A DNA stretch of 64,000 nt from Malacoraja senta (lineage: Eukaryota): positions 5,830,001-5,894,000 of the forward strand of contig CM075996.1 in assembly GCA_038087875.1 (NCBI GenBank), given 5' to 3'. Made by a program: the position numbers and the translations under genes. Shown piece after piece: positions 1 to 64,000 of the stretch. How positions within the stretch are numbered: the first letter of the stretch is position 1; the number at the start of each line of letters is the position of its first letter. A model generated the notes under the pieces. The model saw nothing but the letters and a program-made list of their open reading frames with translations. It did no database searches and was not told the DNA's origin.

Positions 1-1324
1 TACTTTGACCTATTTCTGTGCTGTGATTAATTATTTAATCAATTTTATCTCCGCTGTACTAGTTATTTTCGGGTGCAAACCTGTGAACTCCAGTCCTCTG
101 CCCTTTTCCCCATTGTTGTGCTTTTTATGTGTTTGGTTGTGATCGAATTCGCTTCTAAAAACCATGATTGAATCTATCCCAGTTTCCATCGGCCAGTGCA
201 TTCCAGATGCGAACTGCTGCTCGCATAAAGTTATTTTTATTTTACGAATTATCTTTAAATCAGCAAAGAATTACTGTGAGAGTGAAGGCAAGGCTGGTGA
301 AGATATTAAAATGGAAAATGACAGACTGTGACGGGAAGGGACAGAAAGTACAAATCAAAGGGTAGATCAGTTGATAAAACTCGCAGTTTAAATAAACATG
401 ACAAAGATAAGGGTTCTGTTTCTGAGGAGATGTAACCTTTGAAACAAAACAGATGAACTCCGAGTGCAATTAAAAATAAATATGATCTCATAAAGCCTAA
501 TACAGAGAAGTGGTTGCATAATGTACATTAGGATCTAGAACATTGACATATAAGGATAAGAAACGAGGATAAGATAGAGAAATGCGTCATAACAACTCAT
601 GATGGTCATAGTGCAATAGAGAGCAATGATGTAAGTTCAGGACAGCAGCTGTAGAAGTAATTTGTCCCTGTTTTGCCATATTGTTGTTTAACATTAATAA
701 TTTCTGAAGCCAACTTTCTAAAGGACTAGAATTAAAGATGTATAAAATTTCATATTTCGGACCACCTTTATTTCCTGCTTGAAGTTTTACTTTTTTTTCG
801 TCTTTTATTGTTTTCTGCCGTTTTTTATTCTCTTCTCTTCTGACCGGTCACCTGCCTTTTCACAAATGTTTTAGCATTTTCAGATAACAAGTGGTTGGTA
901 CTTCCCTTGACATTTTACGTTGGCAAATGAACATATAGGTATTTCGCACCAGTCTTCACGATAGAGAAGTTTGGGTAAAAACTTCTCCCAAAGTTTGAAG
1001 AAGGGTCTGAAGAAGGGTTTCGGCCCGAAACGTTGCCTATTTCCTTCGCTCCATCGATGCTGCTGCACCCGCTGAGTTTCTCCAGCATTTTTGTGTACCT
1101 TCACGATAGAGAATGTGGGTAACATCCTAAAAATAGCTGTCATGAAGAATTGGAAGGGAAAGAGGAACGCTGAACAAATACTGTCATTAAGCAAGTGATT
1201 GTGAGTCGAGTTGTGGGCAGACAAGTCTCTGGGTCCAGATGAACTTCATCTTATGAATTCTTTTTTTTTTAAAGCTGGTTTTCCTAGATTCAGGGAAGAT
1301 TCTATTAAATTGGAAAATAGCAAA

Positions 1325-2015
1325 CGGAACTTCCCATCTCCAACCCTTTCTGCTTTCCGCAGAGACCGTTCCCTCCGTAACTCCCTGGTCAATTCAGCCC
1401 TTCCCACCCAAACCACCCCCTCCCCGGGTACTTTCCCTTGCAACCGCAGGAAATGCAACACTTGTTCCCCCTCCCACCTCGACTCCATTCAAGGACCCAA
1501 TCAGTCTTTCCAGGTGAGGCAGAGGTTCACCTGCACCTCCTCCAACCTCATCTACTGCATCCGCTGTTCTAGGTGTCAACCTCTCTACATCGGTGAGACC
1601 AAGGGCAGGCTCGGCGTCGCTTCGCTGAACACCTCCGCTCAGTCCCTGTTAACCAACCTGATCGCCCGGTTGCTCAACACTTCAACTCCCCCTCCCATTC
1701 CCAATCTGACCTTTCTGTCCTGGGCCTCCTCCATTGCCAGAGTGAGGCCCAGCGCAAATTGGAGGAACAGCATCTCGTATTTCGTTTGGGTAATTTGCAC
1801 CCCAGCGGTATGAACGCTGAATTCTCTAATTTTAGATAGCCCTTGCTTTCTCCCTCCTTCCCCTCCCCTTCCCAGTTCTCCCACAAGTCCTACTGTCTCC
1901 GCCTACTTCCTTTCTCTCTCTCCCCCCCCTCCCCCGACATCAGTCTGACCCAAAACGTCGCTTATCCCTTCTCTCGATAGATGCTGCCTCTCCCGCTGAG
2001 TTTTTTGTCTACCTT
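1325..2015 (+). mobile_element. Penelope-like retroelement 3' fragment (GIY-YIG endonuclease end plus terminal repeat), degenerate
   Basis: ORF 1211..1813 has PGTFPCNRRKCNTC...FTCTSSNLIYCIRCSRCQPLYIGET, the CCHH-linker plus GIY-YIG pattern of Penelope elements. It is followed by a pyrimidine tract and the terminal motif repeated across the window. Confidence 0.85.
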
Positions 2016-2024
2016 CTTGGTTTA

Positions 2025-2305
2025 GTTTTAGTGTAGTGATACAGCATGGAAACAAGCCACTTTAGCACACCAAATCCTCGACCAACACCTAATTCTATCC
2101 TACACACCAGGGACAATTTTCAGTAGCCAATTAACCTACAAACCTGCACTCTTTGGGATATTGGAGGAGACCGGAGCACCCAGCGAAATCCCACACGGTC
2201 GCTGGGAGAACGTACAAACTTCATACAGACAGCACACATAGTCAAGAGCGAACCAGGGTCTCTTGCGCTGTAAAGCAGCAACTCGACCGCTGTGCCACTG
2301 CGCCG
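2025..2305 (-). mobile_element. tRNA-derived V-SINE/HE1-type SINE
   Basis: The reverse complement shows a tRNA-like head (GGCACAGCGGTCGAGTTGCTGC), the central GGTTTGTAGGTTAATTGG and a (CTAAA)n tail; more than 12 homologous copies occur in the window. Confidence 0.75.
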
Positions 2306-2929
2306 CTCTTAATTCTAAGAGAGCGGGAGACAGAAAAACGGAAAGGCCAGTTAGCTTAACGTCTGTCATAGGGAACATTTTAGACAGTCATCAAAGGTTA
2401 TGGCAGGAACATGCAAAGTTCAAGATAATCAAGCAACGTCAATGTGGTTTTGTGATGAGGAAGTCATGCGTGACTCACTTAACAAACTAATTTGAGAAGT
2501 AATAGATCTCTGGATGAAGGGATACTGGCGGGTTTACAGAAGGCATGAAAAGTTATTGCTACAAACAAAATCACATGGTGTAGGATGAAACATTGGCAGG
2601 CTCATAGAAAACAGTGTGTTCAGAAATAAAACAGGGAAGTTAATGCTTCAGTTATATAGAACATTGATTAGACTTTATCTTGAGTACTGTATTGGATTCT
2701 GCGTTTAAGGAAGGATTTTTGATGTCCGGAATTAACCCATCCCCTTCCAAATGGAAGTAAATCCTATCCCGAAAAACGCTCTCCAGTGCCTTCTCTACCA
2801 CTGACGTGAGGCTCGTTGGCCTCTGATTCCCTGGATTATCTCTACCCCTCATCACATCTCTACTCCTTTCCACATTGATGGGGATGGGGAAGAGCAGAGG
2901 CAGAAGGACACCATTTCTTGCAGCTTTCC

Positions 2930-3367
2930 GTGTGTGTGTGTGGGCCCCTGTGTGTGTGGGCCCCTGTGTGTGTGGGCCCCTGTGTGTGTGGGTGTGTGTC
3001 TGTGTGTCATTGTGTCTCGCTGTGTGTGTGTGTCTCTGTGTCTGTGTGTGTGTGTGTGTCTCTGTGTGTGTCTCTGTGTGTGTGTCTCTGTGTGTGTGTC
3101 TCTGTGTGTGTGTCTCTGTGTGTGTGTCTCTGTGTGTGTGTCTCTGTGTGTGTGTCTCTGTGTGTGTGTCTCTGTGTGTGTGTCTCTGTGTGTGTGTCTC
3201 TGTGTGTGTCTCTGTGTGTGTGTCTCTGTGTGTGTGTCTCTGTGTGTGTGTCTCTGTGTGTGTGTCTCTGTGTGTCTCTGTGTGTGTGTCTCTGTGTGTG
3301 TGTCTCTGTGCGTGTGTCTCTGTCTCTGTCTCTGTCTCTGTCTCCGTCTCCGTCTCCGTCTCCGTCT
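2930..3367. repeat. Compound (TG)n / (TCTGTGTGTGTG)n microsatellite
   Basis: Directly visible; it explains the low-complexity ORFs here. Confidence 0.95.
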
Positions 3368-3610
3368 CCTTTTCCACCACAACCAGTTAACAGTGCTCGC
3401 CACTCCAATCACTGCCGCGCATTTTTATATCTATCTAATATTTATATAAAAAAGAATTTGACTCCATCTAAAGTAGTATCCGTTGGGTATGGGAGGGCCA
3501 TGGACACTGGTTAGAGCAGCAACCCAGCTCCCAAGGTTCCCCATCTTCTCGTGGCGCTCGTGGTTCCGACCCGGCGCCGTGATCTGACTGTCCAATTTGC
3601 TCTGGTGCAG

Positions 3611-3718
3611 GACACGGGCTTGTACTACGATCGCTACCTCCGCGAAGTGATCGATGTCCTGGAGACTGACACCCACTTCCGTGAGAAGTTGCAGACGGCC
3701 AATGTAGAAGACATCAAG
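3611..3718 (+). CDS. NUCB1: Nucleobindin-1 coding exon (nesfatin-1-like region; [36 protein letters not shown])
   Basis: cag|GAC ... AAG|gtcagt, 108 bp, phase 0/0; close to mammalian nucleobindin as recalled. Confidence 0.95.
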
Positions 3719-3993
3719 GTCAGTGGGGGGGGGGGGGGGGGGGGAATGGAGGGGAGCTGTGAGCTGGATCAGCGGACGTCATGTTGGGTTGACAGGGTGG
3801 GTCCAGCTTTGACTCATGAATCCACACTCTGATTCTGAACTTGTTTTGGAATTGGCACGGAGAGACTGAGGATCAGCGGCCCAGGTCCAAGAGGCGAGGA
3901 GGGAGAGAACCATATAGTCTGGGATTTGACTAAGGGAGGACTGTTGGCCTGGAGTTTAATGTAGAGTTGGAGAATCGAAGGGGGAAGGTGTAA

Positions 3994-4316
3994 TGGCCCT
4001 GTCCCACGGTACGAGTTCATTCCAAGAGCTCTCCCGAGTTAAAAAAAAATCTAACTCGTGGTAAGCACGGAGAATGAACGTAGCGGGTACGTCGGAGTTC
4101 GGGGATGTCTCTTAGCGGCTCGTAACGCTAACGGCGGGTAGTCGGGTAGACTCGCTAACGGCAGGTAAGCTCGGGAAGACTCGTGAAGATTTTTCAACAT
4201 GTTGAAAAATGTCCACGAGAGCCCCGAGTACTGACGAGCGGCCATTACCATAGAGTTCGAATCAGGGCAAACTCGGGAGAGCTCTTGGAATGAACTCGTA
4301 CCGTGGGACAGGGCTT
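3994..4316. mobile_element. PIF/Harbinger-type MITE
   Basis: About 45-bp terminal inverted repeats (GCCCTGTCCCACGGTACGAGTTCATTCCAAGAGCTCTCCCGAGTT); TAA target duplication at 3991-3993 and 4317-4319. Confidence 0.8.
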
Positions 4317-4723
4317 TAAGGGAGGATTTCGGTGGGCAGGGGGGGCAATGGGAAAATGAGACTGGACAGAACTGCAAACAGGGATCAGGTATTGTGTTTG
4401 GGGGGGGGGGGGGGTCTCGGTGTCTGGTGACATTGGCAGGGGCCCTGGCACCTGAAGACATGAAACTGTTGGCTTCTTGAATTAGGGTAGAACTGCAGCT
4501 TCTCAGGGTCTTGAATGGGGGAGGAATTGCTGGCAGGGTATTGGAATAGTACATGGGGTCACATTCTTGTGGGGATGGCATTAGAGTTGGGGGCAGATTG
4601 TGGCAATGGTGAAGGGATGGGGTTTGGGGAAATCGGTGTTACAAGGGACGATGGTGTACTGTTAGGCTCCGAATCGGTGGCTTGGGTTGTCCCTTGTTAT
4701 TGAAATGCTGGTTCATTCCACAG

Positions 4724-4856
4724 AGTGGGAAGCTGAGTACAGAGCTGGATTTTGTCAGTCACCACATCCGAACCAAGCTGGATGAGCTGAAGCGGCAGGA
4801 GGTGTCCAGGCTGCGGATGCTGATCAAGGCCAAGATGGACGCCGAGCAAGGAGAGA
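4724..4856 (+). CDS. NUCB1: NUCB1 exon ([44 protein letters not shown])
   Basis: cag|AGT ... GAGA|gtgaga, 133 bp, phase 0/1; contains the dibasic KR processing site. Confidence 0.95.
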
Positions 4857-6120
4857 GTGAGAGCCCTTTCTTGCATTAGCTTGGACTCTTCTTCCCAGGG
4901 GCCGGGAGTCAGAAACTACAGGGCTTAGGTTTACGCTGTGAAGGGAAAAAAATTAATAGGGACATGGAGGGCAACTTTTCCCACAGAAAGGGTGGTGGGT
5001 TTATGGAACGGGCTGCCAGAGGAAGTGGTAGAGGCAGGAACATCCTTGTGGGCATGGCATTGGAGTTGAGGGAAGATTGTGGGAATGGTGAAGGGAAGGG
5101 GTTGTGGGGAACCACAGTGGAGGGTTTCACTGGGTACGAGGAGTGATGGCAGGCTGTCAAGTGAAATCAATAGAATTTATTGTCATGTGTCCCAGATAGG
5201 ACAATGAAATTCTTGCTTTGCTTCAGCACAATATAGTAGGCATGAATACAGAACATATCAGGCTCCGACTTGGTAGCCTTGGTGGTTCCCTTGTCATTGA
5301 CATTTAAAAAGGCACTTGGACAAGTACATGGATAGGTGTGTGGGCCAGGTGCTGCAAGTGTGACTAGCTCGTTTTGGCAACTTGGTTGCCGCGGATGAGT
5401 TGGGCGGAGGGGCTTGTTTCCGTGCTATCCAGCTCCACCACTGTTGTTCTCAGGGTGGGGAAGGGAAAGTTATTCACCGGGCATAGTGTTAATGATGTCT
5501 GTTGGTTGGAGTGAATTCCAGGACTGCATAACCTCCATAAGTGAATGAAAGGGGTGGAATAATGGCCTGGGGTTTAGTGGAGGGTCGGAGAGTTAGACAA
5601 TAGACAATAGGTGCAGCAGTAGGCCATTCGGCCCTTCGAGCCATTCAATGTGATCATGGCTGATCATCCCCAATCAGTACCCCGCTCCTGCCTTCTCCCC
5701 ATATCCCCTGACTCCGCTATCTTTTAGATGTTGGGTGAATTGATGGGGAAAGATAGGGAAAGGGGAAAGATGTAAGGGGGAGGGGGTTTGGAGGAGGCGG
5801 GGGGGGGGCCAATGGGAGAATGTGATGAGACAAAATTGCAAATGATAATCAGGTATTGTGGGTGGGGAGGGGGGGGGGTTCTTGGTGTTTGTCTGGTGAC
5901 ATTGGGAGGGGCCCTGGCACATGAACTCAGGCAACTGTTGACTTCTTGAGTTAGGGTAGAACTGCTGGTTTTCAGGGTCTTGAGTAGGAATGGGGGGGTT
6001 AGGGGGGAGGAAATGCTGGCAGTATTGGGGTAGCACAAGGGGTCACATCATTGTGGGCATGGTGTTAGACTTGAGGAAAGATTGTGGGAATGGTGAAGGG
6101 GAAACCACAGGCAAGGTGAC

Positions 6121-6390
6121 TTTAGCTTTAGAAATACAGAGCAGAAACAGGCCCTAAGGCCCACCGAGCGATGCCCCCCCACACTAACACCATCCCACAC
6201 ACACTGGGGACAATTTTCCATTTTTACCAAGCCAATTAGCCTGCAGACCTGCACGTCTTTGGAGTGTGGGAGTAAACCAGAGAAAACCCACGCAGGTCAC
6301 GTGGAGAACATACAAACTCCGTACAGGCAGCACCTGTAGTCGGGATCGAACCCAGATCTCAGTTGCTGTGAGGCAGCAACTCTACCGCTG
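6121..6390 (-). mobile_element. V-SINE/HE1-type SINE
   Basis: Homologous to the other copies; tRNA B-box-like GGGTTCGATCC on the minus strand. Confidence 0.75.
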
Positions 6391-6475
6391 TTTGGTCAAG
6401 CAGTATTAAACCTGGTGGATTTATCAGTCCCAACTTGAGCTCGGAGTTCACCCATTTCCCCTCGCGTCTTCCCAG

Positions 6476-6579
6476 GTGTGCAGATCGATCACCTGAACCT
6501 ACTGAAGCAGATTGAACATCTGGATCCGAAGAATGCCCACACCTTCGAGGCTCGAGACTTGGAGCTGCTGATCCAAGCG
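6476..6579 (+). CDS. NUCB1: NUCB1 exon ([34 protein letters not shown])
   Basis: ccag|GT ... GCG|gtgggt, 104 bp, phase 1/0; DHLNLLKQ and [13 protein letters not shown] favour NUCB1 over NUCB2. Confidence 0.95.
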
Positions 6580-7381
6580 GTGGGTGTGCATGTTGTGAGC
6601 TGTTCGGCTGCCGTTGGGTATCTTAATGGGAGAAACTCGGCTCGGAGAGATGTTTCCACTGGTGGGAGAGTCTAGGACTAGAGGTCATAGCCTCAGAATT
6701 AAAAGGATGTTATTTTAGGAAGGAGATGAGGAGGAATTTCTTTCGTCAGAGGGTGGTGAATCTGTGGAATTATTTGTGGATGCTGACAGTGGATATGTTT
6801 AAGGCAGAGATAGATAGATTCTTGATTAGTATGGGTGTCAGAGGTTATGGGGAGAAGGCAGGAGAATGGGGTTAGGAGGGAGAGATAGATCAGCCATGAT
6901 TGAATATGTTTAGGAAGGAACTGCAGGTGCTGGTTTAAAAACTGGAGTAACTCAGCGGGACAGGCAACATCTCTGGAGAGAAGGAATGGGTGAAGAAATC
7001 TCTGGAGAGAAGGCAGCATCTCTGGAGAGAAAGAATGGATGTTTCGGGTCGAGACCCTTCCTCAGACTGATTAGAGATAAGAGATTCTTGATTAGTGCGG
7101 GTGCCAGGGGTTATGGGGAGGCAGGAGAATGGGGTAAGGAGGGAGAGATGGATTAGCCATGATTGAATGGCGGGGTAGACTTGATGGGCCGAATGGCCTA
7201 ATTCTGCTCGTATCACTTATGATCTTGTGAGCCCTGAAGGTGGAGATGGAAGGAAGGGCAGTGGCTGGTGGTGGGCCCAGTGGGGGCGAGCAGTGGTGAA
7301 ATAGTGGACAGGGACTTCAGCCACTCTTCCTCCTGCTGTACAATGGAGTGACTGACGCTCAGTACTGGTGTGGATCTGCAG

Positions 7382-7567
7382 GCCACCAAAGATCTGGAGC
7401 ACTACGACCAAGCCCACCACGAGGAGTTCAAACGCTACGAGATGCTGAAGGAGCACGAGAGGCGGGAGTACCTCAAATCTCTGGACGAGGAGAAGCGCAA
7501 CGTGGAGGAGGCTCGGTTCCAGCAGATGAAGGAGAAACACAAGGAACATCCGAAAGTCAACGTGCCG
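7382..7567 (+). CDS. NUCB1: NUCB1 exon ([31 protein letters not shown]...HPKVNVP)
   Basis: gcag|GCC ... CCG|gtgagg, 186 bp, phase 0/0. Confidence 0.95.
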
Positions 7568-8061
7568 GTGAGGGCAGAGGGTGCATGGGCACGGGGGCGG
7601 GAGGATGGTGTCGACCTTTGACTCGGGCAAACGAGAGAGAACCATCCTTCAGTGCCACCAGAAGCTTGCTCGTTCATTGGGTGATCGCCAGCCCTGACCC
7701 TCCACCCATCCAAAATAACTGATCCATTCACAATATTCATGCAAACTGACCTTTTACCTCCAGTCTAAATTGCTCAGCCACTCACTTGCAATTTCTATTA
7801 TTTTGATTGATTAAAAAAATGCAGCATAGAAACGGGTCCTTCGGTCCACAAAGTCCACGCTGACCATCGATCACCCATTCACACTGGTTCTATGTTACAC
7901 CACTTTCGCGTCCGCTGCCTACACCCCAGGGGCAATTTTACAGAGGCCAGTTAACCTACAAACCCGCACGTCTTGGGCGTGTGAGAGGAAACCGGAGAAC
8001 CCGGATGAAGGTCACAGAGAGAACATGCTAACTTCATGTAGATAGCACCCGAGCCCAGGAT

Positions 8062-8816
8062 CAATAGACAATAGGTGCAGGAGTAGGCCATTCGGTTCCT
8101 CGAGTCATTCAATGTGATCATGGCTGATCATCCCCAATCAGTACCCCCTTCCTGCCTTCTCCCCATATCCCCTGACTCCGCTATTTTTAAGAGCCCTATC
8201 TAGCTCTCTCTTGAATGCATCCAGAGAACCTGCCTCCACCGCCCTCTGAGGTGGAGAATTCCACAGACTCACCACTCTCTGTGAGAAAAAGTGTTTCCTC
8301 ATCTCCGTTCTAAATGGCTTACTCCTTATTCTTAAACTGTGGCCCCTGGTTCTGGACTCCCCCAACATCGGGAACATGTTTCCTGCCTCTAGCGTGTTCA
8401 AACTCTTAACAATCTTATATGTTTCAATGAGATCCCCTCTCATCCTTCTGAACTCCAGAGTGTACAAGCCCAGCTGCTCCATTCTCTCAGCATATGACAG
8501 CCCCGCCATCCCGGGAATTAACCTTGTAAACCCACGCTGCACTCCCTCAATAGCAAGAATGTCCTTCCTCAAATTAGGGGACCAAAACTGCACACAATAC
8601 TCCAGGTGTGGTCTCACTAGGTCTCTGTACAACTGCAGAAGGACCTCTTTGCTCCTATATTCGATTCCTCTTGTTATAAAGGCCAACATGCCATTCACTT
8701 TCTTCACTGCCTGCTGTACCTGCATGCTTACTTTCATAGACTGATGAACAAGGACCCCCAGATCCCGTTGTACTTCCCCTTTTCTCAACTTGTCGCCGTT
8801 TAGATAGTAATCTGCC
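8062..8816 (-). mobile_element. CR1/HER1 LINE 5'-truncated copy, inserted in a SINE
   Basis: ORF 8138..8872 has [15 protein letters not shown]...RTRGHSL...FFSQRVVSLWNS (CR1 ORF2 C-terminus) and a (CTATTGT)n tail; SINE halves flank it. Confidence 0.9.
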
Positions 8817-9110
8817 TGGATGGAACCCGGGTCTCTGTTGCTGTGAGGCGGCAACTCTACCAGCTGCACCATTGTGCCGCCCTTACTCTACACTTCACTG
8901 GCTTCTGTCACAAATACTCCATCCAATTCAGGAACATGAACCCTCCTTTGGTTAATAGCATTGTACTTGCTTGCACCTTTCCTATAGAGTCACCTTCTGT
9001 ACGTATCCATCAAACTTCTGGGATACAAGGAGATTGTTTTGATCGGGGGTTTGAAGTGAAGGGTTGGCAGGAGCGCTTGTTGATGGCCTTTGTTTTTGTC
9101 TCTGTGACAG

Positions 9111-9201
9111 GGGAGCCGGGACCAGCTGAAGGAGGTGTGGGAGGAAACGGACGGTCTCGACCCCAACGAGTTCAACCCAAAGACTTTCTTCAAACTGCAT
9201 G
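9111..9201 (+). CDS. NUCB1: NUCB1 exon ([30 protein letters not shown])
   Basis: acag|GGG ... CATG|gtaaac, 91 bp, phase 0/1. Confidence 0.95.
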
Positions 9202-10044
9202 GTAAACAGCAAGGGGTTCCTTCGCCAGACCCACTGTATTCCCTCGTTCCCACTCTGTTTCCAGTCTCACATGGTCAAGGGAGACCTATCGACATCTCTC
9301 TATCCCTAGTCCACCCCTTTTGATCTACCTATGTGGTCTCCATCCCTCTCCCAACATCGCGGAGTCCTGTGACCCTTTGTCGGGGGTCGCCAGCGTGAAT
9401 CCCCGACCAGCTCGGCCTGTGGACTTCGGGAGCTGCGGACTTCGGGAGCTGTGGGAGGTGGCCAATTTAGAGGTCCGGGCCGCTGAGGATGTTCCACCAT
9501 TCCCGGCGAGAGGGCCTGAACATCGGACCACCCGTAGCAGCGACTACGGGGTGCTCGGGAGGCCCCGACCACGGGTGAACATCTGGGAAGATCAACGAGG
9601 AGGTCGACTGGACTTTGGTTCCTTCCCTCACAGTGGGGAACTTTGGTGCCGCTGTGGGGATGTTTGTGTTTTGGACTTCTGTGTTTTGTGCTTTTTAAAA
9701 AATTTGTATGACTGTAAGGAAAATAGCATTTCGTTGTCTCTTATGAGACAATGACAATAAATTGAATCCGAATCCGAATCCGAAAATCTATCAACCCACT
9801 CTCACTGATCCCTTGTCCCTTCCGTAGCCCACCCCACTGGGAACTTGGTGTAGCCCCTCCCCTGACCTCCTCTATCTCCCAGTATCTCTCTGTGACTCCC
9901 AACCCAATACTTCACCCAATCTCGAGGCTCGTGAGTCCTTCCCCAGTGTCGTTGTTCATCCTACCTCCTATGTCAGATCTTGTACCAGGTGCTGTTCTGT
10001 CCTTAAATCTTACCGAGCATCTCCTCATCTCGTCTCTTTCGCAG

Positions 10045-10103
10045 ATACGAACAACGACGGCGTGTTGGACGAGCAAGAACTTGAAGCTCTGTTTACAAAA
10101 GAG
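10045..10103 (+). CDS. NUCB1: NUCB1 exon, EF-hand 1 (DTNNDGVLDEQELEALFTKE)
   Basis: gcag|AT ... GAG|gtgagg, 59 bp, phase 1/0; canonical EF-hand loop. Confidence 0.95.
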
Positions 10104-11095
10104 GTGAGGGGCTGAACCTTTTGAGCCATGTCTCCAGACCTGGTGTGCATTGACAGTGGTGGCCCTGATCCTCTTCACCAGCTGTGTGTGAGTGTGGCAG
10201 TGCATGTGGTCACTGCGACCCGCGCGCACCCCACAGGTACATCTCTGCTGTGTTGTCTAAACGCTGACAGGCTGACTTATGGGTGATGCTGTGACTATAT
10301 GTGGAGGCATGTAACGGCTAGTTACCTTTGATAGAGAGAGCGATAGAGTGTGTTTCCTTTTGCAGGCCCAGGTCCTTCTGAGCAATCACTCTCCACTTGC
10401 CTAAATCTCCCCCCTTCCCCCTCGAGTATTTTCACCCAATTTCTGCTGTACTCATTCATTTAGGGGATCTGGGCACCACTGACAATGCCAGGGCTTACTG
10501 CCCCTCTCTGGATGGCCCTGAACAGAGTGGTTTGCTCAGCCATTTCAAAAGAAATGTAATAGTCAATGTCCTGGGATGTGTCTAGAGTCCTAACCGTGTC
10601 AAGGCATCAGGTTGGTTTCCATGGCAGTCTGGTAACTTTTGAGATCGCGATGATGATGTTTTCTCCAAATGCCAAATTATTAACCGAGATTCAATTCCCT
10701 ATTGACCATGATGGGATTTAAACTCCATCCAGGTCTTGCCATTGGTCATCCAGGCCTTTGGAGGAACTGTCTGCAAATCTAACTGCTGTGCCACCAACGT
10801 ACCCCATTGAATTTGAGGTGCTGTTCACACGGGTCTTCTTAGAGCTAATCCTCTGGTAGGTAGGCAGGATCTCCTGTTGGACTGCTCGGGTATCGGTAAG
10901 GCAATGGTGACCTTCCTTGACCCAGGCTTCAGATCGTGGCCGATCTCAGAAGGTGCTCCTCGCATGTTTTTACCAAGTGTTTGGGAGGGTTGCAGTGAGG
11001 GGTTTTAATTGCCCGTGTCTCAGTCGCTGTGTGATTTGCAGGGCCCTGTAGATATTAATAAAAACGTGTTGTTTTTTTTTTTGCATCACGTGAAG

Positions 11096-11188
11096 CTGGA
11101 GAAAGTTTACGATCCCAAAAACGAGGAGGATGACATGTTGGAGATGGAAGAGGAGCGGCTGCGGATGAGGGAGCATGTGATGAATGAG
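11096..11188 (+). CDS. NUCB1: NUCB1 exon ([31 protein letters not shown])
   Basis: gaag|CTG ... GAG|gtgagt, 93 bp, phase 0/0. Confidence 0.95.
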
Positions 11189-12644
11189 GTGAGTTTGGTC
11201 CTGGGCTCAGAAAGCTGAGCCAGACGTGTATAAATACCCGGGGGGGGGGTCTGTCACTGTTCCTTAACGATTCATTTTTATACAGTGTAATGTTGCAATC
11301 ACTCCTTTGCTGGAGTGCAGGATTGTGATCCCATCAAGATGTAATGACTCAAACTGCTGGAGTAACTCAGTGGGTCAGGCAACATCCCTGGAGAACATGG
11401 ACATGTGATGTTTCAGATAGGGGCCCCATCTTCAGACTTCTTCAGTGTCTGATGATGGGTCCCAACCTGAAACATCACCTATCAGTGTTCTCCAGAGAAG
11501 CTGCCTGAACCACTGAGTTACTCCAGCACTTTGTGTCCTTTAGTGTATACTAGCACCTGCAGTTCCTTGTTTCCACAGGGTGCAATGACTAAATGCTATA
11601 CCGCATGACTAGTCAGTTTAGTTGAATCTAAGTTAAGGGTCAAACATTCCTGCTGCAGCATCAGTACTTAGAATCATACAGCATGGAAATAGGCCCTTCG
11701 GCCCAGCTCATCCATGCTGACCAAGATGCCTCATCTAAGCTTGCCCATTTACCTGCATTTGATCCACATCCCTCTCATCCTTTCCGATCCATGTATCTGT
11801 CCAAGTGTCTTTTAAATGTCTAACGTCACATGAGGAAGGGTCTTGACCTGAGACGTCACCTCTGTGTTCTCCAGAGATGCTGCCTGACCTGCTGACTTAC
11901 TCCAGCATTTTGTGTACCTTTTGAGTAAACTAGCATCTGCAGTTCCTTGTTTCTGCTCTGCTGCAAATGGTGAGAATGTCCTAACTCCACACAGACAGCA
12001 CCCGAGCCCAGGATGGAACCCGGCTCTCTGGCACTAGAGCCTGCTCCACCATTCAGGAAGATTGTGGCTAATCTGATACCTCACTACCTCCGTTGCCCTG
12101 ATCATATCCTGTCATTCCTTCAGTCTGCACAAATGTATTAATTTTGATTCGATACGAAGGAGGGAAATTGATTTGCCAACGGTCATTAAAAAAAAATGCA
12201 AAATACATGAAATAAACGTATAACAACTGAACATCCACGGTTCTTAGACTGGGAGAGTTTCTGAGCTCCATTGCCCTCTCAGTAAGTAATTTCTCCTCAT
12301 CTCATCCCACTATCCCAATATTTAAGAAACAGACAAGTACATGGATAGGACAGTTTTTGATGGGATATGAGCCAAGCGCAGGCAGGTGAGACTAGTGTAC
12401 CTGGGACATGTTGGCCGGTGTGGGCAAGTTGGGCCGTAGGGCCTGTTTCCACGCTTTACGACTCTGACCCAGCCTGAAGTGGCCACTATTTCTCAACTCG
12501 CCTTTGGGTTGCAATTGGGTTACTTCTTACTCGTCTAATCCAGGGAATACAGGCTCCTTCTACTCAATCTGCCACTTCTTTGTAGTCTCCTGATTTTTGT
12601 TTTCTGTTTAATTCTGAGATGTAGTGTCAGAAGGTGACTGCTCT

Positions 12645-12998
12645 ATTGACACGCTAGAGGCAGGAAACATGCTCCCAATGTTGGGGGAGTCCAGAACCAG
12701 GGGCCACAGTTTAAGAATAAGGGGTAAGACATTTAGAACGGAGACGAGGAAACACTTTTTCTCACAGAGAGTGGTGAGTCTGTGGAATTCTCTGCCTCAG
12801 AGGGCGGTGGAGACAGGTTCTCTGGATGCTTTAAAGAGAGAGCTAGATAGGGCTCTTAAAGATAGCGGAGTCAGGGGATATGGGGAGAAGGCAGGAACGG
12901 GGTACTGATTGGGGATGATCAGCTATGATCACATTGAATGGCGGTGCTGGCTCGAAGGGCCGAATGGTCTACTCCTGCACCTATTGTCTATTGTCTAT
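12645..12998 (+). mobile_element. CR1/HER1 LINE 3' fragment
   Basis: [14 protein letters not shown]...LWNSLP peptide and the shared 3' UTR and tail. Confidence 0.85.
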
Positions 12999-13245
12999 CT
13001 TGGTAATCCTTGGAGTGTGAATATCTCTTTCGCTCTCTCTCCTGCTCCCTCTGTTCTACTGTCTCTAATCAGCAAGGCATTTCTATGTCAAGAGCAGCTG
13101 GACGTTATTGGGAATTCATGTCCTGATCTCGCTCTCCCATTACAAACCTGGAGATATTGTCCCTGGAATGGACAGACAATGTCTCCCGGCCAGGACTCCT
13201 GACTGCATGATTCTTCACCTCACTGACCATCTACTTGCCTGGCAG

Positions 13246-13335
13246 GTCGACACCAACAAGGATCGGCTGGTCACCCTGGAAGAATTCCTGAAATCCACAG
13301 AGAAGAAGGAGTTCCTGGAGCCGGAGGAGTGGGAG
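13246..13335 (+). CDS. NUCB1: NUCB1 exon, EF-hand 2 / GBA motif (VDTNKDRLVTLEEFLKSTEKKEFLEPEEWE)
   Basis: gcag|GTC ... GAG|gtcagt, 90 bp, phase 0/0. Confidence 0.95.
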
Positions 13336-13569
13336 GTCAGTGCCTGGTTACCAGGAGGAAGGGATGAGGGGAGTGGGGAGCGGGGTTGTGTTGGGGAGAA
13401 AACAGTGGTGAATGGTGTGAGAATGGCTGACTGTGGTACTCCTGTCATGTGTGGGCTTGATGTGAGTGAGCAGAGGGAGGGCGGGGGGGGGTTAGTGGCT
13501 GGTGCTGGTTCAGGGCTGTGCGGACCTGGGAGAGAGTGTGGGGGGGGGGGGGGAAATGATGGAGCCTTA

Positions 13570-13925
13570 AGGGCCTGTCCCACTGTACGAGGTAATTCAA
13601 GAGTCCTCCCGAGTTTTCCCCTGATTCGAACTCGGAGAATGTCCGTAGCGGGTCCATAGGGGTTCGTGGATGTCTCGTAGCGGCTCGTACGAGTAACGGT
13701 AGGTACTCGGAAAATCCGGTAAACTCGTGACGTTTTTTCAACACTGAAAGATGTCCACGAGTAAAAAAAATACTCGTGATGAAAAAAATGGTTACTTTTT
13801 ACTCGTACGAGCCGCTATGAGACATCCACGAACTCCTACGGACCCGCTACGGACATTCTCCGAGTTTGAATCGGGGGAAAACTCGGGAGAACTCTTGAAT
13901 TACCTCGTACAGTGGGACAGGCCCT
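13570..13925. mobile_element. PIF/Harbinger-type MITE
   Basis: TIR AGGGCCTGTCCCACTGTACGAGGTAATTCAAGAG with long internal inverted symmetry; TTA TSD at 13567-69 and 13926-28. Confidence 0.85.
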
Positions 13926-13944
13926 TTAGGGTTTTGGGGGAGAG

Positions 13945-14600
13945 ATTTAGTTTAGTTTATTGTCACGTGTACCAAGGTACAGTGAAAAGCTTTCGTTTGC
14001 ATGCTCTCCAGTCAAAGAAAAGACTATATATGATTACAATTAAACCATCCACAGTGTATAGATTCAGGATACAATATTTAGTACAAGAAAAATGTCCGAT
14101 TAAGGATTGTTCAAAGGTCTCTAATGCGGTAGATGGGAGGGCAGGACCACTCTCTAGTGGACTGTTCAGTTGCCTGATAACAGCTAGGAAGAAACTGTCC
14201 CTGAATCTGGGGGTGTGCGTTTTCAATCTTCTGTACCTCTTGCCCAATGGGAGAGGCGAGAAAAGGGAGTGACAGGGGTGAGACTGTTTCTTGGTTATGC
14301 TTGTGTCCTTGCCATGGAAGCGTGAAGTGTAGATGGAGACACTGGATAGAAGGTTTGTTTGTGCGATGGTCTGGGCTACATCCACAATTCGCTGCAACTT
14401 CTTGCAGTCTTGGACGGAGCCGTTCTCAAACCGTGCTGTGATGCATCCCGATAAAATGCTTTCCGTGGCGCATCTGTGGAAGTTGGCGAGAGTTGTTGGG
14501 GACATGCCGAACTTCCTAAGTACTAAGGAAGTTCTAAGGAAGTAGAGGTGTCGGTGTGCTTTCTGGGCCACAGCTTGTGGCTGGTCCAAGGCAGATTGCT
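13945..14600 (-). mobile_element. Rex1/Babar-type LINE 3' fragment
   Basis: ORF 13963..14664 has LYFLR..LRKFGMS...ESILSGCITA...HPCHSLFSPLPLGKRYR...RFRDSFF, typical of the Rex1 ORF C-terminus. Confidence 0.8.
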
Positions 14601-14617
14601 GATGATGTCTATTCCCG

Positions 14618-15185
14618 TCACGCAAACCATCCTCCCCGTCCCATCGACTCCATCTACACCTCACGCTGCCTCGGCAAGGCCAGCAGCATAATCAAGGGCG
14701 AGTCACACCCTGGCCACTCCCTCTTCTCCCCTCTCCCATCGCGCAAGAGGTATAGAAGTGTGAAAACGCACACCTCCAGATTCAGGGACAGTTTCTTCTC
14801 GGGTGTTATCAGGCAACTGAACCATCCTGCCAAACAACTCGATACCAGTCCTGAGATACTATCCACGTCATTGGAGACCCTCCGACTATCTTCGATCGGA
14901 CTTTATCTTACAGTAAACGTTATTCATGTTATTCCCTTTCATTTGTACCTGTACACTGTGGATGGCTTGTAGACGTCGCCTATTCCTTCTCTCCATGGAT
15001 GCTGCCTCACCCGCTGAGTTTCTCCATAATTTTTTGTCTACCTTCGATTGTTCCACCATCTGCAGTTCTTTCTTAAACACTGTGGATGGCATGATTGTAA
15101 TCATGTGCGGTACTTCTCTTGACTGGTCAGCACGCAACAAAAGCTTTTTATGGTACCTCAGTGCACGTGACACTAAAACGAAACT
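14618..15185 (+). mobile_element. Second Rex1/Babar-type LINE 3' fragment, inverted relative to the first
   Basis: IDSIYTSRCLGKASSII..SHPGHSLFSPLPSRKRYRS...RFRDSFF plus the same 3' UTR. Confidence 0.8.
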
Positions 15186-15321
15186 CATAGGAACTTGATG
15201 GGGATGGCGGGGGGGGAGGAGAGATGCGGTCACTGTGTGACTCCGTTAGGTCAGTGGGCTTGTGGGCACAGGTATGGGCTGACGATCTACTGACCCCCCC
15301 CCCGGCCTTACTCTGGAGCAG

Positions 15322-15492
15322 ACGCTGGACGAGACGCAGATCTACACGGAGGAGGAGCTGCGACAGTACGAGCGGGAACTGGCTGAGCAGGAGGCTGAGA
15401 TCGCCCACAAGGTGGAGCAGCTGAGGAGGGAGCACGAGGACCTGCAGCGGAGGCAGAGCGAGCTCGACGCCCAGAAGAAAGAATACCATCAG
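15322..15492 (+). CDS. NUCB1: NUCB1 exon, leucine zipper / coiled coil (TLDETQIYTEEELRQYERELAEQEAEI...ELDAQKKEYHQ)
   Basis: gcag|ACG ... CAG|gtgagg, 171 bp, phase 0/0. Confidence 0.93.
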
Positions 15493-15570
15493 GTGAGGGG
15501 CGCCTGGGTTAGCGTTGACGTTTATATTCAGTGCCGCCCCCCCCCCTTCCAACCCTGTGTCCCTGCAGGA

Positions 15571-16013
15571 TAGAAACATAGAAAATAGGTGCAGGAGGAG
15601 GCCATTCGGCCCTTCGAGCCTGCACCGCCATTCAATATGATCATGGCTGATCATCCGACTCGGTATCCTGTACCTGTCTTTCTCTCCATACCCCCTGATC
15701 CCTTTAGCCACAAGGGCCACATCTAACTCCCTCTTAAATATAGCCAATGAACTGGCCTCAACTACCTTCTGTGGCAGAGAATTCCAAAGATTCACCACTC
15801 TCTGTGTGAAAAAAAAAAGTCTCATCTCGGTCCTAAAAGACCTCCCCCTTATCCTTAAACTGTGACTCCTTGTTCTGGACTTCCCCAACATCGGGAACAA
15901 TCTAGCCTGTCCAACCACTTAAGAATTTTGTAAGTTTCTAGAAGATCCCCCCTCAATCTTCTAAATTCTAGCGAGTACAAGCCGAGTCTATCCAGTACAA
16001 GCCGAGTCTATCC
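15571..16013 (-). mobile_element. CR1/HER1 LINE 3' fragment
   Basis: RLFPMLGKSRTRSHSLRIRG...LWNSLP peptide and CTATGTTT tail. Confidence 0.85.
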
Positions 16014-17148
16014 AGGATGCCGGAGCGAGGGAGGAAAGAGGACATTATGGAGTTCCAAGTAGGTAAAGCCACTGTGTCTCAGCTCCAGCATCCATGGGTC
16101 AACCCTGACCTCCGAATGCCAGCTGTGTGGAGTTTACCCATTCCCCCGTGACCACGTGGGTTTCCTCTGCACGTTCTGATTCTTAGCACCCACTTCCCAA
16201 AGATGTGGAATCACAGAGTGGTACAGCATGGAAACAGGCTCTTTGTCCCAACCCTGCCATCAAAAATGCCCCATCTTAATCAGTCCACATTTGCCCATGT
16301 TGAGCCCGTATCCCACTAAACCTCTCCTATCCATATACCTGCCCAAATGTCCTTTAAATGCTACACGTATTATAGAAACTGCTTCAACTGCCTCCTTTGA
16401 CAAAAAAAGACACAAAGTGCTGGAATTACTTAGATGTTCAGGCAGGCCTGACCTAAATCACTCCAGCACTTTGGACTTTTTTTTTAATAAACCAGCATCT
16501 GCAGTTCATTGTGTCTACCCCCCCCTTGATAGCTTGCCCATGTGGTTCCTATTCTTATTCAGGGTCCCCTTTCCCTGGGTAAAAACGACGTTCACCCTGT
16601 CGATTCGCTGCAGGATTTTATACACCTCTATAAGATCACCCCTCGGCCTCTTGCACTTCAAGGAATAACTCCTAGCCTGCCCAACCTTTCCCTATAGCTC
16701 AGGCACTTGAACCATGCAATATCCTCGTACACAGCGTGCAAGTTAACAGGTGAATTGGCTGTAAATTGCCTCTGGTGAGAAGGTGATTAGTAGAGCGGGA
16801 GCGAGGGGTATGGGAGTGTGAAGGGAAACAGAATTAGTGTGAAATGGGTGCTTGGTGGGACTTGAGGGATGTAAGGGCCTGTTTCTGTGACAGCACATCC
16901 TTTTGGTGGCCATTGGAAAGTATCACTGACACTGTTTGTGACCCAAATACATCCTTCCCTAGCCATGGTTCTCAGACCAATTGTTGCTACTGAGGGAGTA
17001 ATTCGGTATTGACCAGCAATCAGCTCATGGGTGGTGAGTCCTTATGCAGACTACTAACAATGACCATCCCAGTACGGGGATGGCGTTGCTACTTCTCCCA
17101 CTCGCCACCTGACGGCCCCTTCCCTGACTTCTCTCTCTTGTGATCCAG

Positions 17149-17250
17149 GCCTTGCAGCAGATGGAGCAGAAGAAATCCCAGCAGAAAGACAAAGCCCCCC
17201 TTCTGGTCCTGGAGGAGAGCTGAAATTCCAGCCCCCTGAAGCAGCGGCAG
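17149..17250 (+). CDS. NUCB1: NUCB1 penultimate exon (ALQQMEQKKSQQKDKAP[P]SGPGGELKFQPPEAAA), with an apparent 1-bp deletion
   Basis: ccag|GCC ... GCAG|gtaagg. The conserved GELKF motif is out of frame after the C6 run at 17195-17200; as written the frame stops at TGA 17221-17223. Confidence 0.85.
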
Positions 17251-18461
17251 GTAAGGAGATAAGTAAGTAAGTTTATTGGCCAAGCATTCACATACAAGGA
17301 ATTTGCCTTGGTGCTCCGCCCACAAGTAACAACATGACACACAGTGACAGTTACGAATGACTCAGAAAACACTAAACATTAATAATAATGAAACATTAAT
17401 GATAAAACACCATTGATCAAGCATGTGAACCAACAAAATACCAGATCAAAGGGAGGCTACAGATTTTTGGCTGTTGAGTAGAGCAACTACTCGTGGATAA
17501 AAACTGTTTTTATGTCTGGCTGTGGCAGCTTTGACAGTCCGGAGTCGCCTTCCAGAGGAAAGTGATTCAAAGAGTTTGTGGCCAGGGCGAGGGTCAGAGA
17601 TGATCTTGCCCGCTCGCTTCCTGGCCCTTGCAGATCTGATGTTGAGATAAGCCTTATCGTCTCCAGATCATTCTGGTGATCAGTTGTGTTGGTAACCTTG
17701 TCACCCATGTTCAATGTGTATACCTTCTCCAAGGACCTTCCTCTCCCATCGACACCATGGCATTGAAAGCCTTCTCCGGACATGAAGGCATTGTCAAAAC
17801 TAAAGGCTGCCACATGTAGATGTGTGATCCTCCTCTGGTCTAATCACAACTGAACGTCGTTTAGTTGAGTTTGGTTGATTGTCATGTGTACTGAGGTACA
17901 GTGAAAAGCTTTTGTTGCACCCTAACCAGTCAGCGGGAAGACAATACATGACTACAATCGAGCCATCTACAGTGTACAGACACATGATGAAGGGAATAAC
18001 GTGTCGTGCAAGATAAAGTACAGCAAAGTCCGATTAAAGATAGTCCGAGGGTCTCAAATGAGGTAAATGGCGGCACGGGACCGCTCCCTGGTTGTTGAGA
18101 GAATGGTTCAGTTGTCTGATAACAACCTTGGAAGAAACTGTCTGTCCCCGATTTTGGAGATGTGCATTTTCCACTTCTGTGGCCAGCTCACACACACGCA
18201 CACACAGTCGCCTGGCCTGGGCACCATCCTAGACCAACATGTTGGATTATTAACTCTCCTTTGAAATGGCATAACCAACTACAGGTGACTTGATATGGGC
18301 CACAACCACTAATCCATATTGATTTAATGGCCCTTCATAACTGAGAAAGTCCACCAGCAAATGTCAGTAGGTGCAGTTAAACCTGATCAGAATCTTCCTT
18401 ATCTTGTTAATTGGCAGCTCAGTGGTTCATTTGGCCCAGAATGTCTATGTCAGACTACTTA

Positions 18462-18667
18462 AGGGCCTGTCCCACTTTCACGACCGAATTCACGACCTTC
18501 TTTACTCGTGAACATTTTTCCATCAGGCTAGAAAAACGCCCCGACCTACTTGATGCCACGAGTACCTACGACCAGCATCACGGCCTACCTACGACCTCGT
18601 GACGACCATGCTGCGAGTATGAGTCAAGGGCAAACTCGGCAGAGGTCGTGAAAGTGGGACAGGCCCT
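18462..18667. mobile_element. PIF/Harbinger-type MITE (short)
   Basis: TIR AGGGCCTGTCCCACTTTCACGACC; TTA TSD at 18459-61 and 18668-70. Confidence 0.85.
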
Positions 18668-19445
18668 TTAGACTAATGGGTAGGAAGGAACCGCAGATGC
18701 TGGTTTAACCGAAGATAGACACAAAATGTTGGAGTAACTCATCGGGACAGGCAGCATCTCTGGAGAGAAGGAATGGGTGACGTTTCGGGCCGAGACCCTT
18801 CTTTAGACTGCAACAGTTAAAAAGGAATCTGAAGAATGATCCCAACCCAAAACGTCACCCATCCTTTTTCTCAGGGATACTATCTGACCCGTTGAGTTAC
18901 TCCAGCACTTTGTGTCTATCTTTGTATAAACCACCATCTGCAGTTCTTTGTGTCTACTCAAGATTCTATTGTTTAGCTTTGGGTTGATTATCATCACAGG
19001 TACCATGGTATAGTGAAAAGCATTAGTTTGCATGCCATCCAATCATATATATATTATTTATATAAATACACTCAAGTGACACTTAAGTAGGATAGACAGA
19101 CCAAAGGGGAAGGTACAGAGTGCAGAATATAGGAATAGGAATACTTTATTGTCACATCTGACAAGGCACAGTGAAGTTCTTTGCTTGCATACCCAATGTA
19201 TAAAGTTCACGGCACTGTAACGCATCAGGATTTGGCTTATCTTGGAAGATGATAGCTCAGTAGGTCATTTGGTCAGAATGTCTATGTCAGACCACTTGGG
19301 CCGCTCAACATTTCAGAGGTTCAGTGCTTAATACCATCTGCGTTAGTGGGATTGGGCTCATTGATGAATTGTTTGGATGTTGAGCTCCCCAGCTCTGCCA
19401 GCTGTTAAATTTGGGTAAACTTTGTTGCATCTCTGGATCTTTCAG

Positions 19446-19710
19446 ATGTCCGAGCTCCAGTCAATGAACCAGCGCAGGTGCAGCCCGAGGTAGAGCGACT
19501 GACCGTGCACCTGGACACCAGGCGGATCATCCACTGCCACCTGGTCAACAGGCTGATCATCCACTGCCACCTGGACACCAGGCTAACCATCCACTGCCAC
19601 CTGGACACCAGGCTAACCATCCACTGCCACCTGGTAACCAGGCCGGTCCACCAGCACCGGCTGCCCATGATCCCGAGGAGAAGCATGCAGAACAGGCCGT
19701 GCCGTTATAG
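19446..19710 (+). CDS. NUCB1: Probable NUCB1 terminal coding exon; end frame uncertain (stop at 19708-10 or 19772-74)
   Basis: The tttcag|AT acceptor fits phase 1 (D-V-R-A-P-V..). It contains a 30-bp tandem repeat and is followed by non-repetitive UTR-like sequence and AATAAA. Confidence 0.65.
19508..19643 (+). repeat. 30-bp tandem repeat, about 4.5 copies (CACCTGGACACCAGGCTAACCATCCACTGC)
   Basis: Directly visible. Confidence 0.95.
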
Positions 19711-20447
19711 TGATCTCAAGCATCTGACTGTCCATAAATCACTGTTCGAAGCAGCAGGATCAGATTCTGCTTAATCAGGGGTATTCATCCTTTATAAGTC
19801 TGTCATACAGAATATTTTATAGTTCACACCTTGCACTGTACCCATCGTTTGTCCTGTCGCTCTTGCTTTGAACGTCACATCGCCATGCCTCCCTCTTCTG
19901 CTGACTGGGAGCATAATCCCACATACGCTGGCTGCTGGTCACGGCGGGTTGAGTTGAGAGGAAGCTCCTCGTTGCGTACTGGGCAAAGGGAAAGCGGGCA
20001 AGATTTTTTTTTGGTTCTTGATGACCCGACGCTGTAGTGGAGGACAAGCAGGTGTCCAAGTGCGTGCTATAGATGAGCGATCACAAGCCCAGGCTTTGTT
20101 TCCGCAATGATGCCCAACCTTGCTCTTCTGACGTGTCCCAAGCCGCTGACTCGTCCCGTTTTGGTTTCTCCCGTTTACTTTGAATGGATCCCGCGGGGTG
20201 TGCGAAGGTGTTTCAATGTTTTAGAATATTGCAGAATGATTTAAAACCTGTGCCCACAGCAACAGAGAATGAGATACATTAATGGTGGAAATTCTACCAA
20301 TGGAGCTCGAGCTTCCTGGCCACATGCTGTCCCTGCTGAGAGGCAGCAAGGGAGGAATTGAGCATCTGATTTTTAAAATAATGCACTTTTTTAAGCATTC
20401 GATGCAAGGTTGAGAATTGTGTGTTTTGAATTAATGAGCATTTGTGA

Positions 20448-20453
20448 AATAAA
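20448..20453 (+). terminator. Candidate NUCB1 polyadenylation signal
   Basis: AATAAA at the end of the unique 3' UTR-like region, followed by GT-rich sequence. Confidence 0.6.
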
Positions 20454-20824
20454 GGGTGTGACTGGGCCATTGTGGTGACGTCTTATTCCACTTTTCCCGA
20501 GAGTAGAACACATGCATACTTTAGTTTAGCAATACAGCCCTACAGGACACAGGCCCTTCGGCCCACTGAAGGATGTGCTGGCTCTGGAGAGGGTCCAGAG
20601 GAGGTTTGCAAGAATGATCCAGGAATGAGTGGGTTAACATATGATGAACGTTTGATGAAACTGGGCCTCATTATGAAGAATAAGGGAAGGGGGGAGGGGA
20701 CCTCATTGAAATGCACAGAATAGAAGGTACAGAAGGCTTGGATAGAGTGGAAGTGGAGAGGATGTTTCCACTAGTGGGGGAGTCCAATGCTGTATGACTC
20801 GGTGATTCTATCTTTGGTCAGTAA

Positions 20825-21130
20825 TCAAGTCAAGTCAAGTCACATTTATTTATATAGCACATTTAAAAAACAACTCTCGTTGGCCAAAGTGCTTTACATT
20901 TGTTATAAGAATAGCATAAACAAAACAAACTACATACATATATACATATAGCCCTCGCTCAGAGGACGTCAGGAAAGGCTTGGGAGTATAGATAAGTTTT
21001 TAGTCTTGACTTAAAAGAGTCGATGGAGGGGGCAGTTCTGATTGGAACAGGGGATGCTGTTCCACAGTCTAGGGGCTGCAACCGCAAAGGTGCGGTCACC
21101 CCTGAGCTTATGCCTAGACCGTGGATATTC
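20825..21130 (-). mobile_element. L2-type LINE 3' fragment
   Basis: PVPIRTAPSIDSFKSRLKTYLYSQAF* and a (CTTGA)n tail; a second copy lies at 42160-42600. Confidence 0.75.
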
Positions 21131-21859
21131 AGCAACCGTGGGATATTCAGCAACCGTGGGGTAATGGTGAAATCCTATCAACACATGGCAAGACCAGCTG
21201 ACCTAAATGGGTGGCACTGTGCAAATTATTTCTGGAGAGATCACATTTGCCCTCACTCGTCTTTTCCATTTTACCCACCTATAAAAACTCATGACATCTA
21301 TTTCTGTTTCTTGATAATTTACTCCCATTCTCTTGGCTTGATTGATTTCTTGGCCTTTCTTTGCCAATTTCTAAAAATGCTCTCAATCCTCGGGCTTCTT
21401 GCTCTTTCTGCTAACTTTAATTTCTCTTGTCAGCAAAAGATGAACCACTTTTTAAATTGGATTCCCCACGAATAGATGAAAGTGAATCTTTCTGCAAATT
21501 ATGCAATATTTCCTAACGTAATCATTGCCAGTCATACCAGTAATGAAGCATTTTCTCCAACCACCCACAGCTAATTTGTCCTACCTTAAATTCCTTTCAT
21601 ACCCTAGTTTCAGATCAAACTGCATCACATTCAAGCTCAATGTAAAACTCATTATGGTCACTCTTCCCTGACAGCCCTTTTACAATAAGATTGACAATCT
21701 TTTTCACTGCACAAAATGAGCTCTCGATAGCCTTTTTCCCCCAGTTGATTCCTTAACCTGCTGATCTAGAAAAACATTTTTAATTCATCCTTCACATTTT
21801 CACGACTTGAAACTTGTCCCTTCTACACAAAGTATTCCATGATTAGACATTAGGGTGAT

Positions 21860-22110
21860 CCAGCAGTAGAGTTGCTGCCTTACAGCACCAGGGACCCAGG
21901 TTCGATCCTGACTACGGGTGCTGTCTGTACGGAGCTTCCCTGTGACCGCGTGGGTTTTCTCTGTGTGCTCTGGTTTCCTCCAAAATTCCAAGGACGTGCA
22001 AGTTTGTAGGTTAATTGGCTTCTGTACATTGTCCCTAGTGTGGGATAGAACTAGTGAACGGATTGGCGCAGACATGTCAGGCTGAAAGGCCTATTTCCCC
22101 ACTATCTCTA
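21860..22110 (+). mobile_element. V-SINE/HE1-type SINE
   Basis: AGAGTTGCTGCCTTACAGC...GGTTCGATCCTGACT tRNA-like head. Confidence 0.7.
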
Positions 22111-23252
22111 ATCGAAACCTTTTATATGCTCTGATTTCATGATTTGTCATTCCATAGAATATAATAGAATAGAATAGAAACTTTATTTGCCACACGACCA
22201 GGGTTGGTGGTAATTGGGTTCGGTACATTATTACAACTACTACAATTTGGTGGCTTATGAATAACTTCCAATGTTTAGCCCTTCACCATATCTTAGCACC
22301 ACCCAAATCAATCTACATTTTATAAGATCTGCCTGGACAAAGATTCCCCTCTGCTATATTGAGCTCATCCTTAAGAGCTACCCACCCTATCCTCGTCACC
22401 CCTAATGTTAAATATCTTTGACTATTCGGCTCTCAGCTTTGTTCACACTTCTGCCACATTTTTGTAATTGATGGTGCTGGAGCTGGTTTAATCCTGATCT
22501 CAGCTGATGCCAGCATGGAATTTGCACGTATTTTCTGTGGTTGCATCATGGCCTGGTACTCCTTCTTGCGTATGGCGTGCACAGCCTAAAGTTGTAGGAC
22601 AACTTGTTCTATTTGATTGCATTTGTCGAGACAGGTTGCAACATGAAGGTTGCAATCACCCACCCCGCCTGGTACTCCAATTACAACACATAGGAATGCA
22701 GTAGTCTCCAGAGAGTGGCAGACATAGGTAGCAGAGTCCATCATAGGCATCTGCATGAGACCCTGTCTCAATGTAATGGCATGTCATCAAGGATTCCTAC
22801 CATCCAGTTAAGCCCTCTTCTCATTGCTACCATTAAGCATGATGGATCGAAGCCCAACTGGTGCAGAAACACCTACTTCCTACCAATATCAGGCTCTTAA
22901 AACCAACCCTCCACGCTAATCCTACCTCAGAAACAGAACACTACTGGGACTACCATGGGTACAAATGTTTGTGTTATCGTCCAAGTTTGTGCACCTGTGT
23001 TGCTACTGCAATATTTTCATTATACTTATACCTCGCTGTATTTGTGCATATGATGATAAACTCTATTTACCACAGGTTTCCCCCCCAAAAACAAGTTAAT
23101 TAGCCAGTTCAAAAATCTAGAGATAATTGATTTTGCTGCTTTATGCTTTTATTCCAAGCTTTGGTCCAATTTGCCTATTAACTCCACTTCCCAAATTCAT
23201 TAAACAAACAGGAGTCTGGAATTGAGAATAGGAATAGTGTCAGAAATAATCC

Positions 23253-23258
23253 TTTATT
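23253..23258 (-). terminator. Candidate PPP1R15A polyadenylation signal
   Basis: TTTATT on + (AATAAA on -) about 640 bp after the stop; a second candidate is at 23148-23153. Confidence 0.45.
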
Positions 23259-23899
23259 AGACAAACAACAGAATAAATATCAAATGTCTACATTGCACTG
23301 AGTTGCATTCAAATTTCAAATCCACAAGGAGGTAGTTGAGGCAGGGACTATCACAATGTTTAAGAAACAGACAGGTACATGAATAATAGACAAAAATGCT
23401 GGAGAAACTCAGCGGGTGAGGCAGCATCTATGGAGCGAAGGAAATAGGTGACGTTTCGGGTCGAAACCTTCCTCAGACTGAAGAATAGATGCTGCCTCAC
23501 CCGCTGAGTTTCTCCAGCATTTTTGTCTACCTTCGATTTTCCAGCATCTGCAGTTCCTTCTTAAACAGGTACATGGATAAGACTGGTTGAGGGATATGGG
23601 CCAAACGCAAGCCGGGGAGACTAGTGTAGATGGGACATGTTGGCCGGTGCGGGCAAGTTAGGGAGTTTCCACATTGTATGACGATGATCAGACAGACAGA
23701 AACAAAGGCCCAATAATGAGACTGCTCTTGTTACAATTTCTGATGGGAACACTTATAGAGGGAGTGTCAAGAACATCTTCCCATAGCTAAAGTCAAACAA
23801 CTGTAGTATATGCTAGATAAATACAAAATACTGGAAATATTCAAGTCATGGCTCATCTGTGGAAGAGAATGGAGTCAATGTTTTGGGTCTGAGAGACTG

Positions 23900-24151
23900 T
23901 CAGTGTTTTCTGTTTTTGTTTGTCTCCAGTAGTACTTGGTCTGTCTCCTCTGGTTCTTGGTATTTAGTCCACACAGCCAGTCGGTGCTTCGGATCCAAAC
24001 AGAAGGCAATCGCCGCCTCTGTATTGGCAATGCGACGCTGGAACCTGCTCCGATCACGCGCGTGCTGCTCCCAGGGACCCTTGCGAGCGGCTCGAGAGGC
24101 AAAGTCCCACACAATCATCCGGTGGACTTTAACCACGGGACAGAATCGAAC
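23900..24151 (-). CDS. PPP1R15A: PPP1R15A/GADD34 last coding exon (PP1-binding / eIF2alpha-phosphatase domain)
   Basis: Acceptor ctcctccag|GTT; VRFCPVVKVHRMIVWDFASRAARKGPWEQHARDRSRFQRRI...CLDPKHR. VRF, AARxGPWE and ARDRSRF are 15A-like rather than 15B-like; PLEKHA4/NUCB1 synteny agrees. Confidence 0.9.
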   Translation of the reverse strand, partial: VRFCPVVKVHRMIVWDFASRAARKGPWEQHARDRSRFQRRIANTEAAIAFCLDPKHRLAVWTKYQEPEETDQVLLETNKNRKH

Positions 24152-24560
24152 CTGGAGGAGAAAGTAACATGGGCCATGAAGATATTCCCCCACAACTTTG
24201 GCTAATGCAGTGACTGGAAACACCCACATTTTTCCTTTGTTCACATTTGGCACATCTGCTACAAATGTCCTTTGTTTAAAATTCACATTTATATCAACTT
24301 ATAGACTCGAACGTCTCAGTATACTGTTCCTATACACTTGCACAATCAAAATTGCGTATGTATTGTAATACCTTGGACAAAAGAAATTTCATTGCACCTC
24401 AGATAGGAAAGGTTGAGGGATATGGGCCAATTTGAAGCAGGTGGACCTGGTGTAGATGGGGCATTTCAGTCAGCATGGCTTGGTTGCACATCTATGACAC
24501 CCCAGATAGTTACTTCATACACATGCTTAATGTCACAACCAAATTCTGGTTTGTTAACCA

Positions 24561-24890
24561 TTGTTCCCAATTTTGGGCGAGTCCAGAACCAGGGGCCACA
24601 GTCTTAGAATAAAAGGGAGGCCATTTAAGACTGAGGTGAGAAAAATCTTTTACATCCACAGAGTTGTGAATTTGTGGAATTCGCTGCCACAGAGGGCAGT
24701 GGAGGCCAAGTCACTGGATGGATTTAAGAGAGAGTTAGATAGAGCTCTAGGGGCTAGTGGAATCAAGGGATATGGGGAGAAGGCAGGCATGGGTTACTGA
24801 TTGGGGCGATCGGCCATGATCACAATGAATGGCGGTGCTGGCTCGAAGGGCCGAATGGCCTCCTCCTGCACCTATTTTCTATGTTTCTAT
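24561..24890 (+). mobile_element. CR1/HER1 LINE 3' fragment
   Basis: [18 protein letters not shown]...LWNSLP. Confidence 0.85.
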
Positions 24891-25067
24891 TGCTGGCTGC
24901 CTCAAATCCAGCTAAATAAAGGAGGAAGCTGAACAGGGAGGTATTGATCATGAGTCACTGTGCCCAGCTGAGTCATCAATTGCACTTACCATTCTCTGAA
25001 CACATTGCATCAGGTTCCCACCCAACAGCCGAGTCATAGTAAGGGGGGTGGTATGGAAGGTGGGAGC

Positions 25068-25267
25068 NNNNNNNNNNNNNNNNNNNNNNNNNNNNNNNNN
25101 NNNNNNNNNNNNNNNNNNNNNNNNNNNNNNNNNNNNNNNNNNNNNNNNNNNNNNNNNNNNNNNNNNNNNNNNNNNNNNNNNNNNNNNNNNNNNNNNNNNN
25201 NNNNNNNNNNNNNNNNNNNNNNNNNNNNNNNNNNNNNNNNNNNNNNNNNNNNNNNNNNNNNNNNNNN
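25068..25267. other. Assembly gap (200 N)
   Basis: Run of exactly 200 N; a round number suggests an unsized scaffold join. Confidence 0.99.
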
Positions 25268-25954
25268 GAGGGCACAGCCTCAGAATAAAAGGGACGTACC
25301 TTTGGAAAGATGAGAAGGAATTTCTTTAGTCGGAGGGTGGTGAATCTGTGGAATTCATTGCCACAGACGGCTGTGGAGGCCAGGTATTTTTAAGGCGGAA
25401 ATTCAAAGTCAAAGTCAAAGTGAACGATGCTTGATTGGTACGGGTGTCAGGGGTTACGGGGAGAAGGCAGGAGAATGGGGTTGAGAGGGAAAGACAGATC
25501 AGCCATGATTGAATGGTGGAGTAGACTTGATGGGCCGAATGGCCTAGTTCAGCTCCTGGAACTTATATGGTGTTCAGGATGTGGAGATAAAAGTTGAGGG
25601 TTGTAAAATGGTTGTGGGGAGAGGTTGTGGATCGAAGCCGAGAGGTTTGGTGTTGACCAAGAAGGACTCCATGGTGGTTCGAGGGTTTCTGAACAATTCC
25701 TCCATAACCACCATGTCACAAATGTGTGAGCTGCGGCAGGCTGGAGCTGTTATTTGTTGCGACCACACGCCAACGGATATAGACTTTAATTTAGACTTTA
25801 GAGGTACATCGCGGAAACAGATCCTTCGACCCACCGAGTCCGTACCGACCAGCGATCACCCTGTACACCTGCACTATCCAACGCACTAGGGACAGTTTAC
25901 AATTTTACTCAAGCTTATTACCTAAAAAACTGTGCGTCTTTAGAGTGTGGGTGG

Positions 25955-26481
25955 AATAGACAATAGACACTAGACAATAGGTGCAGGTGTAGGCCATTCG
26001 GCCCTTCGAGCCAGCACTGCCATTCAATGTGATCATGGCTGATCATCCTCAATCAGTACCCCGTTCCTGCCTTATCCCCCATATCCCCTATCTTTAAGAG
26101 CCCTATCTAGCTCTCTCTTCAAAGCATCCAGAGAACCGGCCTCCACCGCCCTCTGAGGCAGAGAATTCCACAGACTCACCACTCTCTGTGAGAAAAAGTG
26201 TTTCCTGGTCTCCGTTCTAAATGGCTTACTCCTTATTCTTAAACTGTGTGGCCCTTGGTTCTGGACTCTCCCAACATCGGGAACATGTTTCCTGCCTCTA
26301 GCGTGTCCAAGCCCTTAACAATCTTATATGTTTCAATGAGATATCCTCTCATCCTTCTAAACTCCAGAGTGTACAAGCCCAGCTGCTTCATTCTCTCAGC
26401 ATATGACAGTCCCGCCATCCCGGGAATTAACCTTGTAAATCTACGCTGCACTCCCTCAATAGCAAGAATGTCCTTCCTCAA
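25955..26481 (-). mobile_element. CR1/HER1 LINE 3' fragment inserted in a SINE
   Basis: [21 protein letters not shown]... on the minus strand; SINE sequence on both sides. Confidence 0.85.
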
Positions 26482-26595
26482 GGAATCCGGAGCACCCGGA
26501 GAAAACCCACGCGGGTCACGGGGAGAATGTACCAACTCCGTACAGACAGCGCCCGTAGTCAGGATCGAACCCGGCTTTCTTAGCGCTGTAAGGCA

Positions 26596-27182
26596 GTTGT
26601 ATAGGGCTCTGGTGAGACCACATCTGGAGTATTGTGTACAGTTTTGGTCTCCTAATTTGAGGAAGGACATCCTTGTGATTGAGGCAGTGCAGCGTAGGTT
26701 CACGAGATTGATCCCTGGGATGGCGGGACGGTCATATGAGGAAAGATTGAAAAGACTAGGCTTGTATTCACTGGAGTTTAGAAGGATGAGGGGGGGGTTC
26801 TTATAGAAACATATAAAATTATAAAAGGACTGGACAAGCTAGATGCAGGAAAAATGTTCCCAATGTTGGGCGAGTCCAGAACCAGGGGCCACAGTCTTAG
26901 AATAAAGGGGAGGTCATTTAAGACTGAGGTGAGAAAAAACGTTTTCACCCAGAGAGTTGTGAATTTATGGAATTCCCTGCCACAGAGGGCAGTGGAGGCC
27001 AAGTCACTGGATGGATTTAAGAGAGAGTTAGATAGAGCTCTAGGGGCTAGTGGAATCAAGGGATATGGGGAGAAGGCAGGCACGGGTTATTGATTGGGGA
27101 CGATCAGCCATGATCACAATGAATGGCGGTGCTGGCTCGAAGGGCCGAATGGCCTCCTCCTGCACCTATTTTCTATGTTTCT
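26596..27182 (+). mobile_element. CR1/HER1 LINE 3' fragment inserted in the same SINE
   Basis: [19 protein letters not shown]...; TAAGGCAG repeated on both sides. Confidence 0.88.
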
Positions 27183-27251
27183 AAGGCAGCAACTCTACCT
27201 CCACCTTGCCGCCCGTTATTGACGCTCGCACTGTTTGGATTCTCCTCACAG

Positions 27252-27703
27252 CTTCGGCCCGACCAGGATCTCAAAGCCGTTCCCCAGGAGCGTCAATATT
27301 CCAGCTACAAGGATATGACCGAGTCGGGCCTCCAGCACACCAACGCCCAAAGTGCCGAGTCGCTGGAGATCGCCAACCTCTCCAAGGCGGACCCCTGGAT
27401 CAAGCTGCATGAGGAGGTGGCGGGGGCGGAATCACGCCGGCACGGGTCCCTGCTTCCCACCGACAGCCACCGAGCGGATACATCGTTGACCATCTCCCTA
27501 GAGCGGCTGACACCACCCGCCCGCAACGGTACTGTACCCCCTCCCACTCCCACCAGTGCCTTCCACAGCGCGGTGTTCAACTTCGAGGGCAGCTCCAAGC
27601 CTGAGCTCACGGCCAGGGACGTCCAGAGAACCACCTCACTTTCACACGTCGAACAGTGGGTTCAGTCGCAGAAAGAGGAGCTGCCGGATGGTGAGGAGGA
27701 TGA
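27252..27703 (+). CDS. PLEKHA4: PLEKHA4 exon (post-PH region; ...SAESLEIANLS...QRTTSLSHVEQWVQSQK...)
   Basis: tcacag|CTT ... GA|gtaagt. The SLSxVEQWV motif resembles the PLEKHA5/6/7 family, and phase 2 fits the exon at 35606. Confidence 0.75.
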
Positions 27704-28225
27704 GTAAGTACACAACAAATCTGTCCAAGAAGGGTCTCAACCCGAAACGTCACCCATCCCTTCTCTCCAGAGATGCTGCCTGACCCGCTGAGTTACTCCA
27801 GCTTTTTGTGTCTATCTTCGAACAAAACTGTCCTGTCCTCCTGATTAACTTTACTGTTTGGATGCCTCGCTGTCACCTTCCCTTCAGCCAACGATGAACC
27901 AATCTATATTTCCTTGTTCGGCATCCCCTTTGATCTGTGTTTTCACACCTTGCCCTTCCATATCTCTAGTCTCCCTCTCCCCCGACTATGTCTCGACCTG
28001 AAACGTCGGCCATTCCTTCTATCCAGAGATGCTGCCTGAGTTACTCCAGCATTTTGTGTCTATCTTCGCCAACAAAACTCCTGTTGAATCCCAACCAATA
28101 TGTGGCCCATGCACTGTGAGGTTGTACGATGCGATACGATACAAGAGAACTTTATTTATCGCTGGAGGGAAATTGATCTGCCAATAGTCATAAACACACA
28201 AAATACATGAAACATACATGAATAC

Positions 28226-28983
28226 ATCTAAATGGCGTCAAGTTGGGAAAAGGGGAAGTACAGCGGGATCTGGGGGTCCTTGTTCATCAGTCTATGAAAG
28301 TAAGCAAGCAGGTACAGCAGGCACTGAAGAAAGCGAATGGCAAGTTGGCCTTTATAACAAGAGGAATCGAATATAGGAGCAAAGAGGTCCTTCTGCAGTG
28401 TACAGGGCCCTAGTGAGACCACACCTGGAGTATTGTGTGCAGTTTTGGTCCCCTAATTTGAGGAAGGACATTCTTGCTATTGAGGGAGTGCAGCGTAGGT
28501 TTACAAGGTTAATTCCCAGGATGGCGGGACTGTCATATGCTGAGAGAATGGAGCAGCTGGACTTGTACACTCTGGAGTTTAGAAGGATGAGAGGGGATCT
28601 CATTGAAACATATAAGATTGTTAAGGGCTTGGACACGCTAGAGGCAGGAAACATGTTGCCGATGTTGGGGGAGTCCAGAACCAGGAGCCACAGTTTAAGA
28701 ATAAGGGGTAAGCCATTTAGAACGGAGATGAGGAAACACTTTTTCTCACCGAGAGTGGTGAGTCTGTGAAATTCTCTGCCCCAGAGGGCGGTGGAGGCAG
28801 GTTCTCTGGATGCTTTCAAGAGAGAGCTAGATAGGGCTCTTAAAAATAGCGGAGTCAGGGGATATGGGGAGAAGGCAGGAACGGGGTACTGATTGGGGAT
28901 GATCAGCCATGATCACATTGAATGGCGGTGCTGGCTCGAAGAGCCAAATGGCCTACTCCTGCACCTATTGTCTATTGTCTATT
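28226..28983 (+). mobile_element. CR1/HER1 LINE 3' fragment
   Basis: ORF 28398..28769 is the CR1 ORF2 C-terminus; near-identical to the 8062-8816 copy. Confidence 0.9.
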
Positions 28984-31304
28984 GAAAAATGAAATTAAAG
29001 TGACGAGTGGAAAGGCTTGGGGGATGTAGAAAGATTGGGTGGGGGGGGGGGGGTTGAGGAGTCAGTCAGTCTCAGTCTACCCCATTACAGAAGGGACGGG
29101 AGTTGTACAGTTTGATAGCCACAGAGAAGAAGGATATCCCCTGGCGTTCTGTCCTGCATCTTGTTGTGGATTTGTCCTTGGGTTTTTTGCTTGTGGCCGG
29201 TCTCAGTTAACACACTACAAAGAGAGAAGGGTTGAAGAAGGGTTTCGGCCCGAAACGTTGCCTATTTCCTTCGCTCCATAGATGCTGCTGCACCCGCTGA
29301 GTTTCTCCAGCATTTTTGTCCAAAGATCTTTGTTTTTGTCCACCTACAAAGAGAGATTCCAAGGTGTAACTGCTTCAGGGACGTACTGAGTGTGTAGGAA
29401 GGAACTGCAGATGCTGGTTTACACCGAAGATAGACACAAAATGTTGGAGTAACTCAGCGGGGCAAGGCAGCATCCTTTTCACCAGAGATACTGCCTGTCC
29501 CATTGAGTCACTCCAGCTTTTTGTGTCTATCTTCCATGTAGCCAGCATCTGCAGTTTTTTCCCACTCATTTTCGCTGCCTTTATATTCCCTTCCCTATAG
29601 GTTACAGGCCAATGTTACAATTGTCCCAAGATTCAAGAGAGTTTATTGTCATGTGTCCCTGATAGGACAATGAAATTCTTGCTTTGCTTCAGCACAACAG
29701 AACATAGTAGGCATTGACTACAAAACAGATCAGTGTGTCCATATACCATTCTATAAATATATACACACATGAATAAATAAACTGATAAAGTGCAAATAAA
29801 CAGATAATGGCTATTAATGTGCAGAGTTTGTTTGAGTTGAGTTTAATAGCCTGATGGCTGTGGGGAAGTAGCTATTCCTGAACCTGGTCGTTGCAGTCTT
29901 CAGGCTCCTGTACCTTCTACCTGAAGGTAGCGGGGAGATGAGTGTGTGTCTCATAGTTTAATTTAGTTAGGAGATGCAGCATGGAAACAGTAGCGAGTCT
30001 ACACTGAACAGTGATCGCCCCTTATATTCGCACTATCCGACACACTAGTGACATAGTTTACAATTTTACTAAAACCAATTAACCTACAAACATGTTCAAG
30101 AAGGAACTGCAGATGCTGGAAAATCGAAGGTAGACAAAAATGCTGGAGAAACTCAGCGGGTGAGGCAGCGTCTACGGAGCGAAGGAAATAGGCGACGTTT
30201 CGGGTCGAGACCCTTCTCTGCCTACCTTTGGAATGTGGGAGGAAACTGGAGCACCCGGAGAAAACCCTCGCGGTCGGAGGGAGAGCGTACAAACTCCGTA
30301 CAGACAGCATACGTAGTCAGGATCGAGCCCGGGTCTCTGGCGCTGTAAGGCCACCATTCTACTGCTGCGCCACCGTGCCGCACCCTCATTCCCATGTAGT
30401 GTCTGTGTGGAGTTTGCAGGTTTTCTCTGTGACCATATGTGCTCTGGTTTTCTCCCACATCTCAAAAACGTGCGGGATTGTAGGTGAATGGGCCTCTGTA
30501 ACTTGCCCCAGGTGTATAGGGAGTGGATGAGATAAAGGGACAACATAGAATGAGTATGAATGGGTGACCATAGGGGCTGAAGGGCCTGTTTCCATGCTGT
30601 ATCTCCAAACTAAACTAAGCACTGCTGGAGAGGACACAGAGAACTCATAGAATGAGAGTCGCACAGCATGGAAACAGGCCCTTCGGCCTATCGAGTCCGT
30701 GCTGGCCATCAACACCAAAGCTACATTGATCCCACTGTAATTTTCCCACATTTTCATCGACTCTCCCTGAATTCTACCATCACCTGCGTGCAAAGGGCAA
30801 TTGACCCACATCGTTGGGTTGTGGGAAGAAGCCGGAGCACCCGGAGGAAACCCACGCGGTCACAGGGAGAACGTGCAAACTCCACACAGATAGCACCCGA
30901 GGTCAGGATCGAACCCGTGTCCCTGGCGTTGGGAGGCAGCAGCTTAACACTGCGCCACTGAGCCGCCAGCGTGTGATGTATCGGGAGAGTGCCGCGCGGT
31001 GTCCCCGTGTTTGTAAACACTGCACCATTACGTCACCCTCCCTGTCTGTACACACAGCGTTACCCGGTGCATCGAGCTGTGCCGCTGGCGGGTAAATCAT
31101 TGCGGCATCTCGGTCTGGGAGAGCGGAGAGTGGGGACAGAGGAGGTCACCATTAACCCGGAGAAATCGCTGAGTGATCAGCAGCCACAGTAACCATTAAT
31201 ACCAGCACCGGCCGGGCTGAACGTTGAAGGGGCAGGGAGGTCAGCCATCCAGAAGCTCACCTCACCGCTCCCCAGGGGACATCGACACCAGCCAGCCCGC
31301 GGAA

Positions 31305-31580
31305 CTGAGGGGCTGGGGACTGAGGGGCTGGGGACTGAGGGGCTGGAGACTGAGGGGCTGGGGACTGAGGGGCTGGGGACTGAGGGGCTGGGGACTGAGG
31401 GGCTGGGAACTGAGGGGCTGGGGACTGAGGGGCTGGGGACTGAGGGGCTGGGGACTGAGGGACTGAGGGGCTGGGGACTGAGGGGCTGGAGACTGAGGGG
31501 CTGGGGACTGAGGGGCTGGGGACTGAGGGGCTGGGGACTGAGGGGCTGAGGGGCTGGGGACGGAGGGGCAGGGGACTGAG
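31305..31580. repeat. 15-bp minisatellite (GGGGCTGGGGACTGA)n
   Basis: Directly visible, roughly 17-18 units. Confidence 0.95.
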
Positions 31581-31719
31581 GGAGCAGGAGGAGGAGGTCT
31601 GAGGGTGGGAGGCTGACGGAGGGAGGGGGGGGGAGGGGATTGAGGATAATAGATAGTGGCAAGAGCGTGAGAGATGAGAGTGGGAGTGTGGGGCACCAGG
31701 GATGGGAGAGTGGAGGGAT

Positions 31720-32140
31720 GAGAGAGAGGAGGGGAGAGAGAGAGGAGGGGAGAGAGAGAGGAGGGATAAGAGAGAGGAGGGGAGAGAGAGAGAGGAGGGG
31801 CGAGAGAGAGGAGGGGAGAGAGAGAGGAGGGGAGAGAGAGAGGATGGGAGAGAGAGAGGAGGGGAGAGAGAGAGGAGGGGAGAGAGAGAGGAGGGGAGAG
31901 AGGGAGGAGGGGAGAGAGGGAGGAGGGGAGAGAGGGAGGAGGGGAGAGAGAGAGGAGGGGAGAGAGAGAGGAGGGGAGAGAGAGAGGGGGGAGAGAGAGA
32001 GGGGGGGAGAGAGAGAGAGGAGGGGGAGAGAGAGAGGGGGGGAGAGAGAGAGGAGGGGAGAGAGAGAGGGGGGGAGACAGAGAGGAGGGGAGAGAGAGAG
32101 GAGGGGAGAGAGAGGAGGGGAGAGAGAGGAGGGGAGAGAG
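31720..32140. repeat. Polypurine (GAGAGAGGAGGG)-type repeat
   Basis: Directly visible. Confidence 0.95.
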
Positions 32141-32983
32141 TATGGGGTGTGATGGGGGATGGGGAAGGTGGTCTAAGAATGAGGAAGTGGGGGGAGGGGG
32201 GAGGGTTTGGGGACCCGGTGTTGAGAAATGAGGTAGCAGGAGGTGAGGGATGAGAAAGTAGGCGAGGGGGAGCGAGGGTGAGGAGATAAGGGAGAGGGAC
32301 TGGGTGATAGGGAGTTGTGGGGGATGAGAGTGAGGGAGTGAGGGGCCCCAAGTGCAAAGTCAGATGGATCAGAGGTGAGAACAGAAGGTGAGAGAGCGGA
32401 GGGGTGGAGAGGGGATGGGGACGGAGCAGGGATGATGGAGCAGGGAGGTACAACTGAACAGCTCCAGCGAATGAAGACCGTCACCATCTTACTGGGAGAC
32501 CAGGTCGGTGTTGGCAGCGGTCCAGGCCCAGTTCCAGGAACTGTCAGCGTTTCAGGCTCTTGGTTCAGAGATGACCCCGTCATCTTTGTCCAGAAAGGCA
32601 CAGCGTCAATCATTGCTGAGGACGGGTTACATCCTCTGTGGAATGCTCTCAGCGTTCCACGTCAATGACTAGCTCGCAACGAATGTCCTGAAGTTAACAG
32701 GTTATCAAATAACCGCCAGCTGCCAAGCAGCAAGCACGGTGAACTATCACATCCCCCGTTTGTTTACGATGTGTAGGAAGGAACTGCAGATGCTGGTTTA
32801 CACCGAACATTGACACAAAAAGCTGGAGTAACTCAGCGGGTCAGGCAGCATCTCTGGAGAAAAGGATTTTACTTCAGTTTAGTTTCGTTTATTTAGACAT
32901 ATACGATACTTCTGTTGGTACATCCGGCAAGGCTCTCGGATCAAAGATGCAGGAAAATCAACGGAGGGACCTGCACCATGTTC

Positions 32984-33282
32984 TATACATAGATACATAG
33001 AAAATAGGTGCAGGAGTAGGCCATTCGGCCCTTCGAGCCTGCACCGCCATTCAATATGATCATGGCTGATCATCCAACTCAGTATCCCGTACCTGCCTTC
33101 TCTCCATACCCCCTGATCCCTTTAGCCACAAGGGCCACATCTAACTCCCTCTTAAATATAGCCAATGAACTGGCCTCAACTACCCTCTGTGGCAGAGAGT
33201 TCCAGAGATTCACCACTCTCTGTGTGAAAAAGTTTTTCCTCATCTCGGTCTTAAAGGATTTCCCCCTTATCCTTAAGCTGTG
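32984..33282 (-). mobile_element. CR1/HER1 LINE short 3' fragment
   Basis: Same subfamily as the 15571-16013 copy. Confidence 0.85.
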
Positions 33283-34182
33283 ATAAGGGGGAAATCTATG
33301 CTGAAACCTTGCTTCTGTTCAGTTGCTGACTGACACCAGGCCTTGTGGAACACTTAGTTTTGCAGCATGGAAACAGGCCCTTCGGCCCAACCTGCCCGCG
33401 CCGACCAACATGCCCCATCTATAGTCCCACCTGCCCGGATTTGGCCCATATCCCTCTAAACCTATTAGATCCGTGTACCTGTCTACATGTTACTTACACG
33501 TTGCAATAGTACCTGCCTCAACTATCTCCTCCGGCAGCTGGTTCCAGCACCTTGGTGTTAAAAAACGTGACCCTTCAGGCTCCTATTAAATCTTACCCCC
33601 CTCACCTCTTTGTCTTTGACCTCCTCGTGAGTTCATAAGTGATAGGAGCAGAATTAGGCCATTCAGCCCATCAAGTCTACTCCGCCATTCAATCATGGCT
33701 GATCTATCTCTCCCTCCTAACCCCATTCTCCTGCCTTCTCCCCATAACCTCTGACACCCGCACTAATCAAGAATCTATCGATCTCTGCCTTAAAAATATC
33801 CATTGACTAGGCCTCCACTGCCGTCTGTGGCAATGAATTCCACAGATTCACCGCCCTGTGGCTAAAGAAATTCCTCCTCATCTTCTTCCTAAAGGTATGT
33901 CCTTTAATTCTGCAACTGTGACCTCTAGTCCTAGACTCCTGTGGCAATGAATTCCACAGATTCACCACTCTGGTTCTCGATTCCCCTACTCTGGTGCAAG
34001 AGACTCTGTGTATTTACCTGTTTAAGAAAGAACTGCAGATGCTGGAAAAACGAAGGTAGACAAAAAATGCTGGAGAAACTCAGCGGGTGAGGCAGCATCT
34101 ATGGAGAGAAGATAGATGCTGCCTCACCCGCCGAGTTTCTCCAGCATTTTTTGTCTACCTGTGCATTTACCTGATCTATTCA

Positions 34183-34500
34183 AAGTACGAAGAGCTGGTC
34201 ATACACTGCCGTAAGCAGGGCTGGAAGGCAAGGCGTATGGCCATCGAGGTTGGCTGCAGAGGTTTTGCGGGGCAATCCCTCTACGAAGCCTTGGCATCAA
34301 CGGAATGGCGAGGAGAAGAGCCATGAAAACAACACAGAGGCAGCGGAGAAGGCCTCGAGATGGCTCTGGATCAGGAGAGGAGGTCCATGGGGAGGGGCAA
34401 ACGTCACCTGAACACAAGTCGTGGTCTGATCAACCACGGCTGGGTCGCCTGGGTGAGGGGTGTCTGATGTTGATAGACCCGAAACACCCAATGACCCCAG
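34183..34500 (+). mobile_element. Hero-like (restriction-like-endonuclease) non-LTR retrotransposon 3' fragment
   Basis: KYEELVIHCRKQGWKARRMAIEVGCRGFAGQSL matches the KY..L...GW.....EVG.RGF C-terminus of RLE-encoding LINEs. Confidence 0.7.
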
Positions 34501-34504
34501 GTTA

Positions 34505-35496
34505 TGTCTCACTTTCCCGAGTTATTCACGAATTCATGAATTCTCAAACTCACAGAATGTTCGTAACAAGTCTGTAGGAGTCCGCGGATATATCGTAGCG
34601 GCTCGTTATGCCGGCCGTAGGTACTCGGGGCTATTTTTTTGCTCGTGGACATTTTTCATCAAGGCCTGTCCCACGATGCGAGTTTATAAAAAGAATCAAA
34701 CTTGTGGTATTCTACAAACTCCTACGACCTTCCGAGTTCCTACGAGCTCCTACGAGTGAAAAGTTTTTTTAAAAAATTTCATCACGAGTATTTTTTTACT
34801 CGTGAAGTTTTTTCGACACTGTGAAAAATGTCCAGGAGTAAAAAAATACTCGTGATGAAAATAACTGTTACTTTTTACCAGTAGGAGCTCGTGAACATAC
34901 TCGTAGAAGGTCGGAGGAGTTCGTAGAATACCACAAGTTTAATTTGTTTTCTAACTCGGGAGAGCTCTTGGGTAAACTTGCATCGTGGCACAGGCCCTTC
35001 AGGCTGGAAAAAAACATCCCGACTAAAGGGCCTGTCCCACTGTACCAGCTAATTCAAGAGCTCTCCCGAGTTTAAAAAAAAATCAAACTCGTGGTAAGCA
35101 CGTAGAATGTACGTAGCGGGTACGTCGGAGCTCTTAGCCTCGTCTCTTAGCGGCTCGTCTCTTAACCTTAGTCTCTTAGCAGCTCGTAGCACTAACGGCA
35201 GGTACTCGGAAACGCGGGTAAGCTCGTGAAGACTCGTGAAGGTTTTTCAACATGTTGAAAAATGTCCACGAGAGCCCCGAGTACCCACGAGCGGCCATTA
35301 CCGTAATTCTCCGAGTTCGAATCAGGGAAACTTGGAGAACTCTTGAATTAACTCGTTACAGTGGGACAGCCCCTTTACCTGATGCCCCGAGTACCTACGG
35401 CTGGCATAACGAGCCGCTACGACATATCCACGGCCTCCTGCGAGTTTGAAAACTCGGGAGAATTCGTGAATAACTCGGGAAAGTGGGACAGGCCCT
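34505..35496. mobile_element. Nested PIF/Harbinger-type MITE cluster (outer element with inner copies at 34662-34998 and 35027-35374)
   Basis: Three pairs of (A)GGCCTGTCCCAC-type TIRs; the first inner copy has a TCA TSD; the outer left TIR is clipped. Confidence 0.8.
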
Positions 35497-35605
35497 CTAC
35501 ATAACTGATGATGTGTTCAGGAGCATCAAAGAATATATATTTTTTATTAATTCCTCTCATGATTTTGTGCTGGTGAAGCCTCCTTTGTTATGTCTTGGTT
35601 TACAG

Positions 35606-36418
35606 GCAGTACCTGGTGACCACGCAGTCCGGCCATGTGTACGAGTGTCTGGTCGACGGCTTCCCCATCTCCTCAGTCAACTCGCGTCTCCACTCCGGAC
35701 GCTCCACGCCCACGGAGGGCGGCCGGCGACGGGAGGCGGTGGTGGGGCCGGGGAGAGGCCGTGGCGAGCGGCCTCCCCGCAAGCCTCGCCCCCCAGGCCT
35801 CGCCTCGTACCGCTGCAGCTCGCTGCCTCCCGCCCCCGGGGCCCCCGGCCCCCCGTCGGCGCCTCCCCGCTACCAGGTGCTGCGCCGCTCCCTCACCCCC
35901 GACGGGCGCTACCTTGTCCGCCCACCACCACCGGCCCTTGCTGCGCTCCCCACCCCCGCCGGCCTCCCGGCTCCCCGCGGGCCTCCACCCCCGCGAAGAG
36001 GTGCCGCAGCCCGGCCCACTCCCCTCCTGCAGCCGAGGCCCGACCAGGCCTCACACCCCGGTCGGCCGCATCGACGTCCTCCCCCCTCAGCAGCCGCCGG
36101 CGGCGGGCAACGGTTACCTCCAGCCCGGCCTCCTCCTCACCACCAGATGCCGAGGCCAGGCCTCCAGGCCGCAGACTCCCCGCCAGCCGGCTCGACGTGC
36201 TGCCCACGGACGATCACCACGGCCTCCCGCCCCTCCACACGCTGAGGAGCCGCCCACAGAGCCCCCGGGGCCCTCGGATCGGACGCCTCCCGACGAGAGG
36301 GACTCAGTGTCGATGGCCACCTTGCCCAGCAGATGCTACAGGCCCTGCCCCAGGCTCCTGTACCCGCCTCACAGCCCTGCCGCCATGCCCAGGGACCGCT
36401 CCCCTCAGCAGACACAGG
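35606..36418 (+). CDS. PLEKHA4: PLEKHA4 large Pro/Arg-rich exon (contains RPHTPVGRIDVLP); needs about 2 frameshift corrections
   Basis: tacag|G ... AGG|gtaagt. RPHTPVGRIDVLP resembles human PLEKHA4 RPHTPLSRIDVRP as recalled; the motifs are spread over three frames. Confidence 0.75.
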
Positions 36419-37269
36419 GTAAGTAAAAGGCATCGAGTAAATAAGCTTCATGGAGCTGCCATTTGTTATTATCCAACCCATTCACCAACTAGAATAAACA
36501 AGCATTCTTCTCTTCCCCTCTGTCTGTCATTCTCTGTCCATCTGCCTTCCACCTCACTCCATGATCTAATCTCTCCCCATGCTGTGTCCTTCCACCACAC
36601 TCCTGGAATCCAACCTCTCTCTCCACTCTTCTTACCTTCACCCTACCCCATCATCCAATCTCTCTCCACCGACCTATCTGCCATCTTCCACCCCGTCACC
36701 ATAATCCAACCTCTCTCTCTCTCTCTACCTTCTGCCTGTCTCCTTCCACCCATTGATTTAATCTCTCTCCACCCTCTTGTCTATCTGCCTTCTTCCACGC
36801 CATCCTGTAATACAATCTCTCTCTCTCTCCACTCTGTCTCCTACTTTCACCTCACGCCATGATCCATCTATTTTGCCTTCTTCCACTCCATCCCGACAAT
36901 CTCGCCACCTTCTGCCTGTGTCCTTTCACCCCATCATAAAATCTCTCCCTCCACCCGTTGTCTATCTACCTTCTTCCACACCATCCCTACAATCCATCAT
37001 ACAATGTCTCTCTCTCCGCCTCCGTCTCTTTTCACCCCACCCCGATAATCCAATCTTTCTCACTCTCTGTGTCCTTCTTCCACCCCATCCCATGATCCAA
37101 TGTCTCTCTCTCTCCACCCTCTGCCTGTCTCCTTCTTTCTCTCCGTCATGTTCGGACATCTCTGTCTCACCCCACACCCATCTCTCCTCTCGATCATTGT
37201 CCGTCTACCTCTGTTTCCTTCCACCTCTGATTCATTCTCTCTTGCCTCCCTCTGCCTGACTCCTGTTCT

Positions 37270-37730
37270 CTCTCTCCCTCTCTCCCTCTCTCACTCTCTC
37301 CCTCCTCCCTCTTCCCCTCTTCCCTCTTCCCTCTTCCCTCTTCCCTCTTCCCTCTTCCCTCCTCCCTCTCCTCTTCCCCTCTTCCCTCCTCCCTCCTCCC
37401 TCTCTCCCTCCTCCCTCTTCCCTCTTCCCTCCTCCCTCTCTCCCTCTTCCCTCCCTCCTCTTCCCTCCTCCCTCTTCTCTCCCTCTCTCCCTCTCTCCCT
37501 CCCTCTTCCCTCTTCCCTCTTCCCTCTCCCTCCTCCCTCTTCCCTCCTCCCTCCTCCCTCCTCCCTCTTCCCTCTTCCCTCTTCCTCCTCCCTCTTCCCT
37601 CTTCCCTCCTCCCTCTTCCCTCTTCCCTCGTCCCTCGTCCCTCTTCCCTCTTCTCTCTTCCCTCTTCCCTCTTCCCTCCTCCCTTCCCTCCTCCCTCTTC
37701 CCTCTTCCATCTCTCTCTCCCTCTCTCCAT
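37270..37730. repeat. Polypyrimidine (CTCTTCC)n-type repeat
   Basis: Directly visible. Confidence 0.95.
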
Positions 37731-37949
37731 CACCGCCTGCCCATATGTCTCATTCCTCCACCCCACCCCATTGATTCCATATCTCTCTCCATCTTGTTCG
37801 GGTGCCTCTGTCTCACCCCACACCCATCCCTCCGTCAATGTCAAACTTCCATCTTTTTGATTCAATTTCTCTGTCCTCCCTTGGCCTGACTTCTTTCTCT
37901 CCATCTCTCTCCCCCATCCCCCCCATCCCCCCCCGTCCCCCACATGAAG

Positions 37950-38039
37950 CAGCCTCCATTGTTCGCTGCTGGGTACCCACCGCATGCTCCGACGATCAGC
38001 TCGCCCTGGGGAAGTGCCCTGAGACTGTCGGCGGCAGCG
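37950..38039 (+). CDS. PLEKHA4: Probable PLEKHA4 exon (QPPLFAAGYPPHAPTISSPWGSALRLSAAA)
   Basis: Tandem aag|cag| acceptor (37950 or 37953), GCG|gtaagt donor, phase 0/0; no recognised homology. Confidence 0.55.
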
Positions 38040-39593
38040 GTAAGTTCCAGCGGTGGTTCGAACCAATCCGGGGGACGTGCCGGCTCTCGACGACCTCCAA
38101 GCTGAGAGTCCAGGGACGCGGAGACTGGAAGACCAGACGGAGCCCAAAACGGGACAGACACTCCCCTACCCCCTCCCCCTGGAGAGACTCCCCCTCCCCC
38201 TTCCTCCTGGAGCCAAGTTTCTGGGTAACCCCAGGGGGGGTTAGGGGTGGATGAGCTGAATGACTGTGACCCCTGGGGGCAGAGACTAGGGGTTCTGTGA
38301 CTCCCCCCCCCCCCCCGCTTTGGGGACCACATTACCTGTTGCCTGCAGTATTAGAGCACATGGGCAAGAAAGCACACCAACCCCTTTACCTCCTTAGAAG
38401 GCTAAAGAAATTGCAGAGAGCTGCGGACGCAGCCCAGACTGTCACACAAACTAACCTTGTAGGAAGGAACTGCAGATGCTGGTTTAAGCCGAAGATAGGC
38501 ACACAATGCTGGAGTAACTCAGCGGGACAGGCAGCATCTCTGGATGGAAGGGATGGGTGACGTTTTGGGTCGAGATCCTTTTGCTCCTGTTTTCACACCT
38601 TCCACTTCCTTATCTATACACGTCCTTATCTATGCACCGCCCACTCCCCTGACATCAGTCTGAAGAAGGGTCTCGACCCGAAACGTCGCCCATTCCTTCT
38701 CTCCGGAGATGCTGCCTGTCCCGCTGAGTTCCTCCAGCATTGTGTGTCTATCTTCCACACAAACCAACCTCCCTTCCACTGACTCCATCTACACTTCACG
38801 CTGCTTCGGCAAGGCCACCAAGCATAATCATGGACCAGTTCCTCTTCTCCCCTCTCCTGACAACAAAGAGCTTGTCACTGTATCTCGGTACATGTGACAA
38901 TAATAAACTAACAATAGGCCACAGGGCTGGTCAAATTGGAAAGAGAGGGGTAGGGAGGTGACAGGTTTATCCCATTTAGTCATAAAGTGATACAGTGTGG
39001 AAACAGGCCCTTCGGCCCAACTTGCCCACACTGGCCAACATGCCCCAGCTACACTAGTCCCAGCTGCTTACGTTTGGTCCATATCCCTCCAAACTTGTCC
39101 TGTTCATGTACCTGTTTAAGAAGGAACTGCAGATGCTGGAAAATTGAAGGTAGACAAAAATGCTGGAGAAACTCAGCGGGTGAGGCAGCATCTATGGAGC
39201 GAAGGAAATAGGCAACGTTTCGGGACAAAACCCTTCTTCGGACTGATGTGAGGGCGGGAGGAAGAAAGGAAGAGGTGAAGCCAGAGGGCTGAGGGAGAGC
39301 TGAGGAGGGGAGGAGAAACTAAGGACAACCTGAAATTAGAGAGGTCAATGTTCATACTGCTGGGGTGCAAACTGCTCAAGCGAAATATGAGGTGCTGCTC
39401 CTCCTTTCTTCCTCCCCCCCCACCCTCCCCCCCACATTCACATCAGTCTGAAGAAGGGTTTCGACCAGAAACGTTGTCCATAGATGCTGCCTCACCCGCT
39501 GAGTTTCTCCAGCATTTTTGTCTACCTCCCGTTCATGTACCTTTCTGCTTTCTCTTGCCAAGTTTCCTCTAACTCTCCCTTTCCCTTCTACAG

Positions 39594-39695
39594 GGAAGCT
39601 GTTCGAGCTTCATCCAGCTCCCCCCTCGACCTCCCACCTCGCCTCGGGCCGGCTTCGTTCCTGTCCGGAGACTCTCCCTCGCCCCCTCCGTCAAT
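39594..39695 (+). CDS. PLEKHA4: PLEKHA4 exon (GSCSSFIQLPPRPPTSPRAGFVPVRRLSLAPSVN)
   Basis: ctacag|GGA ... AAT|gtaatc, 102 bp; QLPPRPP motif as in PLEKHA4. Confidence 0.8.
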
Positions 39696-41120
39696 GTAAT
39701 CACGGAGCCGGGGGGAAAACCAGGGAACGGGGAGGGACGGGGGGAGGGTCAGTGGGGAGGGGGGAGACTGGGAGGGAGCGGGACTGAGGGGAGTGGGAGG
39801 GAGCAAGGAAGAGAATGGGAATGGGTTGAGTGGGAGGGAAGAGCAGGGGGAGAGTAGAAATGAGGGGGGAGTGGAGTAGGCAGGAGAGTAGGGGGGGAGG
39901 GGGGGCAACGGGATGGGGTGAGCGGGGGGGGGAGGTGGAGACGGGGAGAAGGTTAGGGAGGGGGAACTTAGATCGTAAGAGTAGGGGAGAGCATAGTAGA
40001 AATGAGGGGAAAGTGTGAGGAGTGGAGTGGACAGGTGAGTGGGGGGAGGAGGAGGAGATTGGGAGTGGGGTGAAAACGGGTGTCAAAATGGGGAGGTAGA
40101 CAAAAATGCTGGAGAAACTCAGCGGGTGAGGCAGCATCTATGGAGCGAAGGAAATACAAAATGGGGAGTACATTGTCCAATGATTCTAGAATTGCTGCCT
40201 TGATTCGGGACTTTTCTAGAATGAGAGGAGAGAGAGAGAGACACACACGTGGGTGGGATGGGGGTGGTTGGGGCTGGGAGGGGTGCAGGGTTAAGGCAGG
40301 AAGCTTGTTTCAAACCAAGCTGACCTCGGGCAGAGTTTCTGGGAGAGGGCAGAGCGTTGGGTGGAGCAGTGGAAATACGCTGAGCAAAAGGACTCAGAGT
40401 GCTGGAGTAACTCAGCCGGGGTCAGGCGTGCAGCACATTACATAGGTGACGCTTTGGGTCGACTCTGAAGAAGGGTCTCAACCTGAAGCGTCACCTGACC
40501 ATGTTGTCCAGAGACGCTGCCCGACCTGCTGAGATACTCCAGCGCTTTGTGTCCTTATGTGTATTAACCTGCAATTCTTCATGTTTCCACAAAACACTGA
40601 ACAACGTTACTCACCAGCTGTTTGAGAAGGAACTGCAGATGCTGGAAAAATCGAAGGTAGACAAAAAATGCTGGAGAAACTCAGCGGGTGAGGCAGCATC
40701 TATGGAGCGAAGGAAATAGGTGACGATTCAGGGTCGAGACGTTCTCCAGCATTTTTGTCTACCTAACATTACCCAGAGAGTTGTGAATTTGTGGAATTCC
40801 CTGCCACAGAGGCCAAATCACTGGATGGATTTAAGAGAGAGTTACTGTAGATAGAGCTCTAGGGGCCAGTGGAGTCAAGGGATATGGGGAGAAGGCAGGC
40901 TTGATTGGGGACGATCAGCCATGATCACAATGAATGGCGGTGCTGGCTCGAAGGGCCGAATGGCCTCCTCCTGCACCTATTTTCTATGTTTCTACTCACC
41001 AGAGCAACCATGAGTTTGGACAATGTGGGGAGTCTCAGGGTTATTGTTTGTGGTTCATTGGGAGGTGTGGTGTGAATGGTCAGTTGGACACTAACACTGT
41101 CACTCTCTCTCTGTGTGCAG

Positions 41121-41189
41121 GGAGGTGCTGTCGAGATCTACCCGGAATTTACAGCAGATCCCATCAAAATGGCTGAGAGTGAAGTTGAC
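41121..41189 (+). CDS. PLEKHA4: PLEKHA4 exon (GGAVEIYPEFTADPIKMAESEVD)
   Basis: tgcag|GGA ... GAC|gtaagt, 69 bp; KxAESxxD motif of the family. Confidence 0.85.
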
Positions 41190-41224
41190 GTAAGTCTGGT
41201 TTTCAGCCTCTCTCGGATTATCCT

Positions 41225-41540
41225 TTAGTTTAGTTGAGAGATTCAGCGCGGAAACAGGCCCTTCGGCCCATCGGGTCCGTGCCGACCAGAGATCCCCGCA
41301 CATTAACACCATCCTGCACACACTGGGGACAGTTTTTACATCAACCAAGCCAATTTACCCTACGTACTTGTGCGTCTTTGGAGTGTGGGAGGAAACCGAA
41401 GATCTCGGAGAAAACCCACGCAGGTCACGGGGAGAAGGTACAAACTCCGTACAGACAAGCACCCGTAGTCGGGATCGAACCCGGGTCTCCGGCGCTGCAT
41501 TCGCTGTAAGGCAGCAACTCTACTGCTGCTCCACCGTGAC
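41225..41540 (-). mobile_element. V-SINE/HE1-type SINE (full length)
   Basis: Complete head-to-tail homology with the other copies. Confidence 0.8.
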
Positions 41541-42159
41541 TGCCCAAAAAAATATCCATTGGCCTGGCCTCCACAGCCTTCTGAATTCCACAAATTCACC
41601 ACCTTTTGACGAAAGAAATTCCTCATCATCTCCTTCCTAAAGGAACATCCTTTAATTCTGAGGCTGTGACCTCTAGTCTTAGACTCTCCCACTAGTGGAA
41701 ATATCCTCTCCACGTCCACTCTACTTTAAAGATATCCATTGACTTGGCTGTTATCAAATTGGGCCGAAGGGCCTGTTTCCACACTGTATGACTCTAAGCG
41801 CTGTAAGGCAGCAACTCTACCGCTGACCCACCGTCACCGGCAATCTTTTATTCCTCTACAAAATGTCTTGATTAATTGAAAGATACAGCATGGAAACAGG
41901 CCCTTTGGCCCACTGAGTCCACGCCATCCATCAATCACCCGTTCCCACTACCTGTTTTCACACCTTACACGTCCTTATCTATGTATCGCCCTCTCCCCTG
42001 ACATCAGTCTGAAGAAGGATCTCGGCTCGAAACGTCACCCATTCCTTCTCTCCAGAGATGCTGCCTGTCCCGCTGAGTTACTCCAGCTTTTTCTGTCTAT
42101 CTACCTGTCTATTTGCACGTTTTCCCATCCAGTCCCTACACATCAGGGGCAATTTACAG

Positions 42160-42600
42160 AGTCAAGTCAAGTCACTTTTATTTCTATAGCACATTTACAA
42201 AACAACTCTCGTTAACCAAAGTGCTTGGTGGAGGTACTAACGTTAATACAACAGTGGTTCATAGATTAAATACATACATAAATACATACATATAGCCCTC
42301 CCTCAGAGGACGTCAAGAAAGGCTTGAGAGTAAAGATGAGTTATTAGTCTCGACTTAAAGGAGTCGATGGAGGGGGCAGTTCTGATGGGAAGAGGGATGC
42401 CTGCTGTTCCACAGTCTAGGAGCTGCAACCGCAAAGGCGAGGTCACCCCTGAGCTGATGCCTAGACCGCGGGATGTTCAGTAACCCCAAGTCGGCCGATC
42501 TGAGGGACCTGGAGGTGGTGTGGTGGGTAAGCAGACTTTTGATGTAGGTGTGCTAGGTAACCCCGTTAAGGGCTTTGTAGACATAAAGGAGGATCTTGAA
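42160..42600 (-). mobile_element. L2-type LINE 3' fragment
   Basis: Homologous to 20825-21130. Confidence 0.75.
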
Positions 42601-42864
42601 ATTTATTCGGAACAGAGGCCAATTAACCTGTAAAACCACACGTCTTTGGGATGAGGGAGGAAACCGGAGCACCTGTGGAAATCCACACAGTTGTGAGAAA
42701 AACATGCAAACTCCACACAGACAGCAACTAAGGTCAGGATCAGAATGGTGTCTGTGGCGCTGTGAGGCAGTGGGTTTACCAGCTGCACCACTGTGCTAAA
42801 CCCAACTCTTTACATCAGCTCTTAAGATAAACAAAACCATTTCAAGAACCGTTTTCAGATTCAA

Positions 42865-43550
42865 CAGGCACAGGGCAGTGCCATAATCTGGAGTAAAACT
42901 CCTTCCTCGCTGTCCCGTCAGTTGTCCCAGAGGTAGCAGAATAGAGCTGAGATACAAAGTAAAACTCCCTCTACACTGCCCCATCAAACACTCCCAGGGC
43001 AGGGACAGTGTGGGCTGGATACAGAGTAAAGCTTACTCTTCACTGCCCCTTCAAACATTTCCAGGTCATGGAAAACTAATGTTAAATACAGAGTAAAAGT
43101 CCCCCTGCACTGTCGCATCAACCACTGTAGGGCAGGAACAGCATGTTCTCCCCAGAGATGCTGCCTGTCCCGCTGAGTTAAATACAAAGTGAAGTTCTCT
43201 GTTGTTTAAGAAAGAACTGCAGATGCTGGAAAATCGAAGGTAGACAAAAATGCTGGAGAAACTCAGCGGGTGAGGCAGCATCTATGGGGCGTCGAAACCC
43301 CGAAACGTTGCCTATTTCCTTCGCTCCATAGATGCTGCCTCACCCGCTGAGTTTCTCCAGCGTTTTTGTCTACCTAAGGTTCTCTCTTCACTGTCGTATC
43401 AAACACTCTCAGGGCAAGGACAAAATGGGTTAGCACCCTTCTACACTATCATATCAAACTCACCCAGGGCAGGGCACCACGGGTTGGACACAGAGGAAAG
43501 CTCCCTCTACACTATCCTGTCAAGCTCTTAATGATAAGGGCAGTGTGGGT
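42865..43550. repeat. Diverged tandem repeat of about 65 bp (AAACTCCCTCTACACTG..CCATCAAACACTCCCAGGGCAGGG..GATACAGAGT)
   Basis: About 7 degenerate units visible, interrupted by a Penelope-end palindrome. Confidence 0.7.
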
Positions 43551-43614
43551 TGGATGGTTTTGTATGTTCTTCAGTTGTTGTTTGGATCTGATGATCCCTG
43601 CGTTGTATCCTCAG

Positions 43615-43695
43615 GTGCTGTTGACCAGGTTGTGCGGACAGGACAGAGTTCTCCAGGGACTTGTGGCCGAAGCAACTCCACTCAAAATAGAGAAG
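43615..43695 (+). CDS. PLEKHA4: PLEKHA4 exon (VLLTRLCGQDRVLQGLVAEATPLKIEK), GC donor
   Basis: ctcag|GTG ... AAG|gcaagt, 81 bp; LLTxLCGQDRxL matches PLEKHA4. Confidence 0.9.
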
Positions 43696-43914
43696 GCAAG
43701 TCAAAAATAACCATTGGTATGTCCAGCAGCTGATGCTCTCCCCTCCCAATCCACCATACCAAATTCCCCTCACTTCTTCCTTCCTTCCCTCTCGGACAGA
43801 TCAGAGTCTAAATGAGACTTCGGCCCTGATTAGTTTAGTTTAGATATACAGCGGAGAAACAGGCCCTTCGGCCCACCGGGTCCTCTCTGACTAGCACTCC
43901 AAGTGCACTAGCAC

Positions 43915-44437
43915 CAAAGATCCTATAGCAAGCAAGATGGATCACTCGACGAAAAAGATGTAGTACGGTCATGGGCAGATTCATGGGTAATATTCGGCCC
44001 CATTTCCGTAACCGGCTTCCGTCTCCACACTCCTATCCAAACAAAGATCCAATAGCAAAGATCCAAAGATCCTAGTGCAAGTTTAATACAAACATCAACT
44101 CAAACACAGCACATGAGCCATTTAAAAAGAAATTTAAAAAAAACTTTTTAAAAAAAAGAAAAAGAAAAAAAAAGAAATAAAAAAAAGAAAATTAACAGAA
44201 TTATAATTTATTGACATATTAATCATTAACAAAAAATAGCAGAATTATGAATTGACAGAATTATGAATAAAGGGTCTATATCACACACACAGACTGTCTC
44301 CCCGCAACGCTGATTACACTGCGAGAGGGTTACTGAAATGGCTGACGAAAAGGCTGACGTTCCGCTCTGTAGCGTACTACATGTCAGCCCATGGGTTTTA
44401 GCAGGAGTGGTCTATCTTGCTTGCTATAGGATCTTTG
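43915..44437. mobile_element. Non-autonomous DNA transposon with CAAAGATCCTATAG TIRs (P- or hAT-like)
   Basis: About 33-bp TIRs; CTAGCAC duplicated on both sides; splits a SINE. Confidence 0.8.
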
Positions 44438-45796
44438 CTAGCACTGTCCTGCACTCTAGGGACAATTTACAATTGTTACCAAAGCCAATTAACCTCCAAA
44501 CCTGCACGTCTTTGGAGTGTGGGTGGAGACCGGACGGAGCACCCGATGAAAACCCACACATTCTCAGGGAAAACATACAGACAGCACCCATGGTCAGCAT
44601 CGAACTCTGGTCTCTGGCGCTGTAAGGCAGCAACTCTACCGCTGCGCCACCGTGCCTCCCGAATGATATTCAATGTCCTCTCACTTCCCTATTGTGTGAA
44701 TTCAATGCCGATGAAACTGTGCACGATGTTTCACTCCAATGTTCAGGCAAGGATTTCTACCGCCAACTCTGGACACGGGACTTGCAGCTGCTTTTGGCCA
44801 AAGCGAGTGTCTGTAAGGGGCGTATGAGAGGAGCAGGGGGGTGGGCGAGATGAGAGGAGCAGGGGTGGGGAAGGAATTCAAGACATGAACGCATTAGAGA
44901 CTAAACTGTACCTCTGCACACTGTCCCATCAAACGCTGCCCCAAATGGGGGCGCAACTCCATTCAAGGAGCCCAGGGATTGTGGAGGGGATGGGACTGAA
45001 ACTGCAGGGAGAGGGTGTAAGAGCTGGAGTGGACGCGGGTGGTGGGGAGGGTGGTTTCAGCAGTGCAAGCGGGACATAGAGGTAATGACACAAGTGTAGG
45101 GGTTGGAGGATGTTCAGGGAAGAGGGTCTGGGAGGGTTGGAGATGGGGGGAGGGAGGGCCAGGGGTAAGGAGTCATACAGCGAGGAAATAAGCCCTTCAC
45201 ACCAGTTTGCTCTCACCGATCTGTAGGGGGTAGAGATTACAGAGGGACAGAATGCAGTAGAAGCTGGAGGAGGTTAAAGGTAAAAGGGTGGCACAAGCTG
45301 GAGGGAGCTATGGAAGGAGGCTGGAGAGGGTTATAGATGGAGGGGGCGGGGGGTAGGAGCAAAATTAGGCCATTCGGCCCATCAAGTCTACTCTGCCATT
45401 CAATCATGGCTGATCTATCTCTCCCTCTCAACCCCATTCTCCTGCCTTCTCCCCATAACCCATACTAATCAAGTCAGTCTGAAGAAGGGTTTCGGCCCGA
45501 AACGTTGCCTATTTCCTTTGCTCCATAGATGCTGCTGCACCCGCTAAGTTTCTCCAGCATTTTGGTCTACCTTCAATTTTCCAGCGTCTGCAGTTCCTTC
45601 TTGAACAAAAATCCATCCATCTCTGCCTTTAAAAATATCCACTGACTTGGCCAGAGGGGAGGGTTGTAGGAACTGGGGGAGGTTGCAGCAGAGGGAATTT
45701 ACCGAGGAGGTTTGACAGGGGAGGTCTGCCCAACACAGGCACTCTGCCAAGGGGCACAGCGAGCGTTGATCGATGTGCACACTGATCTTTCTCTAG

Positions 45797-45946
45797 GACA
45801 AGCTGGAGGGAGCTCTGGAAGTGACCCGCGGCCAGTTGGCGGAGTTTGGGGGGCAGCAGAACATCGGGAAGAGGTTACTGTGCCAGCAGCAGATTCTGCA
45901 GGAGGAGCTGATCCAGACCCGGGCCAGGCTCTGCGACCTCTCCATG
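45797..45946 (+). CDS. PLEKHA4: PLEKHA4 coiled-coil exon (DKLEGALEVTRGQL...QQILQEELIQTRARLCDLSM)
   Basis: ctctag|GAC ... ATG|gtaagt, 150 bp, phase 0/0. Confidence 0.92.
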
Positions 45947-46730
45947 GTAAGTGCGCACATCGCCTCGCTCACCGGTAGAGCGGAGTGATGGGAGGTAACC
46001 CATCTCGGAGCGGCCGCAGCTCCCCGGCGCCAGGCTCAGTGTTGGAGGGAGACTCCCCTCGGAATCCAAGACCCACACCAATTGCTGGTTGGAGTTGGGT
46101 GCCCGCCTTGAATCCCCTACCCCCAGCTGGAGATTGAAAGAATACCCCTTGTCCACCATCTCAATGGCTCCACGGTGCTTTATTGTCATGTGTGGACTGC
46201 ACAGTGAAATTCTCTCAGCATAGATCACACATGCACGACTCGCCATGTTTTGGCGCCATTTACAAAGAGTCCAAAGTCCGGTCCAAGCGCTGGATGTACT
46301 GGAGTGGCTCCTGATCCAGGCGAGCCCCAGGCTGCTGCAGGGCCTCCTCTGTCACCCTCGACCGGCTCGGCCCACCAACCGACGTCCCCCTCCGCGCCCG
46401 ACCACCTTTGTGGACGAGGGCTCCAGAGAGAACTGGCACCTTCAGTACCATGGCAAATGTAACCGAATCGTGCCTTGTCATTCTTTTTTCTTAGTTCAGA
46501 GATACAGCGTGGAAAAATAGGCACTTCGGTCCACCAAGTGCCCATTTATCAAACGCCTTTTAACAGTCCATATAAACAGCTTCCACCTCCATTTTACCGT
46601 CAGGGCAGGTTGAACATCTCTGTGGAAATGTTCATGTCCCAATCTCCCTGCTCATGCCCACCCCGACTCTAACCATGCTGAACCTTGCACTAAACGTTAT
46701 TCCCTTATCATGTATCTATACACTGCAAGG

Positions 46731-47138
46731 CAAAGATCCTATAGTGGAGCAAGATAGACCACTCCTTCTAAATGCAATGGGCTGACGTGTAGTACGCAAC
46801 GTGGGCCTTTTTTTCATCCATTTCAGTAACCCGACCCGACCCGACTCGCAGTGTAATCAACGTTGCGGGGGGAACAGTTTGTGTTGATAAATTATAATTC
46901 TGAAAATTCTGAAAATGAGGAGAAGATTTTTACCAAAGAACTTTGATTTTTACAAGGATGTTCCCGTAACCGGCTTCCGTCTCCGCACTAGTTATCTTTG
47001 CTCCGCTGTGATGGGATCTTTGGTGCGGAGACGGAAGCCGGCTACGGAAATGGGGCCGAAAATTACCCATGAATCTGCCCATGACCGTACTACGTCTTTT
47101 TCGTCGAGTGATCGATCTTGCTCGCTATAGGGTCCTTG
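46731..47138. mobile_element. Second copy of the CAAAGATCCTATAG-TIR element, opposite orientation
   Basis: 8-bp TSD CTGCAAGG at 46723-30 and 47139-46; internal homology to 43915-44437. Confidence 0.82.
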
Positions 47139-47387
47139 CTGCAAGGGGTTGATTGTAATCGTGTATTGTCTGCCCGCTGACTGGTTAGCACGCAACTAAA
47201 AACTTTTCACTATACCTCTAAATAAACTAAACTGAACTGGGTATGGAGAGAAGGCAGGTACGGGATACTGAGTTGGATGATCAGCCATGATCATATTGAA
47301 TGGCGGTGCAGGCTCGAAGGGCCGAATGGCCTACGCCTGCACCTATTTTCTATGTCTATGTTCTAACTCTTTTCCACTCTGGGACAG

Positions 47388-47486
47388 GAAATGGAGCAGG
47401 CTTGGAGCGAGTATGAGTTCCTGGAGGAGGAGCTGGAGTGTCTCCGTGCCCCCCGAGAGCTGATGAGCCGTTGTGGGGACCCCCAG
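47388..47486 (+). CDS. PLEKHA4: PLEKHA4 exon (EMEQAWSEYEFLEEELECLRAPRELMSRCGDPQ)
   Basis: gacag|GAA ... CAG|gtacgg, 99 bp. Confidence 0.9.
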
Positions 47487-48999
47487 GTACGGCACGCATG
47501 CTGCTCACTTCCCTTCACACCTCGTATGTTGATGGAGCCAGCATGTCCTGTCTGTGTGGGCGCTGGTTTTACACCGACGATAGCCGCAAACATGCTGGAG
47601 TAACTCAGCGGGACAGGCAGTATCTGTGGAGGGAAGGAACGGGTGACGTTTCAGGTGGCGAACCTTTCTGTGTCCAGGACACAGACCCCTCCACAGTATG
47701 GACATGCAGCGGCACCACCTCACAGTCTGCAGTCTGTTCTGGCCATTGCCATCACTTGGTCTGTTGAACTGAAGATTTAGAGGGAGTTTTAGAATGGAAA
47801 CAGGTCCTTCAGCCCACCGAGGATCACCTTGCGCAAACCACCCGTCCACTAGTTCAATCTTGCACACTAGGCCCAACTTATAAAAGCCCAATTAACCTAC
47901 AAACCCGCATGACTTTGGAATGTGGGCGGAAACCTAGAGCACCCGGAGAAAACCCACGCGGTCACAGGGAGAAGGTACAAACTCCGTGGTCAGGATTGAA
48001 CCCGGGTCTCTGGCATTGTGAGTCAGCAACTCTACTGCTGCACCATCTTGGTTCAATCACCAAGTGCAAGGAATAGACAAGCAGCGCTGCATTCTCACAA
48101 CGACACTGATGTAACGCCTTGCATTCAGCCACCTCTCACAGAATCATACAGCGCAGCAACAGGCCCTTCAGCCCTCTCTCTCCAGGCTGACCATCAAGTA
48201 TCTCCCTCTACTGATCCTGTGTACTCTTATGTCCAGACACACTCGGATACAAACAGGCATTTACATACAAAAGCATATGTATTAGCAAAGACACGCACAA
48301 AAACGTATGTATTAGCAAAGACACGTAGGCAGAGTTGGCCAGAGACCCTGTGTGGAATTCATTGCCACAGACGGCTGTGGATGCCAAGACAATGGATAGT
48401 TTTAAGGTGGACATTGATGGATTCTTGATTAGTACGGGTGCCGGGAGTTATGGGGAGAAGGCAGGATAAATGGGGTTGAGAGGGAAAGATAGATCAGCCA
48501 TGAATGAATGGTGGAGTAGACTTGATGGGCCGAACAGCCTAATTCTGCTCCTAGAACATGAACTTACGATAAGAAATCTCTGGTTATCAGGTCACCTTGG
48601 GTCTTGGACAACTGTTCTGGGATGTGATTAGCAGTTAAAAATAAATTAATTTGATTTATAAGTTTCTAATAGAGGAAAATGATTGCAATTGCAGCTCTAT
48701 AAAGATGTAGTCAATGTAATAAAAAAAAAAGAACTGCAGATGCTAGTTTATACCAAAGCTAGACACAAAATCGTCATGTGATAGGAGCAGAATTAGGCCA
48801 TTCGGCCCATCAAATGCTGGAGTAACAACGGGTCAGGCAGCATGTTGTCCATTTGAGAGTTGATTGGAATGAATCCATATTGGCATTGAGTGGTTGGTGT
48901 GACTGGATTGTGGTGATTGCTGGATCTGGGTTGGTGATTGTGGTGGGATCACTGAGGGGGCTCTGGACGGACGCAGTGACAGCGGCTGTGTTTCTCCAG

Positions 49000-49108
49000 G
49001 AGCGAGCAGCAGCCCAGCGGGACCTCTGGATGATGCAGGACGTGATGCTGGGCCTCCGCAACAACAAAAACAACTTCCACGTCGCAATAGAGTCGACCAG
49101 GCACCCAG
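49000..49108 (+). CDS. PLEKHA4: PLEKHA4 exon (ERAAAQRDLWMMQDVMLGLRNNKNNFHVAIESTRHP)
   Basis: ctccag|GAG ... CCAG|gtaaca, 109 bp, phase 0/1. Confidence 0.9.
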
Positions 49109-49144
49109 GTAACAGTGTGAAACGTTGATCGCAGCAGTCCTCGC

Positions 49145-49574
49145 TGTCCCCCCTCACTGGGGGTCGGGACACACACACACACACACTGACTCTCACTGGG
49201 GGACGAGTCACACACACACACACACACACTCACACACACACTGACCCTCACTGGGGGATGGGTCACACACACACACACACACGCACGCACACACTCACAC
49301 ACACACACACACACGCGCACACACACACACACACATGCACGCACGCACACACACACGCACACGCACACACACACACACACACACACGCACACACACACAC
49401 ACACACACGCACGCACACACACACACACACACTCACACACACACACTGACCCTCACTGGGGGATGGGTCACACACACACACTCACACGCACGCACACACA
49501 CACGCACACACACACACGCACACACACACACACACATGCACGCACGCACACACACACACACACACGCACACACG

Positions 49575-49605
<31 letters not shown>

Positions 49606-49743
49606 ACGCACACGCACACACACGCACACACACACACGCACGCACACACGCACGCACGCACGCACACACACGCACACACACAAACACACACACTGACCCT
49701 CACTGGGGGACGAGTCACACACACACACACTCACACACACACG

Positions 49744-49802
<59 letters not shown>

Positions 49803-49844
49803 ACGCACACACACACACACACACTGACCCTCACTGGGGGACGA

Positions 49845-49943
<99 letters not shown>

Positions 49944-49980
49944 TGACCCTCACTGGGGGATGGGTCCCACAGACACTGAC
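49145..49980. repeat. Compound array: about 23-bp unit CTGACCCTCACTGGGGGA(T/C)G(G/A)GT separated by variable (CA)n
   Basis: Seven units visible. Confidence 0.95.
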
Positions 49981-50986
49981 TCGCACGGATTCCTGGATAT
50001 CTGTATCGTAATAGTTACATTTCTGAAACCCTTGTGCTTGTTTCACGCTGGTAGTGATGCCCATTGTGGCAAGAGGATGCACGGAGCCTGACTTGTGAGT
50101 GGAGTACAGACTCCATAGACTCTGGCACACAGCAGGGACATAGACACCGACCTGAATCGGGATAGAACCAAGAATAGTTTGCATTTAATACTAGAACACA
50201 GAACAGTGAAAAGTACAGGAGCAGGCCCTTCGGCCCACAATATCTGTGCGGAACATGACCCTAATGTCATCTGCCTGCACATGATCCATGTTGCTCCATT
50301 GTATGTATATGTGATGTACATATCTAAAAATCTCTGAAATGCCACAATCGTATCTGCCTCCACCAGCACCTCTGGCAGTGCCTTCCAGGCATCTACCGCC
50401 CATTGTGTTTTTAAACAAAGCCCAGTCCATCTCCTTTAGACTTTGCCATTTTCACCGTAAACCTACGCCTCTAGTCTTTGACTTTTGACTTCTTTAGTCA
50501 GAGGGTGGAATTCATTGCCACAGATGGCTGTGGAGGCCAAGTCAATGGATATATTTAAGGCGTAGATTGACAGATTCTTGATTAGTGCGGCTGTCAGGGG
50601 TTATGGGGAGAAGGCAGGAAAATGTGGTTGAGAGGGAAAGATAGATCAGCCATGATTGAATGGCGGAGTTCATGTGATTGTCCGAATGGCCTAATTCTGC
50701 ACCTATGACCTATGAACTTTTCCACCTTTGAAAACAAAGGCTCTGACTATCTACCCTATCTATGCCTCTCATAATACAGTACCTATACCCTGTAGTACCA
50801 ATGTTTAAAATTGCCAGAGATAGACACAAAGTGCTGGAGTAACTCAACAGGACAGCCAGCTTCTCTGAAGAAAAAGGCCAAACCCTTAGTTACCAATGTT
50901 GTGTCTATTCTCTTACTTTCCCTCGAGTGGGAATGATTTGATGCGCGGCGGGATTTACACAACGCTCTGCCTTTCCCTGTCTCCAG

Positions 50987-51114
50987 CCATGGCATTTGCC
51001 GTGTCTCCAATCCTCGACCATCATTCCCTGCTGCCAGTGGACTCCCTGCAAAGTCTGTCGCCGCTGCCATCTCCAGGCTCGAGGCAGCCAACGGCTCACT
51101 ATGGGCCGCTCCTG
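50987..51114 (+). CDS. PLEKHA4: PLEKHA4 exon (MAFAVSPILDHHSLLPVDSLQSLSPLPSPGSRQPTAHYGPLL)
   Basis: ctccag|CC ... CTG|gtgagt, 128 bp; phase 1/0 bridges its neighbours. Confidence 0.75.
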
Positions 51115-51474
51115 GTGAGTGAGATCATGCAGCTGGAGGAAATGGACCCCTTTTAGCAAACCTTTCCTTCACCACCTACAGGTATGGCGTATTGACAATG
51201 CTTTGTCCATGAAGGTAGGTGGGAGCCTGTTGGATAGGTAGGTGTTTCCTGCTTGATTAGTCAGGGTTTCTGGGGTTATGGGTCATTAGTAAGGGTGTCA
51301 AGGGTTATGAAGAGAAGGCAGGAGAATGTGGTTGAGAGGGAAAGATAGATCAGCCATGACTGAATGGCAGAGTAGACTTGATGGGCCGAATGATAAGCAA
51401 CAAATAAAGATATTTGTTGCTTATCATTTTACAAAACAAGTGGAGAAATAACAAATTTTTTGGCCACAGATTTC

Positions 51475-52180
51475 TTTTTATTTATTTATTTATTTAAAAA
51501 AATATTTTTATTTTATTAGAAGTAAGTACAATTGTATACAATCATATTTTCATAATACCTTTTATGTACAGCTTCTTATTTTAAAAAAAATTTGAAATAA
51601 AGAAGAAAAATAAAAAAGTTAGGTAATGAAAAATAGAAAAATGTGAGATATATGGTGTGTGAAAAAGAAAAATAAAGAATGAAAAAAGAAAGTTGAGACA
51701 TAGAAAATAGAAGAAAGAGAATAAAAGAAGAGAAGAGAAGAAAAGAAAATAGAAGGAGATCATTTATAATCTTGACCATCCCCAGTCACGGATTAGCTTT
51801 TACACTTGTGTTGCACCATATGTTTCCAAAAAGACGACAAATGGAGACCAACTCGTTATGAATTGGTCAAATTTATCTATTAGGAGGAATCGCATTTCCT
51901 CAAGATGTGCGGTATCCAACATACTTGCAATCCACATTTTGAGCGTTGGTATTGGTGTATTTTTCCAAAATTTCAATATTAATTTTTTTGCTATTATTAA
52001 ACCATAATTAAAAATTGACTTTTCAGATGAGTTCAATTTGTTCCCGTCTTCCATTACCCCAAATATAATCAATTCATTATTGGGTTCCATTTTTGTCTTA
52101 AATAATTTTGTAAATATTTCGAAAATATCACTCCAAAATCCATGAAGTTTTATACAAGAAACAAAAGAGTGTGTTATAGA
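51475..52180 (-). mobile_element. L1-clade LINE 3' fragment
   Basis: IAKKLILKFWKNTPIPTLKMWI...FITSWSPF is a fish-type L1 ORF2 C-terminus; A-rich tail at the left end. Confidence 0.8.
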
Positions 52181-52736
52181 ATGGCCTAATACTAGATGGT
52201 TTTTTAGCTGCCAAGGGGATAAGGGGCTACGGGGAGAGGGCAGGGATATGGACCTAGGTATGGTTAGTATAGTAAGACCTGAGTGATCTCCTGGACAAGT
52301 GTCGATCGCCTGGATTGGGGTCGGAGAGGAATTTCCCGGATTTTTTTCCCGAATTGGACCTGGGTTTTTATCCGGTTTTTTGCCTCCCCCAGGAGATCAC
52401 GCGGTTCTTGGGGTGGAGAGGGGTGATAGCGATATAAAGGGGAGGGTAGTGTCTTGTGTTCTGTGTCTTGTGTCTACTGTTTGTGGGTAAGGGTGTCTGT
52501 TTAGTGTTCAGCCATGAGCGAATGGCGGTGCGGGCTCGATGGGCCTGGTGGTCTACTCTCGCACCTACTTTCTATGTTTCTATGTAATACTGCTCCTATA
52601 ACTTATGAACAGGTGTGATTTGGAAAAAAATGGTGGCCAGAATAGGGTTAAGGACTGTAGCCAAGATAAAGTCACCAGGGAGATATGTGGAGAGGTGGAT
52701 AGTGGAGTTGGAGATTACAAAAAGATAGCTATGAAT

Positions 52737-53005
52737 GGTGGCGCAGCGGTAGAGTTGCTGCCTTACAGCGCCAGAGACTGGTTTGATCCTGACTGCGGGT
52801 GCTGTCTGTACGGAGTTTGTACGTTCTCCCCGTGACCTGCGTGGGTTTTCTCTGGGTGTTCCAGTTTCCTCCCACACTCCAAGGACGGACAGGTTTGTAG
52901 GTGAATTGGCTTGGTGAAATTGGTGTGTAAGACGGTGTTAATGTACAGGGATCGCTGGTCGGCGCGGATGGGCCTGTTTCCGCGCTGTATCTCTGAACTA
53001 AACTA
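52737..53005 (+). mobile_element. V-SINE/HE1-type SINE
   Basis: TGGCGCAGCGG A-box, GGTTTGATCC B-box-like motif, (CTAAA)n tail. Confidence 0.8.
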
Positions 53006-53308
53006 AAGGATGGATCATCGTGGAAGAGAAGTTAGTAAGTGGCACAGTGGGGAGATGACGGGCCGATGGGGTCAGAGTAGGGTGGGGATAATGGGGAGGA
53101 GATTGCAGACGGGGTGGGGACAATGGGGAGAGATGGCGGGCGGGCGGAGACAATGGTAAGGAATGTTGGGTGGGAAAATTGGTGGATGGGTTGTGGATGG
53201 TGGGAAGAAGATGGTGCATGGGATAAGATGGGGTGAGACGGAGGGCGGGCAAGAGATGCTAGTCCCTAATTCCTTTCTTTATTGTTCCTTGGGGCCCTCC
53301 CGCTGCAG

Positions 53309-53485
53309 GGAGTGGAGGATGCCCCATGTCGGCCACCCCTCCCCCAGGGGCCGCATCACGATGAGCGTACCCCCTCTGTCCGCGTGGAGACTGAAGCGGC
53401 ATCACCGGTAGCCCAGAGGGAACAGAAGCGCCAGGATCAGGGCGATCTCCAGCCTGACCCCTCCGTGACAAACGGACAATACAAG
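53309..53485 (+). CDS. PLEKHA4: PLEKHA4 exon (GVEDAPCRPPLPQ...SVTNGQYK)
   Basis: ctgcag|GGA ... AAG|gtaaca, 177 bp; EDAPxRPPLP family motif. Confidence 0.82.
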
Positions 53486-53886
53486 GTAACACCGTCTGCA
53501 TCACAATCAAAGAGAGACACAAAAAGCTGGAGCAACTCGGCGGGTCAGACAGCATCTCTCGAGAAAAGGAATAGGTGATGTTTCGGGTCGAGACCCTTCT
53601 CCAGAGATGTTGCCTGACCCGCTGGAGTTATTCCAGCTTTTTGTGTCTATCTTCAGATTAAACCAGCATCTGCGGTTACTTCCTATGCATTACAACCATC
53701 TCCTGTGCCCAATTCCATTTTGAAGGTACCTGTGGAATCTGCTTCCATCACCCTCTCAGGCCCCACGCCCAACAAGTCACTGCATGAATGGATATCTCAT
53801 CCCCTCTCTCTGTTGCCGGTCCCCTTCTGTCTGTGAGCCTCAAGCACCAATCCCCTTGCCACTGGGAACGCATTCCCCCAAACTCT

Positions 53887-54197
53887 TAGTTTAGTTTAGA
53901 GATACAGTTCGGAAACAGGCCCTCCGGCCCACCGAGTCCGCAGCGACCAGAGATCCCCGCACACTAACGCTAACACTATCCTACACACACTAGGAACAAT
54001 TTGCATTTATACCAAAGCCAATTAACCTACCAACCTGTACGTCATTGGAGTGTGGGTGGAAACCGGAGCACCCGGAGAAAACCCACGCAGGTCACGGGGA
54101 GAACGTACAAACTCGGTACAGACAGCGCCCGTAGTCAGGATCGAAGCCGGGTCTCTGGCGCTGTGAGGCAGCAACTCTACCGCTGTGCCACCGTGCC
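53887..54197 (-). mobile_element. V-SINE/HE1-type SINE (full length)
   Basis: Complete copy. Confidence 0.8.
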
Positions 54198-54380
54198 ACC
54201 TTGGTGGTTTTTGGAACAACAATCCCGGCAACTCCTCTGGAAAGATATTTGTTGCTTATCATTTTACAAAACAAGTGGAGAAATAACAATTTTTTGGGCC
54301 ACAGATGTCTAAGATGCTTAAAAGCTAAGAGTGTGTCTTGAAACGTTTAATTGTGCCATGATCTGTCGTTAAATCGTCAG

Positions 54381-54545
54381 GAGCAACTGGAGTTGACCAT
54401 CGGGGGTCCAGGGAGGAGACCGAGGATGAGCGCGGAGGAGCAGATGGAGAGGATGAAGCGGCACCTCCAAGCCCGGAGCCAGGACAGGGACAGAACCAGG
54501 ACAGCCAGAGCAGCCCAGAGGAGCGTCGTGGCGTCGCCAGCTTTG
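54381..54545 (+). CDS. PLEKHA4: PLEKHA4 exon (EQLELTIGGPGRRPRMSAEEQMERMKRH...)
   Basis: cgtcag|GAG ... TTG|gtgggt, 165 bp; RPRMSAxEQxERM motif. The donor is less certain. Confidence 0.85.
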
Positions 54546-56639
54546 GTGGGTGCAGCCCAGCCTATCGCCATCACTGTAGGGTGACCACATCCAGTCTCTG
54601 CTGGCATTGGCGGTACCAGGCTGTACCCGCCCGTCTCACTGAGACGACCATCTCCTTCTTCCCAAATAACCAAAGGTTCAGCTGGCAGAGCTGTGTAGGA
54701 AGGAACTGCAGATGCTGGTTTAAACCGAAGATAGACACAAAATGCTGGAGTAACTCAGCTGGGACAGGCAGCGTCTCTGGAGAGAAGGAATGGGTGACAT
54801 TTCGGGTCTGAAGAAGGGTCCCGACCCGAAACGTCACCCATTCCTTCTCTCCAGAGATACTGCCTGTCCCAGCTGAGTTACTCCAGCATTTTGTGTCTCG
54901 ACGCTCCGGCAACCCCCGAGTTTGATCCAGACCTCGGGCGCTCTCTGTGTGGAGTTTGCACGTTCTCCCTGTGGTGGCCTCGAGGGTTTCCTCCCAGTGT
55001 TCCGGTTTTCTCTCACATCTCATTGTGGCTGCTGTAAATTGGTCCTAATCTCGGTGGTTAGCAAGAGGATCCGTAGAAGGGTATTAAAATGGGCATGTGT
55101 GAGGGAACTGACTGAAGAGGAACAAGAGGATGGATGGCGTTACTCTGGGAGGCATATGGGTTAGATGGACCGAAATTGGTCTCATGTGTTATCAGGTAAT
55201 GTAAAGGGCCTGTCCCACTTACGCGGGTTTTTTCGGCGACCCGTCATAGTCGCAGCAGGTGGCCGAAAATGTTCAACATGTTGAAAATCAAGCGGCGACC
55301 AGGAAAAGGTACAACTCTTAGGGCAACTACTCACCACCGTACAGGAGTCACCTCCATACAGGAGTCACCACCATACAGGAGGCACCTTGCGATTTGCCAA
55401 ATCCCTCCAAACCTTTCCTATCCATGTAACTGTCCAAGAGTCTTTTAAATGGTGTTAAAGTACCTGCCTCAACTACCTCCTCTGGCAACTCATTCCATCT
55501 AGCCACCAGCCTCAGAGTGAAAGGTTTGCCCCTCAGGTTCCTATCAAATCTTGCCTCACTCGCCTTAATCCTGTGCCCTCTGGTTCTTGATTCCCCTACT
55601 CTGGGTAAAAGACTGTGCCCTCACCCTGTCCCTTGCTGCAGCTTAACAGGCCCGTTAACACAGTAACACACAGGAATATATAATAATCAACACTATACTA
55701 AATTAATAGCCATTATACTAGGTAGCCATGACAGTGCAACTAAGGACAGGGTCTATAGAAGATCATAGATGTTGAGGTAGTGGTTGATGCTGAGCCTGAT
55801 GGTTGATAGAAGGAAGATGTTTAGACTCTGTTATGAGCTAATGTCCTGATCTTTCCATGTTCCATTCCAATGGTCGGCGCCTTTGGAGAATGCTGGGAGC
55901 TATCTGAGTTTAGCCTTTAGTTTAGTTTCGTGTGGGGATCGTCAACCAGCGATCCCCTCGCACGCTTAACATTATGTGAAGGAGCAGGCAGGAGAATGGG
56001 GTCAGGAGGGAGAGATAGATCAGCCATGATTGAATGGCGGAGTAAACATAGAAACATAGAAAATAGGTGCAGGAGTAGGCCATTCGGCCCTTCGAGCCTG
56101 CACCGCCATTTGATATGATCATGGCTGATCATCCAACTCAGTATCCCATCCCTGCCTTCTCTCCATACCCCCTGATCCCTTTAGCCACAAGGGCCACATC
56201 TAACTCCCTCTTAAATATAGCCAATGAACTGGCCTCAACTACCTTCTGTGGAGTAGACTTGATGGGCCGAATGGCCTAATTCTGCTCCTATCACTTATGA
56301 CCTTATGAACACCATCCTACACACTAGGGATAATTGTTTTCACCAAAGCCAATTAACCTACAAACATGTACGTCTTTGGAGTGCGGAAGGAAACTGGAGC
56401 TCCCAGAAATAATCCATGCAGGTCACAGGGAGAACATACAAACTCCGTACAGACAGCACCCATAGTCGGGATCGAATCCAGGTCTCTGGCGCTGTAAGGC
56501 AGCAACTAACCCCCACGCCGAGTGTTTGCTCTGAAGGGAATTGTGACGAATGGAAAACATGACCCTTGTGCCTTTGTTTTGAATTTTGTTAACCTAGAAT
56601 AAGACAGTTAGGGATTGCCTGATGAGGACGTACGTTCCC

Positions 56640-57122
56640 CCTGTTATGGGAAAGTTGTTGTCAAACATGAAAGGGTTCCGAGAAGATTTACCAGGATGTT
56701 GCCAGGACTCGCGGGTTTGAGCGAACGGGAGAAGTTGAGCAGGCGAGGATATTATTCCTTGGAATGCTGGAGAATGTGGAGTGATCTTATAGAAGTCCAC
56801 AAGATCATGAGAGGAATAGATCGGAAAAGTGCACAGAGAAGGGGAATTGAGAAGCAGAGGACACAGGTTTAAGGTGAGGGGGGAAAGATTTAATGGGAAC
56901 CTGAGGGGTAACTTTTTTACACAAAGGGTGTTGGGTGTATGGAACAAGCTGCCAGAGGAGATGGTTGAGGCAGGAACGATCGCAACATTTCAGAAATATT
57001 TAGACAGGTACATGGATAGGATTGCTTTAGTGGGATATAGGCCAAAAGCAGGTAGATGGGACATGTTGGTCGGCATGGGCAAGTTGGGCCAGAGAGACCG
57101 TTTCCATGCTGTATGACTCTAT
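56640..57122 (+). mobile_element. Older CR1 LINE 3' fragment
   Basis: RRFTRMLPG...RGHRFKVRGERF...FFTQRVLGVWNKLP. Confidence 0.8.
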
Positions 57123-57148
57123 GGCTTAATCTCCTGTTCAATTGACAG

Positions 57149-57439
57149 AGGGGACCAGTGACGGAGCAGAAGTCGGGGATTCCAGGACCCCACCCAGGGA
57201 TCTTTCTGGGCAAAAGACCACAGACCAGCCATTTGTCGTGGTCCCCGCTCACTACCAGCGCGGTGTCCTCACAAACCAGCCCTGGAAACAGCCCCACTGT
57301 CAGGGCACAGGCCGCAACAACGGAGACACCGGGCGCACCGAGCGTGGTCACGTCAAGCAAGCTGGTGACAAAGATACTGCCACCTCCCGCAAGGGTGGAG
57401 AACCGGACGAGGGAAAACAACCGCTTGGTCAGAAAAGAG
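57149..57439 (+). CDS. PLEKHA4: Probable PLEKHA4 low-complexity exon (RGPVTEQKSG...ENNRLVRKE)
   Basis: tgacag|AGG ... GAG|gtaaga, 291 bp, open, phase 0/0; no recognised homology. Confidence 0.65.
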
Positions 57440-58770
57440 GTAAGAGTATTCCCGCGGCTGGGACCACATCCCCGAGCCCGTTCCCCAGCCCGACCAGATC
57501 AGGAAGCTCTCATCTGAGGCTTCAGCCACAACACAAACACCACAACCCCCGCCACTGAGGGTGGACTGTATTTGGTTTAGTTTTGGTAGACAGAAGTGCT
57601 GGAGAAACTCAGCGGTTGCAGCAGCATCTATGGAGCGAAGGAAATAGGCAACGTTTTGGGCCGAAACCCTTCTTCAGACCCAACAGACTGGTTTAGTTTA
57701 GTTTAGAGATACAGCACGGAAACGGGCCCTTCGGCCCGCGCAGTCCACCGATATCCCCCTACACTGGCACTATCCTACACACACTAGGGACAATTTACAA
57801 TTTTACCAAAACCAATTAACCTACAAAACTGCATGTCTTTGGTGTGTGGGAGGAAACCGGAGCACCCGGAGAAAACCCACGCGGTTCAAGGTTCAAGGTT
57901 CAAGGTCAGTTTATTGTCACATGTACCAATTAAGGTACAGTGAAATTCAGATTGACATGCAGTCACACCAATAAAGAGCAACAAGACACATGTTGATTCC
58001 TAGGTCCAGGAGTTTGGAGATGAGTTTGGGTGTGAATATGGTGTTGAAGGTGGAGCTGTAGTCGATAGCTTCTCAGAAATCTATCCACATTGGCTGCTAT
58101 CTCCCTCTGGTGGTTAAGGTCCACTCTCAGCTGCATGGTTGCTCCCAGTTTGTTCTTCACTCCAATCCAGGCGGTCTTGTGAAAACATCAGCCTTCCTGA
58201 CAGCTGGAATTGTCTCCTAAAAACCACACGGCTTAGGATCTAACCTCGACTCCTGAAAAATCCTGTCACGGAATGCTGAGTGGTTACTCCTACAAGACAT
58301 GTTTCAATTCTGAAATTTTACTCCCACTTATCTGCCCCTCTTCTCAGTTCACTGCCTTTAATTCCTTGATTCTTTGAGCTAACGTTAACCAATAAGCACT
58401 GCTGGAGACACAAGGAACTGTAGATGCTGGTTTACAACAAAAAAAAGGTATGAAGTGCTGGAGTAACTCAACGGCTCAGGCAGAATCTCTGGAGATCATG
58501 GATAAGTAACGTTTCACTTCAGGACCCTTCAGACTCTGGAGAAGGATCCCGACCCGAAACGTCACCCACCCGTGTTCTCCAGGGATGCTCCCTGGCCCGC
58601 TGAGTTACTTTTTTTAAGCACCGCTGAATGACTTTTTGTTATTTGTTTACGGCCATGTCTGGCCTAGCAGGTCTGGTTCCCCACTGTGAGAAGATAAGAG
58701 AGTATTTTTGAATCTTTGTCAGCGTGGCGACTCTTTGCAAGGGGGACAACCCCTGGGCGACCGCCTAGGT

Positions 58771-59131
58771 CAGGGGTCGGCAACTTACGGCCCAGGGGCC
58801 GGATCCGGCCCGTAAAACAGAAATCATCCGGCCCGCAGGCGATTTTTTTTTTCAATTTGTTTTCGCGACCTGGGAACTGCAGCTAGTCCCGGGGACGCGA
58901 GCTGATCTGGGAACTGCAGCTTGTCCCGGGGCAGGCGAGCCGACCTGGGCAATACAGCCAGTCCCGGGGCAGGCGAGCCGACCTGGGAACTGCAGAAAAC
59001 TAATTGAAAAACACATGAAAACTAATGCGAAAAACAACACCAAGTGTCACCCTACGGCGATAGATGTGGCCCCCCATCCGCTCACAGACATGGGTCCGGG
59101 CCCCTATGCAGAACAAGGTTGCCGACTCCTG
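58771..59131. mobile_element. hAT/Charlie-type MITE
   Basis: TIR CAGGGGTCGGCAAC / GTTGCCGACTCCTG; 8-bp TSD GCCTAGGT; internal repeats of about 36 bp. Confidence 0.88.
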
Positions 59132-59458
59132 GCCTAGGTGAAGCCTGCTGTATGATTCTATCGAATTTTATGCAAAAACACGGAATTTCACTGTACATGT
59201 GACAATAAATTTTCATTCATGTTTTATTTCTATTTCCCACGTTCACCAGCCCCTCATGTCCCCCGTTTATTGTTGCCTCTCTCCTCTCCGAGTCAGCTTC
59301 CCGGCCCACCTGTTTGTAACAGTGGGGGGGCTGAGTGAGTGTGAGAAAGGATAAGAATGGGTGTACAAGTGTTTTAATAGAGTGAACACGTGCGTGTGGC
59401 CGCACTGATCTTCACTGTGTGTCCGTACACACCCACCAGATGCAACTTTTGTTTTCAG

Positions 59459-59589
59459 TGTAAACCGAGTCAAGTCACATTGACGTCACGCTACCTTGAT
59501 GTGGACCCTGACCCGCCCTTCAGCCCAGAGCAACTGCAAGAGAAGCAAAGAACACCGGAGGAGGTGAAGACTGTGATCACCAAGGCCAG
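59459..59589 (+). CDS. PLEKHA4: PLEKHA4 exon (CKPSQVTLTSRYLDVDPDPPFSPEQLQEKQRTPEEVKTVITKA)
   Basis: ttcag|TGT ... AG|gtgagg, 131 bp, phase 0/2; resembles the KP.KV.IPERY....P.S.E motif of PLEKHA5/6/7. Confidence 0.85.
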
Positions 59590-60350
59590 GTGAGGAGCGC
59601 TGCAGTGGAGGAGGCTGTTCAGCCCTTCATGCGATGTTCTAACCCTTTGAAACAACTCCCAAATTTCCATCCCTTTCCCCACAACCCTGTTTCCCAAGAA
59701 TATGTCCAATGCCTCTTTGAAATCTATTACTGAACCTGCTTCCTCTTCCCCTAACACTCGCTGCTGCAAGGTGGACAATCCCTGGGTCTCTCCACCTTTC
59801 CTTGATCATCGCTGCTGGCTTTGATTTGTTCTTTTAATACCTCAAATTTCCCTCTCCCCTGTCTGACTCGGTCTGAAGAAGGGTCTCGACCCGAAACGTC
59901 ACCTATTCCTTTTCTCCAGAGATGTTGGCTGACCCGCTTGTGTCCATCTTCAAGGTCGATGCCAAGCTCAGTTCAAGGTCAGGTCAATGCAAGGCCATGG
60001 ATCAAACTAAAGCCCAGTGTTAATCAATGCCCTCTGTAACCCTTTGTTTAACTGTTGTTGCCCAAATGCCAATGGACTTCTGGCTTGGGATGAGGATTGA
60101 TGCTGGTCATTTCACTTGCTCACTTCCAAGTCAAGGAGCTCGTTCTGACCCTTGATGTGCACCAGACCACTCCCTTGCTTCATTAGAGTCATAGAACACT
60201 GAAACAGGCCTCTGGCCCAATGTTCACGGCAACCAAAATACTCCACCCAAGCTCGACCCACCAGCCTGCGATCGACCCAAATCCCTCTAAACCTTTCCTA
60301 TCCATGTACCTATCGAAGTGTTTTTAATACTTCCAACATAGTTTAGATGC

Positions 60351-60655
60351 TAGACACAAAATGCTGGAGTAACTCAGCGGGTCAGGCAGCATCTCTGGAG
60401 AAAAGGAATAGGTGACGTTTCGGGTCGACACCCTTCTTCAGACCAATAGACAATAGGTGGCCCACTCTTGCACCTATTGTCTATTGTCTATTGTCTATTG
60501 GTCTGAAGAAGGGTCTCGACTGAAACGTGGTCTGAAGAAGGGTCTCGACCGAAACGTCACCTATTCCTTTTCTCCAGAGATGCTGTCTGACCCGCTGAGT
60601 TACTACAGCATTTTGTGTCAATCTTTGGTTTAAACCAGCATCTGTAGTTCCTTCA
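60351..60655. mobile_element. Palindromic Penelope-terminal element with hammerhead-like cores (representative of more than 20 copies)
   Basis: Inverted arms ACACAAAATGCTGGAGTAACTCAGCGGGTCAGGCAGCATCTCTGGAG...GACGTTTCGGGTCGA; the same motif ends the Penelope fragment at about 1940-2015. Confidence 0.75.
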
Positions 60656-60931
60656 TACACATGGTTTAGATGTCGTTGATTTCAAGCAGAATCCACTTCG
60701 GCCATGTCTGTCTGTGTCTCCTCACCTGCTCTGATCAACAGAAATAAATGACTCTGCCCCTAATCTGACGGACAATTTACCATCCCAGTCTGGCCTTCAA
60801 GGGAACCTTGGAATTATAAGTAGCTCACCATCAGGCTTGCCTGCTGAGTGCCCGGACCACACATCAGACCCTTCCAGAGAATCACCAGAGGCTTCCTGAT
60901 GCTGCTTTGCACTTCATGTTTCAAAGCACAT

Positions 60932-61212
60932 TGGCACAGCGGTAGAGTTGCTGCCTTACAGCGCCAGAGACCCGGTTTGATCCTGACCTCGGGTGCTCTC
61001 TGTATGGAGTTTGTACGTTCTCCCTGTAACCTGCGTGGGTTTTCTCCGGGTGCTCGGTTTCCCCCCACACTCCAAAGACGTCCATCCAACGAGGTTAATT
61101 GGCTTCGGTAAAATTGTAAATCGACCTAGAGTGTGTAGGATAGTGTTAGTGCGCGGGGATCGCTGGTCGGCGCGGACTCGGTGGGCTGAAAGGCCTGTAT
61201 CTGTACTGTATA
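60932..61212 (+). mobile_element. V-SINE/HE1-type SINE
   Basis: Complete copy. Confidence 0.8.
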
Positions 61213-61930
61213 TCCAAAGACCTCTAATTGCTTAACCCTGCCTACTTGGAGACTCACACTCTGCCACAGAAGGTAGTTGAGGCCAGTTCATTGGCTATAT
61301 TTAAGAGGGAGTTAGATGTGGCCCTTGTGGCTAAAGGGATCAGGGGGTATGGAGAGAAGGCAGGTACAGGATACTGAGTTGGATGATCAGCCATGATCAC
61401 ATTGAATGGCGGTGCAGGCTCGATGGGCCGAATGGCCTACTCCTGCATCTATTTTCTATGTTTCTACTCTCAATAGTTAGATGTTCCTGAGTTAGAGTAG
61501 CCCTTGTACCCATTATCATTGAGAATCATGTCCGGGACATATGGGGTCGGTCAATGTGCTCATTACGAGATATGTTTATAGGCTTTAGGTTTATTATTGT
61601 CACTTGTACCGGGATACAGTGGAAACCTTTGTTTTGCAAGCTCTCCAATCGGCTCATAAATACAATCAAGTCAAACTCTATAGAGCAAAGGGGAAGATAC
61701 AGAGTTCTCAGCGTTATAGCGCAAAGGTTCCAGAGAGAAAAGAATGCTTCCTCTACATATTAATTGGATTCTGCTCCCTGTAAAGTGGACTGAGTGCCAG
61801 GTTAGATTGGCCTGAGCATTCCTCTTACCCCCAGCTCCAACCCTGACCTGCTCTTGCAATATTTCCTGCCCCTTTCCAGTTCCAGAGAGGATCCCGCATC
61901 CTGCCCCTGACTATCTCTTTGTGATTTTAG

Positions 61931-62061
61931 TCCCCGTGTCGTGGGCAGCTGTTCCCCCCCTGACCGATCCACACACCCGGGAGAAGGAGAGAGGCACCGG
62001 ATTGTTAGCCTGTCCTTCGCTCTCGCCACTGAAGCCTGCCAACGCAGACAGGTCATGGCAG
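61931..62061 (+). CDS. PLEKHA4: PLEKHA4 exon (PRVVGSCSPPDRSTHPGEGERHRIVSLSFALATEACQRRQVMA)
   Basis: ttttag|T ... GCAG|gtaaaa, 131 bp, phase 2/1; matches human PLEKHA4 ERVLSLSQALATEASQ as recalled. Confidence 0.88.
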
Positions 62062-63267
62062 GTAAAAGGCACAGAACTAACATGCAAACTCACCAGCTTC
62101 TGCTCACTGGCTTCTGGTAAACCGCCTTCCACTAACCGGCTTCTAGTAACTGGTTTCCCCCTGATTAACTTTTGTTAAACCGGTTTGTCCAATAACCAGC
62201 TTTAGTTTCTGCTAACTAACCAATTTTTTGTTAACTGTTAGTGTGTAAGAAGGAACTGCAGATGCTGGTTTACAGACACAAAAAGCTGGAGCAACTCAGC
62301 GGGTCAGGCAGCATCTCTGGAGAAAAGGAACAGGTGATGTTTCGGGTCGAGACCCCCCAAAAGTCACCTATTCCTTCTCTCCAGAGATGCTGCCAGACCC
62401 CGCTGAGTTACGCCAGCTTTTTGCGTCTATCTTTTGTTAACTGGTGTCTTGTAATCAGCATTTAAGAAGGAACTGCAGATGCTGGAAAATCGAAGGTAGA
62501 CAAAAGTGCTGGAGAAACTCAGCAGGTGCAGCAGCATCTATGGAGCGAAGGAAATAGGCGACGTTTCGGGCCGAAACGTCGCCTATTTCCTTCGCTCCAT
62601 AGATGCTGCTGCACCCGCTGAGTTTCCCCAGCACTTTTGTCTACCTTCTTGTAATCAGCATCTGTTAATTGGCATCTACGGTCTGGGTTTCCGCTCATTT
62701 ATATCGCACCCACGTGTTTCTGGGCCGATACAACCCGTCACACCCACAGCCCACTGTGACAGAGCACATGGCAACACAAGCGACAAGCTCTTCGCTTCAG
62801 CACGGTGAAAATGTAACCAGAAGCAATCTCTGGAAATCAGATCTGACACTTTTTGGAATGTGAGAGTGCCGTGTGTCTGGTTTAATTTACGGTGTTTACA
62901 ATCAGCTTCTGCGATCCTTGTACTGCAAAGTGAACCCAAAGACAGCCTGTTCCCAGCGTTGGTTGATGAATGAATGAGGCCATAAAAGAGTCATCGGTTA
63001 ATATCCTTATCACACCAGAGAAGGGCACAAGCCCATCTTTGGCCATTGCCCCCGGAGAGTGCAGTTATGAACTGCTCTCCCTGTTCCAATCCATCGTGTT
63101 CATTAATAAAGGTGAATTATTGGCCCAAACGCTCTTCAATGATCAACATGTTGCTGATGTGGATTTTGGCAAGGCAGTCCCCAATTATTAATCACAAATA
63201 CATCACTGGGAAGTGAAGTCAACCTTGCCTGCATAACCACTTGCAGTGCAACCCACAAGGAGAGTTA

Positions 63268-63779
63268 AGGGCCTGTCCCACCAGCATGCGACTGCATGCG
63301 GCGAGCGACACCAAACGTGGTGGCTTGAGGCGCACGGCCTCGCGGGGCCGGTCCCACTTCCAACCGCGGAGCTGTCTGGAGCTGGTCCCGACATCATACT
63401 CACCCATCAGCTGGGCAGGAGGCGGGCCGACTGAATGACTTCATCACGCAACGGCACGCCGGGCGGTGACGTCATCGCGCAACGCCACGCGCTAGGCGTA
63501 CGCCGTCAAGACGCTGCGTACGGCGTCAAGGCAGTGCGTATTCCCGTCGGGACGCTGCGTACGGCCTCAATGCGGCTGCGGGCCGGCAGGCCGTTGCCAC
63601 GCGGAATTTTTGAACAGTGTCAGTTTTTCTGAGCCCCGCGCGATGTCGGGACCAGCTCCGCACAACTCCACGCGGCTCCGGCGATCGAAGTGGGACCGGC
63701 CCCGCGAGGCCGTACGGCTCAAGCGACCACGTTAGGTCGTGCTAGCCGCATGCAGTCGCATGCCCGTGGGACAGGCCCT
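63268..63779. mobile_element. PIF/Harbinger-type MITE, CpG-rich, with long inverted arms
   Basis: AGGGCCTGTCCCAC / GTGGGACAGGCCCT ends, imperfect inverted arms of about 125 bp, TTA TSD. Confidence 0.85.
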
Positions 63780-63794
63780 TTAGACACAGGCTGA

Positions 63795-63828
<34 letters not shown>

Positions 63829-64000
63829 GTCCTAGCAGGGGCAACTTTGACTAAAGGTCTCTCTGCACACTCCCTCATACACTCCCCAGAACTGCGCCAG
63901 TATGTGTGTGCTACAGAGACTATTATCTGACCTTGTAGCCTATACCCATTGTAACTTGAGTCCTACCCAGGGCCCCTGTTGAAGCAGACTTCAGCAGCTT

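Follow-up and report, generated by a model that had tools for sequence, protein, structure and literature searches.

The short repeat that recurs in the 64,000-nt stretch of the genome of the skate Malacoraja senta analysed here (the window) is a segment of ~100-135 nt from the pseudo-LTRs of Neptune-type Penelope-like retroelements, and the motif within it is, to judge from its sequence, the minimal type I hammerhead known from Penelope pseudo-LTRs, as the initial annotation had proposed; the kind of ribozyme is itself already known. Most copies of the motif are broken. The repeat probably represents the pseudo-LTRs of several Neptune-type families whose loci arose by doubly primed insertion, which would explain their tails, target duplications and variable junctions, and the palindromes among them look like single insertion events, not like a separate amplified element.

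The connection to Penelope elements is provided by ORF ends. At 1331..1833 on the plus strand, a Neptune-type Penelope ORF survives as a frameshifted C-terminal piece that includes the Cys-rich linker, GIY-YIG domain, CCHH residues and stop codon; the pyrimidine tract of its 3' untranslated region and its pseudo-LTR arm follow at 1834..2017 (+). The pseudo-LTR segment stands after the GIY-YIG stop here (1833) and again at 39340 on the minus strand, so that the reported association with the end of the GIY-YIG fragment stands, although the copy at 1940-2017 has lost ~13 nt of the hammerhead core. The remnant matches the C-terminus of proteins of 816-924 aa with RT and GIY-YIG domains (E values of 1e-27 to 1e-32; these relatives carry RVT_1 and GIY-YIG), and its translation shows the C-terminal GIY-YIG with CCHH and the CX2-5CxxC linker by which Neptune-type EN+ elements are defined (PMC8557442). 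The Neptune-type label rests on these C-terminal domains, of which the linker is also common to Nematis or Naiad; no RT domain was found in the 64,000-nt window.

In total, 56 arms of the repeat are present at 38 loci and make up 8% of the window, 26 of them spanning C3 to H17. They sort into about five families by a crude typing in which one arm was mis-typed through misalignment. All loci are either solo arms (21 of 38) or head-to-head pairs, and there are no head-to-tail tandem units with complete motifs; a single 31-nt partial tandem duplication is seen at 60498-60558. Across the 56 arms the 3' ends have a bimodal distribution, and contigs from the runs X1, X2 and X22 show loose ends with AT-rich flanks at 39113 and/or 39147-39149. 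The two termini define a tail of ~35 nt, which is found on exactly one arm in 15 of the 17 head-to-head loci, where 49% would be expected (p=0.001); in the remaining two both arms are tailed, the arms are family-discordant and a target duplication is absent. Target duplications of 12-16 bp reach at least the 99th percentile in 8 of the 17 and exceed the 95th percentile in two others, while seven palindromes have none.

Individual loci illustrate this organization. The insertion at 38460..38756 (family A1) has a tailed minus arm, a 15-bp target duplication, and a plus arm with ~60 nt of extra upstream sequence. At 39113..39533 (B1; 12-16-bp duplication) the tail corresponds to 39113-39147, between the two 3' termini, and the minus arm continues into the GIY-YIG ORF end; this Penelope remnant is indeed flanked by the motif, as had been noted, although both copies are damaged by core or stem mismatches. 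The right arm is tailed at 23379..23563 (B1; 16-bp duplication) and the left at 34023..34167, which has no hammerhead and a 15-bp duplication. Two neighbouring insertions at 62246..62664 (62246-62439 and 62463-~62650) have one tail and a 15-bp duplication apiece, the second having its junction in the self-complementary stem II/GAAAC region. The arms at 54696..54898 (A1) are joined via GTC microhomology, and those at 53505..53685 (A3) at an inverted similarity between the ribozyme 5' edge and a segment ~40 nt downstream. Older head-to-head insertions lie at 11345..11571 (family C), 16403-16511, 40385-40577, 40624-40767, 43207-43381 and 58410-58609. Solo arms include 1002-1104 (B2), which is tail-less with a 15-bp target duplication, and 45474-45610 (B2), which is tailed.

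We propose that each locus was formed by target-primed reverse transcription, in which the GIY-YIG enzyme would cut both strands ~10-16 bp apart in AT-rich DNA and reverse transcription would start within the RNA at two sites ~35 nt apart, ~95 and ~130 nt 3' of C3. Extension of both DNA ends, one from each start site, would give two cDNAs joined head-to-head, often via microhomology, and hence a palindrome with a tailed arm, a tail-less arm and a target duplication, and extension of one end would leave a solo arm. Among arms at risk, 20 of 28 stop in the 10-nt interval leading up to C3, the 5' edge of the ribozyme, and only one of 41 stops in the bin containing the hammerhead cut site; the arms are partly non-independent, the 5' cluster being carried by 15 of the 38 loci. 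This distribution argues against cleaved RNA as the template and suggests that uncleaved RNA was copied, with most cDNAs that crossed the ribozyme ending just 5' of it. The RNA start may therefore lie just 5' of the ribozyme. An initiator-like TCAGTCT is located 1-5 nt before it. One possible extension, which we offer tentatively, is that the short arms, instead of being truncated 3' ends, represent the 5' end of Penelope mRNA copied to completion by run-off, with TCAGTCT marking the transcript start or a splice and a dimeric enzyme double-priming one RNA at its two internal sites to give a palindrome with a single tail; no statement of this was found in the literature searched. If this is correct, the skate genome would hold a very large natural record mapping the RNA start, a competing helix would hold the ribozyme off during reverse transcription, and a cut ~30 nt behind the cap would act as a switch by which the element's mRNA loses its cap.

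Self-priming by fold-back on one cDNA or antisense transcript, as put forward for rotifer Penelope elements (PMC3846280), seems an unlikely source of the palindromes. It would fit the observation that paired arms almost invariably belong to one family and frequently have rare variants in common, although these are equally expected when both primers copy one RNA; several junctions also fall at local inverted repeats. The centre of the insertion at 60346..60657 (A3; 14-bp duplication, and the site of the 31-nt tandem duplication) is duplicated, palindromic and non-Penelope, and needs either fold-back or a read-through template. However, fold-back of the tailed strand demands a 5' reach at least equal to that of the other arm, and in 5 of the 15 one-tail loci the tail-less arm extends further 5' and is therefore not a fold-back copy of the tailed arm, while fold-back of the tail-less strand is unable to create a tail. 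The window data thus favour double priming. Twin priming is familiar from L1 elements, in which both nicked target strands prime cDNA and leave a 5' inversion inside one target duplication. The two L1 segments derive from different stretches of the RNA, whereas both skate arms cover the same 30-110 nt.

The motif itself is not a chance occurrence: the pattern CTGANGANGGGTYTCGRCCCGAAACGTY has 16 matches in the window with up to three mismatches allowed and none in any of 100 shuffles, and a strict hammerhead descriptor is passed by seven copies and again by nothing in 100 shuffles. All of the plus-strand copies originally listed are present, four being exact (1007-1034, 38660-38687, 45479-45506 and 59873-59900), one having a single loop change (54808-54835, intact by descriptor) and one a stem II shortened by a 1-nt deletion (60532-60558); minus-strand copies were likewise located at 7038-7065 (G16.2>A), 57650-57677 (G12>A) and 60414-60441, of which the last is intact. 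The seven descriptor-passing copies share the core CUGANGA...GAAA...UH and a loopless palindromic ACGU (15.2-16.2, dimer type, no loop 3), and the motif has an unpaired base between A9 and 10.1 and a G10.1-C11.1 pair; stem II is best drawn with 4 bp and a 4-nt loop. Stem I was correctly described as 2-4 bp: it is 2 bp with native upstream sequence and 3-4 bp where the flank provides bases. Stem I has 2 bp at 45479..45506, 3 bp at 59873..59900 (A3), whose locus has a 69-nt inverted match to the minus arm 60376-60444, and 4 bp at 1007..1034, where they were created by a short 5' tandem duplication.

A hammerhead-model search, a covariation check and a comparison of core with flanks had also been suggested, and together their outcome is mixed. 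No Rfam hammerhead family matched at gathering score in the window, or at E<=10 in two short regions searched; the motifs of the families described here have no monomer stem III. Stem II is 91% paired in 18 aligned copies with only wobble changes, and none of eight stem pairs shows two-sided covariation, a comparison to which the close kinship of the copies gives little power. It is therefore the identity of the motif and its position that support the identification as a candidate ribozyme. Across the five family majorities the core is unchanged (0 of 13 columns differ), whereas the linker next to it differs at 10 of 14 columns (p=1e-4) and the remaining sequence at 35 of 112 (p=0.011), but the core is not clearly better conserved than the downstream pseudo-LTR body (12 of 53; p=0.054). 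This last comparison, together with the 2-bp native stem I and a predicted competing helix that pairs the core with a pyrimidine stretch 3' of the cut site, would suit a motif that is no longer a ribozyme and is conserved as a promoter, splice or protein-binding sequence. We regard this as quite unlikely, as the positions invariant across families are the catalytic ones, the variable positions are those of the loop, H17 (C/U) and the stem where wobble pairing is retained, and helix I in D. virilis likewise has 2 bp (PMC4209133).

The initial annotation favoured the amplification of a single ORF-less inverted-repeat derivative. Such a MITE-like non-autonomous palindrome would have multiplied as a unit, with the Penelope enzyme acting in trans. 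The observation that most copies are without ORF sequence holds, since 7 of 56 arms continue upstream, and the summed contig depth of the arm is ~10x that of the GIY-YIG end (a measure of depth, not of copy number); mobilization in trans is possible for pseudo-LTRs alone (PMC3846280), GGG precedes the core in three B2 arms, and joints of unspecified type near 39233/39201 recur in contig data. Unit amplification is nevertheless improbable: the centres of all 17 junctions differ, with no fixed internal structure in the window, there are about five families, asymmetric ends, duplications of varying length and many solo arms, and the joints that recur differ among themselves by 1-2 inserted letters and fall at an internal inverted similarity, which is what a repair hotspot would be expected to give. 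The junction sample is 17 loci from one window, and minor families may spread as units.

The arms are accommodated largely within two host genes, a nucleobindin (NUCB1-like) gene with coding exons at 3611..19707 (+; residues 36-502 of the nearest protein) and a PLEKHA4-like gene at 27273..62066 (+), in which the last exon of the nearest protein is 59456-59584 and a longer relative has one additional exon at 61917-62066. As described originally, the arms lie on both strands of these genes (48 arms, 24 plus and 24 minus), many of them in introns. The 'dozens' of motifs claimed apply to arms and not to intact motifs, and the idea of dozens of functional ribozymes in pre-mRNA is not sustained: five of the seven intact copies are either located in an antisense arm or paired with one (that at 54808-54835 has its 3' half covered), and no depletion of intact sense copies from introns was seen in the window. 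The dimer fold is computed to lie 7-21 kcal/mol above the best competing cofold, the probability that stem II pairs within its sequence context is 0.00-0.18 in six of the seven (0.57 for the 1007 copy), and the palindromes are predicted to form hairpins of -94 to -227 kcal/mol; nearest-neighbour energies leave out tertiary contacts and protein help. It is thus very improbable that the dispersed copies regulate host genes by cutting NUCB1/PLEKHA4 pre-mRNA as intratranscript dimers or by yielding circular RNAs, even though five intact or near-intact sense motifs fall within the PLEKHA4-like gene span (that at 45479..45506 being intronic), some have acquired a stem I of 3-4 bp from flanks and Schistosoma minimal-motif dimers cleave weakly in vitro (PMC4209133), since the copies are mostly broken, strand-balanced and kilobases apart and the anole ribozyme requires the element's protein, with no RNA-seq reads ending at its cut site (PMC11167929). 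Cleavage in host pre-mRNA is probably low or absent. The source elements would have been selected to retain the hammerhead, probably as a dimer- or protein-assisted switch on their own RNA, with the dispersed copies as decaying passengers.

Much of this has precedent. Minimal type I hammerheads of metazoan Penelope-like elements were described by Cervera & de la Pena 2014 (PMC4209133), with the same core, unpaired base A9/10.1, G10.1-C11.1 pair and palindromic 15.2-16.2 without loop 3, mostly as dispersed single motifs in pseudo-LTRs; opposite-strand pairs 100-700 bp apart were also described, and the genomes of fish, coelacanth and frog contain copies by the thousand. The skate differs in lineage (one not named in the text consulted), in a very high local density, in a helix II of 4 bp against 7-8 bp in Schistosoma, and in a helix I of 2-4 bp, which is 4-5 bp in Schistosoma. 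The palindromes match the known structure of ordinary Penelope insertions (PMC3846280, PMC8557442), sharing with Neptune-type insertions the C-terminal domains, 5' truncation, an inverted 5'-truncated copy head-to-head, solo pseudo-LTRs, a 30-40-bp tail at one end and a target duplication; the skate insertions differ in that nearly all contain the pseudo-LTR segment only, which reduces the inverted structure to a palindrome of 110-420 bp, and in duplications of 10-16 bp, compared with the 8-10 bp of rotifer examples. The element PAc (Poseidon of Anolis carolinensis), studied in vitro by Frangieh et al. 2024 (PMC11167929), belongs to a different clade, and the text consulted deals with neither inverted junctions nor the 5' ends of genomic copies; it resembles the system proposed here in that two internal start sites define a tail, both strands of AT-rich targets are cut and then extended, and uncleaved RNA is the template, as well as in a predicted protein dimer and a protein-assisted ribozyme. 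Animal non-LTR retrozymes (bioRxiv 10.64898/2026.07.22.740005; PMC7229834) are also non-coding, with a type I hammerhead and kinship to Penelope pseudo-LTRs, but consist of units repeated head-to-tail in tandem, two or more of the motifs being complete.

The ribozyme and its spread as dispersed Penelope debris are thus already known, and the skate families are a further member. With about one arm per kb in the window, the tail asymmetry, junction spectrum and 5' ends can be tested by counting, and such counts bear on the origin of inverted Penelope ends with a one-sided tail and on the purpose of the hammerhead. The palindromes also place many double-stranded hairpins of 60-130 bp in introns, which are probably weightier for the host than cleavage.

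The hammerhead-like motif reported by the initial annotation is indeed present at the positions it named: a pattern search of the window gave 16 matches with at most three mismatches and none in 100 shuffles. A profile search places the motif in a repeat about 150 positions long, of which there are 56 copies, here called arms (29 on the plus and 27 on the minus strand), in 38 loci, 17 of which are head-to-head palindromes with two opposite-strand arms joined at their 5' ends. The arms occupy 5,197 bases, or 8.1% of the window, and the stretch from C3, the first hammerhead position, to H17, after which the cut falls, is complete in 26 of them. A strict descriptor (CUGANGA, 0-2 extra bases, a stem II of at least 3 bp opened by G-C, GAAA, complementary 15.2/16.2, and UH) passes seven copies and finds none in 100 shuffles; these lie at 1007, 38660, 45479, 54808, 59873 and 60532 on the plus strand and at 60441 on the minus strand. 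Protein matches locate the exons of a nucleobindin gene at 3611-19707 and a PLEKHA4-like gene at 27273-59584, perhaps extending to 62066, both on the plus strand; the closest named proteins for these exons are those of skates, and the first coding exon of nucleobindin was not found among the protein matches in the window. Frame changes inside host-exon matches at 17190, 19501 and 35899 are possibly assembly indels, and a single 200-N gap is present at 25068-25267.

On sequence grounds, the source of the repeat is probably a Neptune-type Penelope-like element by the definitions in PMC8557442. A frameshifted ORF remnant at 1331-1833, whose stop codon is followed by the pseudo-LTR segment, encodes a CX2-5CxxC linker and a GIY-YIG motif that contains cysteines and is followed by two histidines, and matches the C-terminus of 816-924-residue proteins containing RVT_1 and GIY-YIG; translation and protein matches put the end of a second remnant at ~39340 on the minus strand. 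Since the GIY-YIG pieces of the window escaped recognition by Pfam, the assignment rests on these relatives. The arms form about five families by crude typing, and several different upstream sequences are present. Among public sequencing runs (23 listed, all as contigs, with the six RNA runs containing only 5% of the words), 99,305 contigs fitting 39105-39403 were found in run X1 and 117,159 in run X2, from another organism, and the summed depth over the arm is about 10 times that over the ORF end, a ratio that is not a copy number. The pseudo-LTR segment is abundant and mostly without the ORF. Its body (39148-39200, and in all arms) is conserved across families and contains a small hairpin as well as CCAGCAT, a motif repeated ahead of each 3' terminus; these form a candidate protein-binding site. 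An ATG in the body, read by eye, opens a frame in family B1, and not in A1, through the tail, an extra ~35 nt contributed by the longer of the two 3' termini.

By sequence and position, the motif is a minimal Penelope hammerhead and a putative ribozyme. PMC4209133 describes the minimal hammerheads of Penelope pseudo-LTRs as having an unpaired base that follows A9, a G10.1-C11.1 pair and a palindromic 15.2-16.2. Most are dispersed singly, and some occur on opposite strands at distances of 100-700 bp; their monomers are inactive and their dimers only weakly active. All of the sequence features described there are also found in the skate motif. When family majorities are compared, all 13 core columns are identical, whereas differences occur in 10 of the 14 columns of the linker that follows the cut site (p=1e-4) and in 35 of 112 columns elsewhere (p=0.011). 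In the segment body 12 of 53 columns differ, so that the greater constancy of the core over its flanks, suggested as a check by the initial annotation, holds for the linker but reaches only p=0.054 for the body. The differences in the stems are wobble-compatible, and two further checks were negative: covariation did not appear, with two-sided changes at none of 8 stem pairs among 18 copies, and Rfam returned no hammerhead match for the window or for short regions, only generic hairpin families under their cut-offs. RNAalifold on 18 arms gave a consensus of -0.8 kcal/mol that was not the hammerhead. With CpG cells set aside, copies depart from their family at 6.0% of cells in the core and 8.9% in the body (p=0.09), and there is therefore no clear selection after insertion; we read the motif as being kept by selection on the source elements, with the dispersed copies decaying.

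We consider cleavage by the dispersed copies in place unlikely. The native upstream sequence gives a stem I of 2 bp, which reaches 3-4 bp where pairing bases happen to lie in the flank; in the predicted folds of most copies, either the core is occupied by pairing with the pyrimidine stretch that follows the cut site or stem II refolds onto GAAAC. Folding energies put the hammerhead dimer 7-21 kcal/mol above the best cofold; dimer cleavage of hammerheads is reportedly treated by Lunse et al. 2017. Five of the seven intact copies lie inside, or pair with, an antisense arm, and ten palindromes folded at -94 to -227 kcal/mol. Within the two host genes there are 24 sense and 24 antisense arms, and five sense intact motifs versus one antisense, which gives no sign that sense copies have been purged. 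In PMC11167929, cleavage by the anole ribozyme required the element's protein, the ribozyme was dispensable for insertion, and none of the RNA-seq reads stopped at its cut site.

Upstream Penelope sequence continues in 7 of the 56 arms. Twenty of the 28 arms reaching C3 end within the 10 positions up to it, a hazard of 0.71, while eight bins downstream have 0.02-0.22 (Fisher p=6e-15 with arms as the counting unit); such ends are present in 15 of the 38 loci, and many are certain, being abutted by the opposite arm or a target duplication. Only one of 41 arms ends in the bin with the cut site, which means that the usual template was not cleaved RNA. At the boundary stands TCAGTCT, which matches the initiator consensus YYANWYY and is also a CAG after a pyrimidine tract. 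Rotifer pseudo-LTRs have an initiator-like motif (PMC3846280), and D. virilis has an intron whose end coincides with the beginning of helix I (PMC4209133 and PMC2377424); the skate boundary may mark the start of transcription, a splice boundary or a pausing site. By eye, the arm 5' flanks in the window share no sequence of the kind expected if a spliced exon 1 preceded the core. The idea of an extra G left by the cap at arm 5' ends was discarded, since several cases are explained by microhomology or short tandem duplication. Also set aside was a depth dip at 39245-39254 in the public contigs, a stretch in which the reference copy carries substitutions of its own and other families diverge upstream. 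The first 7-31 nt of the ribozyme are tandemly duplicated at some arm 5' ends (995-1012, 29224-29240, 57677-57695 and 60498-60558), as if the enzyme had jumped back after running off its template.

The 3' ends of the arms are bimodal, at profile positions of about 111-122 and 141-148, and the public contigs show the same two termini as AT-rich loose ends at 39113 and 39147-39149 (best 24 of 1,085 rows). The difference between them matches the 30-40-bp tail of Penelope-like elements described in PMC8557442 and PMC3846280, which PMC11167929 attributes to reverse transcription starting at two sites within the RNA. Of the 17 head-to-head loci, 15 have a tail on exactly one arm, where 49% is expected (p=0.001). 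A direct repeat of 12-16 bp flanks eight of the 17 and scores no lower than the 99th percentile of random pairs; two more loci exceed the 95th percentile, and seven have no such repeat. The scores obtained for target duplications at solo arms (at least 9 in 7 of 22) come from a wider search window than the null used and are left out of the tests. Both two-tailed loci are without a target duplication and combine arms from different families, and for these reasons are probably two events each.

The simplest model, drawn from the small sample of one window, is that both nicked target strands would be extended, one from each internal start site, and the resulting cDNAs joined by microhomology to give the palindrome. 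The anole protein, a predicted dimer, acts on both strands, cutting and extending them (PMC11167929). Against double priming stand one locus with a duplicated non-Penelope centre and recurrent joints near 39233/39201 among the matches listed in public contigs. The process resembles the twin priming of L1, except that here both arms cover the same sequence. A palindrome could instead arise by fold-back of one cDNA strand, but fold-back of the tailed strand fails in 5 of the 15 single-tailed loci, in which the tail-less arm reaches further 5'. The initial annotation favoured an amplified ORF-less inverted-repeat derivative; a MITE-like unit of this kind should repeat its junction, but all 17 centres in the window differ. 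Non-LTR retrozymes are ruled out since that class needs head-to-tail units (bioRxiv 10.64898/2026.07.22.740005).

Several further arrangements accompany the palindromes. An exact opposite-strand joint between the long and short 3' termini (39113/39148) occurs in 22, 17 and 13 contigs in three runs from two organisms, and may represent either self-targeting or the joined ends of a palindromic intermediate. At 60445-60500, the palindrome centre consists of a second palindrome, formed from a repeat end with (CTATTGT)n that we take to be like a CR1-type LINE tail. By a spacing count, six neighbouring Penelope loci (6911-7074, 29230-29561, 40385-40767, 43146-43381, 48729-48843 and 62246-62664) lie at most 60 nt from one another, versus 1.4 expected (p=0.003), several being tail-to-tail, which suggests insertion next to existing copies. 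A MITE-like inverted-repeat family with ends GCCCTGTCCCAC, distinct from the Penelope arms, is present at 3996-4314, 13565-13930 and 34576-35499, and inverted pairs of other repeats, with arms 82-85% complementary, at 14159-14827, 26247-26893 and 63267-63780 are perhaps independent insertions, the first two overlapping LINE-like reading frames.

No report of these elements in skates was found in the literature searched, and subscription journals and repeat databases outside it may catalogue the families. The tail asymmetry and the 5' boundary are the part worth following, as a genome-scale test of the Penelope mechanism.
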